Shown: positions 1-64,000, counted from the stretch's first letter. The stretch is DNA of 64,000 nucleotides from an uncultured Haloferula sp. (GCA_965652295.1 CBFGTS010000003.1:64001-128000), one strand, 5' to 3'. The notes: generated by a model from the sequence alone, not told the origin. A program made the numbers and translations.

Positions 1-666
1 GAGCGCGGCGACCTCCTTGCCAAGCCCCACTTCCTCCAGATACCGCCCGATCCCCGCCGAGGGCTCCGCCGGCATCGGCTCGGTGCGCCGCAAAAACAAC
101 ACCTTCAGGCCCTCCACCTCCCAGATTTCGGCATGCTCGCCCACGAAGCGCAGCCGCTCGCGCAGTGAGTGGAGATACTCGATCAAATCCGCCCCGACCC
201 AACGCATCACCTCGTAAAGCGGCTCTCCCGGCTCCAGCCGCTGGCATTTCGCGAAGCGCCGCAAAAGCGTCACGTCCAGCGGCGAGTTCAGCCGCGCCAG
301 CACGTCGCGTTCCACTCCCAACCATGCCGCCGTCGAGTTCGGCCCGGTCACGTCGAAGCGCTCGGTGGTTTCCAGCCAGTCGCAGAAACTACGAGCATCG
401 TCGTACACGCCCAGGTCCATCAGCACCAGGCTCAGCGCGCAGCAGGGCGGCGCCTCGACCGGGAACTGGTGGTGATCGAAATTCCGCTTCGCCGGATCGT
501 GATGTCCGCCCACATCGACGACCGCCACGCTTTCGTCATCGAGATCCTCCTGCGTCGGCTCCCGCCGCACGATGGGCACGCCGTGAACGCCCGCCAGCAC
601 CGCGCAGGCGAGAAGTTCGTCCTTATGAGCGCTGCCGGGGTGGGTGAGGATCTGTCGAATGGCCAT
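1..666 (-). CDS. MYG1-family metal-dependent hydrolase/exonuclease, partial (runs off the left edge)
   Basis: Not in the ORF track because it has no stop codon in the window. Manual translation from ATG 666 gives MAIRQILTHPGSAHKDELLACAVL...VVDVGGHHDPAKRNFDHHQF, which carries the MYG1-type TH..HxDE, DVGG and FDHHQ motifs. The frame stays open to position 1. Confidence 0.8.
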   Translation of the reverse strand, partial: MAIRQILTHPGSAHKDELLACAVLAGVHGVPIVRREPTQEDLDDESVAVVDVGGHHDPAKRNFDHHQFPVEAPPCCALSLVLMDLGVYDDARSFCDWLETTERFDVTGPNSTAAWLGVERDVLARLNSPLDVTLLRRFAKCQRLEPGEPLYEVMRWVGADLIEYLHSLRERLRFVGEHAEIWEVEGLKVLFLRRTEPMPAEPSAGIGRYLEEVGLGKEVAAL

Positions 667-714
667 GGCCGGGCATCCTTTTCACCCCGCCCCTGCAAGC
701 AAGCGCCAATGCAA

Positions 715-737
715 AAGCCCCGGGTCAGGGCTCCTAC
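715..737 (-). repeat. GTAG-type REP-like hairpin
   Basis: Minus strand reads GTAG-GAGCCCTG-ACC-CGGGGCTT, a GTAG tetranucleotide followed by a short GC-rich stem, in an intergenic region. Confidence 0.4.
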
Positions 738-771
738 GTCAGGGAGAAAACGAGGACCACTGGCTGTTGGT

Positions 772-875
772 GGACCAGGATGGATGGGATGGATGGGATA
801 TTTGAAGCTGCCGGATGCGGTTTCCCTGCATTTCCACCTGCATTTCCATCCTATTCATCCCATCCATCCTGGTCC
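772..875. repeat. Intergenic inverted-repeat element with 28-bp arms built from GGAT units
   Basis: 772-799 GGACCAGGATGGATGGGATGGATGGGAT is the reverse complement of 848-875 ATCCTATTCATCCCATCCATCCTGGTCC with 2 mismatches. Confidence 0.8.
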
Positions 876-1015
876 CGAGATCCATTTTGTTCCAAGCAGG
901 ACCCCGATGGCTCCCCAATGGAGGAGCACCGCCCCGGGTGCCGTGGCACTCCTCTTCGCGCCACCTTTGCTCAAGCTTTGCGAAAGACTCGGCCCGCACC
1001 GCCGTAAGCACGCAG

Positions 1016-2143
1016 GTGAAGGTCTGCTTCATGACATCCATCGGGCTGGGAGCCGTGCTGGCCGCCGGTTGCGCCCAACAACAGGTGGCCGAGTCGGTCG
1101 CCGGTCATGCCATGGTCGAAGGCCGCCGCTACGCCGATGAGGTCAAGGCGCAGTCGCCCTTCGAGACGGTGCAGCTCCAGTGGAGCGAGGCCGAGAGCCT
1201 GATGGAAAAACGCAACCCCGATTTCCTCGCCGCCCGTGCGGAATACCATGCCGCTCTCGATCAGAAGCCCGTCGTCCGCGAACTCACCGACGAGGTTGCG
1301 GCGGCCGTGGACCTGTCGTTCGACGTGCTCAAGCCGGACGTCCTGCTCGAGTCCTTCCGTACCCCGGCCATGCAACTGCCGCGGCAGCTCGCCTCCTTGG
1401 GCAAGCTTAAGGACCTTTCCCACAGCATCGAACAGAACGCCTGGGAAAACACCGCACGCACCGTCGATGCCGAGATGCGGATGCGGAAGGAGAAGGTCGA
1501 ACTCCACCGGCTGCTGCGCCTCGGCGAACTCATCGACGACGAGATGGAACGCGTCACCGCCGCACCGCCTCCGCCATCCGACGCCGATCCGAAGCTGACC
1601 TCCGCCATCGATGCCTGGCGGGTGAAACTGCGCGACGAGCGGAAAAAGTGGCTCGGTGACGTGCGGAATTTCTTCGATGCCGAGTATCACGACGTGCGTT
1701 TCGTCAAGGACGAGGCCGGCCTGCCGACGTATCAGGACACCGTCCGTCCCGACCTCACCGAGTGGAAGCGGTGGTGCCGCCTCCGCCGCTCGCAGGAGCT
1801 GGTGGACGTGCTCAAGAAGGCTCACGAATCGAGCAAGCCCGCGATCCCCGGAACCCGCCTGGTAAAAAGCACGCTCAACGAAATCGTCCATCCCGACGAG
1901 CCCGCCATCGCGCCGACCCTCGATCAGGAATCCGTGCGCAAGGAAGTCCGCGAACTCATCCAGCATTGGCGGGAGATGAAGCAGGCCCAGGTCACGGCCG
2001 ATGGCCTGGAGAACGCCGATCCGCAGCCCGCCTTTGACGACATCGCCCGCGTCAACCGCCGCCAGGAAATCTTCAAGCTGCGCCAGCAGGAGATCCAACA
2101 CGCCGGCGAGGTCTGGATCGCCGACGAGCTTTGCTGGCGCTGA
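1016..2143 (+). CDS. Putative lipoprotein, helical, function unknown
   Basis: Part of ORF 815..2143. A GTG start at 1016 gives MKVCFMTSIGLGAVLAAG-C, a lipobox-like signal. The upstream extension overlaps repeats and is unlikely to be coding. Confidence 0.65.
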   Translation: MKVCFMTSIGLGAVLAAGCAQQQVAESVAGHAMVEGRRYADEVKAQSPFETVQLQWSEAESLMEKRNPDFLAARAEYHAALDQKPVVRELTDEVAAAVDLSFDVLKPDVLLESFRTPAMQLPRQLASLGKLKDLSHSIEQNAWENTARTVDAEMRMRKEKVELHRLLRLGELIDDEMERVTAAPPPPSDADPKLTSAIDAWRVKLRDERKKWLGDVRNFFDAEYHDVRFVKDEAGLPTYQDTVRPDLTEWKRWCRLRRSQELVDVLKKAHESSKPAIPGTRLVKSTLNEIVHPDEPAIAPTLDQESVRKEVRELIQHWREMKQAQVTADGLENADPQPAFDDIARVNRRQEIFKLRQQEIQHAGEVWIADELCWR

Positions 2144-2272
2144 AGAACCGCCGCGGTCCGCGGGTTCACCGGCCATCGCCTGCGCTCCCGGCCGTTGCGG
2201 CTTTCGAAGGCTGGCTGATGATTTTTCCCACGCCCTCATCTCCCCGTCATCTTCACGGGATAGAGATCGGGC

Positions 2273-3253
2273 GTGAACCTCATCCATCCCATCGCCGCCC
2301 TCGCCTTCGGCACCTCCGCCCTCGCCGCGCCGGATTTCCGCATGGAGATCACCGACGAGCCCTGGCACCTCGCCGGATTCGAGAATCCGCTCGACCTCAG
2401 CGCGATCGCCGCCGCCACACCTACGACGGTCCTCGTAGGTAGCGACGAGCTCTTCCACGTCCAGCCGGGCGTGATGGAGGCGGGCAAGTTCCGCATCGAG
2501 TCCCGCCGGCCGATCCCCCTTCCGGTCGAGTCCGCGGACGACAAGACGGAGGTCGACATCGAGGGCATCGCCTGGTCGCCCGAAACCTCCGCCTACTACG
2601 TCACCGGCTCCCACGGCGTGGGAAAAAAGAAGGGGGATCGACAACCCGACCGCCTCACGATCTTCCGCGTGCCGGTGCGACCGGATGGCTCGATCCGGGA
2701 AAAGGACATCGACCGCGCTTCGCTCCAGCCGTGGATCCGCCGGACCAAGGTCCTCGAGCCATTCCTGAACGAACCTTTGCAGAAAAACGGGCTCAACATC
2801 GAGGGGCTCACCGCCCGCAACGGCCTGCTCTTCATCGGTCTGCGCGCACCGAACATCGATGGCGACGGGATCGTTCTCGAAATCCCCGCCGACGCTGCTT
2901 TCACCGACTCCCCCGCGGCGATGAGGCTCCACCGCATCCCTATCGGCGAAGGCCGCGGGATCCGCGAAATCGTCGCCGTGAAGGACGGCTTCGTCCTGGT
3001 CACCGGAAACGCAAGCGCACCGCCCACCAAGAAGATTCCCGTGAGTGAGGTGGACAGCCCGGACACGCGCTTCGACCTGCTCTTCTGGAATGGCCGCGAC
3101 CCCCGCGCCAAGACCCTCGGCACGCTGCCGGAAAACGGCGGCAAGGCGGAAGGCCTGCTGGTGCTCGAGGATACCCCGGAGCACGTCAAGCTGCTGGTCG
3201 TCTTCGACAGCCTCCTCGCCGGCCAACCGACGAGTGTCCTGCTGCACCGCTGA
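2273..3253 (+). CDS. Secreted DUF3616-like (beta-propeller-type) protein
   Basis: Signal peptide and motifs DIEGIAW, YYVTGSHG, NIEGL, IGLRAP, GRGIREI and KAEGL. Confidence 0.7.
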   Translation: MNLIHPIAALAFGTSALAAPDFRMEITDEPWHLAGFENPLDLSAIAAATPTTVLVGSDELFHVQPGVMEAGKFRIESRRPIPLPVESADDKTEVDIEGIAWSPETSAYYVTGSHGVGKKKGDRQPDRLTIFRVPVRPDGSIREKDIDRASLQPWIRRTKVLEPFLNEPLQKNGLNIEGLTARNGLLFIGLRAPNIDGDGIVLEIPADAAFTDSPAAMRLHRIPIGEGRGIREIVAVKDGFVLVTGNASAPPTKKIPVSEVDSPDTRFDLLFWNGRDPRAKTLGTLPENGGKAEGLLVLEDTPEHVKLLVVFDSLLAGQPTSVLLHR

Positions 3254-3298
3254 GATTTTCTCCAACCCCAACTCCAACCACGAAACCAAAGAGATATC

Positions 3299-3769
3299 AT
3301 GAAACCGACACCCGCCATTCTGGCCCTGACCCTGACCACCGGATTCGCCCTCGCCGATGACGACGGCCGCGAACTCCGCCTCGAAGATTGCCCGGCTCCG
3401 GTCCGCTCCACCATCGAATCGAACGCCCGCGGCGGCCACGTCGAGGAAGTCGAGCACATCGCCATCGGCGATCGCGAAATCTACCTCGCCGAAATCGACC
3501 TCCCCGGCGATCTCGACCTCACCGTGCATGTCCTCGGAAACGGCTCGCTTGTGAAGACCCGCGAGGACGTGGCGAAGGAGGCCATCCCCGCCTTCGCTTC
3601 CAGCCTCGCCAGTGACCGCGGCGGCCACCTGGACGACGTGGACAAGGAGGTCGCCTCCGGGAAGACCACCTATCACATCGAGATCGACCGCCGAGGCCAG
3701 CCCGACCTCGACCTCATCACCGACGAAGCCGGCAAGATCCTGCGCGAGACCGAGGAGCACGACGATTGA
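3299..3769 (+). CDS. Secreted PepSY-like (BLIP-like) repeat protein
   Basis: Signal peptide, then two acidic repeats (LEDCPAPVRSTI...YLAEID...GNGSLVK and EAIPAFA...YHIEID...EAGKILR). Lies upstream of an OmpR-type system. Confidence 0.65.
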   Translation: MKPTPAILALTLTTGFALADDDGRELRLEDCPAPVRSTIESNARGGHVEEVEHIAIGDREIYLAEIDLPGDLDLTVHVLGNGSLVKTREDVAKEAIPAFASSLASDRGGHLDDVDKEVASGKTTYHIEIDRRGQPDLDLITDEAGKILRETEEHDD

Positions 3770-3786
3770 TCGCCGGGAGATCGCGC

Positions 3787-3819
3787 AAGCCGGAGGTGGA
3801 CGGGTTCCACCTCCGGTTT
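3787..3819 (+). terminator. Stem-loop, possible terminator between the PepSY-like gene and the response regulator
   Basis: AAGCCGGAGGTGGA-CGGGT-TCCACCTCCGGTTT, with only a short U tract. Confidence 0.45.
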
Positions 3820-3838
3820 CATCTTGGAGCCCCACCGC

Positions 3839-4507
3839 ATGAAACTCCTGATCGTCGAAGACGCCGCGCGCCTGCGCGAGACGCTCGAAAAAGCCCTGTC
3901 CCGCATGGGTCATGCCGTCGATACCGCGGCCGATGGCATCGAGGGCGACGCAATGGGCCGCGGCTCGAACTATGACGCGGTGGTGCTCGATCGCATGCTG
4001 CCGGGAAAGGACGGCATCACCGTGCTGCGTGATTGGCGGCGGGATGGCATCGCGACTCCCGTGCTGCTGCTCACCGCATTGGACGGCGTGGAGGAAAAGG
4101 TGCGCGGCCTCGGCCAGGGTGCCGATGACTACCTTACCAAGCCGTTTGCACTGGCCGAGCTCGTCGCCCGGCTCGAAGCCCTCGTCCGCCGCCGCTACGA
4201 CCAGCCGGCACCGGTTTTGAAAATCGGCCCGCTGGAGATCGACACCCCGGCCAAGTCCGTGAAGCGGGACGGAGAAACGATCCCGCTCACCGCGCGGGAG
4301 TTCTCTCTCCTGGAGCTTCTCGCCCGCCGCCCCGGGCAGGTGATGAGCCGCGAACGGATCGAGTCCCACCTCTACGCCGAGCTCAGCGGGCCGCTCAGCA
4401 ACGCCGTCGACGCCGCCGTTTACTCGCTGCGCCGGAAACTCTGTCCGCCGGGCACGCCGGCTTTGATTCACACCCGCCGCGGGCTCGGCTACGTTCTTGA
4501 GGCATGA
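3839..4507 (+). CDS. OmpR/PhoB-family DNA-binding response regulator
   Basis: MKLLIVED, LDRMLPGKDG, GADDYLTKPF, LTAREFSLL and TRRGLGY motifs. Confidence 0.95.
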   Translation: MKLLIVEDAARLRETLEKALSRMGHAVDTAADGIEGDAMGRGSNYDAVVLDRMLPGKDGITVLRDWRRDGIATPVLLLTALDGVEEKVRGLGQGADDYLTKPFALAELVARLEALVRRRYDQPAPVLKIGPLEIDTPAKSVKRDGETIPLTAREFSLLELLARRPGQVMSRERIESHLYAELSGPLSNAVDAAVYSLRRKLCPPGTPALIHTRRGLGYVLEA

Positions 4508-5889
4508 TCTCGATCCGCCGCCGGCTCACCTTTCTCCTCTGTCTCGCGGTCGGCGCGCTGTTCATCGCCACCGGTCTCGGCGTCTTCCTCGCCATGCGCG
4601 GCCTGCTCCAGAAGCAGTTCGATGAAACACTGACCGCCAAGGCACGGGCGTTGATCACCGCCTCGGAGATCGACGACGGCGACTTCGAGATCGACCTCAC
4701 CGTGCAGGACTTCGCCGGCTTCGGACCGGGCGGCGAGGACTACTTCGAGATCCGTCGGGAAAGCGGAAAGCTGTTCCTGATGTCCCCCTCTCTTGAAAAT
4801 GACGGCTTCCGCATCTCCGACGACCCGCGCGCCCGCGCCCCGCGGGACGACGCGCCGCGGATCTTCGCCACCGGGCTGGGCGATGGCCGTTCCGCCCGTG
4901 TCTACGTCCAGCACTTCCAACCGAAGGACGACAAGAAGGAGCGCTTCCAAGACCTTTATCTGATTGTCGCCAGTCCCACGCGCGGCATGCACCTCCAGCT
5001 CGTGCTGCTTGCTACGGTGCTTGGCGTAGCCGGCGCGGCCGCATTGGTCGCCATGGTGCCGGTCATCCGCCTCGGTCTTGCCGCCGGGTTGAAGCCGCTC
5101 GACCGGCTCGCCTCGGACGTCGGCTCGATCCGTCCCGAATCGCTCCACCAACGGCTCGATGTCTCAAGCCTCCCCGCCGAGCTGGTGCCTGTCGCCACCC
5201 GCCTTAACGAATGGCTCGGTCGGCTGGAGGCGTCGTTCGAGCGGGAGCGGCGCTTCAGCAGCCACGCCGCGCACGAGCTGCGCACGCCGCTGGCCGAGCT
5301 GAAAACCATGGCCGAGCTGGGCGCGATGTGGCCGGAGGAAGCGACCTCCGACCGCTGCGCGGAAATGGTCAAGGTGACCGACGAACTGGAGGGGCTGCTC
5401 GACAAGCTCGCCCTGCTCGCCCGCGCCGATGCCGGTCGCCAGCCGGTCTCGCGCGAACCGGTTTCCCTCACCGCCACGATCGACGCGGCACTTTCCCGAA
5501 TGGCACCGCTGACGGCGGAAAAGCAGCTCCGCATCGAGTCGGAAATCGACGACCGGCCCTTTGTCACCGACCCCATCCTCTGGTCCACCATCCTCCAGAA
5601 CCTCCTCGGCAATGCCGTTTCTCACGCGCCCGAAGGCAGCACCATCCGCATCGAAGCCTCCCCGCGTGCGCTGCACGTCACCAACCCGGCTCCGGACCTT
5701 TCACCCGGCGATCTCGAGCACGTCTTCGATCGCTTTTGGCGCAAGGATCCCTCGCGCACCGGTTACGGCCACTCGGGCCTCGGCATGTCCATCGTCAAAG
5801 CCTGCGCAAGCCTGCTCGGCGGGGCTGCCACCGCCACGCTGACGCCCGCCGGGCATTTCCGCGCTCAGGTCGATTGGTCAGCCGAGTGA
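4504..5889 (+). CDS. Membrane sensor histidine kinase (two TM helices, HAMP, HisKA, HATPase)
   Basis: ERRFSSHAAHELRTPL H-box, NLLGNAV N-box, FDRFWR, GLGMSIV. ATGA overlap with the regulator. Confidence 0.95.
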   Translation: MISIRRRLTFLLCLAVGALFIATGLGVFLAMRGLLQKQFDETLTAKARALITASEIDDGDFEIDLTVQDFAGFGPGGEDYFEIRRESGKLFLMSPSLENDGFRISDDPRARAPRDDAPRIFATGLGDGRSARVYVQHFQPKDDKKERFQDLYLIVASPTRGMHLQLVLLATVLGVAGAAALVAMVPVIRLGLAAGLKPLDRLASDVGSIRPESLHQRLDVSSLPAELVPVATRLNEWLGRLEASFERERRFSSHAAHELRTPLAELKTMAELGAMWPEEATSDRCAEMVKVTDELEGLLDKLALLARADAGRQPVSREPVSLTATIDAALSRMAPLTAEKQLRIESEIDDRPFVTDPILWSTILQNLLGNAVSHAPEGSTIRIEASPRALHVTNPAPDLSPGDLEHVFDRFWRKDPSRTGYGHSGLGMSIVKACASLLGGAATATLTPAGHFRAQVDWSAE

Positions 5890-5951
5890 TCTGCCGGCAC
5901 CTCCGGAAACCGAAGCTTTCCCCCGCCCCGGCGACCCGCTTGGCTCGCACC

Positions 5952-7028
5952 ATGATCCGCGGATGCCTCGCTGTCGTGCTTGCCACCTCCCCTCTCCTCG
6001 CCGAGGAAATGCCCATGACTCGGGAGCAGGCGGAGGATTTCGTGAAACTCGCGCTGTCGGGGATCGACCGCGAGTTTCCCAACAAGACCGGCCACGTCAC
6101 CACGGGCCCGGACGATCTGCGCACACCACGCCAGATGCACCCGGTCTTCTACGGTCACTTCGACTGGCACTCCTCCGTCCACGGCCACTGGACCCTGGCC
6201 CGCCTGCTGAAGCTGCACCCGCAGGCTCCCTTCGCGGAAGACGTCCGCACGCTACTCGACGATAGGCTCACCCGACCCGCGCTGGAGAAGGAAGCCGCCT
6301 ATTTCCGGGAAAAGGACAACCGCAGCTTCGAACGCATGTACGGCTGGGCCTGGACCTTGCGCCTGGCCACCGAGCTGCGGACCTGGGACGACCCCGACGC
6401 CCGGCGCTGGGCGGAAAATTTCGCGCCGCTCGAAAGCGAGATCGTTTCCCTGGCCAAGGACTACCTCCCGAAGCTCGACTGGCCGGTGCGCTGCGGTTTT
6501 CACCCCGAAACGGCGTTTCCTCTCGCCCAGATGCTCGACTACGCCCGGGCGGTCGGCGATGCTGGCCTGGAAAGGCTGATCATCGACAAAGCCACCGGCT
6601 TTTACGGCAAGGACCGTAGCTACCCCACCGGTTACGAACCCTCGGGAAACGACTTCTTTTCCCCCGGCCTCAACGTCGCCGACCTGATGCGCCGCGTCCT
6701 GCCGGCGGACGCGTTCTCCACCTGGTTGACGGGATATTTCCCCGATCTCGCCGAGGGCCGGGCCGGAAATCTCCTGACACCCGTGGACGTCAGCGATCCG
6801 ACCGATGGTCAGCTCATCCACCTCGCCGGACTGAATCTCAGCCGCGCCTGGGCCATGGACGGAATCGCCTCCACTCTGCCCCGGGACGATCCCCGGCGCG
6901 CCGTGTTGGAAACGTCCGCCGCCGGCCACACCCGGGCCGGCCTGCGTTGGATCGGCAGCGGCCACTACGAGGGCGACCACTGGCTCGGTTCCTTCGCGGT
7001 CTATCGCCTGACCGGTGTCGGGCGATGA
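5952..7028 (+). CDS. DUF2891-family secreted protein
   Basis: HPVFYGHFDWHSSVHGHW, FERMYGWAW, HLAGLNLSRAW and YEGDHWLGSFA. Signal peptide from ATG 5952. Confidence 0.85.
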   Translation: MIRGCLAVVLATSPLLAEEMPMTREQAEDFVKLALSGIDREFPNKTGHVTTGPDDLRTPRQMHPVFYGHFDWHSSVHGHWTLARLLKLHPQAPFAEDVRTLLDDRLTRPALEKEAAYFREKDNRSFERMYGWAWTLRLATELRTWDDPDARRWAENFAPLESEIVSLAKDYLPKLDWPVRCGFHPETAFPLAQMLDYARAVGDAGLERLIIDKATGFYGKDRSYPTGYEPSGNDFFSPGLNVADLMRRVLPADAFSTWLTGYFPDLAEGRAGNLLTPVDVSDPTDGQLIHLAGLNLSRAWAMDGIASTLPRDDPRRAVLETSAAGHTRAGLRWIGSGHYEGDHWLGSFAVYRLTGVGR

Positions 7029-7079
7029 TGCCCATCCTTCGTGCTTGGCGGCGGCCCCGGAAACGCGTCCCTTGAGAAG

Positions 7080-8723
7080 GTGAACCACCCGGAATACCTC
7101 GCCGCCATCCTCCTCGCCCTCACGCCCGTCCACGCGGCGGAGTGGAACCGCCTCTTCAACGGCGAGGACCTCCAGGGATGGAGTATCACTCTGGAAAACC
7201 AGCAGCCCGGCGAGGACCCCGAAAAACTCGTCCAGATCCACGACGGCACCGTCCACATGTATCGCGACGTGCCCGCCGGGAAGAAAGTTCCCTTCGGAGT
7301 CATCACCACCGACGAGAGCTACTCCGACTACCACCTGCGCTTCGAATACCGCTGGATCGGAAAGCGCTTCGAGCCCCGCGCCAAGGAGCTGCGCGATGCC
7401 GGCGTGATCTATCACGTGCAGGATGCGTCCAAGGTCTGGCCCTCCGGCCCGGAGTGCCAGGTGCAGGAGGGAGACACGGGCGACGTGGTTTTCATCCGCA
7501 CCGGCGGCCTCACCTGGATGCGCCCGGCCGACTCTCCCGCGCCCGATGGTCAGGGCGAGCCCGGCTTGCTCCCGGAAAACGGCGGCATCCCGCGCTTCTT
7601 CGAGCCGAGCTGGCCCTACATCGGCCGCTTCGAGGAAGCGGACTCGCCCTCCGGCTGGAACCGTGTCGACATCCTCGTGCGCGGCGATGAAGCCGTCCAC
7701 GTCGTCAACGGCCGCGTCATCGCCCGGATCATCGGCATGGTCGGCGAGGACGGAGAGCCGCTCACCTCCGGGCGGATCAGTTTTCAGCTCGAAGCGGCCG
7801 AGGTCCAATACCGGAACATCGAACTCCGCCCCTTGAACGAATCGGGCCCCGAGCCCTCAGCGCGGCTCCTCAGCCTGAGCGCTGTCAAGGGCCACCCCTC
7901 CCGCACCGCGACGGTGAAGGTATCCACGCCGGACGAATCCCTTCCGCAGCCGATCGCCCTCCGCGGTGCCGATGCGGACTCGTTCGAGATTCTGGACAGG
8001 CCCGCATCGCTCGATCAGCCCGAGGGAGAATGGACCGTCGGCTTCCGCCCGCAACGCGGTCGTGGCCGCTACAGCGCCAGTCTGGAACTCGGCTCGCCCG
8101 AAACGGGAGAGGGCACCACCGTTCTGCTCCAGGGCATCGCGCTTGATGCCTTCGAGGGCGAAAACGAGCCGCCGCTCCAGGACATCGTCCACGCGCTCGG
8201 CATCCCGCTCGATGTCGGCGGCGGCAAGCTGGAGCTCGACAAGGATGCCGCCAGCATCGGCGACGGCATCGACGCCTCCTATTTCACCGCTGCCGGAGTG
8301 GAGAAAATCCGCATCACCCCCCTGGCCCGTTTTTCCCCGCCCGGGGCCACGCCGGTCGGCCTCATGGTCCGCGGAAACGAGGCACTGACCGAAATCGGCC
8401 GCCTGTCGGATTCGAACGATCCCATCGATGCCCACCAGACCCTGCTTCCGCCCTGGGAAGGCGGAAAAGCCGCGATCGAAATCGCCCCGCCCGACGAGCC
8501 GTTCGGTTTCTACATGGAGGGGCATCACTACACCTCCTTCACCGATCGCGAGCGCCCCAGCAAAGCTTCCATCGCCCACACCGCACGGATCTATCCTGTC
8601 CGCTTCTTTCAGGGAAAAAGGATGACCGACACCTGGATCGTCGCCTTCGAAGAAGCGAGCAACGGCGATTATCAAGACCTCGTCCTCATGGTCGAAGGCA
8701 TCGAGCCGCTTCCGAGCGAGTGA
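7080..8723 (+). CDS. DUF1080 (3-keto-glycoside hydrolase-like) protein with extra C-terminal Ig-like and beta domains
   Basis: LFNGEDLQGW, DYHLRFEY, RDAGVIYH, ECQVQEGDTGD, WNRVDI, GRISFQLEAAEVQYRNIEL. About 290 additional residues end in FEEASNGDYQDLV. Confidence 0.8.
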   Translation: MNHPEYLAAILLALTPVHAAEWNRLFNGEDLQGWSITLENQQPGEDPEKLVQIHDGTVHMYRDVPAGKKVPFGVITTDESYSDYHLRFEYRWIGKRFEPRAKELRDAGVIYHVQDASKVWPSGPECQVQEGDTGDVVFIRTGGLTWMRPADSPAPDGQGEPGLLPENGGIPRFFEPSWPYIGRFEEADSPSGWNRVDILVRGDEAVHVVNGRVIARIIGMVGEDGEPLTSGRISFQLEAAEVQYRNIELRPLNESGPEPSARLLSLSAVKGHPSRTATVKVSTPDESLPQPIALRGADADSFEILDRPASLDQPEGEWTVGFRPQRGRGRYSASLELGSPETGEGTTVLLQGIALDAFEGENEPPLQDIVHALGIPLDVGGGKLELDKDAASIGDGIDASYFTAAGVEKIRITPLARFSPPGATPVGLMVRGNEALTEIGRLSDSNDPIDAHQTLLPPWEGGKAAIEIAPPDEPFGFYMEGHHYTSFTDRERPSKASIAHTARIYPVRFFQGKRMTDTWIVAFEEASNGDYQDLVLMVEGIEPLPSE

Positions 8724-8813
8724 TGAGGGAACTCGTCCGGCTGCCATCCCTCAAGGCCGGGTAGAAACCCTCGACGACCACCCGAGCATGGTTCAAGCGA
8801 TGAACGAACGGCC

Positions 8814-9779
8814 TCAGCCGATCACCTCCGCCGGATCCTGATGCTGGGGCAGGCCGCGGGTGAAGGTGAGGTCGCGGATGGGTGCGAGAATGTCGAGGAT
8901 TTCAGCGAGCAGCTCCTCGTTCATCGGCTCGTTGGCGTAGGCGATGTTGGCGCGGATGTTGGCCGGCCGGGCCGTGCCAACGAGCGTGGTGGCGATGTCC
9001 GGGTGGGCGAGACAGAACTGGACGGCCAGCTTCACGATGTCCTCCCCCTTCGCCTGGCAATGCTGAACCGCCTTCCGGCAGCCGTCCTGAATCCTGCTGC
9101 TGGCGGGATGCCATCCCGGCACGCCACGCTCGGTGAGGAGCCCCATGCCGGTCGGCGAGGCGTTGATCACGCCCACTCCTTTTTCCTTCAGATAGGGCAT
9201 CAGACCATCCAGCGAGGTGTCGTTGAGCTCGTAATGGCAGAAGGAAAGAACCGTCTCGACGACGCCGGGCTCAACGCGGTCGAGAATCGAGCGGAAGGTG
9301 CCGAGCGGCAGCGCGGTGATCCCGACGTGGCGGACGAGGCCCTGCTCCTTGAGCCGGTGCAGGGCGGGCAGGGTCTCATTGACGATCTGCTCGTGGTCGG
9401 CGAACTCGATGTCGTGGCACTGGATCAGATCGAGGTAATCGACTCCGAGCCTCACCAAACTGTGTTCGACGCTGCGTTCCGTGCTCGCGCGGGAGTAGTC
9501 GTAATCGCCGCGGGCCTCGCTGTAGCTGCCGATCTTGGTGGCGAGGTGGTAGGAATCCCGAGGCACGCCTTCAAGCGCCCGGCCGAGGTTCAGTTCCGCC
9601 CGGGTCCCACCGTAGGCGGGTGAGACATCGATGAAGTTGATCCCGCCTTCGAGGGCGGCGTGGACCGTCTCCACGCAGTCATCGAGGCTGACATCGTGAA
9701 AAACGGCGCCCAGCGACGACGCGCCGAAGCTAAGGACGGAGACTTCCATCCCGGTATGGCCGAGTGTGCGGTAGTTCAT
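8814..9779 (-). CDS. Aldo/keto reductase, L-galactose/L-fucose dehydrogenase-like
   Basis: YRTLGHTGMEVSVLSFGASSLG, GINFIDVSPAYG, LATKIG, YLDLIQCHDIEF and GVINASP. Confidence 0.85.
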   Translation of the reverse strand: MNYRTLGHTGMEVSVLSFGASSLGAVFHDVSLDDCVETVHAALEGGINFIDVSPAYGGTRAELNLGRALEGVPRDSYHLATKIGSYSEARGDYDYSRASTERSVEHSLVRLGVDYLDLIQCHDIEFADHEQIVNETLPALHRLKEQGLVRHVGITALPLGTFRSILDRVEPGVVETVLSFCHYELNDTSLDGLMPYLKEKGVGVINASPTGMGLLTERGVPGWHPASSRIQDGCRKAVQHCQAKGEDIVKLAVQFCLAHPDIATTLVGTARPANIRANIAYANEPMNEELLAEILDILAPIRDLTFTRGLPQHQDPAEVIG

Positions 9780-9978
9780 GGGATTCGGGACGCCGGGGAT
9801 CCAATGGCGAACCACCAAAACTAGCGGATGGCGGACGTTTCTAGAATGACTCGAATTGACGAACGCATGGATATTTCTGTCGTGTCAGGGGGATCGAAAC
9901 CCTCGGAACGTCGTCTCCTTCGCACCGGCTCCCGCCGGGAGACCCGGGATGGCTTCGGCTTTCCCGATGAGAAAGTGC

Positions 9979-10009
9979 GTCGGGATTTTTGGCGAAAACA
10001 CGCATCTCG
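9979..10009 (+). promoter_or_regulatory. Candidate ECF sigma promoter (GTCGG-N17-CGC), copy 1
   Basis: GTCGG-gatttttggcgaaaaca-CGCATCTC, about 100 bp upstream of ATG 10107. Confidence 0.6.
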
Positions 10010-10106
10010 ATGACGAGGCCCCATCGATCCGGCTCCGGCTCCGCAGACGAGGTCTGCCCGGCCTCACGACGCCGCGATCCGATTCGCGGGAAATCTCTCC
10101 AAACCC

Positions 10107-13100
10107 ATGCCCATTCCAGCTGTCATCCAACCCGCGGGACTCCTCCGGATCCTGGCTTTCGAACTCTTGATCGGTTCCGTCGGCGCTCAGGTCGTCCAAA
10201 CCGTGAATTCCACCGGTTCGGCCACCGCTTGGAACGGTGCCATCTGGGGAACCCCGGCGACAACGCCGACGAGTGGCAACGGCTACGCCACCGCAGCCGG
10301 TCTGATATCGCCCTCCGCCACCAACCTCGGCACGGGAACCGACGTCACCGGACGGGTGCGGGCCTACGATGAAAGCCCTGGATTCAACGGCGATGCGCTC
10401 ACCCTCGTTTCCGCGACCGAGCTGCTGCTCAAGGGAGCCGGCACGACCTACACGGCGAACCTCGTCCTGAACGGCGGCATCCTCCGCTTTTCTCCGGATG
10501 CCGGTGGCAACGTGACCTTGGCCGGCACCCTCGATGTCGCCTCGGATTCGGTGCTCGGATTGGTGCAGAGCGGCATCAGCACGTTGACGATCGGTTCCAC
10601 CCTCACCGGAAATGGCGTACTGCGCCTCGCTGCCGGTCAGAACAACGGCAACTCGCTCATTTTTGATGACGGTGCCGGGCTTTCCTTGAACGGCTTCGAA
10701 GGCACTCTCGAAATCGGCGGCGGAGCCAGCGCGGTCGTCGTTGGCTTCAACCAACCCTACGACATGAGCCTCGCCGAGGTGGCGATGGGCAGCCACTCGA
10801 CGGCCGACGTCCTGGCGCTGAACGCAGACATCACGGTGAAGTCGTTCACCTTCGGTGCCAGTGTGGTGGCACCGGGCACCTACAGCGTGGCGACGCTGAA
10901 TGCGACCTACGGAAGCGGCTCACGATTCACCGGGACCGGCTCGTTGACGGTGGGTGAGGGTGATGTCGACCCCGGGGGCGACAGCGATGGCGACGGATTG
11001 CCCAACTCGTTCGAGGATCAGATCATCAACGCGGATCCGCACGATGCGGTGGATGGCTATGAGGATGTGGCGGGACCGGAGGACGCCCCGGCCACGACCG
11101 ATTTCGACAAAGACGGACTGAGCGATGCCGATGAGTTCGTTCTGGGAACCAAGCCGGCTGATCCGGACAGCGACATGGACGGCTACGGCGATGCGGTCGA
11201 AGTCGCCGGCGCGACCGACCCGAACTCATCGATGAGCATGCCGCCGCAGGTCGCCGGCAATCCGCGCTCGCTGCCGGTGCTTTCGGCGGATGCGGTCGCG
11301 GGTGGCTTTTCCCTCGTGACGGGTGGAAACGCGGTGCCGGTGGTGTACGACGCCGCGGATGCGACGGTGGTGGAAAAGGCCGTGCTTTTGTATGCCGATG
11401 ACGTGGAGGCCGTCGGTGGCGTGCGGCCCGCGGTTTTGAACTCGGCCGACGGACTCAGCGGACCCGCGGTCCTCGTCGGCACCCTCGGCCAGAGCGCGCT
11501 GATCGACGGGTTGGTGGCTTCGGAAAAACTCGACGTTTCCGGGATCCGGGGAAGCTGGGAATCGTATCGCCTTGCCCGGGTGATCGAGCCCGTGCCGGGC
11601 ATCACCGAAGCTCTGGTCGTGGTCGGCAGCGACCGCCGGGGGACCGCCTACGGACTCGGTGCGATCAGCGAAGTCATGGGGGTTTCGCCCTGGACCTGGT
11701 GGGCCGATGTGCCACCGCCGGTGCGCCCGGAGATTCACCTGGCGGGCCTGCCGCTGGATTCGATGCCGCCCAGCGTCCGTTTCCGCGGCATCTTTATCAA
11801 CGACGAGGACTGGGGGCTGCAGGAATGGGCGGAGAAGAACTATGAGTCGGGGCCGGGCGAAGTGAAGGACATCGGGCCGAAGACCCATGCCAAGATCTTC
11901 GAGCTGCTGCTCCGCCTGCGCGCGAACTACTGTTGGCCGGGAATGCACCCGAGCACCCGCGCGTTCCACTATTACCCGGACAACAAGCAGGTGGCCGACG
12001 ATTACGCCATCGTCATGGGCAGCTCGCACGCCGAGCCGATGCTCCGCAACAACGTGGACGAGTGGGATCGATTCACCGACGACAACGGCTACTCGGACAA
12101 CTGGAACTACTCCCAAAACAAGCCCGTGATTTACGAATACTGGGATGTCAGGGCGCAGGAGGCCGGGCCGTTTGAAAATGTCTACACCATCGGCAAGCGC
12201 GGCATTCACGACTCCGGCATGGTGGAGGGCTCGAACAACACCGACAAGGCCGCCTGGCTCAACACCATCTTCGCCGACCAGCGCCAGATCCTCGCCAACC
12301 GGGTGAATGCGAACCCGGCCCGGGTGCCGCAGATTTTCGTCCCCTACAAGGAGGTGCTGAGCATCTACGACACGGGTCTGGTCAACGTTCCGGATGACGT
12401 CACGCTGGTGTGGCCGGATGACAATCACGGCTACATCCGGCGGCTTTCCAATAGCGCCGAGCAGCAGCGCTCCGGAGGCGGCGGCGTTTACTACCACCTG
12501 TCTTACTGGGGTGCACCGCAGGATTACCTCTGGCTCTCGACGATTCCGCCGTCGCTGATCTGGGAGGAAATGATGAAGGCTTATGAAAACGACTGCCACC
12601 GCTTGTGGGTCTTCAACGTCGGCGACATCAAACCGGCCGAGGTCAACATGGAGTATGCCCTGCGCCTCGCATGGAACGTTCACAGCCATGGTCCGGATTC
12701 CCAGATGAAATGGTTGAATGAATGGGCGACGCGCGAATTCGGAGCGGAGAGCGCCGGTGCCATCGCCTCGGTGATGAACGACTACTATCAACTCAACCAC
12801 GCCCGCAAACCCGAACACATGAACTGGAAGGACAGCGATGCGGGCAGCTCGGCACCTTCGGGCGCGACCTCTTACCCCTTGTTCAGCCAGGTCCACGAGG
12901 GCGATGAACTGGCGCACCGCCTCGCGGAGTTCGATGTGCTGCGGGAGCGCGCCGACCTCATTTTCGATGCGATCCCCTCTGACAAGCGCGACGCGTTCTA
13001 TCAACTCGTGGTCTATCCCGTTCGCGGGTCCGAAGCGATGAACCGCAAGGTCCTCCACACCGCGAGGGCCTACCGTGCGGTCGCCCAGAAACGCACCACC

Positions 13101-15131
13101 GCCACGCAGCATTCGTCCGCGGCGACCAGCGCCTACAACGAAATCGCCAGCGAGACCGCCTACTACAACACCACGCTGGCCTCCGGGAAATGGAACGAAA
13201 TGATGGACTGGAAGCCACGCGGACTGGCGGTCTTCAACATGCCGTCCCAGCCAACCGACCCCGGTGCGCAGTCGCTCGGACTGGGTGTGGCGGTCGAGGG
13301 CCGGCTGGAGCCGGTCTTCACCACTCCTTCGGACGGAACCTCGTCCAGCATGGAGCTTCATGCCGTGGATGATGCGGTTTCCATCCTCGCGCCGATGCAG
13401 GAGGCGACTCTGGACGGCCGCCGCTGCCTGTGGACTCCGGGAACCGGCGGTGCCGCCGCCGCTGGAGCCGGTGGACGGGCCAGCTATTCCTTCACCATCG
13501 CGGAAAGCGAAACCTACTCGATCCGCTTCGAGGTCCGCACGCCGACGGCCGACGACGACTCCTGGCATATCTCGCTCGATGGAGCCACGCCGGAAGTTTG
13601 GAACAACATCGGCATCGGCAACCCGGCTGGCTGGCGCTGGCTGACGTGGAAATCGGCGACGCTGACGGCCGGCACCCACACCCTTGTGGTCCACGAACGC
13701 GAGGACGGTGCCGCCTTCGCCGCGATCGAGATTTCAAATGCCTCCACGACGGCGGAAATGGGCGAGGACAAGCGTTTCAGCGATTTCCGCCTTCCCGAGT
13801 TCAACTCGATCACCCGCCGCGATTTCTTCATCGACCTCATCAATACCGAAGCTGGAGATCTCTCGTGGAGCGCGACGGCGGACGATCCATGGGTCGTGCT
13901 CTCCGCCACCTCCGGTTTGCTCGATACCGAGCAGCGGCTCACCGTTTCCATCGACTGGGACCAGCTTCCCGCCGACGAGTCCCTCACCTCCACGATCCAT
14001 GTGACGACGGGAGACGACACGGTGGAGATCCCCGTCACCGTCTGGAATCCGCCTTCACCGCCCGCCGTTGATTTCATCGAGGAAAATGGAGCCGTGGTCA
14101 TGGAAGCGGAACATCCCTCGGCGTCCCATGCGGGGACCGACGCCTCGTGGGTGGAGGTCCCGGATCTGGGCCGTGGAGACGGCGCGATGATCGTTCAGCC
14201 GACCACCGCCCCGAGCCTGACGACGCCCGCCGAGATCGTGGCCGACGCGCCTTCGCTGGAATTCTCGTTCCACCTCCGGACGCCCGGCACGCACTCGATC
14301 GAGGCGTTGTTCCTGCCCGCACTCTCACTGAACAACGACCGCGGCCGCCGCTATGCGGTCTCGGTGGACGGAGAAACGCCGACGATCGTCTCCCTGTCGT
14401 CCGAATCCGGCAGCGGCAACACCTGGTCGCGCTCCGTGGTGCGGTCGGCCATTTCAGGAAAATCCACCCATACGATGGCGAGTGAGGGGAACCACACCTT
14501 GAAGATTTGGATGGTTGATCCCGGCCTGGTCCTCGACCGCATCGCCGTTCTCACCAGCAGCACGCCCTATACCTACGGCGGCCTCCGTGAAACCGCGGTC
14601 GATACCACGGAAACCCTCTACGTGGCGGCAGGTGAAACCTACGTGCTGGATGGCGACAGCCGGACGTTCAAGCGGATCGTCAACCATGGGACGCTCGAAC
14701 TCCGGTCCTCGTCGCTCGTCGTGGAAGGCGAACTGATCAACTTCGGCACCCTGCGGGTGACCGGCGACTCCACGATCACGACCGGTGGCAACGTCTCGAA
14801 CTTCGGGATTCTGGATTCGATGTCGTGGCATCCGCGCGGCGTGGACGCTCTTCCCGACTATTCCGATTTCGGATCGATGATGGACAGCAGCTTCTTCCAC
14901 CTCGAAAGCCACTGGATGGCGGACGGACAGTTCCACCTCCAAGTGCCCGGATACGAGGGCCACCAGTATGCCTTGCTGCGGAATGAAACGCTGACCGCAT
15001 CCGGCTGGATGCCGGCAGGCCCGGCCAAGACCGGAAGCGGGGTTCACGGGAATCCGTCCCCCCTCACCTTCAACTGGCCGGCCGACAGTTCGCGGATGTT
15101 TTTCCGGGTGGAACTGGACGGTGACGAGTGA
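10107..15131 (+). CDS. Multimodular secreted GH115 alpha-glucuronidase (N-terminal beta-rich module, DxDxDG repeats, GH115 core, inserted CBM-like domain, BACON-like, GH115 C-terminal and terminal beta domain)
   Basis: GSDRRGTAYG, GVSPWTWWADVP, RGIFINDEDWGL, WPGMH, MGSSHAEPM, WPDDNHGYIR, GGVYYHLSY and NVGDIKP. Confidence 0.9.
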   Translation: MPIPAVIQPAGLLRILAFELLIGSVGAQVVQTVNSTGSATAWNGAIWGTPATTPTSGNGYATAAGLISPSATNLGTGTDVTGRVRAYDESPGFNGDALTLVSATELLLKGAGTTYTANLVLNGGILRFSPDAGGNVTLAGTLDVASDSVLGLVQSGISTLTIGSTLTGNGVLRLAAGQNNGNSLIFDDGAGLSLNGFEGTLEIGGGASAVVVGFNQPYDMSLAEVAMGSHSTADVLALNADITVKSFTFGASVVAPGTYSVATLNATYGSGSRFTGTGSLTVGEGDVDPGGDSDGDGLPNSFEDQIINADPHDAVDGYEDVAGPEDAPATTDFDKDGLSDADEFVLGTKPADPDSDMDGYGDAVEVAGATDPNSSMSMPPQVAGNPRSLPVLSADAVAGGFSLVTGGNAVPVVYDAADATVVEKAVLLYADDVEAVGGVRPAVLNSADGLSGPAVLVGTLGQSALIDGLVASEKLDVSGIRGSWESYRLARVIEPVPGITEALVVVGSDRRGTAYGLGAISEVMGVSPWTWWADVPPPVRPEIHLAGLPLDSMPPSVRFRGIFINDEDWGLQEWAEKNYESGPGEVKDIGPKTHAKIFELLLRLRANYCWPGMHPSTRAFHYYPDNKQVADDYAIVMGSSHAEPMLRNNVDEWDRFTDDNGYSDNWNYSQNKPVIYEYWDVRAQEAGPFENVYTIGKRGIHDSGMVEGSNNTDKAAWLNTIFADQRQILANRVNANPARVPQIFVPYKEVLSIYDTGLVNVPDDVTLVWPDDNHGYIRRLSNSAEQQRSGGGGVYYHLSYWGAPQDYLWLSTIPPSLIWEEMMKAYENDCHRLWVFNVGDIKPAEVNMEYALRLAWNVHSHGPDSQMKWLNEWATREFGAESAGAIASVMNDYYQLNHARKPEHMNWKDSDAGSSAPSGATSYPLFSQVHEGDELAHRLAEFDVLRERADLIFDAIPSDKRDAFYQLVVYPVRGSEAMNRKVLHTARAYRAVAQKRTTATQHSSAATSAYNEIASETAYYNTTLASGKWNEMMDWKPRGLAVFNMPSQPTDPGAQSLGLGVAVEGRLEPVFTTPSDGTSSSMELHAVDDAVSILAPMQEATLDGRRCLWTPGTGGAAAAGAGGRASYSFTIAESETYSIRFEVRTPTADDDSWHISLDGATPEVWNNIGIGNPAGWRWLTWKSATLTAGTHTLVVHEREDGAAFAAIEISNASTTAEMGEDKRFSDFRLPEFNSITRRDFFIDLINTEAGDLSWSATADDPWVVLSATSGLLDTEQRLTVSIDWDQLPADESLTSTIHVTTGDDTVEIPVTVWNPPSPPAVDFIEENGAVVMEAEHPSASHAGTDASWVEVPDLGRGDGAMIVQPTTAPSLTTPAEIVADAPSLEFSFHLRTPGTHSIEALFLPALSLNNDRGRRYAVSVDGETPTIVSLSSESGSGNTWSRSVVRSAISGKSTHTMASEGNHTLKIWMVDPGLVLDRIAVLTSSTPYTYGGLRETAVDTTETLYVAAGETYVLDGDSRTFKRIVNHGTLELRSSSLVVEGELINFGTLRVTGDSTITTGGNVSNFGILDSMSWHPRGVDALPDYSDFGSMMDSSFFHLESHWMADGQFHLQVPGYEGHQYALLRNETLTASGWMPAGPAKTGSGVHGNPSPLTFNWPADSSRMFFRVELDGDE

Positions 15132-15200
15132 GGGACGCTTCACCCGCCCTCCTGCTACCGTGAGCAAGCATCTGCCTCGCCGGGCGGCTTGAGAAACCGT

Positions 15201-15230
15201 GTCGGGATCTTTGCTCAAAATCCGCCCCTC
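15201..15230 (+). promoter_or_regulatory. Candidate ECF sigma promoter, copy 2
   Basis: GTCGG-gatctttgctcaaaatc-CGCCCCTC. Confidence 0.65.
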
Positions 15231-15360
15231 GAATTGGGGGGTATGGCTTTTTGGTCGCCCTCTCCAGATCCGACAACGACGTCGGGAATCACCGAGATAT
15301 GCCGCCGGTGCCATCCGTGCCGGCGTCGAGCTTATTACAAACCCCAATACGAAAATCATC

Positions 15361-18126
15361 GTGGACAACCGACACCCGATTCATCTCAAGGGAGGCGTCG
15401 CCGCTTTCCTCACCACCGGTCTGCTGGCCTTCCCTGTGGCTCACGCCGCAGAGGTCGTCCAAACCGTGAACGACACCGGCACCGGCTGGAACAGCGCCCT
15501 CTGGGGTTCCCCTGCCGCGGCCCCCACGGCCGGAAACGGCTACGTGACGGCGGCCTTTGCACTCAATGACCCCAGCCGCCTGGGCACTCCCAATCTCACC
15601 GGCCGGATCCGCGCCATCACCGGCCAGGAAACTTTCACCGGCGATGCCCTCGACATCGTGCCCACCACGGAACTGCTGATCAAGAACGGGGGGACCTACA
15701 CCGCGAACATCACCCTGAATGGCGGCCTCATTCGCCATTCCCCCAATGCGGCGGCCGCCGCCACACTCACCGGCACGCTCCATGTCGCCGCAGATTCCGT
15801 TCTCGGTTCGGTGCAAAGCGGCACCCAGGTTTTCACCATCGCTTCCACCATCACCGGCAACAGCACGCTGCGCCTGGCAGGCGGGACCGCGGCCAACCAA
15901 ACGATCACCTTCGACGACGGCGCCGGAACGTCCCTCAGCGGCTTTGCCGGGACTCTGGATATCGGAGGCGGGCTGACCAATGCCGGAGCCGCCAACCTGG
16001 TCACGGTGGACTTCAACCAGCCCTATGACATGAGCGGCACCGCCGTCGTGATGGGTGGATACGCCACCGCCGACGTGCTCAATCTCGACGCGAACATCAC
16101 GGTCGAAAGTTTCACCTTCGCCGGGGCTCCGCTCGCAGGAGGCATCTACGATGTCGCGACGCTGAACGCGACCTTCGGCACCGGGACCCAATTCACCGGG
16201 ACCGGCACGCTGACGGTGACGGGTGCCATCGATTCCGATGACGACGGACTGCCCGACACGTGGGAAACGTCCTATGCCGGAAACCTGACCGATCTCGACG
16301 GCACGCTCCCCGCCGGCTCGGGGCCCGGTGCCGGGACCGGCGACTTCGACGGCGACGGCCTGAGCGACGCCGACGAACTGGCGGAATCCACGAGCCCGAT
16401 CGACCCGGACAGCGACGACGATGGACTGAACGATGGTCCGGAAATCGCTGGCACCGACAACAACGATGTCTCCCACGGCTTCGGCCCGACCGATCCGAAC
16501 CTGTTCGACAGCGATGGTGATGGGCTCGGCGACGGCGCGGAACTCGCAGGGACCGACAACGATGACGTCTCCCACGGCTTCGGTCCCACCGATCCGCTGT
16601 TCGCCGATAGTGACAACGATACGCTTGAAGACGGTGCCGAAGTGGCGGGAACCGACAACGATGGCTTCTCTCACGGCTTCGGTCCCACCAACCCCAACGA
16701 TGCCTTCAGCGACGACGACGATCTGCCGGACGACTGGGAGATCACCTTTTTTCTCAATCCGAACAGCTCCGCCGGAGACGACGGAAACGAGGGAGATCTG
16801 GATGCCGACGGACTGGACAACTTCGGCGAGTATGTCGCTTTCACCGATCCCGGGATTTCCGATACGGACGGTGACGGTTTGGAAGACGGGCCGGAAGTCA
16901 ATGGCACCCGGAATGACGGCACGGACCATGGATTCGGGCCGACCAATCCCCTGGCGATCGACACCGACGGTGACGGCTTCGATGACTGGTTCGAGCTTGA
17001 GCTGGCGACCGATCCGAATGACTCCAACAGCCTGCCCGGAACCGCCGCACCCATCGTCAACGGTGGCTTTGAAAGCCCGCCGGTGGCGGTCTCGACCGAG
17101 GCCGTCCCGGTCTCCAGCGGCACCGTGCCCGGTTGGACGGTGGTGACGAACGACTTCTACGTGACCGATTTTCTCCCCGCCGGTTTGGGTACCGGAAACC
17201 CGGGGGCTCCGAGCGAGGGTGCCCAGTTCGCGACCGCCGAGCGCCGCGCGCCCAATCCTCCTGTGGAGGCCGCATCGTTGGACGGAGGCACCGCCGCGAC
17301 CATGAGCATGCGCCAGGACATCGACATGTCCTCGCTCTCCACCGAAATTGATGCCGGCGCCCGCAGCCTGCTGTTGAGTTTCGATTTTTTCGACAACGAC
17401 GCGGCCGACGAGGGTGTCGTGACGATGCAGTTCCTTGATGGATCGAACAACGATCTGGGCCGGCGGGTCGTCTACCGCTCCCCCGCCACGACCAGCGCGG
17501 CCTGGCAGGCGGGCAATCTCACAGGCTATCCTCCCGTCGGAACCCGGACCGTCCGTTTGACTGTCGAAACGATCCTCGTCGGCGAAGGTTCGGCACGGAA
17601 CTTCGCGATCGATAACATGCGGGCCCGTTTGTTCCACTTCGACGCCGACAACGATGACATGCCCGACGACTGGGAGTTGGCGAACGGGCTCGACACGACC
17701 GTCGATGATTCCGGTGACCATTGGGATGGCGACACGCTGACCAATCTGGAGGAGTTTCAGAACGGCACCGATCCGAACTGGGAGGACACCGATGGAGATG
17801 GTCACAACGACGATGTGGAAATCGCGGCGGGCTCCGATCCACTGGACGCTTCGAGCATCCCGGGCGGGGCCTCCGCCGGTGTCAGTGTCGTCAGCACGGA
17901 CGTCACCACGAACGGCAGCGGTCAGGTCACCCAGGTCCAGATCACCTTCAGTGGCCTGGATACCAGCAAGAGCTACACCCTCCTGCGCGGCATCGACCTC
18001 GTCACCTTTCCGGACACCGTGGACACCCACCAGCCCTCTGCCGAAACAGAGGCATTCACCGACTCCTCGCCGGTGCCGCAGGCGACCTCCGGCAAGGCAT
18101 TCTACATCCTCGAAGAGACGCCATAA
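15361..18126 (+). CDS. Secreted non-catalytic modular protein: beta-rich N module, many TSP3-like Ca-binding repeats, jelly-roll carbohydrate-binding-like domain, C-terminal beta domain
   Basis: GTG 15361 gives a signal peptide (...VAHA-AE). The N module is paralogous to that of 10107..15131. About 10 DxDxDG-L-xD-xxE repeats and an IVNGGFES...FAIDNM domain follow. Confidence 0.8.
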   Translation: MDNRHPIHLKGGVAAFLTTGLLAFPVAHAAEVVQTVNDTGTGWNSALWGSPAAAPTAGNGYVTAAFALNDPSRLGTPNLTGRIRAITGQETFTGDALDIVPTTELLIKNGGTYTANITLNGGLIRHSPNAAAAATLTGTLHVAADSVLGSVQSGTQVFTIASTITGNSTLRLAGGTAANQTITFDDGAGTSLSGFAGTLDIGGGLTNAGAANLVTVDFNQPYDMSGTAVVMGGYATADVLNLDANITVESFTFAGAPLAGGIYDVATLNATFGTGTQFTGTGTLTVTGAIDSDDDGLPDTWETSYAGNLTDLDGTLPAGSGPGAGTGDFDGDGLSDADELAESTSPIDPDSDDDGLNDGPEIAGTDNNDVSHGFGPTDPNLFDSDGDGLGDGAELAGTDNDDVSHGFGPTDPLFADSDNDTLEDGAEVAGTDNDGFSHGFGPTNPNDAFSDDDDLPDDWEITFFLNPNSSAGDDGNEGDLDADGLDNFGEYVAFTDPGISDTDGDGLEDGPEVNGTRNDGTDHGFGPTNPLAIDTDGDGFDDWFELELATDPNDSNSLPGTAAPIVNGGFESPPVAVSTEAVPVSSGTVPGWTVVTNDFYVTDFLPAGLGTGNPGAPSEGAQFATAERRAPNPPVEAASLDGGTAATMSMRQDIDMSSLSTEIDAGARSLLLSFDFFDNDAADEGVVTMQFLDGSNNDLGRRVVYRSPATTSAAWQAGNLTGYPPVGTRTVRLTVETILVGEGSARNFAIDNMRARLFHFDADNDDMPDDWELANGLDTTVDDSGDHWDGDTLTNLEEFQNGTDPNWEDTDGDGHNDDVEIAAGSDPLDASSIPGGASAGVSVVSTDVTTNGSGQVTQVQITFSGLDTSKSYTLLRGIDLVTFPDTVDTHQPSAETEAFTDSSPVPQATSGKAFYILEETP
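16405..16700 (+). repeat. Intragenic 99-bp (33-aa) tandem repeat x3
   Basis: GTDNxDxSHGFGPTxP units start at 16450, 16549 and 16648. A diverged fourth unit starts at 16903. Confidence 0.9.
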
Positions 18127-18157
18127 GGTCTCGCGGCCGCAAGGTCTGTTGAATCCA

Positions 18158-18195
18158 GGGGCGGCTTCGGATTACCGGAGCCGCCCCGATTCTTT
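18158..18195 (+). terminator. Intrinsic terminator after 15361..18126
   Basis: GGGGCGGCTTCGG-ATTA-CCGGAGCCGCCCC followed by GATTCTTT. Confidence 0.7.
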
Positions 18196-18314
18196 GGTCC
18201 AGGATTAGCCGACAAGAGGATCCCGGAAGGCTGGCACCTGCTGGCGGTTGCGAACACGATGCCCCGGCCGGGAGGCACGCCCGAAAGCGCAGCCCCACGG
18301 CCATCCGGCAGAAC

Positions 18315-18346
18315 AAAAACAACGCCACCCAAAAGGGTGGCGTTGT
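18315..18346 (-). terminator. Intrinsic terminator of the PEP-CTERM/LamG gene
   Basis: Minus strand ACAACGCCACCC-TTTT-GGGTGGCGTTGT followed by TTTT. Confidence 0.85.
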
Positions 18347-18393
18347 GGAAAATCGATCATCCGGGAACGCCGGCGGTCCCCGTCGAATGGAGA

Positions 18394-19272
18394 TCAGGCT
18401 CCGCGCCGACGGCGCAGCAGACCGAACATGCCGAGACCGCCGAAAAGGGCGACCGAGGCTTCAGGAACGGCGATGGCGGCAAAATGCGCACCTACCTGAC
18501 TTTCGGTAAGAACCGAATCGTACATCGAGAACTCGTCGATCGTGCCGGGAAAGAAGGAACCGACCGTCCCCCGGACGTTTCGCGCGCCGAGGGTGGGAGC
18601 GAAGCCGAAGTCCGCGAAATTGGTGGGAGCATCGCTATCCACATAGGTGATCGTTTGCGCGACACCGTCGACATACGCCGTGACCCGATTGACGGAATCA
18701 TAGGTCAAAACCAGTTGGTGGAAACCTCCGTCGAACAAGCTGGCGTTCGTGAAGGTGGCGCCAAGGTCGGTGCCAGCTTCGTTTCGGATGTAAAGGCGGA
18801 CGCCGTTGGTCAATGTGGCATTACCCACGCCATTTTCATTGAGAACAATATCGATGGCGGTGGTCGAACCGGTGTTGTAGGTGCCAAAGAGTCTTACGCG
18901 GGCATTCGACGTGGTGCTGAAAACGAACTCGTAGCTCGAACCGTCCAGAGACGATCCGAAGCTCGTGGCATTGGTGGTCGCAACATAGTCGTTGGTCCCG
19001 TCGAAGCCCACGGCGGTATCGCCAAGGATTGCAGCACCGGGCTGCCCGAGCGTCGGGCTGTTGGTGTAGGTGCCCGTCCGGCTGTTTCCCGATGTGTCGG
19101 TAGCGCTCGTGCCTGAGGATTCGCCCAGTCGGTAGTAAAGGTAGGGGTTGTCGGCGAGGACGGCGGTTTGGTAGGCCGTGGTCGCGGCGTGAGCCGCCGG
19201 CAGGGCCAGGAATCCGAGGGTGAGGGCGGTTACGGCACCTCCGAGGCCTCGTTTGTTGCGTGATTTGTCCAT
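18394..19272 (-). CDS. PEP-CTERM protein with a LamG/ConA-like jelly-roll domain
   Basis: YYRLGESSG, FDGTNDYV, FHQLVLTYD, AYVDG, GTIDEFSMYDSVL. C-terminus is VPEASVALFGGLGMFGLLRRRRGA. Confidence 0.9.
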   Translation of the reverse strand: MDKSRNKRGLGGAVTALTLGFLALPAAHAATTAYQTAVLADNPYLYYRLGESSGTSATDTSGNSRTGTYTNSPTLGQPGAAILGDTAVGFDGTNDYVATTNATSFGSSLDGSSYEFVFSTTSNARVRLFGTYNTGSTTAIDIVLNENGVGNATLTNGVRLYIRNEAGTDLGATFTNASLFDGGFHQLVLTYDSVNRVTAYVDGVAQTITYVDSDAPTNFADFGFAPTLGARNVRGTVGSFFPGTIDEFSMYDSVLTESQVGAHFAAIAVPEASVALFGGLGMFGLLRRRRGA

Positions 19273-19400
19273 GATGGTTGTGTTGTTTTCAGGTTTGGGT
19301 TTTCGAGCTGGATCGCCCAGACGAGCTGAGGACGGCGACCGATCTCGATCTTCCGGGGGATCGGGAGACATGCTTCGGGGAAACAAGTCTCCTTCAACCT

Positions 19401-19430
19401 GAGGGGCGGATTTTCGCCCGAAATACCGAC
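19401..19430 (-). promoter_or_regulatory. Candidate ECF sigma promoter, copy 3
   Basis: Minus strand GTCGG-tatttcgggcgaaaatc-CGCCCCTC. It shares AAAATCCGCCCCTC exactly with copy 2. Confidence 0.65.
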
Positions 19431-19626
19431 GGAGTTTTTTCCGAAAAACCCACGACCGGGGAAACGCGCCGTTGATGGAGGCTCAGGCGGCAGCCCGGAT
19501 CGAGATTCAGGTTGAAAACCCTGCGATCCATCTTCTTCATCCATGCGTGCCGGACGAAAGTTGCCGCGACATGCCACCTGAGAAGAGCATGGGGCGCTGG
19601 CATGAATCCGGTTGCGTTGCCCGTCC

Positions 19627-20192
19627 GTGAACGAAATCCGAAAAATCCTGGAATCCTCCACCCAGTCCAGCAGCCGGGCTTCGGCGGAACTGCTGCCTCT
19701 GGTCTACGATGAATTGCGGGCCTTGGCGGCAAGGCGTCTGAACGACGAGAAGGACCCGCAGAGCCTGCAGGCCACCGCGTTGGTTCACGAGGCATGGCTC
19801 TCGCTCGCAGGCGACGACGAACGGTCATGGGACAACCGCCGTCATTTTTTTCGAGCTGCGGCCAAGGCGATGCGCAACATCATGGTGGATCGGGCCCGGG
19901 CCAAGGACTGCCAGAAGCGGGGAAACCGACCGGAGATCGTCGACATCGAGAAGCTCGACATCGCGGATGCCTCCATCGATGAGCGGGTCCTGTTGGTGGA
20001 CGAAATGTTGACCCGGATGGAATCGACGGACCCCGAGAGCGTGCGGGTGACGACGCTCAAATTTTTCGGCGGTCTCACCAACCGGGAGATCGCGGAAATG
20101 GACGGCGTGACCGAAAGGACGGTCGAACGCAACTGGGCCTACGCGAGAGCAAAACTCCTTCGGATGATCCGCAAGGAAACCGCCGACGAGGA

Positions 20193-20196
<4 letters not shown>
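19627..20196 (+). CDS. ECF sigma factor, TIGR02999 / ECF43-like (kinase-associated)
   Basis: ELLPLVYDELRALAA, SLQATALVHEAW, NRRHFFRAAAKAMRNIMVDRAR, LKFFGGLT and SERTVER-like (TERTVERNW) motifs. Coupled to the kinase by an ATGA overlap. Confidence 0.92.
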
Positions 20197-22430
<2,234 letters not shown>

Positions 22431-22444
22431 TCGTCATTTTTCCT

Positions 22445-22474
22445 GTCGGGAATCCGCCCGGATTTCCGCCCTTT
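22445..22474 (+). promoter_or_regulatory. Candidate ECF sigma promoter, copy 4
   Basis: GTCGG-gaatccgcccggatttc-CGCCCTTT, starting 15 bp after the kinase stop codon. Confidence 0.6.
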
Positions 22475-22479
22475 GAATG

Positions 22480-22619
22480 TGGAAGGTTCGAGCTCGAACC
22501 TCATCCTGTGTCTTCCCGCTGTGACTGCTGTTCGAACATCGTTTGGGTTTATCGATGGACGACAGGTTGCAACCGGCTCGCGGCTGGAGCGATTTGGGGT
22601 CGCTCCAGCCGCTTTCATT
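22480..22619 (+). ncRNA. Candidate small RNA or terminated leader (~140 nt)
   Basis: Lies between promoter copy 4 and a 13-bp-stem terminator. Contains the palindrome AGGTTCGAGCTCGAACCT (22484-22501) and the hairpin CATCG-TTTGGGTTTAT-CGATG. No convincing ORF. Confidence 0.4.
22580..22619 (+). terminator. Intrinsic terminator
   Basis: GCGGCTGGAGCGA-TTTGGGG-TCGCTCCAGCCGC followed by TTTCATT. Confidence 0.8.
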
Positions 22620-22866
22620 CCGGCGGGTGAAGCCGGATCCCGCTGCCTTTTCCCCAGTCAGAGCCGGCAGGAAACGTTGCGCGTCGAAACTTCCACCGCC
22701 GTCCTCGCATTCGTCGTTAAGTTCGGAGGCCTCCGGGCTATTGTAGGTTGTTTGAACCCATGATGTCTCCGGTTTGCTCTCAGGTGCTCGTGTCACCCCC
22801 CGCCTTGGCTCGTGCCACGGCTCCATCGTCCGAGGTCCGGAGCAGAACCGCCACCCGTCGCCACTC

Positions 22867-23943
22867 ATGAGGCCCAACCCCGAACCGCGGCGCGTCAGCC
22901 TCCGCGACATCGGTCAGAGACTGGGCGTGAGTCACACCACCGTCTCGCTGGCGCTGAAGGATGATCTCCGGATCACCACCAGCGTGCGTCAGCTCGTGAA
23001 AGCCACCGCCGAGGAGATGGGCTACCGGCCGGATCCGATGCTGTCAGCGCTCGCCACCTACCGGCGGAACCGCAGCGGTCTCCCGATGAGTGCCGGCATC
23101 GCATGGATCAACGCGTGGCAGGATCCCGACGCCCTCCGGCGCTACCGGGAGTTCGACTGCTATTGGCGGGGTGCCGAAAGGGCGGCGGAAAAGTTCGGTT
23201 ACCGTCTTGAGGAATTCCGCGCCGGCGCGGATTGTTCGCCCGCCCGTCTCCACCAGATCCTGCACACCCGCGGTATCCGTGGCATCCTGCTCCCCCCTCA
23301 CAGCGATCCGCCGTCGTGGAAGAATTTTCCGTGGGAGCACTACTCGGTGGTCCGCTACGGCCGGTCCATGCCCCACCCGCCATTTCACGTCATCACGGCG
23401 GATCAGGTGCTCAACACGATGCTCGCCTTCCGGAAAATCCGCGAGCGCGGCTACGAAAGGATCGGCTTCGTCGACTGCCGCGAGGCGACCGTGAAGCCCG
23501 GTCACCTGTTCCTGGCCGGTTTCCTGAGCGCCCGGACGGCGTTGGATCAGACGATGAGGGTCCCGGTCCTCAACCTGAGCCTCACGCGAAATTCCGGACG
23601 CGCCGCGCAACTCGCGGCGTGGGTGAAGAAGCATCGAGTCGAGGCCATCCTTACGAGTTTCAACGAACTCCCCGCGATTCTGGCCAAAGCGGGACTCCGC
23701 GTGCCGGACGATGTCGCCCTGGCCGGCACCACCGTCCTCGACACTCCCATTTCAGCGGGCATCGACCAGCATCCGGAAGAAATCGGACGCGTCGGCTTCC
23801 TGCTTCTCCACTCCCTCATCAACGACCGCGACACCGGGATCCCCACGATCTACCGCCAGTCGCTGATCGAGGGCTCATGGGTGGATGGTGACTCGCTTCC
23901 CCATCGAACCCATGCTGGTCACGACGCGGCTTCGGCCGAGTAG
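22867..23943 (+). CDS. LacI-family transcriptional regulator
   Basis: VSLRDIGQRLGVSHTTVSLALK HTH, MGYRPDPML hinge, GLRVPDDVAL and AGIDQHPEEIG. Confidence 0.92.
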   Translation: MRPNPEPRRVSLRDIGQRLGVSHTTVSLALKDDLRITTSVRQLVKATAEEMGYRPDPMLSALATYRRNRSGLPMSAGIAWINAWQDPDALRRYREFDCYWRGAERAAEKFGYRLEEFRAGADCSPARLHQILHTRGIRGILLPPHSDPPSWKNFPWEHYSVVRYGRSMPHPPFHVITADQVLNTMLAFRKIRERGYERIGFVDCREATVKPGHLFLAGFLSARTALDQTMRVPVLNLSLTRNSGRAAQLAAWVKKHRVEAILTSFNELPAILAKAGLRVPDDVALAGTTVLDTPISAGIDQHPEEIGRVGFLLLHSLINDRDTGIPTIYRQSLIEGSWVDGDSLPHRTHAGHDAASAE

Positions 23944-24094
23944 GCGGAATAGCCGCTGCGGTGGTAGGAACGAAGCCGGTAGCGCTTCACGGGGCAGGTG
24001 TCTCCTCGTCAGCGTCCGCTCCGCTGCGCAGGCCCCTCGAAGGGCATCATCTGCTTCTTCGATCGCCTTTGGAAAGGATCACCCGGCCGGACCT

Positions 24095-27040
24095 CTACCG
24101 CACGTTCACCTGAACCGCGGATTCCAGCCCGTTGTCCGCTGTCACCTTCAGGGTCGCCGCTCCGCTTTCACCGGGCTTGCTGCGCAGGACGGCAACCGCC
24201 TGACCGTAGAACAGGGAGTGCTCGACGTCCGTCAGGGACTCCATGCCCATCGGATCGCCATTGGCCACGCCCATGAACACGGCCGCGCCTTCCGTTTCGA
24301 ACTTGAGCTCGTCCATCGCCAGCGGGCAGAGATTGCCGCTTTCATCGAGCATTCGGATCGTAACGTAACAGAGGTCCATGCCGTCCGCATTCAGCTCGGG
24401 GCGATCGGGCGATACCTCCAGCTTGGCCGCAGCACCGGCGGTGCGCACACGATCCTCGCCGATCTTCGCGCCGTCCTTGTAGGCGACCACTTCCAACTCG
24501 CCCGGCTCGAACGGGATGTCGAAGAAGCGGATGCGGTAGGCATCGACGATGTCGAAGTAGGGATCCTGAGCGCGGATCGCGGTGTCATAAACCTCGAACT
24601 CACGGATGCTCGCCCAGCTCCCTCCTTCGTGGCCCTTGACATTGACCTTCAGATAACGGCCCTCGGTCGGGGCAAGGGTGATCGTCATGCGCTCCCGCAC
24701 GGATTCGCGTTTGCCGGAAAGCTGCTTCCAGTTCCGCTGGTCCGTGGAAACGAGCAGTTCGAAGTCGTAGCGCGTATCGCGAGCTTCCCACTGGATCACC
24801 ACGGTGGAAAACAACCGCTCCTGTCCGAGATCGACCTCCCAAGCCTGGGGAAAGCCGCCACTCTCCGCGCACCAGCGGGTTTCCGGGTTGCCATCGATCG
24901 CCTTGTCGGCCGTGTGGTCGGCCAGCACGTTTCCATCCTTGTCCTGGACGACCTGTGAGCTGGTGGCGTTGACGGTTTTCCCAAATGCGAAGTTCGCCGA
25001 CTCGAGCTTGTCTGGGTCGACCTTGGCCTTGCGGCCGAGGCTTCTGCCGTTGAGGAAGAGCTCGGCTTCATCGCCGTCGGTATAGACGATGACCGGCACG
25101 CGGTCCCCTTCGGACCAGTTCCAGTGCGGCGAGAGATGGACGGTGTGGTCGTCTTTCCTCCAAAGGCCACGATAAAGATAGAATGCATCCTTGGGCAGGC
25201 CCGCCAGATCGATGATGCCGAAGTAGCTGCTTCTCGCGGCATCCTTCAGCTCGGGCGATCCCTTGCCCCGGGCCGGGGTCGGCTCACCCAGATAATCGAA
25301 GCCGGTCCAGACATAATTGCCGCAGAGAAACCGCTCTTTGCGCATGCGCTCGAACTCGTATTCCGGAATGTCCGCCCAGATCGCGGCCGTCAGGCAATAG
25401 TCGCTCTGATAGGGTCCGGGCTGGTAGTCGGTCTTGGCGTCCGGCAGCTCCAGATTGTAGTAGCCACGCGTTCCGAAGGCCGACGCGGTTTCCGAGTAGA
25501 TGATGGGTTTCTCCGGGTAGTTCTTCCGGAAGTTCGTGTAGCGGGCCGAATAGTTCCAGCCGGAGACATCCACCGAGTCGAAGATCTTGGCGGAACGATC
25601 GGCACCCTGCGGCATGTGGCCCACCATGAGCGTCGGCCGGGTGGGGTCGTATTTCTTGAAATAACCGACCACCTGCGAAACGAGTTCTCCGCCCGAGCCA
25701 TCGCGCCGGCCGAGGATGTTGTAGTCTTCATTGGAGATCGACCAGATGACGACCGACGGGCTGTTGCGGTCGCGGAGGACGAAGTTCTTCACCTCCCGTT
25801 CGGCATACTTTTTAACAAACTCGGGAGTTTTCACCCGCACGCCGCCGGTGGCATCCCATTTGTCGTAAAGTTCGTCGAGCACCACGATCCCGAGACGGTC
25901 GCATATCTTCACCACCTCCGGAGCGTCGGGATTGTGAGAAGTGCGCAACGAGTTGATCCCCATCTCCTTGAGGATTCTCAGCTTGCGCTCCATCGCCGCC
26001 GGGTAGAACGCCGCACCCAGCATGCCGTGGGTGTGGTGCTCGCAAACCCCTTGCAGGTCCACACGGCGGCCGTTGAGATGAAAGCCGTCGTTCGCCGTCC
26101 ATTCGTAGGTGCGAATGCCGAAGTTCGTCTCCTCGTGGTCCACCTCGTCGCCATCGACCACCACACGGGTCCGGAGCGAGTAAAGATGCGGATGGTCCAC
26201 GTCCCACCGCATCGGTTCACTCACCGGAAAATCGAAGACGGCTTTGCCGTCCTCCCCGCCGATCTGGAGCGACTGACGCTTGCTGGCGATCTCCCTGCCA
26301 TCCGGATCGACGATCGTGGCCTCGACGCCGACGGTCACCTGCTCGCCGGACCGGTTCGCGATCTCGACCTCGGCCCGGACCTTCGCTTGCGAGTCCTGGA
26401 CGTCGGGCGTGGTCACAAAAACGCCCCACACCGGGATATGGACGGGATCGACCAGTTGCATCGCCACCTTGCGGTAGATCCCGGCGCCGGGGTACCAGCG
26501 CGAGGCCATTTGCCGCGTATCCGCGTGCACCGTCAGCACGTTCTCGCCGCCGAAGTCCGCGGCATCGGTGGCATCGATCCAGAACGAGTTGTAGCCGTAG
26601 ATCCATGAGCCGACTTCCTCGCCATTCAGGTAAACGGTGGGATGGGCCATGACGCCATCGAAGATGAACTGCACGCGCTTGCCTTTCGCATCCGCCGGGA
26701 GCGTGAAGGATTTGCGGTACCAGCCCTCACCTCTCCAAGGCAGCTTGGCGGTATCGGGGTTTCCCTGCGGATCGAACGGTCCCGCGATCGCCCAGTCGTG
26801 CGGCAGATCGACGTGTTCCCATTTCGAATCGTCGAACGACGCTTCCTTGGCCTCCGGATGGGAGCCCTTGGCGAAACGCCAGCCGAAGTTGATCGGATCG
26901 ACCTCGTGGACGGACGCGCGGGATTCCTGGTCCTCGTCAGCCCGGACGGACAGCGGCATCCATAAGAGAATTGATGACAGCAGGAAGACGGAGGACGGGT
27001 TCATGATGAGACGAAAAATGAGTGGATGGGAAAATCTCAT
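24095..27040 (-). CDS. GH2 glycosidase (beta-galactosidase-like) with an inserted F5/8-type C (CBM32-like) domain
   Basis: LPHDWAI, RWYPGAGIYR, GVCEHH, LRTSHNP, WSISNE, YSET and WTGFDYLGEPTP. The insert reads KAIDGNPETRWCA...VDLG...SIREFEV. The start could alternatively be 27004. Confidence 0.9.
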   Translation of the reverse strand: MRFSHPLIFRLIMNPSSVFLLSSILLWMPLSVRADEDQESRASVHEVDPINFGWRFAKGSHPEAKEASFDDSKWEHVDLPHDWAIAGPFDPQGNPDTAKLPWRGEGWYRKSFTLPADAKGKRVQFIFDGVMAHPTVYLNGEEVGSWIYGYNSFWIDATDAADFGGENVLTVHADTRQMASRWYPGAGIYRKVAMQLVDPVHIPVWGVFVTTPDVQDSQAKVRAEVEIANRSGEQVTVGVEATIVDPDGREIASKRQSLQIGGEDGKAVFDFPVSEPMRWDVDHPHLYSLRTRVVVDGDEVDHEETNFGIRTYEWTANDGFHLNGRRVDLQGVCEHHTHGMLGAAFYPAAMERKLRILKEMGINSLRTSHNPDAPEVVKICDRLGIVVLDELYDKWDATGGVRVKTPEFVKKYAEREVKNFVLRDRNSPSVVIWSISNEDYNILGRRDGSGGELVSQVVGYFKKYDPTRPTLMVGHMPQGADRSAKIFDSVDVSGWNYSARYTNFRKNYPEKPIIYSETASAFGTRGYYNLELPDAKTDYQPGPYQSDYCLTAAIWADIPEYEFERMRKERFLCGNYVWTGFDYLGEPTPARGKGSPELKDAARSSYFGIIDLAGLPKDAFYLYRGLWRKDDHTVHLSPHWNWSEGDRVPVIVYTDGDEAELFLNGRSLGRKAKVDPDKLESANFAFGKTVNATSSQVVQDKDGNVLADHTADKAIDGNPETRWCAESGGFPQAWEVDLGQERLFSTVVIQWEARDTRYDFELLVSTDQRNWKQLSGKRESVRERMTITLAPTEGRYLKVNVKGHEGGSWASIREFEVYDTAIRAQDPYFDIVDAYRIRFFDIPFEPGELEVVAYKDGAKIGEDRVRTAGAAAKLEVSPDRPELNADGMDLCYVTIRMLDESGNLCPLAMDELKFETEGAAVFMGVANGDPMGMESLTDVEHSLFYGQAVAVLRSKPGESGAATLKVTADNGLESAVQVNVR

Positions 27041-30000
27041 TTGCCGGGCTTGATGGCAATGCCTTGCACGACGAGCGCCCGGTCGGCGGACCACAGCTTG
27101 AGGGTCGCCCTCCCTTTCGGGACCTTCAGTTTCGCGGAACCGGACATGACGTGCCGGAGCACGTTCTTCGCCCACAACTTGTCGTGACCGCCGCTGTCGC
27201 GCTCGCCGAAGGAGACGAGAACCGGAGCACCGTCATTGATCGAAACGGCGGCAAGAACCTCGTGCTCGGGCGTGAACGGGTGGGTCGGCAAGGCCTCGAT
27301 CTCGACCGACACCTCGCCCGACTGTTCGGAATCGAAGATGTATTCCGCGACCGGCGCGTGTTTCCGAACCGCCCCGGCCGTTCGCAGGGTGGGCACGTCT
27401 TGAAAGGGCATGACGGTGATGGCGTGGCCGCACGGACTCAGACCATCGATCACCCCCCAATCGGCCCCGTCTTGGCCGCGGGTCCGCACGAAAGAGGTCG
27501 GATCGATCCGGATCACATCCTCTTCAGGGTCCGGCGATGCCGGGTTGGTGCCGGTCGGCGCGGTGGACGGCATGTCGAAGACCGGCAGTCCGCGCGGGCG
27601 ATAGTCCATCATCTCCCGCCACTTGCCGCCTTGGAGGGAGTTGTATTCCTCCGTCAGTTCCTTGATCCGCTCGAAGGCCTTCACGGCCAGGTTCCCCTCG
27701 TCCGATGAACCGGTCCGACGCGCTGCCTCGGCGCGGAGGATCTTCTCGGCCATCGCCGCGGCCCCGAGCGTCGGGTACTCGACGAGCTGGAAGTACGGGG
27801 AACGCAGTTCTTCCGGCAGCTCCGCGGCGAAGGCTTCCGTCCGCTCGGCGAGCCGGAGCCAGCGTTGCAACACCCGCTGCTGTTTCTCCATGGGCCACGG
27901 ACTGTCCTGGATCGGAGTGTTCGGGTAGATCTGGTTGAACCCCATGTGCTCGGGCCGCCGGATGGCGCAGAGGCGGTAATACTCGTCCTTCAGGCTGGCG
28001 ATCACTTCCCCGAACGCCGGACCGAACTGCTGCTTGTAGAAATCGTGCAGGAAGCGGCCTTGCACGTCCGGACCGTAGGCATCGATGTTCCATGCCAAGT
28101 CGAAGGTGATCCCCATGCCCGTCTCCATCGGTTTGATGTCGCCGACGTTGAGCACCCACATCTCATACACGCCCAATTGATAGGCCTTCGTCATTTCCAG
28201 CCAGAGGTGCGCGGGCGGCGTGGAATCCAGCCATAGGAAATCGTGGGAGCCACCCCAGTAGGACAGGTGATAGTAGACGCCGCTGCCGCCGGAACGCTGC
28301 CGTTCTTCGGCATCGGGGAGCTGCCGGATGTAGCCATGGTTGTCATCGGGCCACACCAACGTGATGTCCTCGGGCAGATCCATCCCCATCTGGTAGAGGT
28401 CCAGCACCTCCTTGTAGGGAACGAAGGACTGCGGCACCTTGGAGGCGTCCGGGTTCACATGCTCTTCGATCATCTTGCGCTGGAGCCCGATGAGCTTTTC
28501 CAGGCGATCGCGCTTCTCCTTGGGGGAGCCACCACCGGGCACCCCACTGTCGTGAACGCCACGGACGCCCACGGTGTAGACGTTTTCAAACTCCGCATTC
28601 TCCGCCACACGCGTCTCCCAGTAGTCCAGCATGCTGGGAAGGTTGGTCACCGGATTCCAGTCGCCGAATTTTTTATGGTCCCATTCGTCGACGTTGTTCC
28701 GCAGCATCGGCTCGCAATGCGATGAACCCATGACGATCGCGTAATCGTCGGCCACCTGCTTGTTTTCCGGGTAGTGGTTGAAAGCCTTCGTCGACGGGTG
28801 CATCGCCGGCCAGCAGTGATTGGCCTTCAATCGCAGCAGCAGCTCGAAGATTTTCGCATAGGTCTTCGGGCCCATGTCCTTCACTTCTCCCTGGCCGCTT
28901 TCGAAGTTCTTCTCCGCCCATTCCTGCAGGCCCCAGTCCTCATCGTTGATGAAGATGCCGCGGTAACGGATGCTGGGCTCCTTCGAAGTGAAAGGCTCCG
29001 GGCTGATGTGAATCTCGTCCGTCCGCTTCGCCGGCACATCGGCCCACCAGTACCAGGGTGAAACGCCTATCGCCTCGGACAGGGAAAAGACGCCGAACGC
29101 CGTGCCGCGACGGTCGCTGCCCGCGATCACCAACGCCTGCGGAACGTCCGGTGACGGGTTTTCCACCACTTCGATACGATACCGCTCCCAGCCGCCCTTG
29201 ATGCCGGAGACATCGATCTTGCGGCCAGCCGCCAGTGCGTCGATCACCGGGCTTTTCCCCAGGGTCCCGATGACCACCAGCGGCCCGCTCTGACCGGCGG
29301 CGGTCGTGGTTACCTCTGGGCGGACACCGCTCACCCGCTCGACATCCTCCGCGAACAACTCCGAGGCGATCTCGACAACCTTGGCGTCCTCGCCCGAGTA
29401 CACGATGGTCGCCGCCTTGCCCGCCTCGACCAGGGCGAAGTCGCGCTCCGAGCCGGCCGTTCCGGAAACGGCGGGAGCACCCGCGGGCTTGATCGGCGTC
29501 TCCGGGGCAAGAGCGGCCAAGCCGGCGTTTGGGAGCAGGTGTTGCTTCAACGGGCTGTCGCTTTCCGCGAGACCTCGGCAGACCAGCGCGGCCATGTGGA
29601 TAGCTCCGCTCTTGTTCCAGTGCGTCGTGTCATTCGGCGCGAGCAGATCGACGAGCGCGTCGTTGCCGATTCCCTGCATGAACTCGCCGCTCATGGCGAA
29701 CAGATCGATCAGCGTCACCCCCTTGGATTTGGCAACGTCCCGCATCGCCTTGGCGTACGGTTCGAGATCGTAGCGGGGCGTGCCATCGTCACCGACGAGG
29801 AAGGGCAGCAGGTTGCCTTTCCCGTCGAAACTCCGGCGGTGCATCGGCGTGACCAGGATCGGAGTCGCCCCTTTCGCCCGGGTTTCCTCGATGTATTGCT
29901 CGATGAATTTCCGGTAATCCCCCGACGCATCGGTCGACTCCAGATTGCCGGGTTCATGGGAATCGTTGTGGCCGAATTGGATCAGGACGAAGTCCTCTTC

Positions 30001-30294
30001 CCCGAGACTCTCCAGAACCTTCGCCCAAAGGCCCTCACCGATGAAGGTCTTGGTGCTGCGGGCGGGTTTCGCGTGGTTTTCGAACCGCACGTGACCCTCG
30101 AAAAAATAGGGAATCATCTGTCCCCAGCCACGGTTCGCTTCGTTCTCGCGGTAGGTTGACACGGTCGAGTCGCCGATGATCGCCACGTCAACCTCCGGCG
30201 CGGCGTCGGCTGCAGCAGAGCCCAATAGGAGGGGTATGGCTAAAACGAGTGCGGATCGCGTGATCGTGGAGAGAAGGCGGGCGATTCGGTTCAC
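27037..30294 (-). CDS. Fusion of a CE12-like SGNH acetylesterase and a GH115 alpha-glucuronidase
   Basis: N-terminal IIGDST, GWGQ, IQFGHND and NDTTHW, followed by the GH115 motifs RGIFINDEDWGL, WPAMH, WPDDNHGY and NVGDIKP. Confidence 0.9.
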   Translation of the reverse strand: MNRIARLLSTITRSALVLAIPLLLGSAAADAAPEVDVAIIGDSTVSTYRENEANRGWGQMIPYFFEGHVRFENHAKPARSTKTFIGEGLWAKVLESLGEEDFVLIQFGHNDSHEPGNLESTDASGDYRKFIEQYIEETRAKGATPILVTPMHRRSFDGKGNLLPFLVGDDGTPRYDLEPYAKAMRDVAKSKGVTLIDLFAMSGEFMQGIGNDALVDLLAPNDTTHWNKSGAIHMAALVCRGLAESDSPLKQHLLPNAGLAALAPETPIKPAGAPAVSGTAGSERDFALVEAGKAATIVYSGEDAKVVEIASELFAEDVERVSGVRPEVTTTAAGQSGPLVVIGTLGKSPVIDALAAGRKIDVSGIKGGWERYRIEVVENPSPDVPQALVIAGSDRRGTAFGVFSLSEAIGVSPWYWWADVPAKRTDEIHISPEPFTSKEPSIRYRGIFINDEDWGLQEWAEKNFESGQGEVKDMGPKTYAKIFELLLRLKANHCWPAMHPSTKAFNHYPENKQVADDYAIVMGSSHCEPMLRNNVDEWDHKKFGDWNPVTNLPSMLDYWETRVAENAEFENVYTVGVRGVHDSGVPGGGSPKEKRDRLEKLIGLQRKMIEEHVNPDASKVPQSFVPYKEVLDLYQMGMDLPEDITLVWPDDNHGYIRQLPDAEERQRSGGSGVYYHLSYWGGSHDFLWLDSTPPAHLWLEMTKAYQLGVYEMWVLNVGDIKPMETGMGITFDLAWNIDAYGPDVQGRFLHDFYKQQFGPAFGEVIASLKDEYYRLCAIRRPEHMGFNQIYPNTPIQDSPWPMEKQQRVLQRWLRLAERTEAFAAELPEELRSPYFQLVEYPTLGAAAMAEKILRAEAARRTGSSDEGNLAVKAFERIKELTEEYNSLQGGKWREMMDYRPRGLPVFDMPSTAPTGTNPASPDPEEDVIRIDPTSFVRTRGQDGADWGVIDGLSPCGHAITVMPFQDVPTLRTAGAVRKHAPVAEYIFDSEQSGEVSVEIEALPTHPFTPEHEVLAAVSINDGAPVLVSFGERDSGGHDKLWAKNVLRHVMSGSAKLKVPKGRATLKLWSADRALVVQGIAIKPGK

Positions 30295-30425
30295 AGAATG
30301 AGGGTGCGGTTTGAAAAATCGTCGGCGTGAGCGTTCGGATTCCGGAAAGCGTGGAAGTGGCGGAGGTCGGCTGCGCTACGGACGACAGGAAACCTTCCTT
30401 GCAGGCATCCGGGCATAGGACGAAC

Positions 30426-30458
30426 AAAAAACCCGCCTCGCCGGAATGGCGGGGAGGG
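30426..30458 (-). terminator. Probable intrinsic terminator after 30633..33263
   Basis: Minus strand CCCTCCCCGCC-ATTCC-GGCGAGGCGGG followed by TTTTTT. Confidence 0.65.
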
Positions 30459-30632
30459 CATGGCTTTCACGACCATCGGCTCGTGCTGGATCACGGCAGC
30501 TTTTTCATACCGCGCCAAACCAAGGCCAAGACATCACCCCGAACAACCGGGTGCCTCGTTTCCCTGTAAACAGGAAGCAACAGGAAGCGCCGGCACTTCA
30601 AAGGCCGACGCCTCCACTCCCCTCTTCTTGGC

Positions 30633-33263
30633 TCAGGGCGAGTCCTCGGCGGACGCCCTGAGGAACCCGAGCGGACCCCGCGGCGATTCGCCGCCCACAT
30701 CCCCATCGAGCCGGAAAGTCCGGTAACTCCAGCCTTCGTCCAAGGCAGGCAGCTCCGACGAAAGCGCGGGCATGACTTCCGAAACCGCTTGGTCGAAGGT
30801 CGCCAGATCGTTGGATCCTCCAACGCTGTAGGTGAGACCTTCCGCCACAAGCGTGGCAACGGCCGGGGCGGTTTCAGAAAAGACCGCTCCGTCCCTCACC
30901 GGGAAGGTCAACACGAACCCGGTTCCCGGGGCGATGTCCGCCAAACCCGAGCTGAATTTCCCCGAAGCCAGACCGTCCAGAGCGGAGGTCGGATCGGTGT
31001 TGAATGCAAATTCCTCCAAATTCGTGAGGCCGTCACCGTCCGGATCCGCGCCGCGCTCGGCATCGGCACCCATGAGGCTCGGATAGTTGCCGATCCATTC
31101 CACGAACGGGTCCACCACATCGGACACCACGATCAAGCCGACCCCGGTGATGAATGGAGTCTCGTGTTCGGCTCCGGAGCCGATCGGCCCATAGATGCCT
31201 GGATCCTGGGTCACGCCGCCGAGCACCAGACCACCCACGATGTCCTCCTCCGAGCTGGCGAAGAAATCCAGGTTCAGCACGGCGCCTGCGGCCACGGACA
31301 AAGTCGCGGTATCACTGAGCCCGGGCTCCCAAAGAGAGAGGGTTCCCGCCTCCACCGTGGTGTTTCCGCTGTAAGCCGGCACCATCGACACGAACATCGT
31401 CCCTGCCCCGGCTTTGGTGAGGCTTCCCGGGGCCATTCCGAACTCACCGGATTGGTCGATCAAGACCACGGCCACTTCCAAATCGGTTTCATCATCGCCA
31501 GTGACATCCTCGACGGTGAAGACGGTGTCGGGACCAAGGTGGCATCCGCTGCCTCCACTGTCCGCGATGGTGGACGGAGCCGTGCCGGTCACCAAAACGT
31601 CGCCGCGAAACTGGACGCTTTGATTGTCACCCAGATCCGGGGATGCGTTCGCCAGAGTGCCGCCGTTCAACGTGAGATCGCCGAGGATGTTGTAGGCTCC
31701 CACCTGCAGCGTGCCCTGGTTCACCAGAATCGTGGGAAGAAGCTCGGAGTCACCGGTTTGATTGCCGAACACCCGGTTGCTGCCGAAGAGGAGCGTCGCC
31801 CCACTCTCGACATGGATCGTCCGCCCGGCGTGCTGCGCATTGCCGAGGCTGGTAAATGTGGGCACGTCAAACCCCCTCATCTGCGCGGTGAACTGTCCTT
31901 CGGTGATGGTCACGTCGCCGGTGAAATCCCCCCCGCCCGTGCTCACCGCATTGCCGAGTCCGGATTTCACGAGCGAAATCGTGCCATCCACCGAACCGTC
32001 GCGGATGGCGCATCCGTAGGCGATGTCGTCGTCGCTATCGAGCGTCAGCGTGCTGGGTACCGACGAAGTATTGGTGATCAGGCCCCCGGCGAGGCCGGCG
32101 AGATTCCCGAGGGTCGGGCTGTAGCCGTTGAGATCGACCGAACCGCCGGTGAAGTCCAACGACGACCCGGCCGGACCGAGTCCGAGTTCATTCTCGAGGA
32201 TGATCGCCCCCAGCTCCACGAGTGTGCCACCGGAATAGGTGTTGGCATTGGTCAGGAACAAGGTGCCCGGACCGGTCTTCTTCAGCTGACCGGTGCCAGA
32301 AATCACCGAGTCCACCGTAAGCGGACTGCTGGACTTCACATTCCACGTCTGGTCGGCTCCGAGGATCACCTCGCCCGTGGTATCGATGTACATTCCGAAC
32401 GAGTTCTCCTCGAGCCAGATGCCATCGGCCCCGAGAGTCAGGTCGTGAGTGCCGCTGATCCCGATCGGACCGAAGTCGTCCTTCACCAGCAGACCGCGGA
32501 CGTTCTGCGCTGCGCCCAGCACGGTATCGAAATTGAAAAAATCGTTGGCAGTGGTCGCGGCGAAGGCCACCACCGAGCTACCGTCGGTCGGCAGCGCAAC
32601 GCCGCCGCCCGCGCCTGCCTCGTCCGCCGTCCAATTGGCCGACGTCCACATGGCATCCGCCTCGCCGGTCCAAAATAAATCCGGTTCCGGCGGCGGAACG
32701 ACGACCACCGTGTTCCGCAAGTTATCGATATGGATCGTCACAAAATCCGTCGATGCGCCGCCGTTGGGATAGGCCGTACGCACCAGCAGCTGACCCCATT
32801 CGTTGCCGGTGGCCCAGTTATAAGCCTGAGCCACGGTCAGCGGGATCGTCACGGTATGCGGATTCCCGTCCGCCGGAACCGCCTGTCCCGGGAGTTCCGT
32901 CCAGGCGAGTTTGTCCCCCTGCGCGACAAACGTGAACCATAGGTCGCCGACCCCGGGGAAACCGGGATCTGGATAAGTGACGTCAATTTTAAGTTCGGTG
33001 GCGTCCTTGAAGATCGCCTGCCGTTGCTCCGCCGAAAGACCGAGAGCCACGGGCGCGTTCCACCACATACCGCTGTTAACCATCGAGACCGCGAGCGACT
33101 GGGTTCCATCGGTAACACCGGTGGTTGAAACAGCCGCCGTGTTGGGAGCGTTGGCAGTCCACCCCTCGGTGTCGGTTTCCCAGGAATAGAGGAGCTCGGC
33201 CGAGGCGCTGATCGGAACAAGAGGCAGGGCGAAGAAAGTGAGTGTGTGGATTTTTGACTTCAT
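30633..33263 (-). CDS. Secreted protein with an N-terminal CBM-like domain, passenger-associated (PATR) beta repeats, DxDxDG motif and C-terminal beta domain
   Basis: Signal peptide, then LKKTGPGTLFLTNANTYSGGT, LVKSGLG...FTGDVTI and LTKAGAGTM...YSGNTTVEAGTL. Ends ADPDGDGLTNLEEFAF...GFLRAS. Confidence 0.85.
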   Translation of the reverse strand: MKSKIHTLTFFALPLVPISASAELLYSWETDTEGWTANAPNTAAVSTTGVTDGTQSLAVSMVNSGMWWNAPVALGLSAEQRQAIFKDATELKIDVTYPDPGFPGVGDLWFTFVAQGDKLAWTELPGQAVPADGNPHTVTIPLTVAQAYNWATGNEWGQLLVRTAYPNGGASTDFVTIHIDNLRNTVVVVPPPEPDLFWTGEADAMWTSANWTADEAGAGGGVALPTDGSSVVAFAATTANDFFNFDTVLGAAQNVRGLLVKDDFGPIGISGTHDLTLGADGIWLEENSFGMYIDTTGEVILGADQTWNVKSSSPLTVDSVISGTGQLKKTGPGTLFLTNANTYSGGTLVELGAIILENELGLGPAGSSLDFTGGSVDLNGYSPTLGNLAGLAGGLITNTSSVPSTLTLDSDDDIAYGCAIRDGSVDGTISLVKSGLGNAVSTGGGDFTGDVTITEGQFTAQMRGFDVPTFTSLGNAQHAGRTIHVESGATLLFGSNRVFGNQTGDSELLPTILVNQGTLQVGAYNILGDLTLNGGTLANASPDLGDNQSVQFRGDVLVTGTAPSTIADSGGSGCHLGPDTVFTVEDVTGDDETDLEVAVVLIDQSGEFGMAPGSLTKAGAGTMFVSMVPAYSGNTTVEAGTLSLWEPGLSDTATLSVAAGAVLNLDFFASSEEDIVGGLVLGGVTQDPGIYGPIGSGAEHETPFITGVGLIVVSDVVDPFVEWIGNYPSLMGADAERGADPDGDGLTNLEEFAFNTDPTSALDGLASGKFSSGLADIAPGTGFVLTFPVRDGAVFSETAPAVATLVAEGLTYSVGGSNDLATFDQAVSEVMPALSSELPALDEGWSYRTFRLDGDVGGESPRGPLGFLRASAEDSP

Positions 33264-33318
33264 GGATGTGAGCTGGGTTTCGGGGAACCTCGCGCGGAAA
33301 ACGCGGCCGGGGGGACCT

Positions 33319-33987
33319 TCAGCGGCGCTTCCGAATCAGGAGACCAAGAACGCCGAGGCCTCCCAAGGCCGCCACGCCCGGCTCGGGCACTCCGGTGAGC
33401 TGGATGTTGTCCACGTACACCTGCTGCGGCGTGTAGGCGGTGCCGGACGTATTCGCGCCATCCCACATCCATTCATACCCCGGATTGATATTCAGGGTGA
33501 TGTCAGGACCGGCAGTCGCCGCGGGAAACGTGCCGGCAGCGCTGTAGTCGAACGTGAAGTGAACGATCTGGTCCTTGGACGCCGAAACGTTGGTGGTGGC
33601 CCATCCGGAGGAGTAGGCAGCGCCCCCGTTAAGCTGGAACTCAACCCGGATGTTGACGTTGCTCCCAAGCCAGCCCGAGGACGGAAGAATCAGGTCGAAC
33701 TCGACCTTCGAGTGGCTGTTCAGGTTGGCAACCGTGAGGTTTCCGGTGGCCCAGGAAGGGATCGTCATCTCGCCCCAATACTGGGACACTGTCGCATCAC
33801 CCCAGCCCCCGGTACCCGGCGACGGTGCCGTGGCGGTGGCCAGGCTTACCACGCCCCAGTTTTGCACGGGGGAGGTGCCGCTTTCGAAGTCAGCAAGTGT
33901 CACCGCGCCTTGGGAGACGCCGCCGCTAAGGTGAACCGCGGCCACGATGAGGGCCACGCCGACAAGGGATGATGGATGGGATTTCAT
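33319..33987 (-). CDS. PEP-CTERM protein with a Trp-rich CBM-like domain
   Basis: Signal peptide, TLADFESG...VYVDNIQL domain, and C-terminus VPEPGVAALGGLGVLGLLIRKRR. Confidence 0.9.
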   Translation of the reverse strand: MKSHPSSLVGVALIVAAVHLSGGVSQGAVTLADFESGTSPVQNWGVVSLATATAPSPGTGGWGDATVSQYWGEMTIPSWATGNLTVANLNSHSKVEFDLILPSSGWLGSNVNIRVEFQLNGGAAYSSGWATTNVSASKDQIVHFTFDYSAAGTFPAATAGPDITLNINPGYEWMWDGANTSGTAYTPQQVYVDNIQLTGVPEPGVAALGGLGVLGLLIRKRR

Positions 33988-34111
33988 TGGGATCTGGGGT
34001 GACCCCACACCAAAAGTCGCACGCTTGATGTGGACAGCTGGCGGGAGGATGAGATGTATTCAAACACGGCGTATGTTGGATGATCCACCATTCTGTGTAG
34101 TGGTTTTCGCA

Positions 34112-34127
34112 TCCCCCAAAATGGTGA
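34112..34127. promoter_or_regulatory. Operator-like palindrome 1
   Basis: TCCCC-CAAAAT-GGTGA. Confidence 0.6.
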
Positions 34128-34403
34128 GACCGGAAGGCCCGCGAACCGCCTGCCATGCCGTGCACGGAATCGAATTGCTTGCTCTCGCTGTCAATTCTGC
34201 GCCGACGCCACCATCGACGCATCGGACCGGGGAAACGGATCCTCCAAGTCGCCACCTTGGTCGCCTGACACCTTTCCTGCGGCCCCCTCTCCGCCGTTCC
34301 GAAGACGTTCCGTTAACAGCGTGCTGTCGGGGCGTTTCACCTCGACGGCACCGAGCACGCGACAGAGGAGAACAAGTCGATGCAGCCTCTGTGGAAAATG
34401 TCT

Positions 34404-34419
34404 TCCCCCGATTTAGGGG
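34404..34419. promoter_or_regulatory. Operator-like palindrome 2
   Basis: TCCCC-CGATTT-AGGGG. Confidence 0.6.
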
Positions 34420-34555
34420 GCGATCGGCGTTGTGTCCGGCCGCCCGGTAGAAAAGCGCCTCCGTCCATGTTGCCCTCGGAGTCTGCCACCACAACCATCG
34501 CCAAGCATGAGTGGGGCCTTGGCCATGCCTTGCGGGCCATCAAATCGCTCCCGGC

Positions 34556-34571
34556 TCCCCCGATTCAGGGA
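34556..34571. promoter_or_regulatory. Operator-like palindrome 3
   Basis: TCCCC-CGATTC-AGGGA. Confidence 0.7.
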
Positions 34572-34667
34572 GACGTCTCCGCTTCACCGGAAACCTCCTC
34601 CCTGCTATCCGAGGTCGTCCGCGGCAACGCGCGGTCGTCATCGGCACATACCATCATCCCCATCCTC

Positions 34668-37340
34668 ATGGCCCGTTTGTTTCATCCCAGCCCCCTTCTG
34701 CCTCCCCTCCGCGCCGCCACCTTGCTCGGCTGGCTCCTTTCCCTCGGCTCCCTCGCCGCCGCTCCGCAGACGCTCCGCCACTACCTCTCCGGTAGCGACG
34801 CGGAGAACACGGTGCCGTGGGAGTTCCACTGCTCCGGCGGACGCAACAGCGGGAAGTGGACGACGATTGGCGTGCCGTCGTGCTGGGAACTCCAGGGCTT
34901 CGGCTCCTTCCGCTACGGTTTCAGCGACCAATATCACGAGCCGATCCGCGGCGATTACCGCCACCGTTTCCACGTGCCCGCCAAATGGAACGAGCTGCGG
35001 GTTTTCATCGTGTTCGATGGCGTGATGACCGACGCCACGGTGAAGATCAACGGCACCCAGGCAGGCCCGGCCCACCAGGGCGCCTTCTATCGTTTCAAAT
35101 ACGACATCACGAAACTGCTCCGCTTCGGCGGAGAGAACCTGCTGGAGGTTTCCGTGCTCGACCAATCGACGGACGCCTCCGTCAACCAGGCGGAGCGCGA
35201 GGCGGACTACTGGATCTTCGGCGGGATCTTCCGCCCGGTCTGGCTTCAGGCCGAGCCCGCACAGTTCATTGATCGGGTGGCCATCGACGCGAAAGCCGAC
35301 GGGTCCTTCACGCTCGACTATTTTCTCGGCGGCAAGGGCGATGCCGACACGGTCCGCATGGCTCTGCTGGATGCGAAAGGAAAACCCGTAGGCGAAATCG
35401 CGAGCACCCCCGTAGCGACTGGCCGGATTTCCACGAAAGTTTCCCAACCGTCGCTGTGGAGCGCCGAAACGCCGGTGCTGCACACCGCCGTGGTCCGGCT
35501 CGAAAAGAGCGGGACGGTTCTCCACGAGATTCAGCAACGCTTCGGTTTCCGCACCGTCGAGGTGCGCGCTGACGATGGTGTTTATGTCAACGGCCGCCGC
35601 GTGATGATGCGCGGCGTCTGCCACCACGTCGCGTGGCCGACGCTCGGCCGGGCGTCGTCGCCACGCATCGCCGCGCTGGATCTGGATCTGATCCAGGAAA
35701 TGAACATGAACGCCGTGCGGATGAGCCACTATCCGCCCGACAAGGAGTTCCTGGAGATGTGCGACGAACGCGGGCTCTACGTCATCAACGAACTCGCTGG
35801 CTGGCAGGCGAAATACGACACCGGAGTCGGCGGCAAGCTGGTCCATGAAATGATCGCCCGCGACGTCAACCACCCGAGCATTCTCTTCTGGGCGAACGGC
35901 AACGAGGGCGGCTTCAATTTCGAACTCGACGATCTTTACTCCAAGCTCGATCCGCAACAGCGGCCGGTCCTCCACCCGTGGTCGCACTTCCGCGAGTTCG
36001 AGACGAAACATTACCCTGACTACAAGAAGCTGACCGAAATGCTCGCCAGCGACGCCATCGTCATGCCCACCGAGTTCCTCCACGGGCTCTACGATGGTGG
36101 CCACGGCGCAGGTTTGGAGGACTACTGGAACGCGATGCGCGGCACGAAGAATGCCGCCGGCGGCTTCCTCTGGGTCTTCGCCGACGAGGGCGTCCAGCGA
36201 GCTGACATGGACGGCGCGATCGATGTCGCCGGAAACAGCGCGCCGGACGGCATCGTCGGACCTTTCCGGGAAAAGGAAGGAAGCTTCCACACCATCCGGC
36301 AGCTCTGGTCGCCGGTGCAACTGCCCGATGACCTGCCCGCGGACTTCGACGGCACGCTGCCGGTCGGGAATCGCTACGACTTCACCCCGCTGTCCCACTG
36401 CAGCTTCCGCTGGCAGCTCCGCCGTTTTCCCGCACCGCCGACCGCTGGGGACGGCACCCCCGAGATCGCCGTCCTCGATGAACGCACACAACCCGGCCCG
36501 GATATCGCTCCGGGAGAAACCGGCGCGCTCCACCTGGCTCTGCCCACGGGGTGGCGGGAGAGGAACGCCGACGCGCTCGCCATCACCCCGGTCGATAAAA
36601 ACGGCCGCGAACTGTGGACCTGGATCTATCCGCTGACATCCGCGTGGACGCCTCCCGGGGAAGCCCTCAAGCCGCCGTCCACGGGTCATGAAGGACACTT
36701 GAAAAGCGGCGATGCTGAACTGCGGGTCGATCCCGAGACCGGAAGTCTGTCGGAAGTCGAAATCGCCGGCCGCGCCTTCTCCCTTCGCGGCGGCCCGATT
36801 CCAGGAGCAAAATGGCAGGCGCTCGATTCCGGTTGGTTCCAGCTCGACTACACCGCGGACCCCGCCACGCCCGGCGTCGTCGGCGTCGCCTTCGATTACC
36901 CCGAGGACAAGATGCTCTCCAAAACCTGGCTCTGCGACGGCCCCTGCCGGGTCTGGCGCAACCGACGGAAAGGCGTTTCACCCGGCGTCTGGCGCACCGA
37001 TGTCAACCGCTCCGAGCCATGGGCCTACCCGGAGTTCGACGGTTATTTCTCCGGCGTCCGCTGGCTGCGTCTGACCACCACCGAGGGTGCGGTCACGTTG
37101 GTCATTCCTGACGACGAAAAGTTCGTCCGCGTCGGCACGCCCCACTCTCCCGGGTGGAAACTGATGTCGAAGATGGCGACAACCTACCCACCCGGGAATC
37201 TCGCCGTGCTGGGAGACATTCCGGCCATCGGCACCAAGTTCCAGACTGCGGGCCAGACCGGGCCCCAAGCCACCACTCCCTTGGTCACCACTCCCTATCA
37301 AGGAACCCTCTATCTCCGGTTTGATTCGCTCGATCAATGA
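34668..37340 (+). CDS. GH2 beta-galactosidase (LacZ-like architecture)
   Basis: VPSCWELQGFG, DYWIFGGIFRPV, RGVCHH, NAVRMSHYPP, WANGNE, PTEFLHGLYDGG and GGFLW. Confidence 0.9.
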   Translation: MARLFHPSPLLPPLRAATLLGWLLSLGSLAAAPQTLRHYLSGSDAENTVPWEFHCSGGRNSGKWTTIGVPSCWELQGFGSFRYGFSDQYHEPIRGDYRHRFHVPAKWNELRVFIVFDGVMTDATVKINGTQAGPAHQGAFYRFKYDITKLLRFGGENLLEVSVLDQSTDASVNQAEREADYWIFGGIFRPVWLQAEPAQFIDRVAIDAKADGSFTLDYFLGGKGDADTVRMALLDAKGKPVGEIASTPVATGRISTKVSQPSLWSAETPVLHTAVVRLEKSGTVLHEIQQRFGFRTVEVRADDGVYVNGRRVMMRGVCHHVAWPTLGRASSPRIAALDLDLIQEMNMNAVRMSHYPPDKEFLEMCDERGLYVINELAGWQAKYDTGVGGKLVHEMIARDVNHPSILFWANGNEGGFNFELDDLYSKLDPQQRPVLHPWSHFREFETKHYPDYKKLTEMLASDAIVMPTEFLHGLYDGGHGAGLEDYWNAMRGTKNAAGGFLWVFADEGVQRADMDGAIDVAGNSAPDGIVGPFREKEGSFHTIRQLWSPVQLPDDLPADFDGTLPVGNRYDFTPLSHCSFRWQLRRFPAPPTAGDGTPEIAVLDERTQPGPDIAPGETGALHLALPTGWRERNADALAITPVDKNGRELWTWIYPLTSAWTPPGEALKPPSTGHEGHLKSGDAELRVDPETGSLSEVEIAGRAFSLRGGPIPGAKWQALDSGWFQLDYTADPATPGVVGVAFDYPEDKMLSKTWLCDGPCRVWRNRRKGVSPGVWRTDVNRSEPWAYPEFDGYFSGVRWLRLTTTEGAVTLVIPDDEKFVRVGTPHSPGWKLMSKMATTYPPGNLAVLGDIPAIGTKFQTAGQTGPQATTPLVTTPYQGTLYLRFDSLDQ

Positions 37341-37358
37341 TCGTTCCCCGGGAGAGCA

Positions 37359-37374
37359 TCCCTGCAATGGGGGG
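37359..37374. promoter_or_regulatory. Operator-like palindrome 4
   Basis: TCCCT-GCAATG-GGGGG (reverse complement CCCCC-CATTGC-AGGGA). Confidence 0.7.
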
Positions 37375-37468
37375 TGTCAAAACCACCACTTGGAGCGATG
37401 GACACGGGCTTCACGTCGCCTGCATTCTTCCTGATGCCCCGGCGACCGAAAGATAGATCCAGGAACTC

Positions 37469-38266
37469 ATGACGCATCGGCACCAGCTCCGCACCTTCAC
37501 CGTCTGCCTCACGGCGGTTGCCTCCCTGTTCGCCGCCTCCGTGGTCATGGCGGAGGGAACCTCCGAGGACTTCGCGAGGATCCACTTTTCAAAATACTTC
37601 CTCAACAACAACGTCTGGGGCCGGAGCGATTCACCTTCCGGCTGGAACGCCATCTGGAACAGCAACGATTCTTCGCCCGCGGGATGGGGCACCGCCTACG
37701 ACTGGCCGGTCGGCTCCAGTCCCCATTCCGTCAAAGCCTACCCGGGCATCGTCTCCGGCTGGCACTGGGGTACATGGTCCGAAAACTCCGGCCTGCCCGT
37801 TCGCATCTGGGACAACAACAAGGTCCACACCACTGCGGAGATCTCGATCTCCAATGCCGGCGTGCAGAACGCTGCCTACGACTGCTGGTTTCACACCATC
37901 TCCAACCCGACCTGGCAAGACAACCCGACGGACGAGCTGATGATCTGGACCGCCTCCTACGGTGACGCCGGACCTCTGGGGACTCATCAGGACACCGTCT
38001 GGATCGGCGGAGCAGAGTGGAAGCTCTACAAGGGAGCCATCGGTACGCCAGGCGAAGGAGGATGGAACGTCTTCTCGTTCGTCCGGACCTCCAACACCAC
38101 CTCCTGGACTCTCGACATCCGCGACTTCATCCACCACATCGTGTATGCGAAGGCCTGGATGACCAACTCCAAATATCTCACCAGCGTACAGTTCGGAACA
38201 GAGATCTTCAGCACCACTGGGTTTGGGCAGCTGAACGTCTCGAACTACCGGGTGGACATCAACTGA
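37469..38266 (+). CDS. GH12 endoglucanase/xyloglucanase
   Basis: LNNNVWG, VKAYP, NAAYDCWF, DELMIW (nucleophile region), WNVFSFV and YLTSVQFGTEIF (acid/base region). Signal peptide present. Confidence 0.92.
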   Translation: MTHRHQLRTFTVCLTAVASLFAASVVMAEGTSEDFARIHFSKYFLNNNVWGRSDSPSGWNAIWNSNDSSPAGWGTAYDWPVGSSPHSVKAYPGIVSGWHWGTWSENSGLPVRIWDNNKVHTTAEISISNAGVQNAAYDCWFHTISNPTWQDNPTDELMIWTASYGDAGPLGTHQDTVWIGGAEWKLYKGAIGTPGEGGWNVFSFVRTSNTTSWTLDIRDFIHHIVYAKAWMTNSKYLTSVQFGTEIFSTTGFGQLNVSNYRVDIN

Positions 38267-38286
38267 CCCGCCATCGGTGCAGAAAC

Positions 38287-38318
38287 AGGGAGCGGCGGTA
38301 TGGGTTCCGCCGCTCCCT
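38287..38318 (+). terminator. Strong stem-loop after GH12
   Basis: AGGGAGCGGCGG-TATGGGTT-CCGCCGCTCCCT, with no clear U tract. Confidence 0.5.
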
Positions 38319-38514
38319 CATGTACGTTTACGGGTCCGAATCGACCACGTGAGGGACGGATCGATGGAGCAACAAAAGGACGATCCGTCATATTTGTTTT
38401 ATACCACCAAGATAAAATAGATATCAAGAAGACCGGATTTGCCTCCTTTACGTCTTCGCGGCGAACCATCCAATCCAACCGACGTTGCACGGTGCGGCGC
38501 GAATCCGTTTGCCG

Positions 38515-38530
38515 TCACCCGATCAGGGGA
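38515..38530. promoter_or_regulatory. Operator-like palindrome 5
   Basis: TCACC-CGATCA-GGGGA. Confidence 0.7.
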
Positions 38531-38644
38531 ATCAAGAACCCCTCCTCAAGGCGATGGACCAGCGATTGAATTTCAACTTCGATGAGCAATCCTCATTCTG
38601 GCGGCTTCTCACCCACCATTTTGAGCGAAAACCAAAAACACCCA

Positions 38645-40201
38645 ATGAACCATCGACTCCTATCCATCATTTCATCGATCGCATCAGCATGGATGCTTTC
38701 GACCTCCGCCTCCGCTCAGCTTCCCAGTCCGTGTTACGGCTGGAACCTCGGGAACACCCTTGAGCCGCCGAACGGAGAAGGAACCTGGGGGCCCGCCGCC
38801 ACCCAGAATCTAATCAACTCCGTCGCCGACACCGGCTTCAACACGATCCGCATTCCGTGCGCCTGGGACAGCAACGCCAACCAGTCCACGCGGGTGATCA
38901 ACCCGACCTACATGGCGCGGGTCAAACAGGTTGTCGACTGGAGTCTCGCTAGGAACATGCATGTCGTCATCAACTGCCACTGGGACAACGGGTGGCTGGA
39001 GAACAACATCACCGACACGGTGGACTCCACCATCAACGCGAAGATGCAGTCCTACTGGACGCAGATTGCGAACACCTTCGCCAGCTACGACCAGCGCTTG
39101 CTCTTCGCCGGCGCGAATGAACCCGATTGCGACACCGCTGCCGAGTGGGCGACCTTGCGGAGCTACTACAACACCTTCATCAGCGCCGTCCGCGCCACCG
39201 GGGGCAACAACGCTTCCCGTTGGCTCGTGGTCCAAGGACCCAAGACCAACATCGATCTCTCCGACCAGCTGGTCTCGTCCCTGCCAAACGATCCCACCCC
39301 CGGCCGCCTGGCATTCGAGGTCCACTTCTACGATCCCTACCAGTGGACGATCATGCCCCAGGACGAAAGCTGGGGAAAAACATTCTACTTCTGGGGGCAG
39401 GGCTACCATCATGCCACCCGGACCGACCGCAACGCCACCTGGGGGGAGGAAAGCTACGTCGATTCCCAGTTCCAGAAGATGGTCGACAAGTTCTCCAACA
39501 ACGGCGTCCCCGTCATCATCGGCGAGTTCACCGCCATGAAGCGCACCGGCCTTTCGGACCTCACCGGGACCGACTTCGACCTTCACGTCGCCGCGCGCAC
39601 CTATTTCCACAAATACGTCGTCGATGCCGCCAACAGCAGGGGCATCAAGCCGATCTACTGGGACGTCGCCGGTCTCATGTTCAACTGGAGCACCGGAGCA
39701 GTCACGGACAGGGACAACAAGAACGCCTTGACCGGAGGAGCCGCCCTTCCGGCTCCCGGAAGCGGCCCGATCGCCAACGGCACCTATCAGCTCGTGGCCC
39801 GGCACAGCGGCAAAGCCCTCGAAACCGTCAACTTCGGAACCACCAATGGAACCCAGGTTCAGCAATGGGGCTACTGGGGTGGCTCCAACCAGAGATGGCA
39901 GGTCACGAAGAACAGCGACAACACCTACCGCATCATCGGCGTCCACAGCGGCAAGAGCCTCGACATCAGTGGCTGGAGCAGCTCGAACGGTGCCAAGGTC
40001 CAGCTGTGGGATTACTTCGGTGGCTCCAATCAGAAGTTCATCCTTACCGCCACGGGCAACGGATATTATCGCATTTCCCCCCAACACGCGCCGAACTCGT
40101 GCCTCGACGTCAGCTCCTACTCGTCGGCCGACGGTGCCATCGTCCACCTCTGGCAATGGTTCGGCTCAGCCAACCAGCAGTGGAGCTTCCAGGCCCCGTA
40201 A
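38645..40201 (+). CDS. GH5 endoglucanase (subfamily 4-like) with a C-terminal ricin-B/CBM13 domain
   Basis: GWNLGNTLE, IRIPCAW, INCHWD, ANEP, VHFYDP and IIGEF. QxW repeats NQRW, NQKF and NQQW. Confidence 0.92.
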   Translation: MNHRLLSIISSIASAWMLSTSASAQLPSPCYGWNLGNTLEPPNGEGTWGPAATQNLINSVADTGFNTIRIPCAWDSNANQSTRVINPTYMARVKQVVDWSLARNMHVVINCHWDNGWLENNITDTVDSTINAKMQSYWTQIANTFASYDQRLLFAGANEPDCDTAAEWATLRSYYNTFISAVRATGGNNASRWLVVQGPKTNIDLSDQLVSSLPNDPTPGRLAFEVHFYDPYQWTIMPQDESWGKTFYFWGQGYHHATRTDRNATWGEESYVDSQFQKMVDKFSNNGVPVIIGEFTAMKRTGLSDLTGTDFDLHVAARTYFHKYVVDAANSRGIKPIYWDVAGLMFNWSTGAVTDRDNKNALTGGAALPAPGSGPIANGTYQLVARHSGKALETVNFGTTNGTQVQQWGYWGGSNQRWQVTKNSDNTYRIIGVHSGKSLDISGWSSSNGAKVQLWDYFGGSNQKFILTATGNGYYRISPQHAPNSCLDVSSYSSADGAIVHLWQWFGSANQQWSFQAP

Positions 40202-40229
40202 CCCACCGTTGCGAAAAACGAAAACCCAA

Positions 40230-40252
40230 GGCGGCGGAAACTCTCCGCCGCC
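40230..40252 (+). terminator. Stem-loop after GH5
   Basis: GGCGGCGGA-AACTC-TCCGCCGCC, with a weak U tract. Confidence 0.45.
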
Positions 40253-40269
40253 GCATCTTATCCGGCCCG

Positions 40270-41166
40270 GTGAAAAGAAACATCGCCCTGATCTCAGCTG
40301 GTCTCGCAACCTCCTGCGCGGGCGTCTTTCTGTGGCACGCTTCCACCCGCCGCATCGCCACGCCCATGATGAAACCGACAGCGGTCGCGGTGCCGGAGCC
40401 GTCCGCCGCTCATCCGGGCCCCACACGTGGCCTGCCCGGAAAATCCCGCTCTCGCGAGAACCCGGATCCGGCCGGGTTCGCCGACCGGATCCGCGCCGCG
40501 CTGGCCTCGCCGGATGCCACCCGGCAGCCGGACCTCGTCGCCCGGTTGCTCGCGGAATGGGTGGAGGCCGATCCGCAAGCTGCCGCCCGTTTTGCCGAAA
40601 CGAGCGACATCGCCGGCGACCATGCATGGATCCTTCATCGCGTTGCCCAGCTTTGGGCCGAGCGCGACACCCAGGCCGCCCTCGCATGGGCAGGGAGCCT
40701 TCCGGAACCGGGGGAAAAGGACGCCATGCTCACCGACGTCTGCCTGCAACTCTCCGCGACCGACCCCGCGGAAGCCGTCCGGACCCTGGCCCAACAGATC
40801 CCCGGAGAAAATCCGCACGGCGGTCTGGAGGTCCTCGCCCAGCGATGGGCCGAGCACGACTTCACGGCGGCGCGCGATTGGGCCCTGTCCCGACCCGATG
40901 GCTGGCGCCGCGACCGTCTGATCGCCCGCCTCGCCCAGTCGCAGGCCCAACAAGCTCCGCGGGACGCGGCCGCTCTCGTGGCAGACGAAATCACCGAAGG
41001 TGCCACCCAAACCGAAGCCGTCCTCGCAGTACTACATCAATGGGCCATCCAGGATGCCGCGGCCGCGACGGAGTGGATCGAGCTTTTCCCCGACAGCGGA
41101 GTGCGGACCCGCGCCTTCGCCGAAATCGACGGCATCGCGCGATACCGCTCGCAAAGCGATCACTGA
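40270..41166 (+). CDS. Membrane-anchored helical-repeat protein (W-x3-D-x2-AA-x2-W repeats), function unknown
   Basis: 3' part of ORF 39127..41166. GTG 40270 gives an N-terminal hydrophobic anchor. Repeats include WVEADPQAAARF, WAERDTQAALAW, WAEHDFTAARDW and WAIQDAAAATEW. Confidence 0.75.
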   Translation: MKRNIALISAGLATSCAGVFLWHASTRRIATPMMKPTAVAVPEPSAAHPGPTRGLPGKSRSRENPDPAGFADRIRAALASPDATRQPDLVARLLAEWVEADPQAAARFAETSDIAGDHAWILHRVAQLWAERDTQAALAWAGSLPEPGEKDAMLTDVCLQLSATDPAEAVRTLAQQIPGENPHGGLEVLAQRWAEHDFTAARDWALSRPDGWRRDRLIARLAQSQAQQAPRDAAALVADEITEGATQTEAVLAVLHQWAIQDAAAATEWIELFPDSGVRTRAFAEIDGIARYRSQSDH

Positions 41167-41203
41167 GCGGAAACCGCCGCCACCACTCGAATCGCTCGGG
41201 ACC

Positions 41204-44113
41204 CTAATTCAGACGCAAGAACAGCTTCTGCTCCGTGGCGGGGATCGTCCACGAGACGCGCTCGCTCAGCCCCGAGGCATCCAGCGGTTGGACTCGGGAA
41301 GTTCCTACCGCCGAGTGCCAGTCGTTCATGTCAATGGAGGTTTCCAATGTCATGTCGGTTGGAAAACCGCCACGCCGGTCGTAGGACAACGCCACCGCGC
41401 CATCCGCGAGCTGCCATGAACACCATGGATTCCCTTCGTTGACGAACGGGTCCCGCAACAACCACCACTCGACCCGGTTCGGGACACCGTCGTGGTCGGG
41501 GTCGGCACCGGGGCCGCCGATGCCATCGTCTGCGAGTTCCGACGCGGAGAACCGGGATTCCCTCCAGCTCTCCCAATCCTGCGAAACCCAATCGTCCGCG
41601 TCGGCCCCGCCGACAAGCGCGACATCTTCCACATGAAAGGTGGAAATCGGCGAGCCGCTGGCGTTCTGAATCATCAGGCCGTTGAAGTCCGGCACATTGG
41701 CCAAGCCCAGTTCCGACAGGTGGATCACCACGCGGGTCCACACCCCGGCAAATGGCGATGGAATCGGCGTGGACCCCACGGCCTCTCCGTCACGAACGCT
41801 GATGACTTGGAGCGGCTGCCCTCCGCTCTCCCCGCCGTGGACCCAGAATGCCACCGCGGAGTAGCCGGTGGTGTCCTGCAGCGACGACCGTCGCAGGTAA
41901 AGGGCTTCCCAGGCCCCCGCCGTGACAGCGATGGCGGAAGATCCGCGCCGCACCTGGAAGGTCGATGCCATGTCCACCGTCGCCCAACTCCAGCTTACCC
42001 AAGCCGGGTCCAAATTATCCTGATAGATCATCTTGTCCATGACCGGCGGGTCCGGGTCCGGGTCCGTATCACCTCCCCACGTCGTTCCCATGATGCTGTC
42101 AAACACGGGGATGAACGCGTCCGCAATCTTCGCCTGCCCCACGATGTTCGGGTGGTAGTGCGGGCCAAAGTCGTCCGGCACCACGAGATTGTAGGACACG
42201 CTGGCGAAATGCACCTTGCTGTCGCCCGACGCGCTTGCAGCTGCAGCGATGTAGCCGCTGGCAACGGAATCCATGCTGGACAGGTACGTGCAGATGATGT
42301 GGGCGTCGGGATAGTGGCTGCGCAAGGTCTCGATGAAACTGAGATAGCCACCCACATACTGCTCTTCGGAAGGATGGGGCGTGGTGGAAAAATCGTTGAT
42401 GCCCAGAGCGACGACGACCACGTCCGGCTGCCAGGCGAAGTCGTAGTCGTTATTCGCCACCGTCCCGCAGGTTCGCGGGAAAACTGGCGGAAAGGGGTCC
42501 ACGGACGTCTGATTGGAGTCTCCGTAGTTCCGAACCATCCCTTTCCCGGACCAGGCGGTAATCATGCATTCCGCGTTGTAATGGCTGGCCATGTGGGACG
42601 CGTAGGTGAGGCACGCGTTTTCGGTGGAGAAGTAGAACGTGTCAGAGAACTCCCCCTCGACGCCATAGCCGCAGGTGTAGGAATCCCCGATGAAGGCCAT
42701 TTTCCGGCTTGGAGCCGGATCCGGCGCGACCAAGGTCTTGCCACCGTCGAGAATGAAACCGCGAAACGTGTTCTTGCCCAGGCTCGCTTCCGCCCTCCGG
42801 CAAAGCGAAATACGGTGGATGCCGTCGCTCAACCCGGACGCCACCAGGAACGTTTCCAAGCCGCCGGTCGAACTGATGATCGGGCTTGTCTTGGCACCAT
42901 CAATGAACACGTCGAAGTATTTGCCCGGGCCCTCCATCTTCACCGAGCAGGAGGTTCCCTGAAACTTCGCGCGGATGGTGCTATGCGACCAATCGAAGCC
43001 CGGAGCCGAGGAAATCGTCCGATCGAACCTCCCGACATATTGGATGTTCGGATTGTCCGCACCGATGTCGCTCTGACCCTGGGGCGGATCCGTTTTTGCG
43101 AGGACGATGTCACCGCCGTTGGGCACGGCGTCGAACATGAGCTTGCCATCCACAACCCGGCATTCCACCAGCGCTCCGTCCTGAGTGACCGTGGCGGCGG
43201 CCCACCCACTCGGCATCGGGCGGCGCAACGTGAGGGGGTAGTCGAAAATCGTGGTGTCCAAGCCATGGGTGAGCCGAAGGGTGATGCTGGTCGCGCCACT
43301 CGAAACGACCGTCAGCACGGCGGCATCCCGCTCCTGAATGTAGCAGGACACGTTGCCAAAGGTTTCGACCCACCATTTGTCCGGCGTGGCCGTCACATGG
43401 TCCAGGTTTGATTGGAGAGCCGTGGAGGCAATCGGGCAGCAGGCCGGATCATCGTCGATGCCGTGTAGCAACCAGACCAGCCAGCTTCCCGAACTGGCCG
43501 CATTGTCGGCCTTGGCATTCATGTCGCCGTCGGGTCCCATCGCGCCGATACTCAGAAAATCCGTCGGCGTGCTGGGAACCAATGCTCCATTGCAACTCCG
43601 CGCGAACGCGTAAAACTCCGAGGTGACCGATTTGTCCGGTACCGTGCAGTACGGGTAGGCGACACTGACGCATTTTTCTCCCGTATGCGATTCGATGACT
43701 TCCTGGGACCCGAACAATTGCGCGGTCAGATCATCATTCGAAAGCGTCGTGAGGTCGGGATGCGTCAAGGTATGGCTGCCGATCTCGTGTCCCTTGGATG
43801 AGGCGTTTTCGATCGTTTCCCACTGGGAGGCGGAGAGGTCTCCGACGATGCAGAAGAACGTGGCAGGCAGGCCTTTCGCATCGAACATGGGTTGAGCCAC
43901 GGAGAACTGCTTCGGAGAGTTGTCATCGAACGTGTAGGAAACGGCGCTCGCGCGGAATCCGCGCCAGGTCGCAAGCTCATAGGGTACGGGAACCGTGGCG
44001 GCAAACGTGGCGTCGGTCGTGCCCCACGTGCTCAGAAAAAGGAACACTGCGACCGAGCGCAGCGCCTGCGTCCGGCGGTGCTTTTTCCCGCGGTTCGATG
44101 GAATGGAATGCAT
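41204..44113 (-). CDS. Modular esterase: polysaccharide deacetylase (CE4/NodB-like), CE2-like SGNH esterase, CBM-like domain and C-terminal beta domain
   Basis: SYTFDD, HEIGSHTLTH, AYPY and LLHG, then IQYVGRF, FIGDSYTCGYG, AWSGKG, LGINDF and HPN, then IYQDNL..WVSWSW. Ends ADPDHDGVPNRVE...LFLRLN. Confidence 0.85.
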   Translation of the reverse strand: MHSIPSNRGKKHRRTQALRSVAVFLFLSTWGTTDATFAATVPVPYELATWRGFRASAVSYTFDDNSPKQFSVAQPMFDAKGLPATFFCIVGDLSASQWETIENASSKGHEIGSHTLTHPDLTTLSNDDLTAQLFGSQEVIESHTGEKCVSVAYPYCTVPDKSVTSEFYAFARSCNGALVPSTPTDFLSIGAMGPDGDMNAKADNAASSGSWLVWLLHGIDDDPACCPIASTALQSNLDHVTATPDKWWVETFGNVSCYIQERDAAVLTVVSSGATSITLRLTHGLDTTIFDYPLTLRRPMPSGWAAATVTQDGALVECRVVDGKLMFDAVPNGGDIVLAKTDPPQGQSDIGADNPNIQYVGRFDRTISSAPGFDWSHSTIRAKFQGTSCSVKMEGPGKYFDVFIDGAKTSPIISSTGGLETFLVASGLSDGIHRISLCRRAEASLGKNTFRGFILDGGKTLVAPDPAPSRKMAFIGDSYTCGYGVEGEFSDTFYFSTENACLTYASHMASHYNAECMITAWSGKGMVRNYGDSNQTSVDPFPPVFPRTCGTVANNDYDFAWQPDVVVVALGINDFSTTPHPSEEQYVGGYLSFIETLRSHYPDAHIICTYLSSMDSVASGYIAAAASASGDSKVHFASVSYNLVVPDDFGPHYHPNIVGQAKIADAFIPVFDSIMGTTWGGDTDPDPDPPVMDKMIYQDNLDPAWVSWSWATVDMASTFQVRRGSSAIAVTAGAWEALYLRRSSLQDTTGYSAVAFWVHGGESGGQPLQVISVRDGEAVGSTPIPSPFAGVWTRVVIHLSELGLANVPDFNGLMIQNASGSPISTFHVEDVALVGGADADDWVSQDWESWRESRFSASELADDGIGGPGADPDHDGVPNRVEWWLLRDPFVNEGNPWCSWQLADGAVALSYDRRGGFPTDMTLETSIDMNDWHSAVGTSRVQPLDASGLSERVSWTIPATEQKLFLRLN

Positions 44114-44196
44114 GGTCGGATGGCGGTCTGAGCTTAGTCACCCAGACCAGCAAGAAACCTGCTGCCCATCAAGATTGGCCGATGGGGATTTCCCGC

Positions 44197-44212
44197 TCCC
44201 CCGACAGGGGGG
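44197..44212. promoter_or_regulatory. Operator-like palindrome 6
   Basis: TCCCC-CGACAG-GGGGG. Confidence 0.65.
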
Positions 44213-44236
44213 CGTGCGGCGGGATCCGGTCGGCGA

Positions 44237-45268
44237 TTACTTGCCGTCTTTCGACCGAAGCAGCGCCAGCCGGTATGGGAGCTGGCTGTAGTCCTCCGTC
44301 TGCGTGCCCTGAGCCACTCCTTGATAGAGGAAGAGCATGTTTCGGGGATCGACGATCATGCATTCATCATTCGTTTCCCGAATCAGTTCCCCGTGGCTGA
44401 TGCCGGAGGTCCATGGCTCACCGCCATCCACGGCAGTCACGTTTTTCGGCCCGGCGAACGGTTTCTCCCAGCTTCCGCCTTCCGGCATGGGTGTCCATTC
44501 CCCGTCCAGACGGTCGGTCTTGAACCCGCGGAAATAGCGGACGCCGTGCTCACCCATGCACTCGATGATGCAGAGGTAGTCGTCCGAACCCTTCAACCTG
44601 TACACGCACACGGCCTCGAACATATCCGCGGCCCGGTCCTCCTGCATGACCACCACGGGTTCGCTGAAACCCTTGGGGAATTCGTCGATCGTGGTCCGGC
44701 TGCGATAGAACCTTCCGTGATCGTCGGGGAAAAACAGGTATGCGTGGGTGTCATCGCAGATGATCCAGAAATCCAGCCAGCCCTCGACGACACTGGCCGG
44801 CTGCGCATCGAAGAAGGACTGGGGAGCACTCCAGCCCTCAGGCCGATCGATGTCGTCATTCGTGGAGAACGTCGGCTGCGGCGATTGGAAAATGAGGTAC
44901 CATTTCCGCTGCGGTCTGAAATAGAAGACCTGGGGCGCACAATGGTAACCGGCGAATATCGGCAGCTGGTCGAAGTAAAAGGGCTGGGTTTGCGATGCCT
45001 CCTTCCAGCTCTTGAACGAACGATACTCCATGCCCCATGCCCCCTTCGTGTCCACCGTGGTGGAAAAGAGATGCCACTTTCCTCCGTGACGAACGATCGT
45101 CGGGTCCTTGACGGCGACCGCCGAATGTTCGGCGTCCGGCACAGGCGAGATCAATGGCCCGGTCGTCGTCCATTCGAGCGAACGGAATGGCGATTCGTCG
45201 GCGTGCCCGGCGTGACTCAAAGCAACGCCAATCAGGGCGGCTCGAAAAACGGAGGTCAAAGTTTTCAT
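44237..45268 (-). CDS. GH62-like alpha-L-arabinofuranosidase
   Basis: KDPTIV, APQVFYFRPQRKWYL, LDFWIICDD, MFEA, RYFR, ISHGELIR, FLYQG and LPYR. Confidence 0.88.
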   Translation of the reverse strand: MKTLTSVFRAALIGVALSHAGHADESPFRSLEWTTTGPLISPVPDAEHSAVAVKDPTIVRHGGKWHLFSTTVDTKGAWGMEYRSFKSWKEASQTQPFYFDQLPIFAGYHCAPQVFYFRPQRKWYLIFQSPQPTFSTNDDIDRPEGWSAPQSFFDAQPASVVEGWLDFWIICDDTHAYLFFPDDHGRFYRSRTTIDEFPKGFSEPVVVMQEDRAADMFEAVCVYRLKGSDDYLCIIECMGEHGVRYFRGFKTDRLDGEWTPMPEGGSWEKPFAGPKNVTAVDGGEPWTSGISHGELIRETNDECMIVDPRNMLFLYQGVAQGTQTEDYSQLPYRLALLRSKDGK

Positions 45269-45301
45269 AGGATGGATCGTCGCTGCGGGTCGGGAGGACT
45301 T

Positions 45302-47711
<2,410 letters not shown>

Positions 47712-47758
47712 CTTTGAACGGTCGTAAGAAATCGGGACGGACAATGCGGAGGCTCAAG

Positions 47759-49690
47759 TCACTCCACATCGGTCCGGAACGGTGAGGCAGGCAGACCGTC
47801 GCGATTGAAAAGATTGCCTTCCGGCACATCCGCCCAGCCGTAGCGGACGGCGACCGGATCCTTCACCTCCGCCGAGGTCACCACCACGTTGTCGCCCACG
47901 ATCCTCGCTTCCGCCGGGTGGAAATTCTTATCCTCCCCCGCAATCGTGAAGCCCTTGAGTTCGCCGTCCTTCGCTACCAGTCCGCCGCCGGTGTGACTGA
48001 AGTGCAGCACCGCTTTGCCGCCCCGCGCCTTCATGGCTTCGAAGACCGGACCGGAGTATTCGATTTTTTCGCCGTAGGCCAAGGCGCGCGCCGCCAGAGC
48101 AAGCCGGGCGCCTACGGGTTGCTTGTGCGTCGGGTGGATGTCGTGCGCGTCCCCGCAGTCGATCGTCACGGCCATCGCCGTGTTCCCGGTCTTCTTGGCG
48201 GTGAGGAACTGAGCCTCGCGGATCTCCGGCGGCATGCCGTTGAAGGGAGCGATCTGCACAAACAGGAATGGAAAGTCCTTGCCCCCCCAGACCTTGCGCC
48301 AGCCTTCGATCATCGCCGGAAACAAGGTCTGATACTGCTTCTCGCGACCGGCATTCGACTCGCCCTGGTACCAAATGACACCGCGAATTGCATAAGGCAC
48401 CAGCGGTGCGATCATGCCGTTGTAGAGAACGGTCGGCGTGCTCGGACTGTCCGAGACATCCGTCGGCGGCCAGCCGGCTTCTCTCATGGTCACACTGGCC
48501 TTGCAGCGCCATTCGCCGGAAAGCGGAACGGTCTCTTCCTTCCCGTCCGCGTGGAAGACCATCCGCAGAGTGTCATGGCCACCATACACTCCGCCGCCAC
48601 CCGAAACGTCGAGCACGCGCACCGCGATGGTGTTTTTGCCACGCTTCAGCAGGCGGCCCGGCACCTGGTAGACGCGCGGAACATCCCAGCCGTTCGTCAT
48701 GCCGACCTGCTCGCCATTGATCCAGGTCGTGTCCATGTCGTCCACCGCACCGAGGTGCAGCTCGACATCGCCACCGTCCCAAGCTTCCGGCAGCACCAAG
48801 GTGCGCCGGAACCATACAATGCCGTCAAAATCCGGATAGCCCGAGTTTTCCCAAAACGCCGGCAAGGCCATCGTTTGCCAACCGCTCTCGTCCAAGGTCG
48901 CCAAGCTCCACTCCGCGCCAGGCTTCGAGGCCGGGTCCACTTGCCCGAACCAGACCGTCTGTTTCTCCTGCGTCCTGCGACGCACCTCCTCCGGATCGGC
49001 GATGAGTTGCTTGAGGCTCGTCAACGTCTCCGCAAAATCCGGCAGCGTTTGCAGCGTTTCCTCGTTCGTCCATGCCTCAGCCGGCGTGCCGCCCCAGGCG
49101 CTGAAAATGATGCCTACCGGCACCTCCCTGGCAGCGAAAACGTCGCGCGCGAAGAAATAGCCGACGGCGGAAAAGTCTCCGGCCGTCTCCGGAGAGCACA
49201 CCGCCCATGTCCCGTTCGCCGTCGTCTGGGGCGCGAACGACTTGACCTGCGGCACCTGGAACTGACGGATCTGCGGATATTTGGCCGCAGCCACTTCCTT
49301 TTCCCAATCCACGATCGGCTGTTGCCCCGGCCGCAAGCCGAGCTGCCGTTCCATGTTCGACTGACCGCTGGCGATCCAGACTTCGCCGACAAGGACGTCC
49401 GAAATCTGCAGCGTGTTGTCGCCGCGAACCCCGAGTTTCTGAGGACGGGCGTTAGCTTTCATTGGCGCGAGCCACACCTTCCACTGACCGTCAGCGACGG
49501 TGGTGAAAACCTTCTGGCCGCCGAAAGTCACGGTGACTTTCTCGCCATTGCGACCAGTGCCCCACACGGGCACCTTGGCATCGCACTGCAGCACGGCGTG
49601 ATCCTGAAACAACGGGTTCAGTTCCACCGCCATCCCCCGGGGCGCGCTGGCGAAGAGGACGATAGGGAGAATTCGTGACATGGATTTCAT
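47759..49690 (-). CDS. Sialate O-acetylesterase-like SGNH esterase with an inserted beta-sandwich (CE20-like architecture)
   Basis: VGEVWIASGQSNM, FSAVGYFF, WGGTPAEAW, insert DGIVWFRR..LGAVDDMD, then LYNGMIAPL, WYQGESN, DIHP and PASPFRTD. Confidence 0.88.
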   Translation of the reverse strand: MKSMSRILPIVLFASAPRGMAVELNPLFQDHAVLQCDAKVPVWGTGRNGEKVTVTFGGQKVFTTVADGQWKVWLAPMKANARPQKLGVRGDNTLQISDVLVGEVWIASGQSNMERQLGLRPGQQPIVDWEKEVAAAKYPQIRQFQVPQVKSFAPQTTANGTWAVCSPETAGDFSAVGYFFARDVFAAREVPVGIIFSAWGGTPAEAWTNEETLQTLPDFAETLTSLKQLIADPEEVRRRTQEKQTVWFGQVDPASKPGAEWSLATLDESGWQTMALPAFWENSGYPDFDGIVWFRRTLVLPEAWDGGDVELHLGAVDDMDTTWINGEQVGMTNGWDVPRVYQVPGRLLKRGKNTIAVRVLDVSGGGGVYGGHDTLRMVFHADGKEETVPLSGEWRCKASVTMREAGWPPTDVSDSPSTPTVLYNGMIAPLVPYAIRGVIWYQGESNAGREKQYQTLFPAMIEGWRKVWGGKDFPFLFVQIAPFNGMPPEIREAQFLTAKKTGNTAMAVTIDCGDAHDIHPTHKQPVGARLALAARALAYGEKIEYSGPVFEAMKARGGKAVLHFSHTGGGLVAKDGELKGFTIAGEDKNFHPAEARIVGDNVVVTSAEVKDPVAVRYGWADVPEGNLFNRDGLPASPFRTDVE

Positions 49691-49715
49691 GATCATTGAC
49701 GGAAGGACTGGGTTT

Positions 49716-52169
49716 TCACGGGACGGATGGACGCGGCGTAACGGGTTCGGATTGGAGAAGCACCGATGCGGGTGCCAACCCATCGGCGTGTGCCGTGACA
49801 CGGATTTCACCCGCGGTGCCGGTGCTTTGCACAATGACTTGCGCCAGACCGTTGAACAGGCTGCGTTTCCAGGTGGCGGAGGGATCGACGAAGCAATCGG
49901 GCTCGTGCGAGCCAGGATCGCCATTGCCGACGCCGATGATTTTCCCTGGGCCGCTGATTTCAAAAGAGATCGGGTGGTTTGCGGTGGGAACCATCCGCCC
50001 CTCGGCATCGGCGACCTGCACGGTGATGACCGAGACGTCCGCGCCATCGGCGGCGAGCGCGGCACGGTGAGGCGCGAGTTGGATCGCGGCGGGCGCACCG
50101 GTGGTTTCGACCTTGGATGTTAGAACTTCCTCTCCGCCCTTGTAGCCTTTCGCGACCAGCGTGCCGGGAGTATATTTTACGGGCCATTCGAGATGTGAGT
50201 ATTTCGTCATCGCCTTGCGGCCCAGGCTTTCGCCATTGAGGAACAGCTCCACTTCATCGCAATTGCTGTACGCCCAGACGCTGATTGCCTGGCCTTCTTT
50301 CCCCTGCCAGTTCCAGTGCGGGAAAATGTGGAGCACCGGTTCGTCCGTCCACCAGGATTTCAGATAGAACATGCCGTCCTTCGGGAAGCCGCACAGGTCG
50401 AGGATGCCGAACTGCGAGCCGATGGCGGGCCATGAGAAAGGTGTCGGTTCGCCGCGATAATCGAAGCCGGTCCAGATGCACATGCCCGCCAGGAACGGCT
50501 TCTCCGCATAGTGCGACCACGCCTGTTCGAGGCTCGAACCCCAGTCGGAAGGGTCCCAGTCGTAGGCGTTGAGGTGGCACTCCTCGCGATCGTCGAAATA
50601 GATACCGCGGGTCTGGTTGAACGCGCACTCTTCGGTACCGATCATCGGTTGATCCGGGTGACGCTCATGCCATTGATCGGTGGTGGCGCCGCCTCTTGCC
50701 AGGTTGCCGAGGTAATTCACGCCAGCAACCTCGACGACCTCGGAGAATCCCCCACCCCAACCGCCGCTGATGGCGACGGTGACGGGCCGCGTGGAATCCA
50801 GCTGTTTCGTCCAGCGCTGCATGGTCGAGGCGATCCGCGCACCAGTGTCGCTGCCTTCGACTTTCCATTCCTCGTTTCCAATCGACCAGAGAATCACGCT
50901 CGGATGGTTGCGGTCGCGAAGGATCATGCGGCGCAGATGATCATGATGGAACTCCGCGGTGCCCATGAGACGGTTTTCATCGATCACCAGCATGCCGAGC
51001 CGGTCGCAGACATCGAGCAGCTCAGGCGTCGGCGGGTTGTGCGAAGCGCGGTAGATGTTGCAGCCGAACTCCTTGAGTTTCGTGATGCGGTATTCCTGCA
51101 AGGCATCCGGAATGGCCGCGCCCACCCCCGCATGATCCTGGTGGTTGTTCGTGCCCTTGAGCTTCACATGCTTGCCATTGAGGAAGAAGCCCTCGTTCGC
51201 ATCGAAACGGATCGAACGGATGCCGAAGGTCGTTTCATAGTGGTCCACCACCGCGTTGTTAGAGACGATGGTTGTGACGAGTTTGTACCGGTGCGGCGTT
51301 TCAAGGGACCAGAGCCTCGGCCGGGGAATAGGCAGCACCTGACTGAATTCGGCCCGCTCTCCGGCAGGCAGAGCGAGTTCCTTCGCATGCGTCGAAGCGA
51401 CGGTCTTCCCGTCGGCATCCAGAACGATCTGCCCGATTTCAAAGACAGCATCCTCCGCGCCTTCGTTCACTACGGAAACGCGAGCCGTCACGTCGGCCGC
51501 GTCCTCTTTCAATTCGGAAGTGACATAGGTGCCATGTCGCTCGACGTGCAGCGGGTTCGTCTTCACCAGCCAGACGTGCCGATAAATTCCAGCGCCCTCG
51601 TAGAACCAGCCTTCCTCCAACGATGCGTCCACGCGAACGACGATGACGTTTTCCCCGCCGTAATTCAGGAACTCGGTGAGATTGCGGGCAAAGCTGCTGT
51701 AGCCGCTTTCCTCGCGACCGAGGTAATGGCCGTTGATCCAGACGATCGAGTCGCGGAACACGCCGTCGAAGTCGACGCTGATCCGCCTGCCGAGGTCGGA
51801 AGCAGGAATAGTGAACGTCTTACGATACCAGCCGACGCTGTTCTCAGGGAAGTTCCGGCCGATCGCCTTGTATCCATGGCTCTTGCTGCCGCGCTCGCTG
51901 AACGGCAGCTCCACCGCCCAGTCATGCGGCAGATTGAGCGCCCGCCAGCCGCTGTCGTCGAATTCGAAAGCGGACGCACCCGTGCCGAAACCCGTTTTCG
52001 CCAGATAGGAAAAATCGCCCGTGGCGTGATCGAAATCCTTTGAAACCTCCGTGGCGTGACCGAACGCGAAGCGCCAACCGGAGTCCATCAGCAGCAGCTC
52101 ACGCGGCGACTCCGCGGAGGCGAACACAGACAGCAAGATTGCGATGGAGACAAACCTGATGATTCTCAT
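49716..52169 (-). CDS. GH2 beta-galactosidase
   Basis: LPHDWAVELPF, EGWFYEGAGIYR, GTNNHQDHAGVG, RASHNPP, WSIGNEE, GTEE and WTGFDYRGEPTP. Confidence 0.92.
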   Translation of the reverse strand: MRIIRFVSIAILLSVFASAESPRELLLMDSGWRFAFGHATEVSKDFDHATGDFSYLAKTGFGTGASAFEFDDSGWRALNLPHDWAVELPFSERGSKSHGYKAIGRNFPENSVGWYRKTFTIPASDLGRRISVDFDGVFRDSIVWINGHYLGREESGYSSFARNLTEFLNYGGENVIVVRVDASLEEGWFYEGAGIYRHVWLVKTNPLHVERHGTYVTSELKEDAADVTARVSVVNEGAEDAVFEIGQIVLDADGKTVASTHAKELALPAGERAEFSQVLPIPRPRLWSLETPHRYKLVTTIVSNNAVVDHYETTFGIRSIRFDANEGFFLNGKHVKLKGTNNHQDHAGVGAAIPDALQEYRITKLKEFGCNIYRASHNPPTPELLDVCDRLGMLVIDENRLMGTAEFHHDHLRRMILRDRNHPSVILWSIGNEEWKVEGSDTGARIASTMQRWTKQLDSTRPVTVAISGGWGGGFSEVVEVAGVNYLGNLARGGATTDQWHERHPDQPMIGTEECAFNQTRGIYFDDREECHLNAYDWDPSDWGSSLEQAWSHYAEKPFLAGMCIWTGFDYRGEPTPFSWPAIGSQFGILDLCGFPKDGMFYLKSWWTDEPVLHIFPHWNWQGKEGQAISVWAYSNCDEVELFLNGESLGRKAMTKYSHLEWPVKYTPGTLVAKGYKGGEEVLTSKVETTGAPAAIQLAPHRAALAADGADVSVITVQVADAEGRMVPTANHPISFEISGPGKIIGVGNGDPGSHEPDCFVDPSATWKRSLFNGLAQVIVQSTGTAGEIRVTAHADGLAPASVLLQSEPVTPRPSVP

Positions 52170-52227
52170 CTTCTTTGACCTGATTGGATGCTGGTACTCG
52201 TGGAGAAATGGCCGTCCCCATCGCCAC

Positions 52228-52270
52228 AAAAAAGCCGGAAGGCCGCTGGAGAGCAGCTTCCCGCCCCTAC
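52228..52270 (-). terminator. GTAG-led hairpin with a U6 tract (terminator-like or REP-like)
   Basis: Minus strand GTAGGGGCGGGAAGCTGCT-CTCC-AGCGGCCTTCCGGC followed by TTTTTT. Confidence 0.5.
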
Positions 52271-52362
52271 GACCCACTGGCGCGAGGGAACGTTCCTCCA
52301 TGGGCTTTCAGCACGACCTCTTCCGTGACTTCCGAGCATAGGGGACCACCCCTCGCCCACCA

Positions 52363-52378
52363 TCCCCCATTGCAGGGA
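52363..52378. promoter_or_regulatory. Operator-like palindrome 7
   Basis: TCCCC-CATTGC-AGGGA, 15/16 identical to site 4. Confidence 0.7.
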
Positions 52379-52475
52379 TTGTTGATTCCCCCCGCATCGC
52401 CGAAGGCCCGGATCCCACGCCGTCTCAAACGAGAAACGTCGAATCCGGAGCATTGGAAATCACCGAAAACGCCGC

Positions 52476-54026
52476 CTACCTGCTTCGTGAAGTGAGCTTG
52501 TAGAGCATCACGCCGTGGGGGCGCACCGTCGCTGACAGCGAACCCTCGATCTCCTCTAGATTCTTCTGCCGCCACAGATCGCGAACCTGCTGTCTTCCGC
52601 CCAAGCCGTAGCCAGCCAGTCCATCCAGCGTGACGGTCGCCTCCTTCTCCCCCATGTTGATAAAGCAGAGCGCGGTGGTTCCGTCTTCCAACGGCTTTCG
52701 ATAAACACGAACCTTGCCTAGATCGGCGATCCTGACGGCCGGTTTCCCCAGCGCATCCTGATCGATCGCAAGCACCTCGTCATTCGTCAGCAGCCCGAGA
52801 GTGAAATCGTCGAGTTTGGTCAGATCGCATCCGATCAACAATGGAGCCGACATCATGCACCACATGCTGACGTGAGCGTATTGCTCATCCGGCGTCAGAT
52901 GCGTGGGATGCATCGCCGATCCCACGCTCACCCAGCCAACCACCATCATGTCCGGATCGTTCCAATGCCCGGGACTCGCCACATGCGCCCATTTCTCGTT
53001 GGCATCGATGATCTGGGAGACGGAAACATGATAGGTCTGATCGCTACGCGGCTCCCAGTGATCCCAGATGTCTCCGGTGGTCCTCCAGACGTTGGACCAG
53101 CGGGCCAGCTCGACACCCGATTCGAAGGGAGCGGTATTCGAGAGGCTGAAAACGATGTCGCGCCCGGTGGAACGAAGCGCTTCAAACATTTCCCGCGTGC
53201 TGTCCACGTCATTGGGATTCCAGTCGTACTTGAGATAGTCGAACCCCCACTCGGCGAACTGCCTGGCATCCGCCTGCGCGAAGCTGATCGGGCCAATCTC
53301 CTGACCTGCTTTTCCCCCCAGCCGTTCAGCGGACCACTCGCCCTCCGGGTTGTCGGACGAGCCTCCGGGGTAGTTCGCGTAGGAGGTCATCCAAGGAGTG
53401 GAATAGACGCCCGTCTTCAGCCCCATGTCATGGAGCGCTTTGCACAAACCCTTCATGTCCGGAAACTTGTCATTTGCCAGCAACGCCTTGTCCGCACCCT
53501 CCCGCTTGCCTTGCCAAGCGTCGTCGATGTTCACATAGGACCAGCCGTGATTGATCAGGCCGGACGAAACCAGGATGCGCGCCGATTCCAACACTTTCTC
53601 TTGATCGACATTCACAGCCCAACTGTTCCAGCTGTTCCAACCCATCGGCGGCGTCAGAGCGATCTCCTCGCCCACCACGATCCGAAAGTCTCGAGTGGCC
53701 GAGTCCACGACATTCGCAGCCTTCAGGATCACCTTGTATTCGCCCGCCTTCTCAACCTTGCCAGTGATTCGGCCGGTTTGAGGGTCGATGCTCAGCCCCT
53801 CGGGAAGGCCATCCGCGCCGAACTCCATGGGACGCTTGCCGGTCGCCGGCACCGTGTAAAGGCAAGGCGATCCCGGCCGGACTCCGAACACCGATGGTCC
53901 ATTGATGCGGGGCGCCGCGGATGGAGGCGGCGTGAGGATGTGGCTCGACAAATCAGGGGCTTCTTCGGCAAGCAACGGCAGCATCGTAAAGGCCAGCGCG
54001 ACCGCGGCACCACGGGTTTTCTTCAT
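52476..54026 (-). CDS. GH27 alpha-galactosidase / beta-L-arabinopyranosidase-like enzyme with an N-terminal Ig-like domain
   Basis: TPPMGWNSWN, YVNIDDAW, WGFDYLKYDW, WRTTGDI, WNDPDM and APLLIGCD. Confidence 0.92.
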   Translation of the reverse strand: MKKTRGAAVALAFTMLPLLAEEAPDLSSHILTPPPSAAPRINGPSVFGVRPGSPCLYTVPATGKRPMEFGADGLPEGLSIDPQTGRITGKVEKAGEYKVILKAANVVDSATRDFRIVVGEEIALTPPMGWNSWNSWAVNVDQEKVLESARILVSSGLINHGWSYVNIDDAWQGKREGADKALLANDKFPDMKGLCKALHDMGLKTGVYSTPWMTSYANYPGGSSDNPEGEWSAERLGGKAGQEIGPISFAQADARQFAEWGFDYLKYDWNPNDVDSTREMFEALRSTGRDIVFSLSNTAPFESGVELARWSNVWRTTGDIWDHWEPRSDQTYHVSVSQIIDANEKWAHVASPGHWNDPDMMVVGWVSVGSAMHPTHLTPDEQYAHVSMWCMMSAPLLIGCDLTKLDDFTLGLLTNDEVLAIDQDALGKPAVRIADLGKVRVYRKPLEDGTTALCFINMGEKEATVTLDGLAGYGLGGRQQVRDLWRQKNLEEIEGSLSATVRPHGVMLYKLTSRSR

Positions 54027-54108
54027 AGGATATGTGGTTTGTTGATCGTCAGTTTCTGATTGGTTCCGGCGCCCACCTGTCGACGCGGAAAATGGTCGGC
54101 GGATTCCG

Positions 54109-55245
54109 TCATTGCCCCTCGGGAAGCTCCATGTTCCGGAGCATGATGACCGAAAGATCCTCGCTTGGCCCATAGGGTTCCCTGCGCGACACCGCGCCGC
54201 CGGTATCCCACAACACGGGGACCATTTTCCGCTTCAGGGCGGCGCTGAACACCGAGACCGTCCACCGAAGCCGCGATTCTTTCTCCCGAGGCGCGCAAAC
54301 CGCGAACTCCCCGATGAAGACCGGAACCTTGTGACGCTCGGACGTCTCACTCAACTTGTCGAAAAGCTCCGTCAGCTCGTTCACGTCCTTCTCGTTGCCC
54401 CACGTCAGCTGCATTTTCCCCCAGCTCTCGTCCTTCTCCATGCCTGCGAACGGCCATGGCTGGTAGTAGTGGATCGAGAGAAACAGCCGGTCCGGAACCG
54501 AATCCTTCGGCAGCCGGTATTCCCTCAGACTGGTCATCTCGATGTCCGTCTTGTAGCCGGGGATGATCAGCAGGCGCCGCGGGTTGTTGCCGCCGGTCCG
54601 GCGCACGGTATCGATGAAAATCTGGTTCGCCCGCGTGAGCGCGGCGTATGCCTTCCTGGTCGATCCCTCGTTCTCGAAATTCGTCTCCTCGTTGATCGCC
54701 TCGAAAATGAGTTTCTCGTTCTTGTCGGCGTAGTGCCGGGCGATCTGGCCCCAATACGAGCGGAACTTCTTTTCCGCCTCCTTACTAAAGGTGTGGTAGG
54801 TGTCCGGGTAGCGCTCCTTGTTGCCGGAGTCGATCCAGCCTTCATCCCAATGGATGTTGATGACGCAGAACATCCCGGCGTCCAGAATCCATCCCACCAC
54901 CTCGTCGATCCGCTGGAATTTTTCCCGCGTGATCCGCCCGTTCTCGGCGTAGGTGTCCCAGGCGACGGGGAGCCGGATGGTCTTGAACCCGAGTTCGGCG
55001 AGGCTGTCGATGTAGTCCTTCGTGATGATCGGACTCCCCCAACCTGTCTCCCAGCGGGTGGTGTTCTCGAAGGTATTGCCGATATTGATACCGGGCGTCA
55101 TTTGCCCGACCGCCGTCCAGGCATCCAGCGGCTTCATTTTCTCCGGCCGGGCCCCTGCCCCGGCAGCGGCGGAGAGGGCGAAGGCAACGAACGCCAGCAG
55201 GAAGCCAACGAGACGACAAACGGTGAAATGGAAACGGCGGGTCAC
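54109..55245 (-). CDS. GH5 endoglucanase (subfamily 4-like), single domain
   Basis: GINIGNTFE, ETGWG, IRLPVAW, INIHWD, FEAINE, IHYYQP, FIGEF and LWDTG. Confidence 0.9.
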   Translation of the reverse strand: MTRRFHFTVCRLVGFLLAFVAFALSAAAGAGARPEKMKPLDAWTAVGQMTPGINIGNTFENTTRWETGWGSPIITKDYIDSLAELGFKTIRLPVAWDTYAENGRITREKFQRIDEVVGWILDAGMFCVINIHWDEGWIDSGNKERYPDTYHTFSKEAEKKFRSYWGQIARHYADKNEKLIFEAINEETNFENEGSTRKAYAALTRANQIFIDTVRRTGGNNPRRLLIIPGYKTDIEMTSLREYRLPKDSVPDRLFLSIHYYQPWPFAGMEKDESWGKMQLTWGNEKDVNELTELFDKLSETSERHKVPVFIGEFAVCAPREKESRLRWTVSVFSAALKRKMVPVLWDTGGAVSRREPYGPSEDLSVIMLRNMELPEGQ

Positions 55246-55311
55246 AACGGGAGCCCGAACGCTAACAACCCGCTTCCCGCTCCGCCACCGGTCAGGTTCG
55301 GGACATTGATC

Positions 55312-55327
55312 TCCCCCAAATCAGGGA
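55312..55327. promoter_or_regulatory. Operator-like palindrome 8
   Basis: TCCCC-CAAATC-AGGGA. Confidence 0.7.
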
Positions 55328-55389
55328 AGCACCGGCGGCAGGAGCGGGGCGGGCCATGAAGAAGGAGTTGGGCTGTCGCCAGCAGCCCC

Positions 55390-57027
55390 TCAGGATTCGA
55401 TCTCAAGCGCGAAGGCGATTTCCCCGTCGAACTTGGCGGGTAACGAAACGTGCAAGCCGTCCGCATCGCGGTCGAACTTCAACGCCCGGCCACCGACCAG
55501 GCGGACGCTGCGGATGTCCCCGGACCACTTGTCGGAGCCCTCCTTCAGCGACCTGACGGTGACTTTGCCGTCTTGGGGAATCTCCAGCACGATGGCATAG
55601 AGCGTCTTTCCGTCCTTCGATCGGGTGAAGCGGATGTCTTCGGCGGTGAACGGGTGGTCGGAGACGTCCTTCTGACCGTCGAACTGACCTTTCTCGGCCA
55701 CCAGAGTCGAAGGTCCCTCGCCGTAGATCTGCCACGGGCGGGTGGCGTAGATCGCCTCGCCATTGACCTTCAGCCAAGCACCGATCTCCTTGACGATTTC
55801 GATCTCCAACTCGTCGGGCTGCCCGTCGCGACGCAGCGGCACGCTCAGCATGAGGTTGCCGTTCTTGCTCACGATGTCGGCCAGCATCCGCACCACCGAC
55901 GCAGCGGACTTATAACCCTTCCGATCGTAAACACCCCGGTCGTAGTGCCACGACCCGAGGCAGGTGTCGGTTTGCCAGGCCTGGGGCAGGATGTCGTGCG
56001 CCTTGCCGCGCTCGATGTCGTAAACCATGGCCCGGCGCTGCATCTCATTGAGCTTTTTGTTGTTCATCACCGCCTCGGTCCGGCCGTTCTTGTCGAGGCG
56101 GGTGTTGTACAAGTGCGCGGCGAGTTTCAGGCCCACCTCGTCCGTCGCGCCATGGAAGGGCAGCACAGAATCGTCGAAATAGATCTGGTCGGGATGGTAA
56201 TCGTCCCAGAGCTGCCGGGTGCGCTTGAAAAATTTCTCCATGTAGGCGGCATCCGGAACGGTGGCGCCCCCCACGGGATCCCAATCCCACCAGCCCCAGC
56301 CGCTCTGGTCCCCGCGCCCGTGGTTCTGGGCGTAGAGATCCTGCGGATCGAGTCCCTCCCACCACTGGCCTTTTCCATCGGCTTTGGTGAGCTTTCCGTC
56401 GTACGGCACCCCGGCGAACGGACCTTCCTTGTCCGCACCCTGGGACGGCTCATACCACGTCCAGGCATGGGACGCGTGGACGCTGACGCCGAAACGCAAG
56501 CCGTGCTTGCGCGCCGCCTTGGACCAGCCACCGATCAAGTCCTTCTTCGGACCGACGGCGACGGAGTTCCACGGCTGATACTTCGAATCGAAGAGATCAA
56601 GGTTGTCGTGGTGATTGGCCATCGCCATGAAAATCCTGGCACCGTTGTCCTTGTAGAACTTCACCAATTTGTCGGGATCGAAGCGCTCGGCCTTCCAGTT
56701 CCGGATCACGTCCTTGAACCCGAACTTGGAGGGATGGCCGTATTCATCGAGGTGCAGCTTGTACTGCCACTCCCCCTCCTTGTACATGTTGCGGGCATAC
56801 CAGTCGCCATGCTCCGGTTCGCATTGCGGCCCCCAGTGCGCCCAGATCCCGAACTTCGCGTCGCGATACCACTCCGGCGTTTCGTAGGCCGCCAGCGACT
56901 GCCAATCCGGTTTGAACGGGCCGTCTTTGATGTCCGGCAGCTTCAGGGAATCCGTTTGCGCCAGCGCGGTCGCCAGCGAACAGCCGAGCGTCACCAAACA
57001 CCGTTGGGTTGAGTTCAGAGTCATCAT
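55390..57027 (-). CDS. GH29 alpha-L-fucosidase
   Basis: PEWYRDAKFGIWAHWG, NHHDN, IYFD, DIERG, WQTDT, DIVSKNGNL and NGEAIYATRPW. Confidence 0.92.
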   Translation of the reverse strand: MMTLNSTQRCLVTLGCSLATALAQTDSLKLPDIKDGPFKPDWQSLAAYETPEWYRDAKFGIWAHWGPQCEPEHGDWYARNMYKEGEWQYKLHLDEYGHPSKFGFKDVIRNWKAERFDPDKLVKFYKDNGARIFMAMANHHDNLDLFDSKYQPWNSVAVGPKKDLIGGWSKAARKHGLRFGVSVHASHAWTWYEPSQGADKEGPFAGVPYDGKLTKADGKGQWWEGLDPQDLYAQNHGRGDQSGWGWWDWDPVGGATVPDAAYMEKFFKRTRQLWDDYHPDQIYFDDSVLPFHGATDEVGLKLAAHLYNTRLDKNGRTEAVMNNKKLNEMQRRAMVYDIERGKAHDILPQAWQTDTCLGSWHYDRGVYDRKGYKSAASVVRMLADIVSKNGNLMLSVPLRRDGQPDELEIEIVKEIGAWLKVNGEAIYATRPWQIYGEGPSTLVAEKGQFDGQKDVSDHPFTAEDIRFTRSKDGKTLYAIVLEIPQDGKVTVRSLKEGSDKWSGDIRSVRLVGGRALKFDRDADGLHVSLPAKFDGEIAFALEIES

Positions 57028-57167
57028 CTTTCCAGTTAATTTTCGAGTGTGGATCCCTCCGCGGGATCGCGGAGAGTTACACGAGTGAACGCCTTCCTCG
57101 TTCAGGCAAACGCGGTCATCCTGAAAAGGAAAATGGCCGAACCCGAACGCCCTCCAATCCATTGATC

Positions 57168-57194
57168 ATCTGCGCATATCCGCGTTCATCTGCG
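57168..57194. repeat. 10-bp-period ATC(T/C)GCG triple repeat, probable arm of a degenerate inverted-repeat element
   Basis: ATCTGCG-cat-ATCCGCG-ttc-ATCTGCG. A weak opposite arm lies near 57059-57092. Confidence 0.55.
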
Positions 57195-57324
57195 ATTCTA
57201 TTTTCCTGTTTCAAATCCTGGATTTTGCAATCAGGCGGACACCGACGCGAGCCACGCTCGCATCCGTTCCCACCACGCCAGTTCTCGGCCGCCGACGCAA
57301 TCCGGCGGATGAGGGATTCTGCCC

Positions 57325-57340
57325 TCCCCCGCACAGGGGA
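57325..57340. promoter_or_regulatory. Operator-like palindrome 9
   Basis: TCCCC-CGCACA-GGGGA, 13 bp past the response regulator stop codon. Confidence 0.7.
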
Positions 57341-57352
57341 AGGCGCTGGCGT

Positions 57353-57970
57353 TCACAACCGGATGATGCCGCGCTTCAGGGAGACCGAGACCGCCTGGGC
57401 CCGGTCGTGGACGCCGAGCTTCTGAAACAGCGACTTCATGTGCGTCTTGATCGTTTCCTCGGAAACGAACATCGCCGCGGCGAGTTCCTTGTTCGTTCTC
57501 CCCTTCGCCACCAGCCGCAGCACGTCGAGTTCCCGCGGCGTCAGGGACGGACGCACCAGCCGGTCCGCCAGACGGGAGGCGATCGCCGGCGGCAGGTGCC
57601 TCTCTCCGGCATGAACCTGCCGGAGCGCTCCCACGAGTTCCTCCGTGGTCGTGTCTTTCAGCAGGTATCCCCGGGCACCCGCCTCCAGCGCGCGAAACAC
57701 GTCCTCTTCATTGTCGTAGGTCGTCAGCACGACCACCTTCGTTTCCCGGTCCCGTTTCAGCAGGGCCTGGATGACTTCGATGCCGTCGCCATCCGGCATG
57801 CGGAGGTCCACCACGTAAACGTCCGCTTCGACCTTCGCGAGGACCGTTTCTCGTCCGGTGCCCGCCTGTCCCACCACTTCGAATCCGGGCTGGGCATCGA
57901 TGATGGAGGCGAGACCGGAACGCAGCGCAGGGTGGTCGTCGGCCAGGAAAACTCGGATGGGGTTGTTCAT
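57353..57970 (-). CDS. NarL/LuxR-family response regulator
   Basis: IRVFLADDH, VDLRMP, GARGYLLK, LTPRELDVL and SEETIKTHM. Confidence 0.95.
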   Translation of the reverse strand: MNNPIRVFLADDHPALRSGLASIIDAQPGFEVVGQAGTGRETVLAKVEADVYVVDLRMPDGDGIEVIQALLKRDRETKVVVLTTYDNEEDVFRALEAGARGYLLKDTTTEELVGALRQVHAGERHLPPAIASRLADRLVRPSLTPRELDVLRLVAKGRTNKELAAAMFVSEETIKTHMKSLFQKLGVHDRAQAVSVSLKRGIIRL

Positions 57971-59982
57971 GTTGGAAGAGTGACGGAAACTTCGGTGCCC
58001 TCGCCGGGGCGGCTGTCGATCGAGAGGCTCCCGCCGAGTGGCTCGACCCTCTCGTGCATGCCGGTGAGACCGTAGCCTTTGCCGACGCGCCCAGCGACAT
58101 CAAATCCACAACCGTCGTCCTTGACCACGAGCGTGACCCAGTCGTCGCCGAAGCGCAGCCGGATGTCGATGCGACGCGCCGCGGCATGACGCACCGCATT
58201 GGTGAGCGACTCCTGACCGATCCGCAGAAGCGTGCTTTCGTGCTCCTGCCCCAGCGGGCGCGGGGTACCCTCGATGTGCTGCCGGTGGGTGACGTGGCCC
58301 CCGGCCGTTAAATCATCGGCGAACTTCTGCAGGGCGGAGGCCAGGTTCGCCTCGCCCAAGGCGAGCGGCCGGAGATTCCAGATGCTGCGCCGTGCCTCGC
58401 GCAGGCTGTCACGCACCAGTTGGCGCGCGGTTTCAAGGTGCTCCCGGGCGGCTGTCGGCGAAGCATTCAGGCGCTCACGGACGCATTCGAGCTGCATCGA
58501 TACCGACGTGAGCCCCTGTGCCAGCGAGTCGTGGATTTCGCGGGCAAAGCGCCCCCGCTCCGCCACCACCGCCTCATACGCCCGGCGCTGGGTTTCAGCC
58601 TTCCTGCGCCTCCGCAGCCTGCTCCGCTGATAGAGCGCGACGAGAACTACGATCAGGCCGCTGAACACCCACGCCACCCGCTGGGCCGTCCACCACGGCG
58701 GCGGCTGGAGCATCATGATGTCGCCCGGGTTCCGCAGCCGCAGCAACAATTTGTCCTCCTCCCGCAGGGGCTGGAAGGCACCCGAGGTGGTGATCTGGAC
58801 GATCCCGCCGGCGCGCACCTTCGACCCCGGCTTCAATTCCGGTGCCACGCCATCCGTCGCATCAAGCCAGCAGCGGAAAATCACCCCTCCATCCTGCAGC
58901 TCGAAGGTCGTACCATCGACACTATGGTAGGTGTTCAGCACCTCCGCCACGCAGGCAGCGAACTCCGATTCATACTGCGCGTCCAGTAGTTCCCGCGCCC
59001 CGCTCGCCACCGGAATCGGCGGCGTCTGGAGCCCCACCACGCTCACCTTGGACGCCCTCAGGAACGGCCTCATCGTCCCGGCCCGCGGCCACCCCTCGGC
59101 CTCGACCACCGTGCCCGGCGGGCTCGCGGGGCCGCGGGCGATCTGCACCCAGAGCCCCCCGTCGTTGGTCCGGAGGAACATCCCCCGCCCCGGCATATCG
59201 AAGGTCACCACCCCGCGCACCTTCACATAGTCGCTGGGCCCGGGACCGCCCCACCGCAGGAGCTGGCTGGGCTCCACCAGCCGCGCCTCCCGCTCCGGCT
59301 CGGGTGCATGGAGCGGCACCACGTCGGCCGCCGAATTCACCCGCAGGAACCGCCGCGTCATCTGGCGGTTCGTGTTGAAAATCGTCGCCACCACGCCGCG
59401 GATCCGAGCCCGCCGCTCCGCCAAATCCCATGGCACCGCCTCCGGCGGCACCGGCCCGGTCAGGAGAACATGGAATTGACACGAGCCCGCGCGACACTCG
59501 AGCACCAGGTTGCCTCCATCCAGCACCACTTCGTTCACCTCCGCCTCGACCTCCACCCAGTCACAGTCCAGATCCGGCTCCGCCAGCTCCATGCCATCGA
59601 CCCTTTTCGGCACCGGCAGGCCAGGCTCTCCGAGGATCCGGATCACCGGAGCTCTCTCATTGGGACCGGAAACGACGGGCGCATACACCCCATGTTCGGT
59701 CACCCCCCGGACCTCGATCTCCGCGCCCACGTCAGGCCACACCGCATCTGGACTCGCGTGCTGCTCAATGTAGATCCCCCTTTCCCCATCGTGGATGAAC
59801 AGGGTGGAAATGGACGCCCGGCTGAAGATCACCACGCCCCGGACCGAAACCGACAGCCCGCTCTTCGCCTCGTCATAGGAAAGCGACCGGATCTCATCGA
59901 TCCGGGTCAGCTCGCCCGCGGCCTGCCCGATCAGCACCGCGAGCGCGAAGAGCAGCCATGCCGTCCGTCCCATCAATCTCAC
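57967..59982 (-). CDS. HisKA_3 (NarX-type) sensor kinase with a large repeated extracytoplasmic domain
   Basis: Signal peptide, duplicated V.VRGVV modules, PPPWW followed by a TM helix, ERGRFAREIHDSLAQGL, ESLTNAVRH, DDGCGF and GLTGMHER. Confidence 0.92.
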   Translation of the reverse strand: MRLMGRTAWLLFALAVLIGQAAGELTRIDEIRSLSYDEAKSGLSVSVRGVVIFSRASISTLFIHDGERGIYIEQHASPDAVWPDVGAEIEVRGVTEHGVYAPVVSGPNERAPVIRILGEPGLPVPKRVDGMELAEPDLDCDWVEVEAEVNEVVLDGGNLVLECRAGSCQFHVLLTGPVPPEAVPWDLAERRARIRGVVATIFNTNRQMTRRFLRVNSAADVVPLHAPEPEREARLVEPSQLLRWGGPGPSDYVKVRGVVTFDMPGRGMFLRTNDGGLWVQIARGPASPPGTVVEAEGWPRAGTMRPFLRASKVSVVGLQTPPIPVASGARELLDAQYESEFAACVAEVLNTYHSVDGTTFELQDGGVIFRCWLDATDGVAPELKPGSKVRAGGIVQITTSGAFQPLREEDKLLLRLRNPGDIMMLQPPPWWTAQRVAWVFSGLIVVLVALYQRSRLRRRRKAETQRRAYEAVVAERGRFAREIHDSLAQGLTSVSMQLECVRERLNASPTAAREHLETARQLVRDSLREARRSIWNLRPLALGEANLASALQKFADDLTAGGHVTHRQHIEGTPRPLGQEHESTLLRIGQESLTNAVRHAAARRIDIRLRFGDDWVTLVVKDDGCGFDVAGRVGKGYGLTGMHERVEPLGGSLSIDSRPGEGTEVSVTLPT

Positions 59983-60032
59983 CCCGGTGACTACGGGATC
60001 GCCGGCCGCAGGTCCAGTCCCTCACGAAGAAA

Positions 60033-62435
60033 TCAAAGCCCGCCTCCGGGCCGGACCTTCCACGCCACCTTCCCATCCGGAATCTCCGACACGACCTTCC
60101 ATTCATTTCCGGTTTGCTTCAAGCGGACTTCGACCGCTTCCGACGAATCGGGCAAGGCGACCAAACCGGCAGCCTCGGCTGGATTCTTGCCGTAGACCGC
60201 AAGCTCCAGCTTCGACCAATCCAACGCCGAAGTGGACTGCGCCAGCCCGATGTGCGGGATCACGCTGCCGCCCCTCGCCAGCACGACCACCGGCACCTCT
60301 CCAGCCGCGATTTCATGCCAGCCTCCTTCGTAGGTCTTGCCCGTCTGATAGTCGGTCCACGAACCCGCCGGAAGATAAACCTGCCGCGAATTCTCCCCCT
60401 CGTGCATCAACGGAGCGACGAGCAACGACGAGCCGAGCAGATATTCATCATCCACCTGCCATGAGCCCGGATCCTCGGGAAACTCCACGAACAGACTCCG
60501 CAGCACCGGCAGCCCGCGCGCCGCGCTGTCGTGCGCCTGCGCCCAGAGGTAGGGCATCAACCGGTAGCGCATCTCCACCACTTGGCGGAACTTGTCCATG
60601 AAGTCCGGGCCGTATTCCCAGGGCTCTTTCGGTGCCATTCCGTGACAGCGCGCGTGCGAACCCAGCACGCTGAAAGCCAGCCACCTGAGATACAGGTCCT
60701 CGCTCGCCTTGCCGACAAAGCCGCCCGCGTCGTGACTCCAGAACGTGAATCCGCTGAGCCCGAGCGAGAGTCCGCCTCGCAGCTCGGCCGCCATGCCGCT
60801 GTCCGTCGCCTCGGCGTCGCCGCCCCAGTGCAGCGGGTAGCGTTGGCTGCCCGCCCAGGTGCTGCGCGCCCAGATGATGTTCTCGCCCGTTGTTTCCCGG
60901 GTGATGTCGGCGATCGCCTTGTTGTAGCGCAGCGGGTAGAGGTTGCGCTCGTGGAAACCGGTGCGGCCCGAGGCATAGATCCCCTCCAGCGGCGCCGCCT
61001 CGCCGAAGTCCACCTTGATCGCACCCACGCCCAGCTTCAACAACTCGGCGATCTTCCCCTGAATCCATTCGACCGTCTCCGGGTTCGAATAATCCAGCAC
61101 CGCGTCCTCGTAAGGCGTCGGGCTTCCATTCCGATCCCGCACCGCGAGACCCTGCTCCACGATCTCGGGAAACAGGTCGTTCTTCGGCACGAAGTACGGG
61201 AGTTGCCATAGCGAGACCTTGAAGCCCTCGTCGCCGAGATCCTCGATCATTTTCGCGGGCGTGGGGAAACGGGATTCGGCGAACTTGTAATCGCAGCGCC
61301 AGTCGGTCTCGAACCAGCCGGTGTCGAGGTGCAGCACGTCGCACGGGATCCGGTTCGCGCGCAGCTTCTCCGCCACCTCACGCACCTGCGCCTCGCTCAG
61401 ATACGTGCAGCGGCTCATCCAGAGGCCGAACGACCACAGCGGCGGCACCGGCGGGCGGCCCGTCAGCGCCGTGTATTCGCCGAGGACCTCCTCCGGCTCG
61501 CCGAGAAACACGAAAAGATCCAGCATGTCAGCGCCCACCATCAGCGAGTTCAGGCCGCTGAAGGTATGCCCGAAGTCACAGGTGACCGGCGTGCTGGTGT
61601 GCATGAACATGCCGTAGCCCCGGCTGCTCATGAAAAACGGGATCGGCTTGTACATCGCGCGGTTCTGCACGCCGTTCGCATCGGTCGTCCACAGCACCAC
61701 TTTCTGCCCCCGCTTGTCCAAGCCGGTGAACGATTCGCCGCAGCCGAAAACCTTCTCCCCGGGCGACAGCGAGAACGCCGCGTTGAAACTGCGCGAGTAG
61801 TCGGACGCGCGACGAATGAACGAGAACGGCAGCAATTTCGAGAAAGTCGTCGCGTGGTCCTTCGTGTGGTCCGTCTTTGTCAGCAGCCGGCCGGCCGCAT
61901 CGCGGAACTCGATCGACCATGGCTTCTCCGTGATCGTGACCGACCCTGCTTCACTGGAGTAGCGGTGACCGCCCTCGATTTTCTCGTGTTTCCAAGAGCC
62001 GTCCTTCGCCACCGGCCCGGCGAGCATCAATGATTCCGGCTCGTTCCACACCGGCCCCGAAGCCATCCGGATCCGCACCGTGCGCGGCGTCACGAACTCC
62101 AGCGAGAATGGCAGCGAGGGATTCGCCTCGTACTCGACCTCAGGAAACTCGTTGCCCGGCGAAGGTTTCAGCGCCGACAGCGTGTTGTCGAACGCATGCG
62201 CGGTCACCCGCGTGTTGCGCTCGTAGGCCACCTTTCCGGTGCCGGTGGCGGGGTCGAACTCCGCCAGCGAATCGGCCAGGAAATAGGTGTGGCTGAAGTC
62301 CTGGAAATCGCCGCTGATGTCCAACGGTTCGTTGAGCATGCGGGGGTGCTGGGCGCAGAGCGGAGCCGCGCCGAGGCCCGCAACCGCGAGGACCAGCGCC
62401 GGCCCCACGGACCGGAAGGGTTTGAGGATGTGCAT
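60033..62435 (-). CDS. GH31 alpha-xylosidase-like glycosidase
   Basis: YKPIPFFMS, WSFGLWMS, HLDTGW, IKVDFGE (nucleophile region typical of YicI-like xylosidases), HWGGD and WSHDAGGF. Confidence 0.9.
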   Translation of the reverse strand: MHILKPFRSVGPALVLAVAGLGAAPLCAQHPRMLNEPLDISGDFQDFSHTYFLADSLAEFDPATGTGKVAYERNTRVTAHAFDNTLSALKPSPGNEFPEVEYEANPSLPFSLEFVTPRTVRIRMASGPVWNEPESLMLAGPVAKDGSWKHEKIEGGHRYSSEAGSVTITEKPWSIEFRDAAGRLLTKTDHTKDHATTFSKLLPFSFIRRASDYSRSFNAAFSLSPGEKVFGCGESFTGLDKRGQKVVLWTTDANGVQNRAMYKPIPFFMSSRGYGMFMHTSTPVTCDFGHTFSGLNSLMVGADMLDLFVFLGEPEEVLGEYTALTGRPPVPPLWSFGLWMSRCTYLSEAQVREVAEKLRANRIPCDVLHLDTGWFETDWRCDYKFAESRFPTPAKMIEDLGDEGFKVSLWQLPYFVPKNDLFPEIVEQGLAVRDRNGSPTPYEDAVLDYSNPETVEWIQGKIAELLKLGVGAIKVDFGEAAPLEGIYASGRTGFHERNLYPLRYNKAIADITRETTGENIIWARSTWAGSQRYPLHWGGDAEATDSGMAAELRGGLSLGLSGFTFWSHDAGGFVGKASEDLYLRWLAFSVLGSHARCHGMAPKEPWEYGPDFMDKFRQVVEMRYRLMPYLWAQAHDSAARGLPVLRSLFVEFPEDPGSWQVDDEYLLGSSLLVAPLMHEGENSRQVYLPAGSWTDYQTGKTYEGGWHEIAAGEVPVVVLARGGSVIPHIGLAQSTSALDWSKLELAVYGKNPAEAAGLVALPDSSEAVEVRLKQTGNEWKVVSEIPDGKVAWKVRPGGGL

Positions 62436-62481
62436 GGGATGGGAAAAGTGCCGGAGCAAGCCGGATCGAAATACGACATAC

Positions 62482-64000
62482 TTAGTAGCCAAGACCGTGA
62501 CCCAGCGGGAACAACGGATCCTGCGGTGCCGCACCGTGCCCGAGCGGCACCTGCTCCATCGAACGCGGCCAGGCAAAGGACAGCCTGCCCGTCGGCTCAT
62601 GATCGCCGAACAAAACATCCGCCACTCCGGTGCCTTCGGTGCCCGGCAGCCATGCCGCCACCACCGCGTCAGCCTTTTCCAGCACATCACCGAGGATCAA
62701 CGGGCGGCCCGAAAGAACGATCACCACCACCGGCACGCCGGCGTCCTTGGCTGCGGTCACCGCCGCCACATCTTCCAGTGCCAAATCCAGGCTTTCCACG
62801 TCCCCCTCCATCTCGGCGTAGGGCTCCTCGCCGACCACCACGATCGCGAGATCCGCGCCGGCCGCCCCACCGCCATCCTTCGAGGACGTCACTTCCGTGT
62901 CCTTGCCAGCCGTCTGCCGGATCGCTTCGAGGATGGTGGTGCCACCCGAGGTGACCTCACCGCGTTTCCCCTGCCAGTCCACCGTCCAGCCGCCGCACTG
63001 CATGCCGAGATCATCCGCGCCGCGGCCCGTCACATGAATTCTCGCCGCCGTGCGCGAAATCGGGAGCACGTCCGAGTCGTTCTTCAGCAGCACCAGCGAG
63101 CGCCGCACCGCCTCGCGGGCCACCTCGCGCCGCTCGCTCGAACCGAATTCCGCCGTTTCCTCCGGTTTCACCGCGAGCTCCGGATTCTTGTCCAGCAGCC
63201 CCATCGCAAGCTTCACGCGGAGAATGCGCGTCACCGCGTCATCGATCCGCGACACCGGCACCTTCCCCTCATTCACCAGCTCGATGAGGTACTTCACGTA
63301 GTCGCGGTACTTGTCCGTCACCATGACCATGTCCACGCCGGCGTTGATGGCGATCTCCACGCACTTCTTGTAGTCCAGCGAATCGACCTGACCGGAGGCG
63401 TTGTTGCTCGCCAGCACAGGCTTCGTTTCAGACGCAGGCACCAGCTGGTCGATCGCATTGTAGTCGGAAATAATGAACCCGGCGAAGCCCAGCTCGTCCT
63501 TCAGGATGTGGGTCAGCAGCTGTTTGCTACCGGTGCATTTCACGCCGTTCCAACTGCTGTAGGACGGCATGATCGTGCCCACGCCGGCATCGATCGCGGC
63601 CGGGTACCCGGCCATGTGGATGCTCCTCAGCGTCGCCTCGTCCACACGCGTGTCTCCCTGGTCGAGCAGCCCGTCGGCGATGGTTGAACGGAAGGCCGTG
63701 CCGCCGTCCCCGACGAAGTGCTTGGCGCAGGCCAACACGTTCTCCCTGCCGCTGAGGCGCTCCCCTTGCAGGCCCCGGACCGCCGCCTCACCGAGAACGG
63801 TAACCAGTTGCGGATCCTCGGAAAATCCTTCGTACGTCCGCCCCCAGCGGAGATCGCGCGGCACCGCCACGCACGGAGCGAAGGTCCAATGAATGCCGGT
63901 CGCCCGGGTTTCCAGCGCCGTCACCCGTCCGATGCGCTCGATCAAGCCGGGATCGCGCGTGCATCCCAGCCCGACGTTGTGGGGAAACACCACCGCGCCG
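62482..64000 (-). CDS. GH3 beta-glucosidase, partial (5' end outside the window)
   Basis: [53 protein letters not shown] and LFPLGHGL. Confidence 0.93.

Follow-up and report, generated by a model that had tools for sequence, protein, structure and literature searches.

A 16-bp palindrome recurs in the intergenic DNA of a glycan-degradation locus and, judged by its conservation in related genomes, is the upstream part of a longer promoter module of about 70 bp. We suggest that the neighbouring NarL-type response regulator probably binds this module and switches on a set of predicted xyloglucan genes. The pair of kinase and regulator probably acts on these genes through the DNA signal, because this signal stands in front of them and travels with the pair across relatives. 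From the comparisons below, it is very likely that the regulator binds the palindromic core, and hardly less so that its effect is activation, while xyloglucan or its oligosaccharides would on balance be the favoured inducer.

The palindrome in the window and in its genome

The window is a stretch of 64,000 nucleotides, G000:C3:64001-128000, where G000 is its own genome; positions without a contig name are window positions. The host is likely a member of Verrucomicrobiota, judging by its Atlas neighbours and by the presence of PATR and PEP-CTERM genes. The original prediction listed nine copies of TC(C/A)CC-N6-(A/G)G(G/T)G(A/G), and these are real: the pattern is exact at eight of them, and the copy at 37359 has one mismatch. 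The whole window holds 12 strand-matches at nine places, one of them (7068) inside a gene, while shuffles hold 4.07 +/- 2.33 and 0 of 100 reach 12, for a pattern that was itself fitted post hoc. The geometry is 7-2-7, TCCCCTG-AT-CGGGGGA, 16 bp in all. A tenth core, at 64479 (G000:C3:128479), stands just beyond the window end, before a run of GH3, GH31, kinase and regulator genes.

All nine listed sites are intergenic, provided that GH2 starts at the ATG at 34668; a 5' extension from 34380 scores as non-coding. Six of them lie near start codons, at measured distances of about 66-124 bp. The two distant sites, 52363 (193 bp) and 57325 (297 bp), had been described as separated from their genes by a hairpin or repeat; inverted repeats are indeed found before GH29, but none lies between 52363 and GH2. 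Four additional weaker copies had also been proposed. The one at 57301 is a second site to 57325, 24 bp away, and that at 52330 a second site to 52363, 33 bp away; 15225 is a lone core of 13.0 bits, and 30561 is no match (-7.2 bits).

The excess of the loose pattern is local, not genome-wide. In the intergenic DNA of G000 (3435 genes, called with a custom hexamer model) it has 40 matches with spacer 6, inside the range of 16-46 seen with spacers 2-11, and genome-wide enrichment is thereby refuted. Of the 40, seven are in the window and one more lies directly beyond it. Across genomes the loose 16-bp pattern is uninformative, with matches in 60 of 61.

Sites and genes at the locus

The bit scores of the sites in this section come from a 46-column model built from 14 sites of other genomes only, and genes are assigned by Pfam, in agreement with the identities first given. 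A full module at 34082..34127 (reverse strand, 18.8 bits), with core 34112-34127, second half-site and a -35-like element, faces the genes of a PEP-CTERM protein (33319..33987, reverse; 20.4 bits, just below the 20.7 cut-off) and of a PATR surface protein (30633..33263, reverse). The latter has a predicted CBM-like beta-sandwich at its N-terminus and is the commonest target in relatives. The core at 34404..34419, of uncertain target, has a second half-site to its left and, further on, a -35-like hexamer one base early. The core at 34556..34571, 96 bp before GH2 (34668..37340, forward), lacks the standard downstream module. On the forward strand, full modules precede GH12 (37469..38266; best solved relative 2JEM) at 37359..37404 (26.5 bits) and GH5-CBM13 (38645..40201; best solved relatives 5OYC, 4W8A, 3ZMR, 2JEP) at 38515..38560 (37.9 bits), the top site of the genome.

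All remaining features are on the reverse strand. The module before the CE4-CE2 esterase (41204..44113) lies at 44167..44212; it matches the pattern exactly (core 44197), with a weaker downstream part (8.0 bits). The core 52363-52378 and the second site that lies 33 bp downstream of it (52330..52378 together) stand before the GH2-CE20-GH43-CE1-GH62 run at 44237..52169, i.e., GH2, a SASA-domain esterase with 7KMM as best relative, GH43, an esterase and GH62. A full module at 55259..55327 (core 55312, 16.0 bits, TAGCGT -10 at a 17-bp spacer) precedes GH5 and then GH27 (52476..55245), and another at 57295..57340 (28.6 bits), which includes the 57301 copy as its second site, faces the GH29 alpha-fucosidase (55390..57027). 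This last module lies 13 bp past the regulator stop, and its position near the regulator end is the same in orthologous loci.

The regulator (57353..57970) is a NarL/FixJ-family response regulator with a receiver and a LuxR-type HTH. Its gene overlaps by 4 bp that of the adjoining HisKA_3 sensor kinase (57967..59973), which has an N-terminal region of about 410 residues, predicted to form tandem OB folds. In the same-strand run as the kinase follow GH31 (60033..62435), closest to YicI-type enzymes, and GH3 (62482..64000 in the window, start at 64290 beyond it). The kinase-regulator genes may be autoregulated, since the core at 64479 is upstream of the whole run.

A conserved module downstream of the core

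Numbered from the first base of the core, the module consists of the core (1-16), an A-tract (21-24), the half-site CCMCTC (25-30), T(G/C)G(A/C)C (41-45) and a weak T-rich hexamer (64-69). The second half-site begins 24 bp after the core start, toward the target gene; only the left half of this second site is kept, the right half averaging -10 bits. The consensus of 33 sites, a set selected in part with the downstream pattern, reads tCCCC.gaTcGGGGGa, A-tract at 21-24, cCcCtc at 25-30, TgGAc at 41-45 and weak T at 64 and 69. The bases T41 and G43 never vary, and this holds for all 10 sites picked by the core alone. Four of the 10 locus cores (34404, 34556, 52363 and 64479) have a good core and a negative score for the downstream part. 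Rfam families were searched for in positions 30000-64000 of the window and none was found.

In genomes with the kinase-regulator pair, the elements of the module keep their spacing in front of genes that are unrelated to each other: PATR, Ig-domain protein, PEP-CTERM, CE20, CE1, GH2, GH3, GH5, GH12, GH29, GH44 and GH74. Because unrelated genes follow it, the element is not the inherited leader of one gene.

When G000 is searched with the foreign 46-column model, the top seven sites (16.0-37.9 bits, the next scoring 12.5) include five of the window: 38515, 57325, 37359, 34112 and 55312. The other two lie before GH74 (C5:233031) and before a decayed GH12 copy (C13:108759). Among sampled GH2/GH43/GH5/GH29/GH3/PATR genes, a core of at least 11 bits is found upstream of 1/52 outside the locus vs 4/8 inside, and one of at least 8.1 bits upstream of 5/52 vs 8/8. 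The single hit at the stricter threshold rejects a general CAZyme operator; the element is one regulon with few unlinked members. About 20 lone cores occur elsewhere in G000, some before unrelated genes.

Co-occurrence with the kinase-regulator pair

A clear kinase orthologue is present in 10 of 34 same-genus genomes at 54-60% identity; the next tier reaches at most 36%, apart from one 68% fragment. Phylogenetic footprinting of these 10 loci bears the sites out, as a core model trained on the window has an intergenic top match (14.9-20.6 bits) in eight, and in seven of these the match is within 340 bp of the regulator's end. The misses are G010, where the contig stops 241 bp past the regulator, and the G006 locus, which is without a match; G006 has the module at two unlinked places. 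Sites found in the orthologous loci by the core alone carry the same downstream module, and the pairing of kinase and regulator is kept in all orthologous loci seen.

At the family level, the kinase orthologue is found in 17 of 300 genomes and the exact composite pattern in 13, of which 11 have the orthologue. In the other two, G003 and G033, the match stems from a REP-like repeat, and these two unrelated repeats are the only exact matches among the 283 genomes without orthologue. In the 266 genomes from other genera, unused in the design, the pattern is found in 2/7 with the kinase vs 0/259 without (Fisher p 6e-4, with kin that are not independent). When the loci are scanned, six of these seven show the module, and scans and pattern combined place the element in 16 of the 17 kinase-bearing genomes. 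The locus scan did not find it in G122, where the pair is present (45% kinase identity). With one mismatch allowed, G001 and G020, both without orthologue, have one match each, as do seven genomes of other families; G001 has a strong core. In G007 and G010 the module also directly follows the stop of a second regulator copy. Beyond the family, no regulator orthologue was found in 281 genomes of the order.

Targets and the likely glycan

The recurrent targets are GH74, GH5, GH44, GH3, CE20, CE1 and surface proteins with a predicted CBM-like fold, a set that points to xyloglucan as the probable substrate. At the locus itself, a xyloglucan-type set is mixed with xylan and mannan types, with subfamilies inferred from the nearest solved structures. 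The nearest solved relatives of the G000 GH74 are xyloglucanases, those of GH5-CBM13 include 4W8A (exo-xyloglucanase) and 2JEP (xyloglucanase), and those of GH31 are 5F7C and YicI. We take 5OYC, 3ZMR, 2JEM and 7KMM to be xyloglucan-active, and YicI presumably acts on xylosides. GH74 is present in 8/17 genomes with the kinase vs 4/283 without. Among GH74 copies with 900 bp upstream (G000 included, one copy in the training set, two short-upstream copies set aside), the module lies upstream of 7/11 in kinase-bearing genomes vs 0/4 in the others; four of the 11 are without it. Both the GH74 association and the nearest solved relatives of GH5, GH12 and the esterase support the guess of xyloglucan in the original prediction.

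The same regulator and sites could answer to another inducer, such as a beta-glucan or hemicellulose fragment of a broader kind, or surface contact; only some lineages would then have recruited xyloglucanases. This is the lesser possibility, although a substantial one. No GH74 was found in nine of the 17 genomes with the kinase, and in six (G005, G013, G016, G017, G026 and G029) the sole site examined precedes a non-catalytic PATR or Ig-domain surface protein, which leaves the CBM-like surface protein as the only target seen. GH62, GH43, GH27 and CE4-CE2 in the locus fit xylan or mannan, and the fold of the sensor points to no ligand. However, the skewed distribution of GH74 speaks for xyloglucan, as do the unlinked sites with GH74 downstream in G000, G007, G279 and G285 and the likeness of GH5, GH12 and the esterase to solved enzymes taken to be xyloglucan-active.

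The PATR and Ig-domain proteins have a weakly similar N-terminal domain in common (E 3e-4). It is predicted as a CBM-like beta-sandwich (pLDDT 77), and its best matches are CBM domains at TM 0.5-0.68. For the PATR domain, a homologue search gave one protein, and a solved sequence relative was not found. A predicted CBM-like fold does not in itself show binding.

Promoter register

A sigma70 promoter model was trained on 41 of the 47 tRNA upstream regions of the genome, replacing an earlier one that had learned nothing past its seed. The housekeeping promoters of G000 have a TTG-like -35 and 17-bp spacing. In the 33 sites the -35 scores best when placed at position 41, with a mean of -0.2 against -7.0 for the next offset and -11.2 +/- 6.2 at random, and the same register is best in the 12 sites of G006 and other genera (0.7, against -7.6 for the next). 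The distance from there to the T-rich hexamer is the 17 bp of the genome. The second base of this -35, position 42, is T in 2/33 sites vs 39/41 tRNA promoters. The -10 is weak (mean 0.0 vs -2.0 +/- 2.75 random) and usually without the -11 A, and the promoter score of the module is far under that of the tRNA promoters (9.7). Such an off-consensus -35 is what would be expected of activator-dependent promoters. Counted from the putative -35, the core would be centred near -67.5, while the centre of the second site would fall at -43.5 or -44.5; GH5 would have a leader of only 6 nt.

Alternatively, the downstream TSGAC...GT could be an element of an alternative (ECF-type) sigma factor or a further regulator half-site, and not a weak sigma70 -35, with the regulator still binding the core. 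We consider this unlikely, and give it some weight because of the weak -10 and of a second site that has its left half only. The missing T at position 42 and the missing -11 A would fit it, positions 38-44 look like a right half-site, and the genome has many ECF genes. Against it, the 10 core-only sites too keep T41 and G43 without exception, and the 17-bp spacing to the T-rich hexamer is the genome's own. Moreover, the ECF sigma of the window was rejected, as it does not track the motif: its homologues are in 9/10 motif-bearing vs 12/24 other same-genus genomes. A sigma54 promoter was rejected as well, since there is no conserved TTGC eight bases after TGG, columns 52-55 being unconserved. 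The TGG/TTGC word pair is present elsewhere in the genome.

Which protein reads the site

The closest solved structures to the regulator are ChrA, VraR, NarL and DevR, and its GerE/LuxR-type HTH, with the recognition-helix region, is almost invariant among orthologues. Three lines of evidence support assigning the sites to the NarL-type pair (57353-59973): the 7-2-7 geometry, the co-occurrence across genomes and the failure of the LacI and ECF proteins to track the motif.

Binding by another protein appears quite improbable; the candidates would be the LacI encoded at 22867-23943 and NarL paralogues that have a similar box, such as the one at G000:C4:106339. The LacI gene is inside the window, but LacI is rejected as the reader of the operator because its homologues do not follow the motif: they were not found in 4/10 motif-bearing same-genus genomes and are present in 8/24 others. 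G000 encodes 13 further full-length NarL-type regulators, one beside a TACCCC/GGGGTA box, and the lone cores elsewhere may reflect cross-talk. Nevertheless, in most orthologous loci the site directly follows the stop of the present regulator, and nine paralogous kinase loci have no full module above 11 bits; one of the nine has a related perfect palindrome after the regulator.

For two of the 13 paralogues, whose partner kinases are of the Reg_prop/Y_Y_Y HisKA_3 type, a palindrome of their own is repeated locally, with 5 local copies vs 0.25 expected in one case and 3 near-identical 20-mers in the other. These lie beside PL11/CBM96/PEP-CTERM and GH78/GH2/PATR genes (rhamnogalacturonan-type). 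The other 11 gave no clear local palindrome, in a test that tried many candidate words per regulator.

The N-terminal 408 residues of the kinase have no Pfam match. Their predicted fold (pLDDT 88.5) matches OB-fold proteins at residues 98-204, 204-296 and 298-407, with the first repeat barely tested, at Z up to 13.2 and rmsd 2.7 over 99 residues. The sensor is thus predicted to be a tandem array of OB folds. An extracytoplasmic location is suggested by the N-terminus of the kinase, which is signal-like, and by basic residues that come after a hydrophobic stretch; a 19-residue hydrophobicity scan with a 1.9 cut-off flagged zero segments.

Proposed mechanism

We suggest that the extracytoplasmic OB-fold array of the kinase would sense a glycan or glycan fragment and that the kinase would then phosphorylate the regulator. 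A regulator dimer could bind the strong core near -67.5 and help a second dimer to occupy the weak site near -44, beside a -35 that is one base off consensus. RNA polymerase would be recruited as at E. coli yeaR/ogt, and the core before the GH3-GH31-kinase-regulator run would give positive feedback.

The regulator could instead repress from these sites until a signal releases it, as the second site abuts the -35 and might block polymerase. However, the -35 is consistently off consensus, both sites are upstream of it and their inferred positions are those of NarL activation, which makes repression very improbable. That the sites are merely copies of a REP-like repeat is hardly credible: G000 has 11 GTAG-footed hairpins with the core CCCCC-TTSA-GGGGG, and the matches in G003 and G033 come from such repeats, but the window sites lack the GTAG foot, the operator has a purine at position 7 and a pyrimidine at position 10 in 14/14 training sites where the repeat has the reverse, and the sites point toward gene starts with a conserved downstream module.

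If activation by the NarL-type pair holds, the defined operator would tie GH74 and other unlinked genes to the locus and give PEP-CTERM, PATR and Ig-domain proteins, whose function is unknown, a likely part in glycan use. It is also a ready handle for binding, reporter and expression tests, and the OB-fold sensor region, without a Pfam family, is a candidate new ligand-sensing module. To our knowledge, Verrucomicrobia degrade complex plant and algal glycans but without the SusC/D landmarks used for Bacteroidota loci. It can be speculated, tentatively, that free-living Verrucomicrobia use split NarL-type systems with their own 7-2-7 boxes in place of AraC hybrids, the present one reading xyloglucan through a new tandem OB-fold sensor. 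If true, the boxes could serve as a code that assigns glycans and orphan surface proteins across the group.

Comparison with known systems

A literature search, subscription papers and supplements excluded, gave no description of this operator or of the control of CAZyme genes in Verrucomicrobia. The two-component system XygS/XygR of Ruminiclostridium cellulolyticum, reportedly described by Kampik in 2020, is said to positively regulate xyloglucan use. The system predicted here resembles it in the two-component control of xyloglucan genes, a likeness by description only, to a system from a Gram-positive host. The regulator XygR is AraC-type according to the accessible part of a review (PMC10766802), which does not mention Verrucomicrobia, LuxR or NarL.

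The original prediction gave the pair the role of hybrid two-component systems in Bacteroidota polysaccharide loci, and this stands in part. As in the hybrid systems of Bacteroidota and Cellvibrio described in that part of the review (PMC10766802), a predicted membrane kinase and a putative activator lie beside CAZyme genes, here perhaps also for one glycan class. However, those regulators are AraC/XylS-type in a single polypeptide, whereas here there are two separate genes and a LuxR-type (GerE) regulator. No SusC/SusD or TonB receptor was found among the 43 window ORFs scanned with Pfam, and this kinase has no Pfam match to a Reg_prop/Y_Y_Y beta-propeller sensor. The likeness is therefore functional only, because these defining parts are absent.

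The closest parallel is E. coli NarL. In the text available from two papers, NarL sites are 7-2-7 inverted repeats (PMC7419079) and NarL exerts activation from -43.5 at yeaR, from -44.5 together with -77.5 at ogt, and from -67.5 at an engineered promoter (PMC10853779, PMC7419079). Set against these accounts, the present system has the same NarL/FixJ regulator with HisKA_3 kinase, the same 7-2-7 repeat and tandem sites with one abutting the putative -35, and the inferred centres would equal activating positions. It differs in its heptamer (TCCCCYR), in a natural tandem of 24 bp instead of 33 bp, in a second site that is a half-site, in its predicted OB-fold sensor and in its glycan targets. Among other NarL-family activators, E. 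coli UhpA and M. tuberculosis DosR use a strong upstream and a weak promoter-proximal site, the arrangement proposed here, with other signals and other sequences. By its parts, as read from the genome, the system is a NarL/FixJ two-component regulon.

Further arrangements of the core and downstream module

A single core flanked on either side by a downstream module is found in two related genomes, G007 (L020:13817) and G285 (L055:13676), and this core serves divergent directions. At window 15225-15240 an isolated core scoring 13 bits stands without a downstream module; it precedes the gene for a 921-aa TSP3-repeat protein, and a large GH115 gene is located upstream. A GH115 gene is adjoined by a decayed copy of GH12 on another contig of the genome under study (G000:C13:108759; L041:8760-8960), in which a near-identical copy of the GH12 promoter is followed by the decayed 5' end of the gene.

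Neighbouring genes and the border of the locus

The 266-aa protein encoded at window 40366-41166 has no Pfam match, and its homologues come after GH5-CBM13 in G007 and after the unlinked target GH74 in both G000 and the related genome G279. At window 19627-23943, LacI is clustered with an ECF sigma and a Ser/Thr kinase, and a trio homologous to these is near the sensor kinase in G007 too. Seven loci from the same genus have in common, by size and position, a gene of ~295 aa that is divergent from the kinase (L003:6915-7811, L007:16981-17865 and equivalents in the others), but the window does not have it. The locus is bordered by a tRNA-Leu at G000:C3:128889, just beyond the window end, and the gene-poor stretch after it, which, judged by eye, resembles an integrase remnant.

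Other palindromes

The genome contains 11 REP-like hairpins with a GTAG foot, on C1, C6, C7, C9, C10, C12 and C20, three times as inverted pairs with ~70-80 bp between them. Their core is similar to the operator, but two conserved operator positions differ; a similar repeat is common in the related genome G003.

Two NarL regulators paired with Reg_prop/Y_Y_Y HisKA_3 kinases have palindromes of their own. At G000:C4:97000-116999 (L067), the palindrome is of the TACCCC/GGGGTA type, with copies at C4:106296, 106322, 110751, 111835 and 111872, and pair and palindromes adjoin PL11, CBM96 and PEP-CTERM genes. The second pair, at G000:C1:508000-527999 (L068), has three near-identical 20-bp palindromes (C1:516106, 517179 and 520977), upstream of PATR, a small secreted protein and GH78. 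A paralogous pair is present in the related genome G006 (L036, on C21; regulator identity 41%), and 3' of it, ahead of a PATR gene, a perfect palindrome related to the operator is found at L036:11227.
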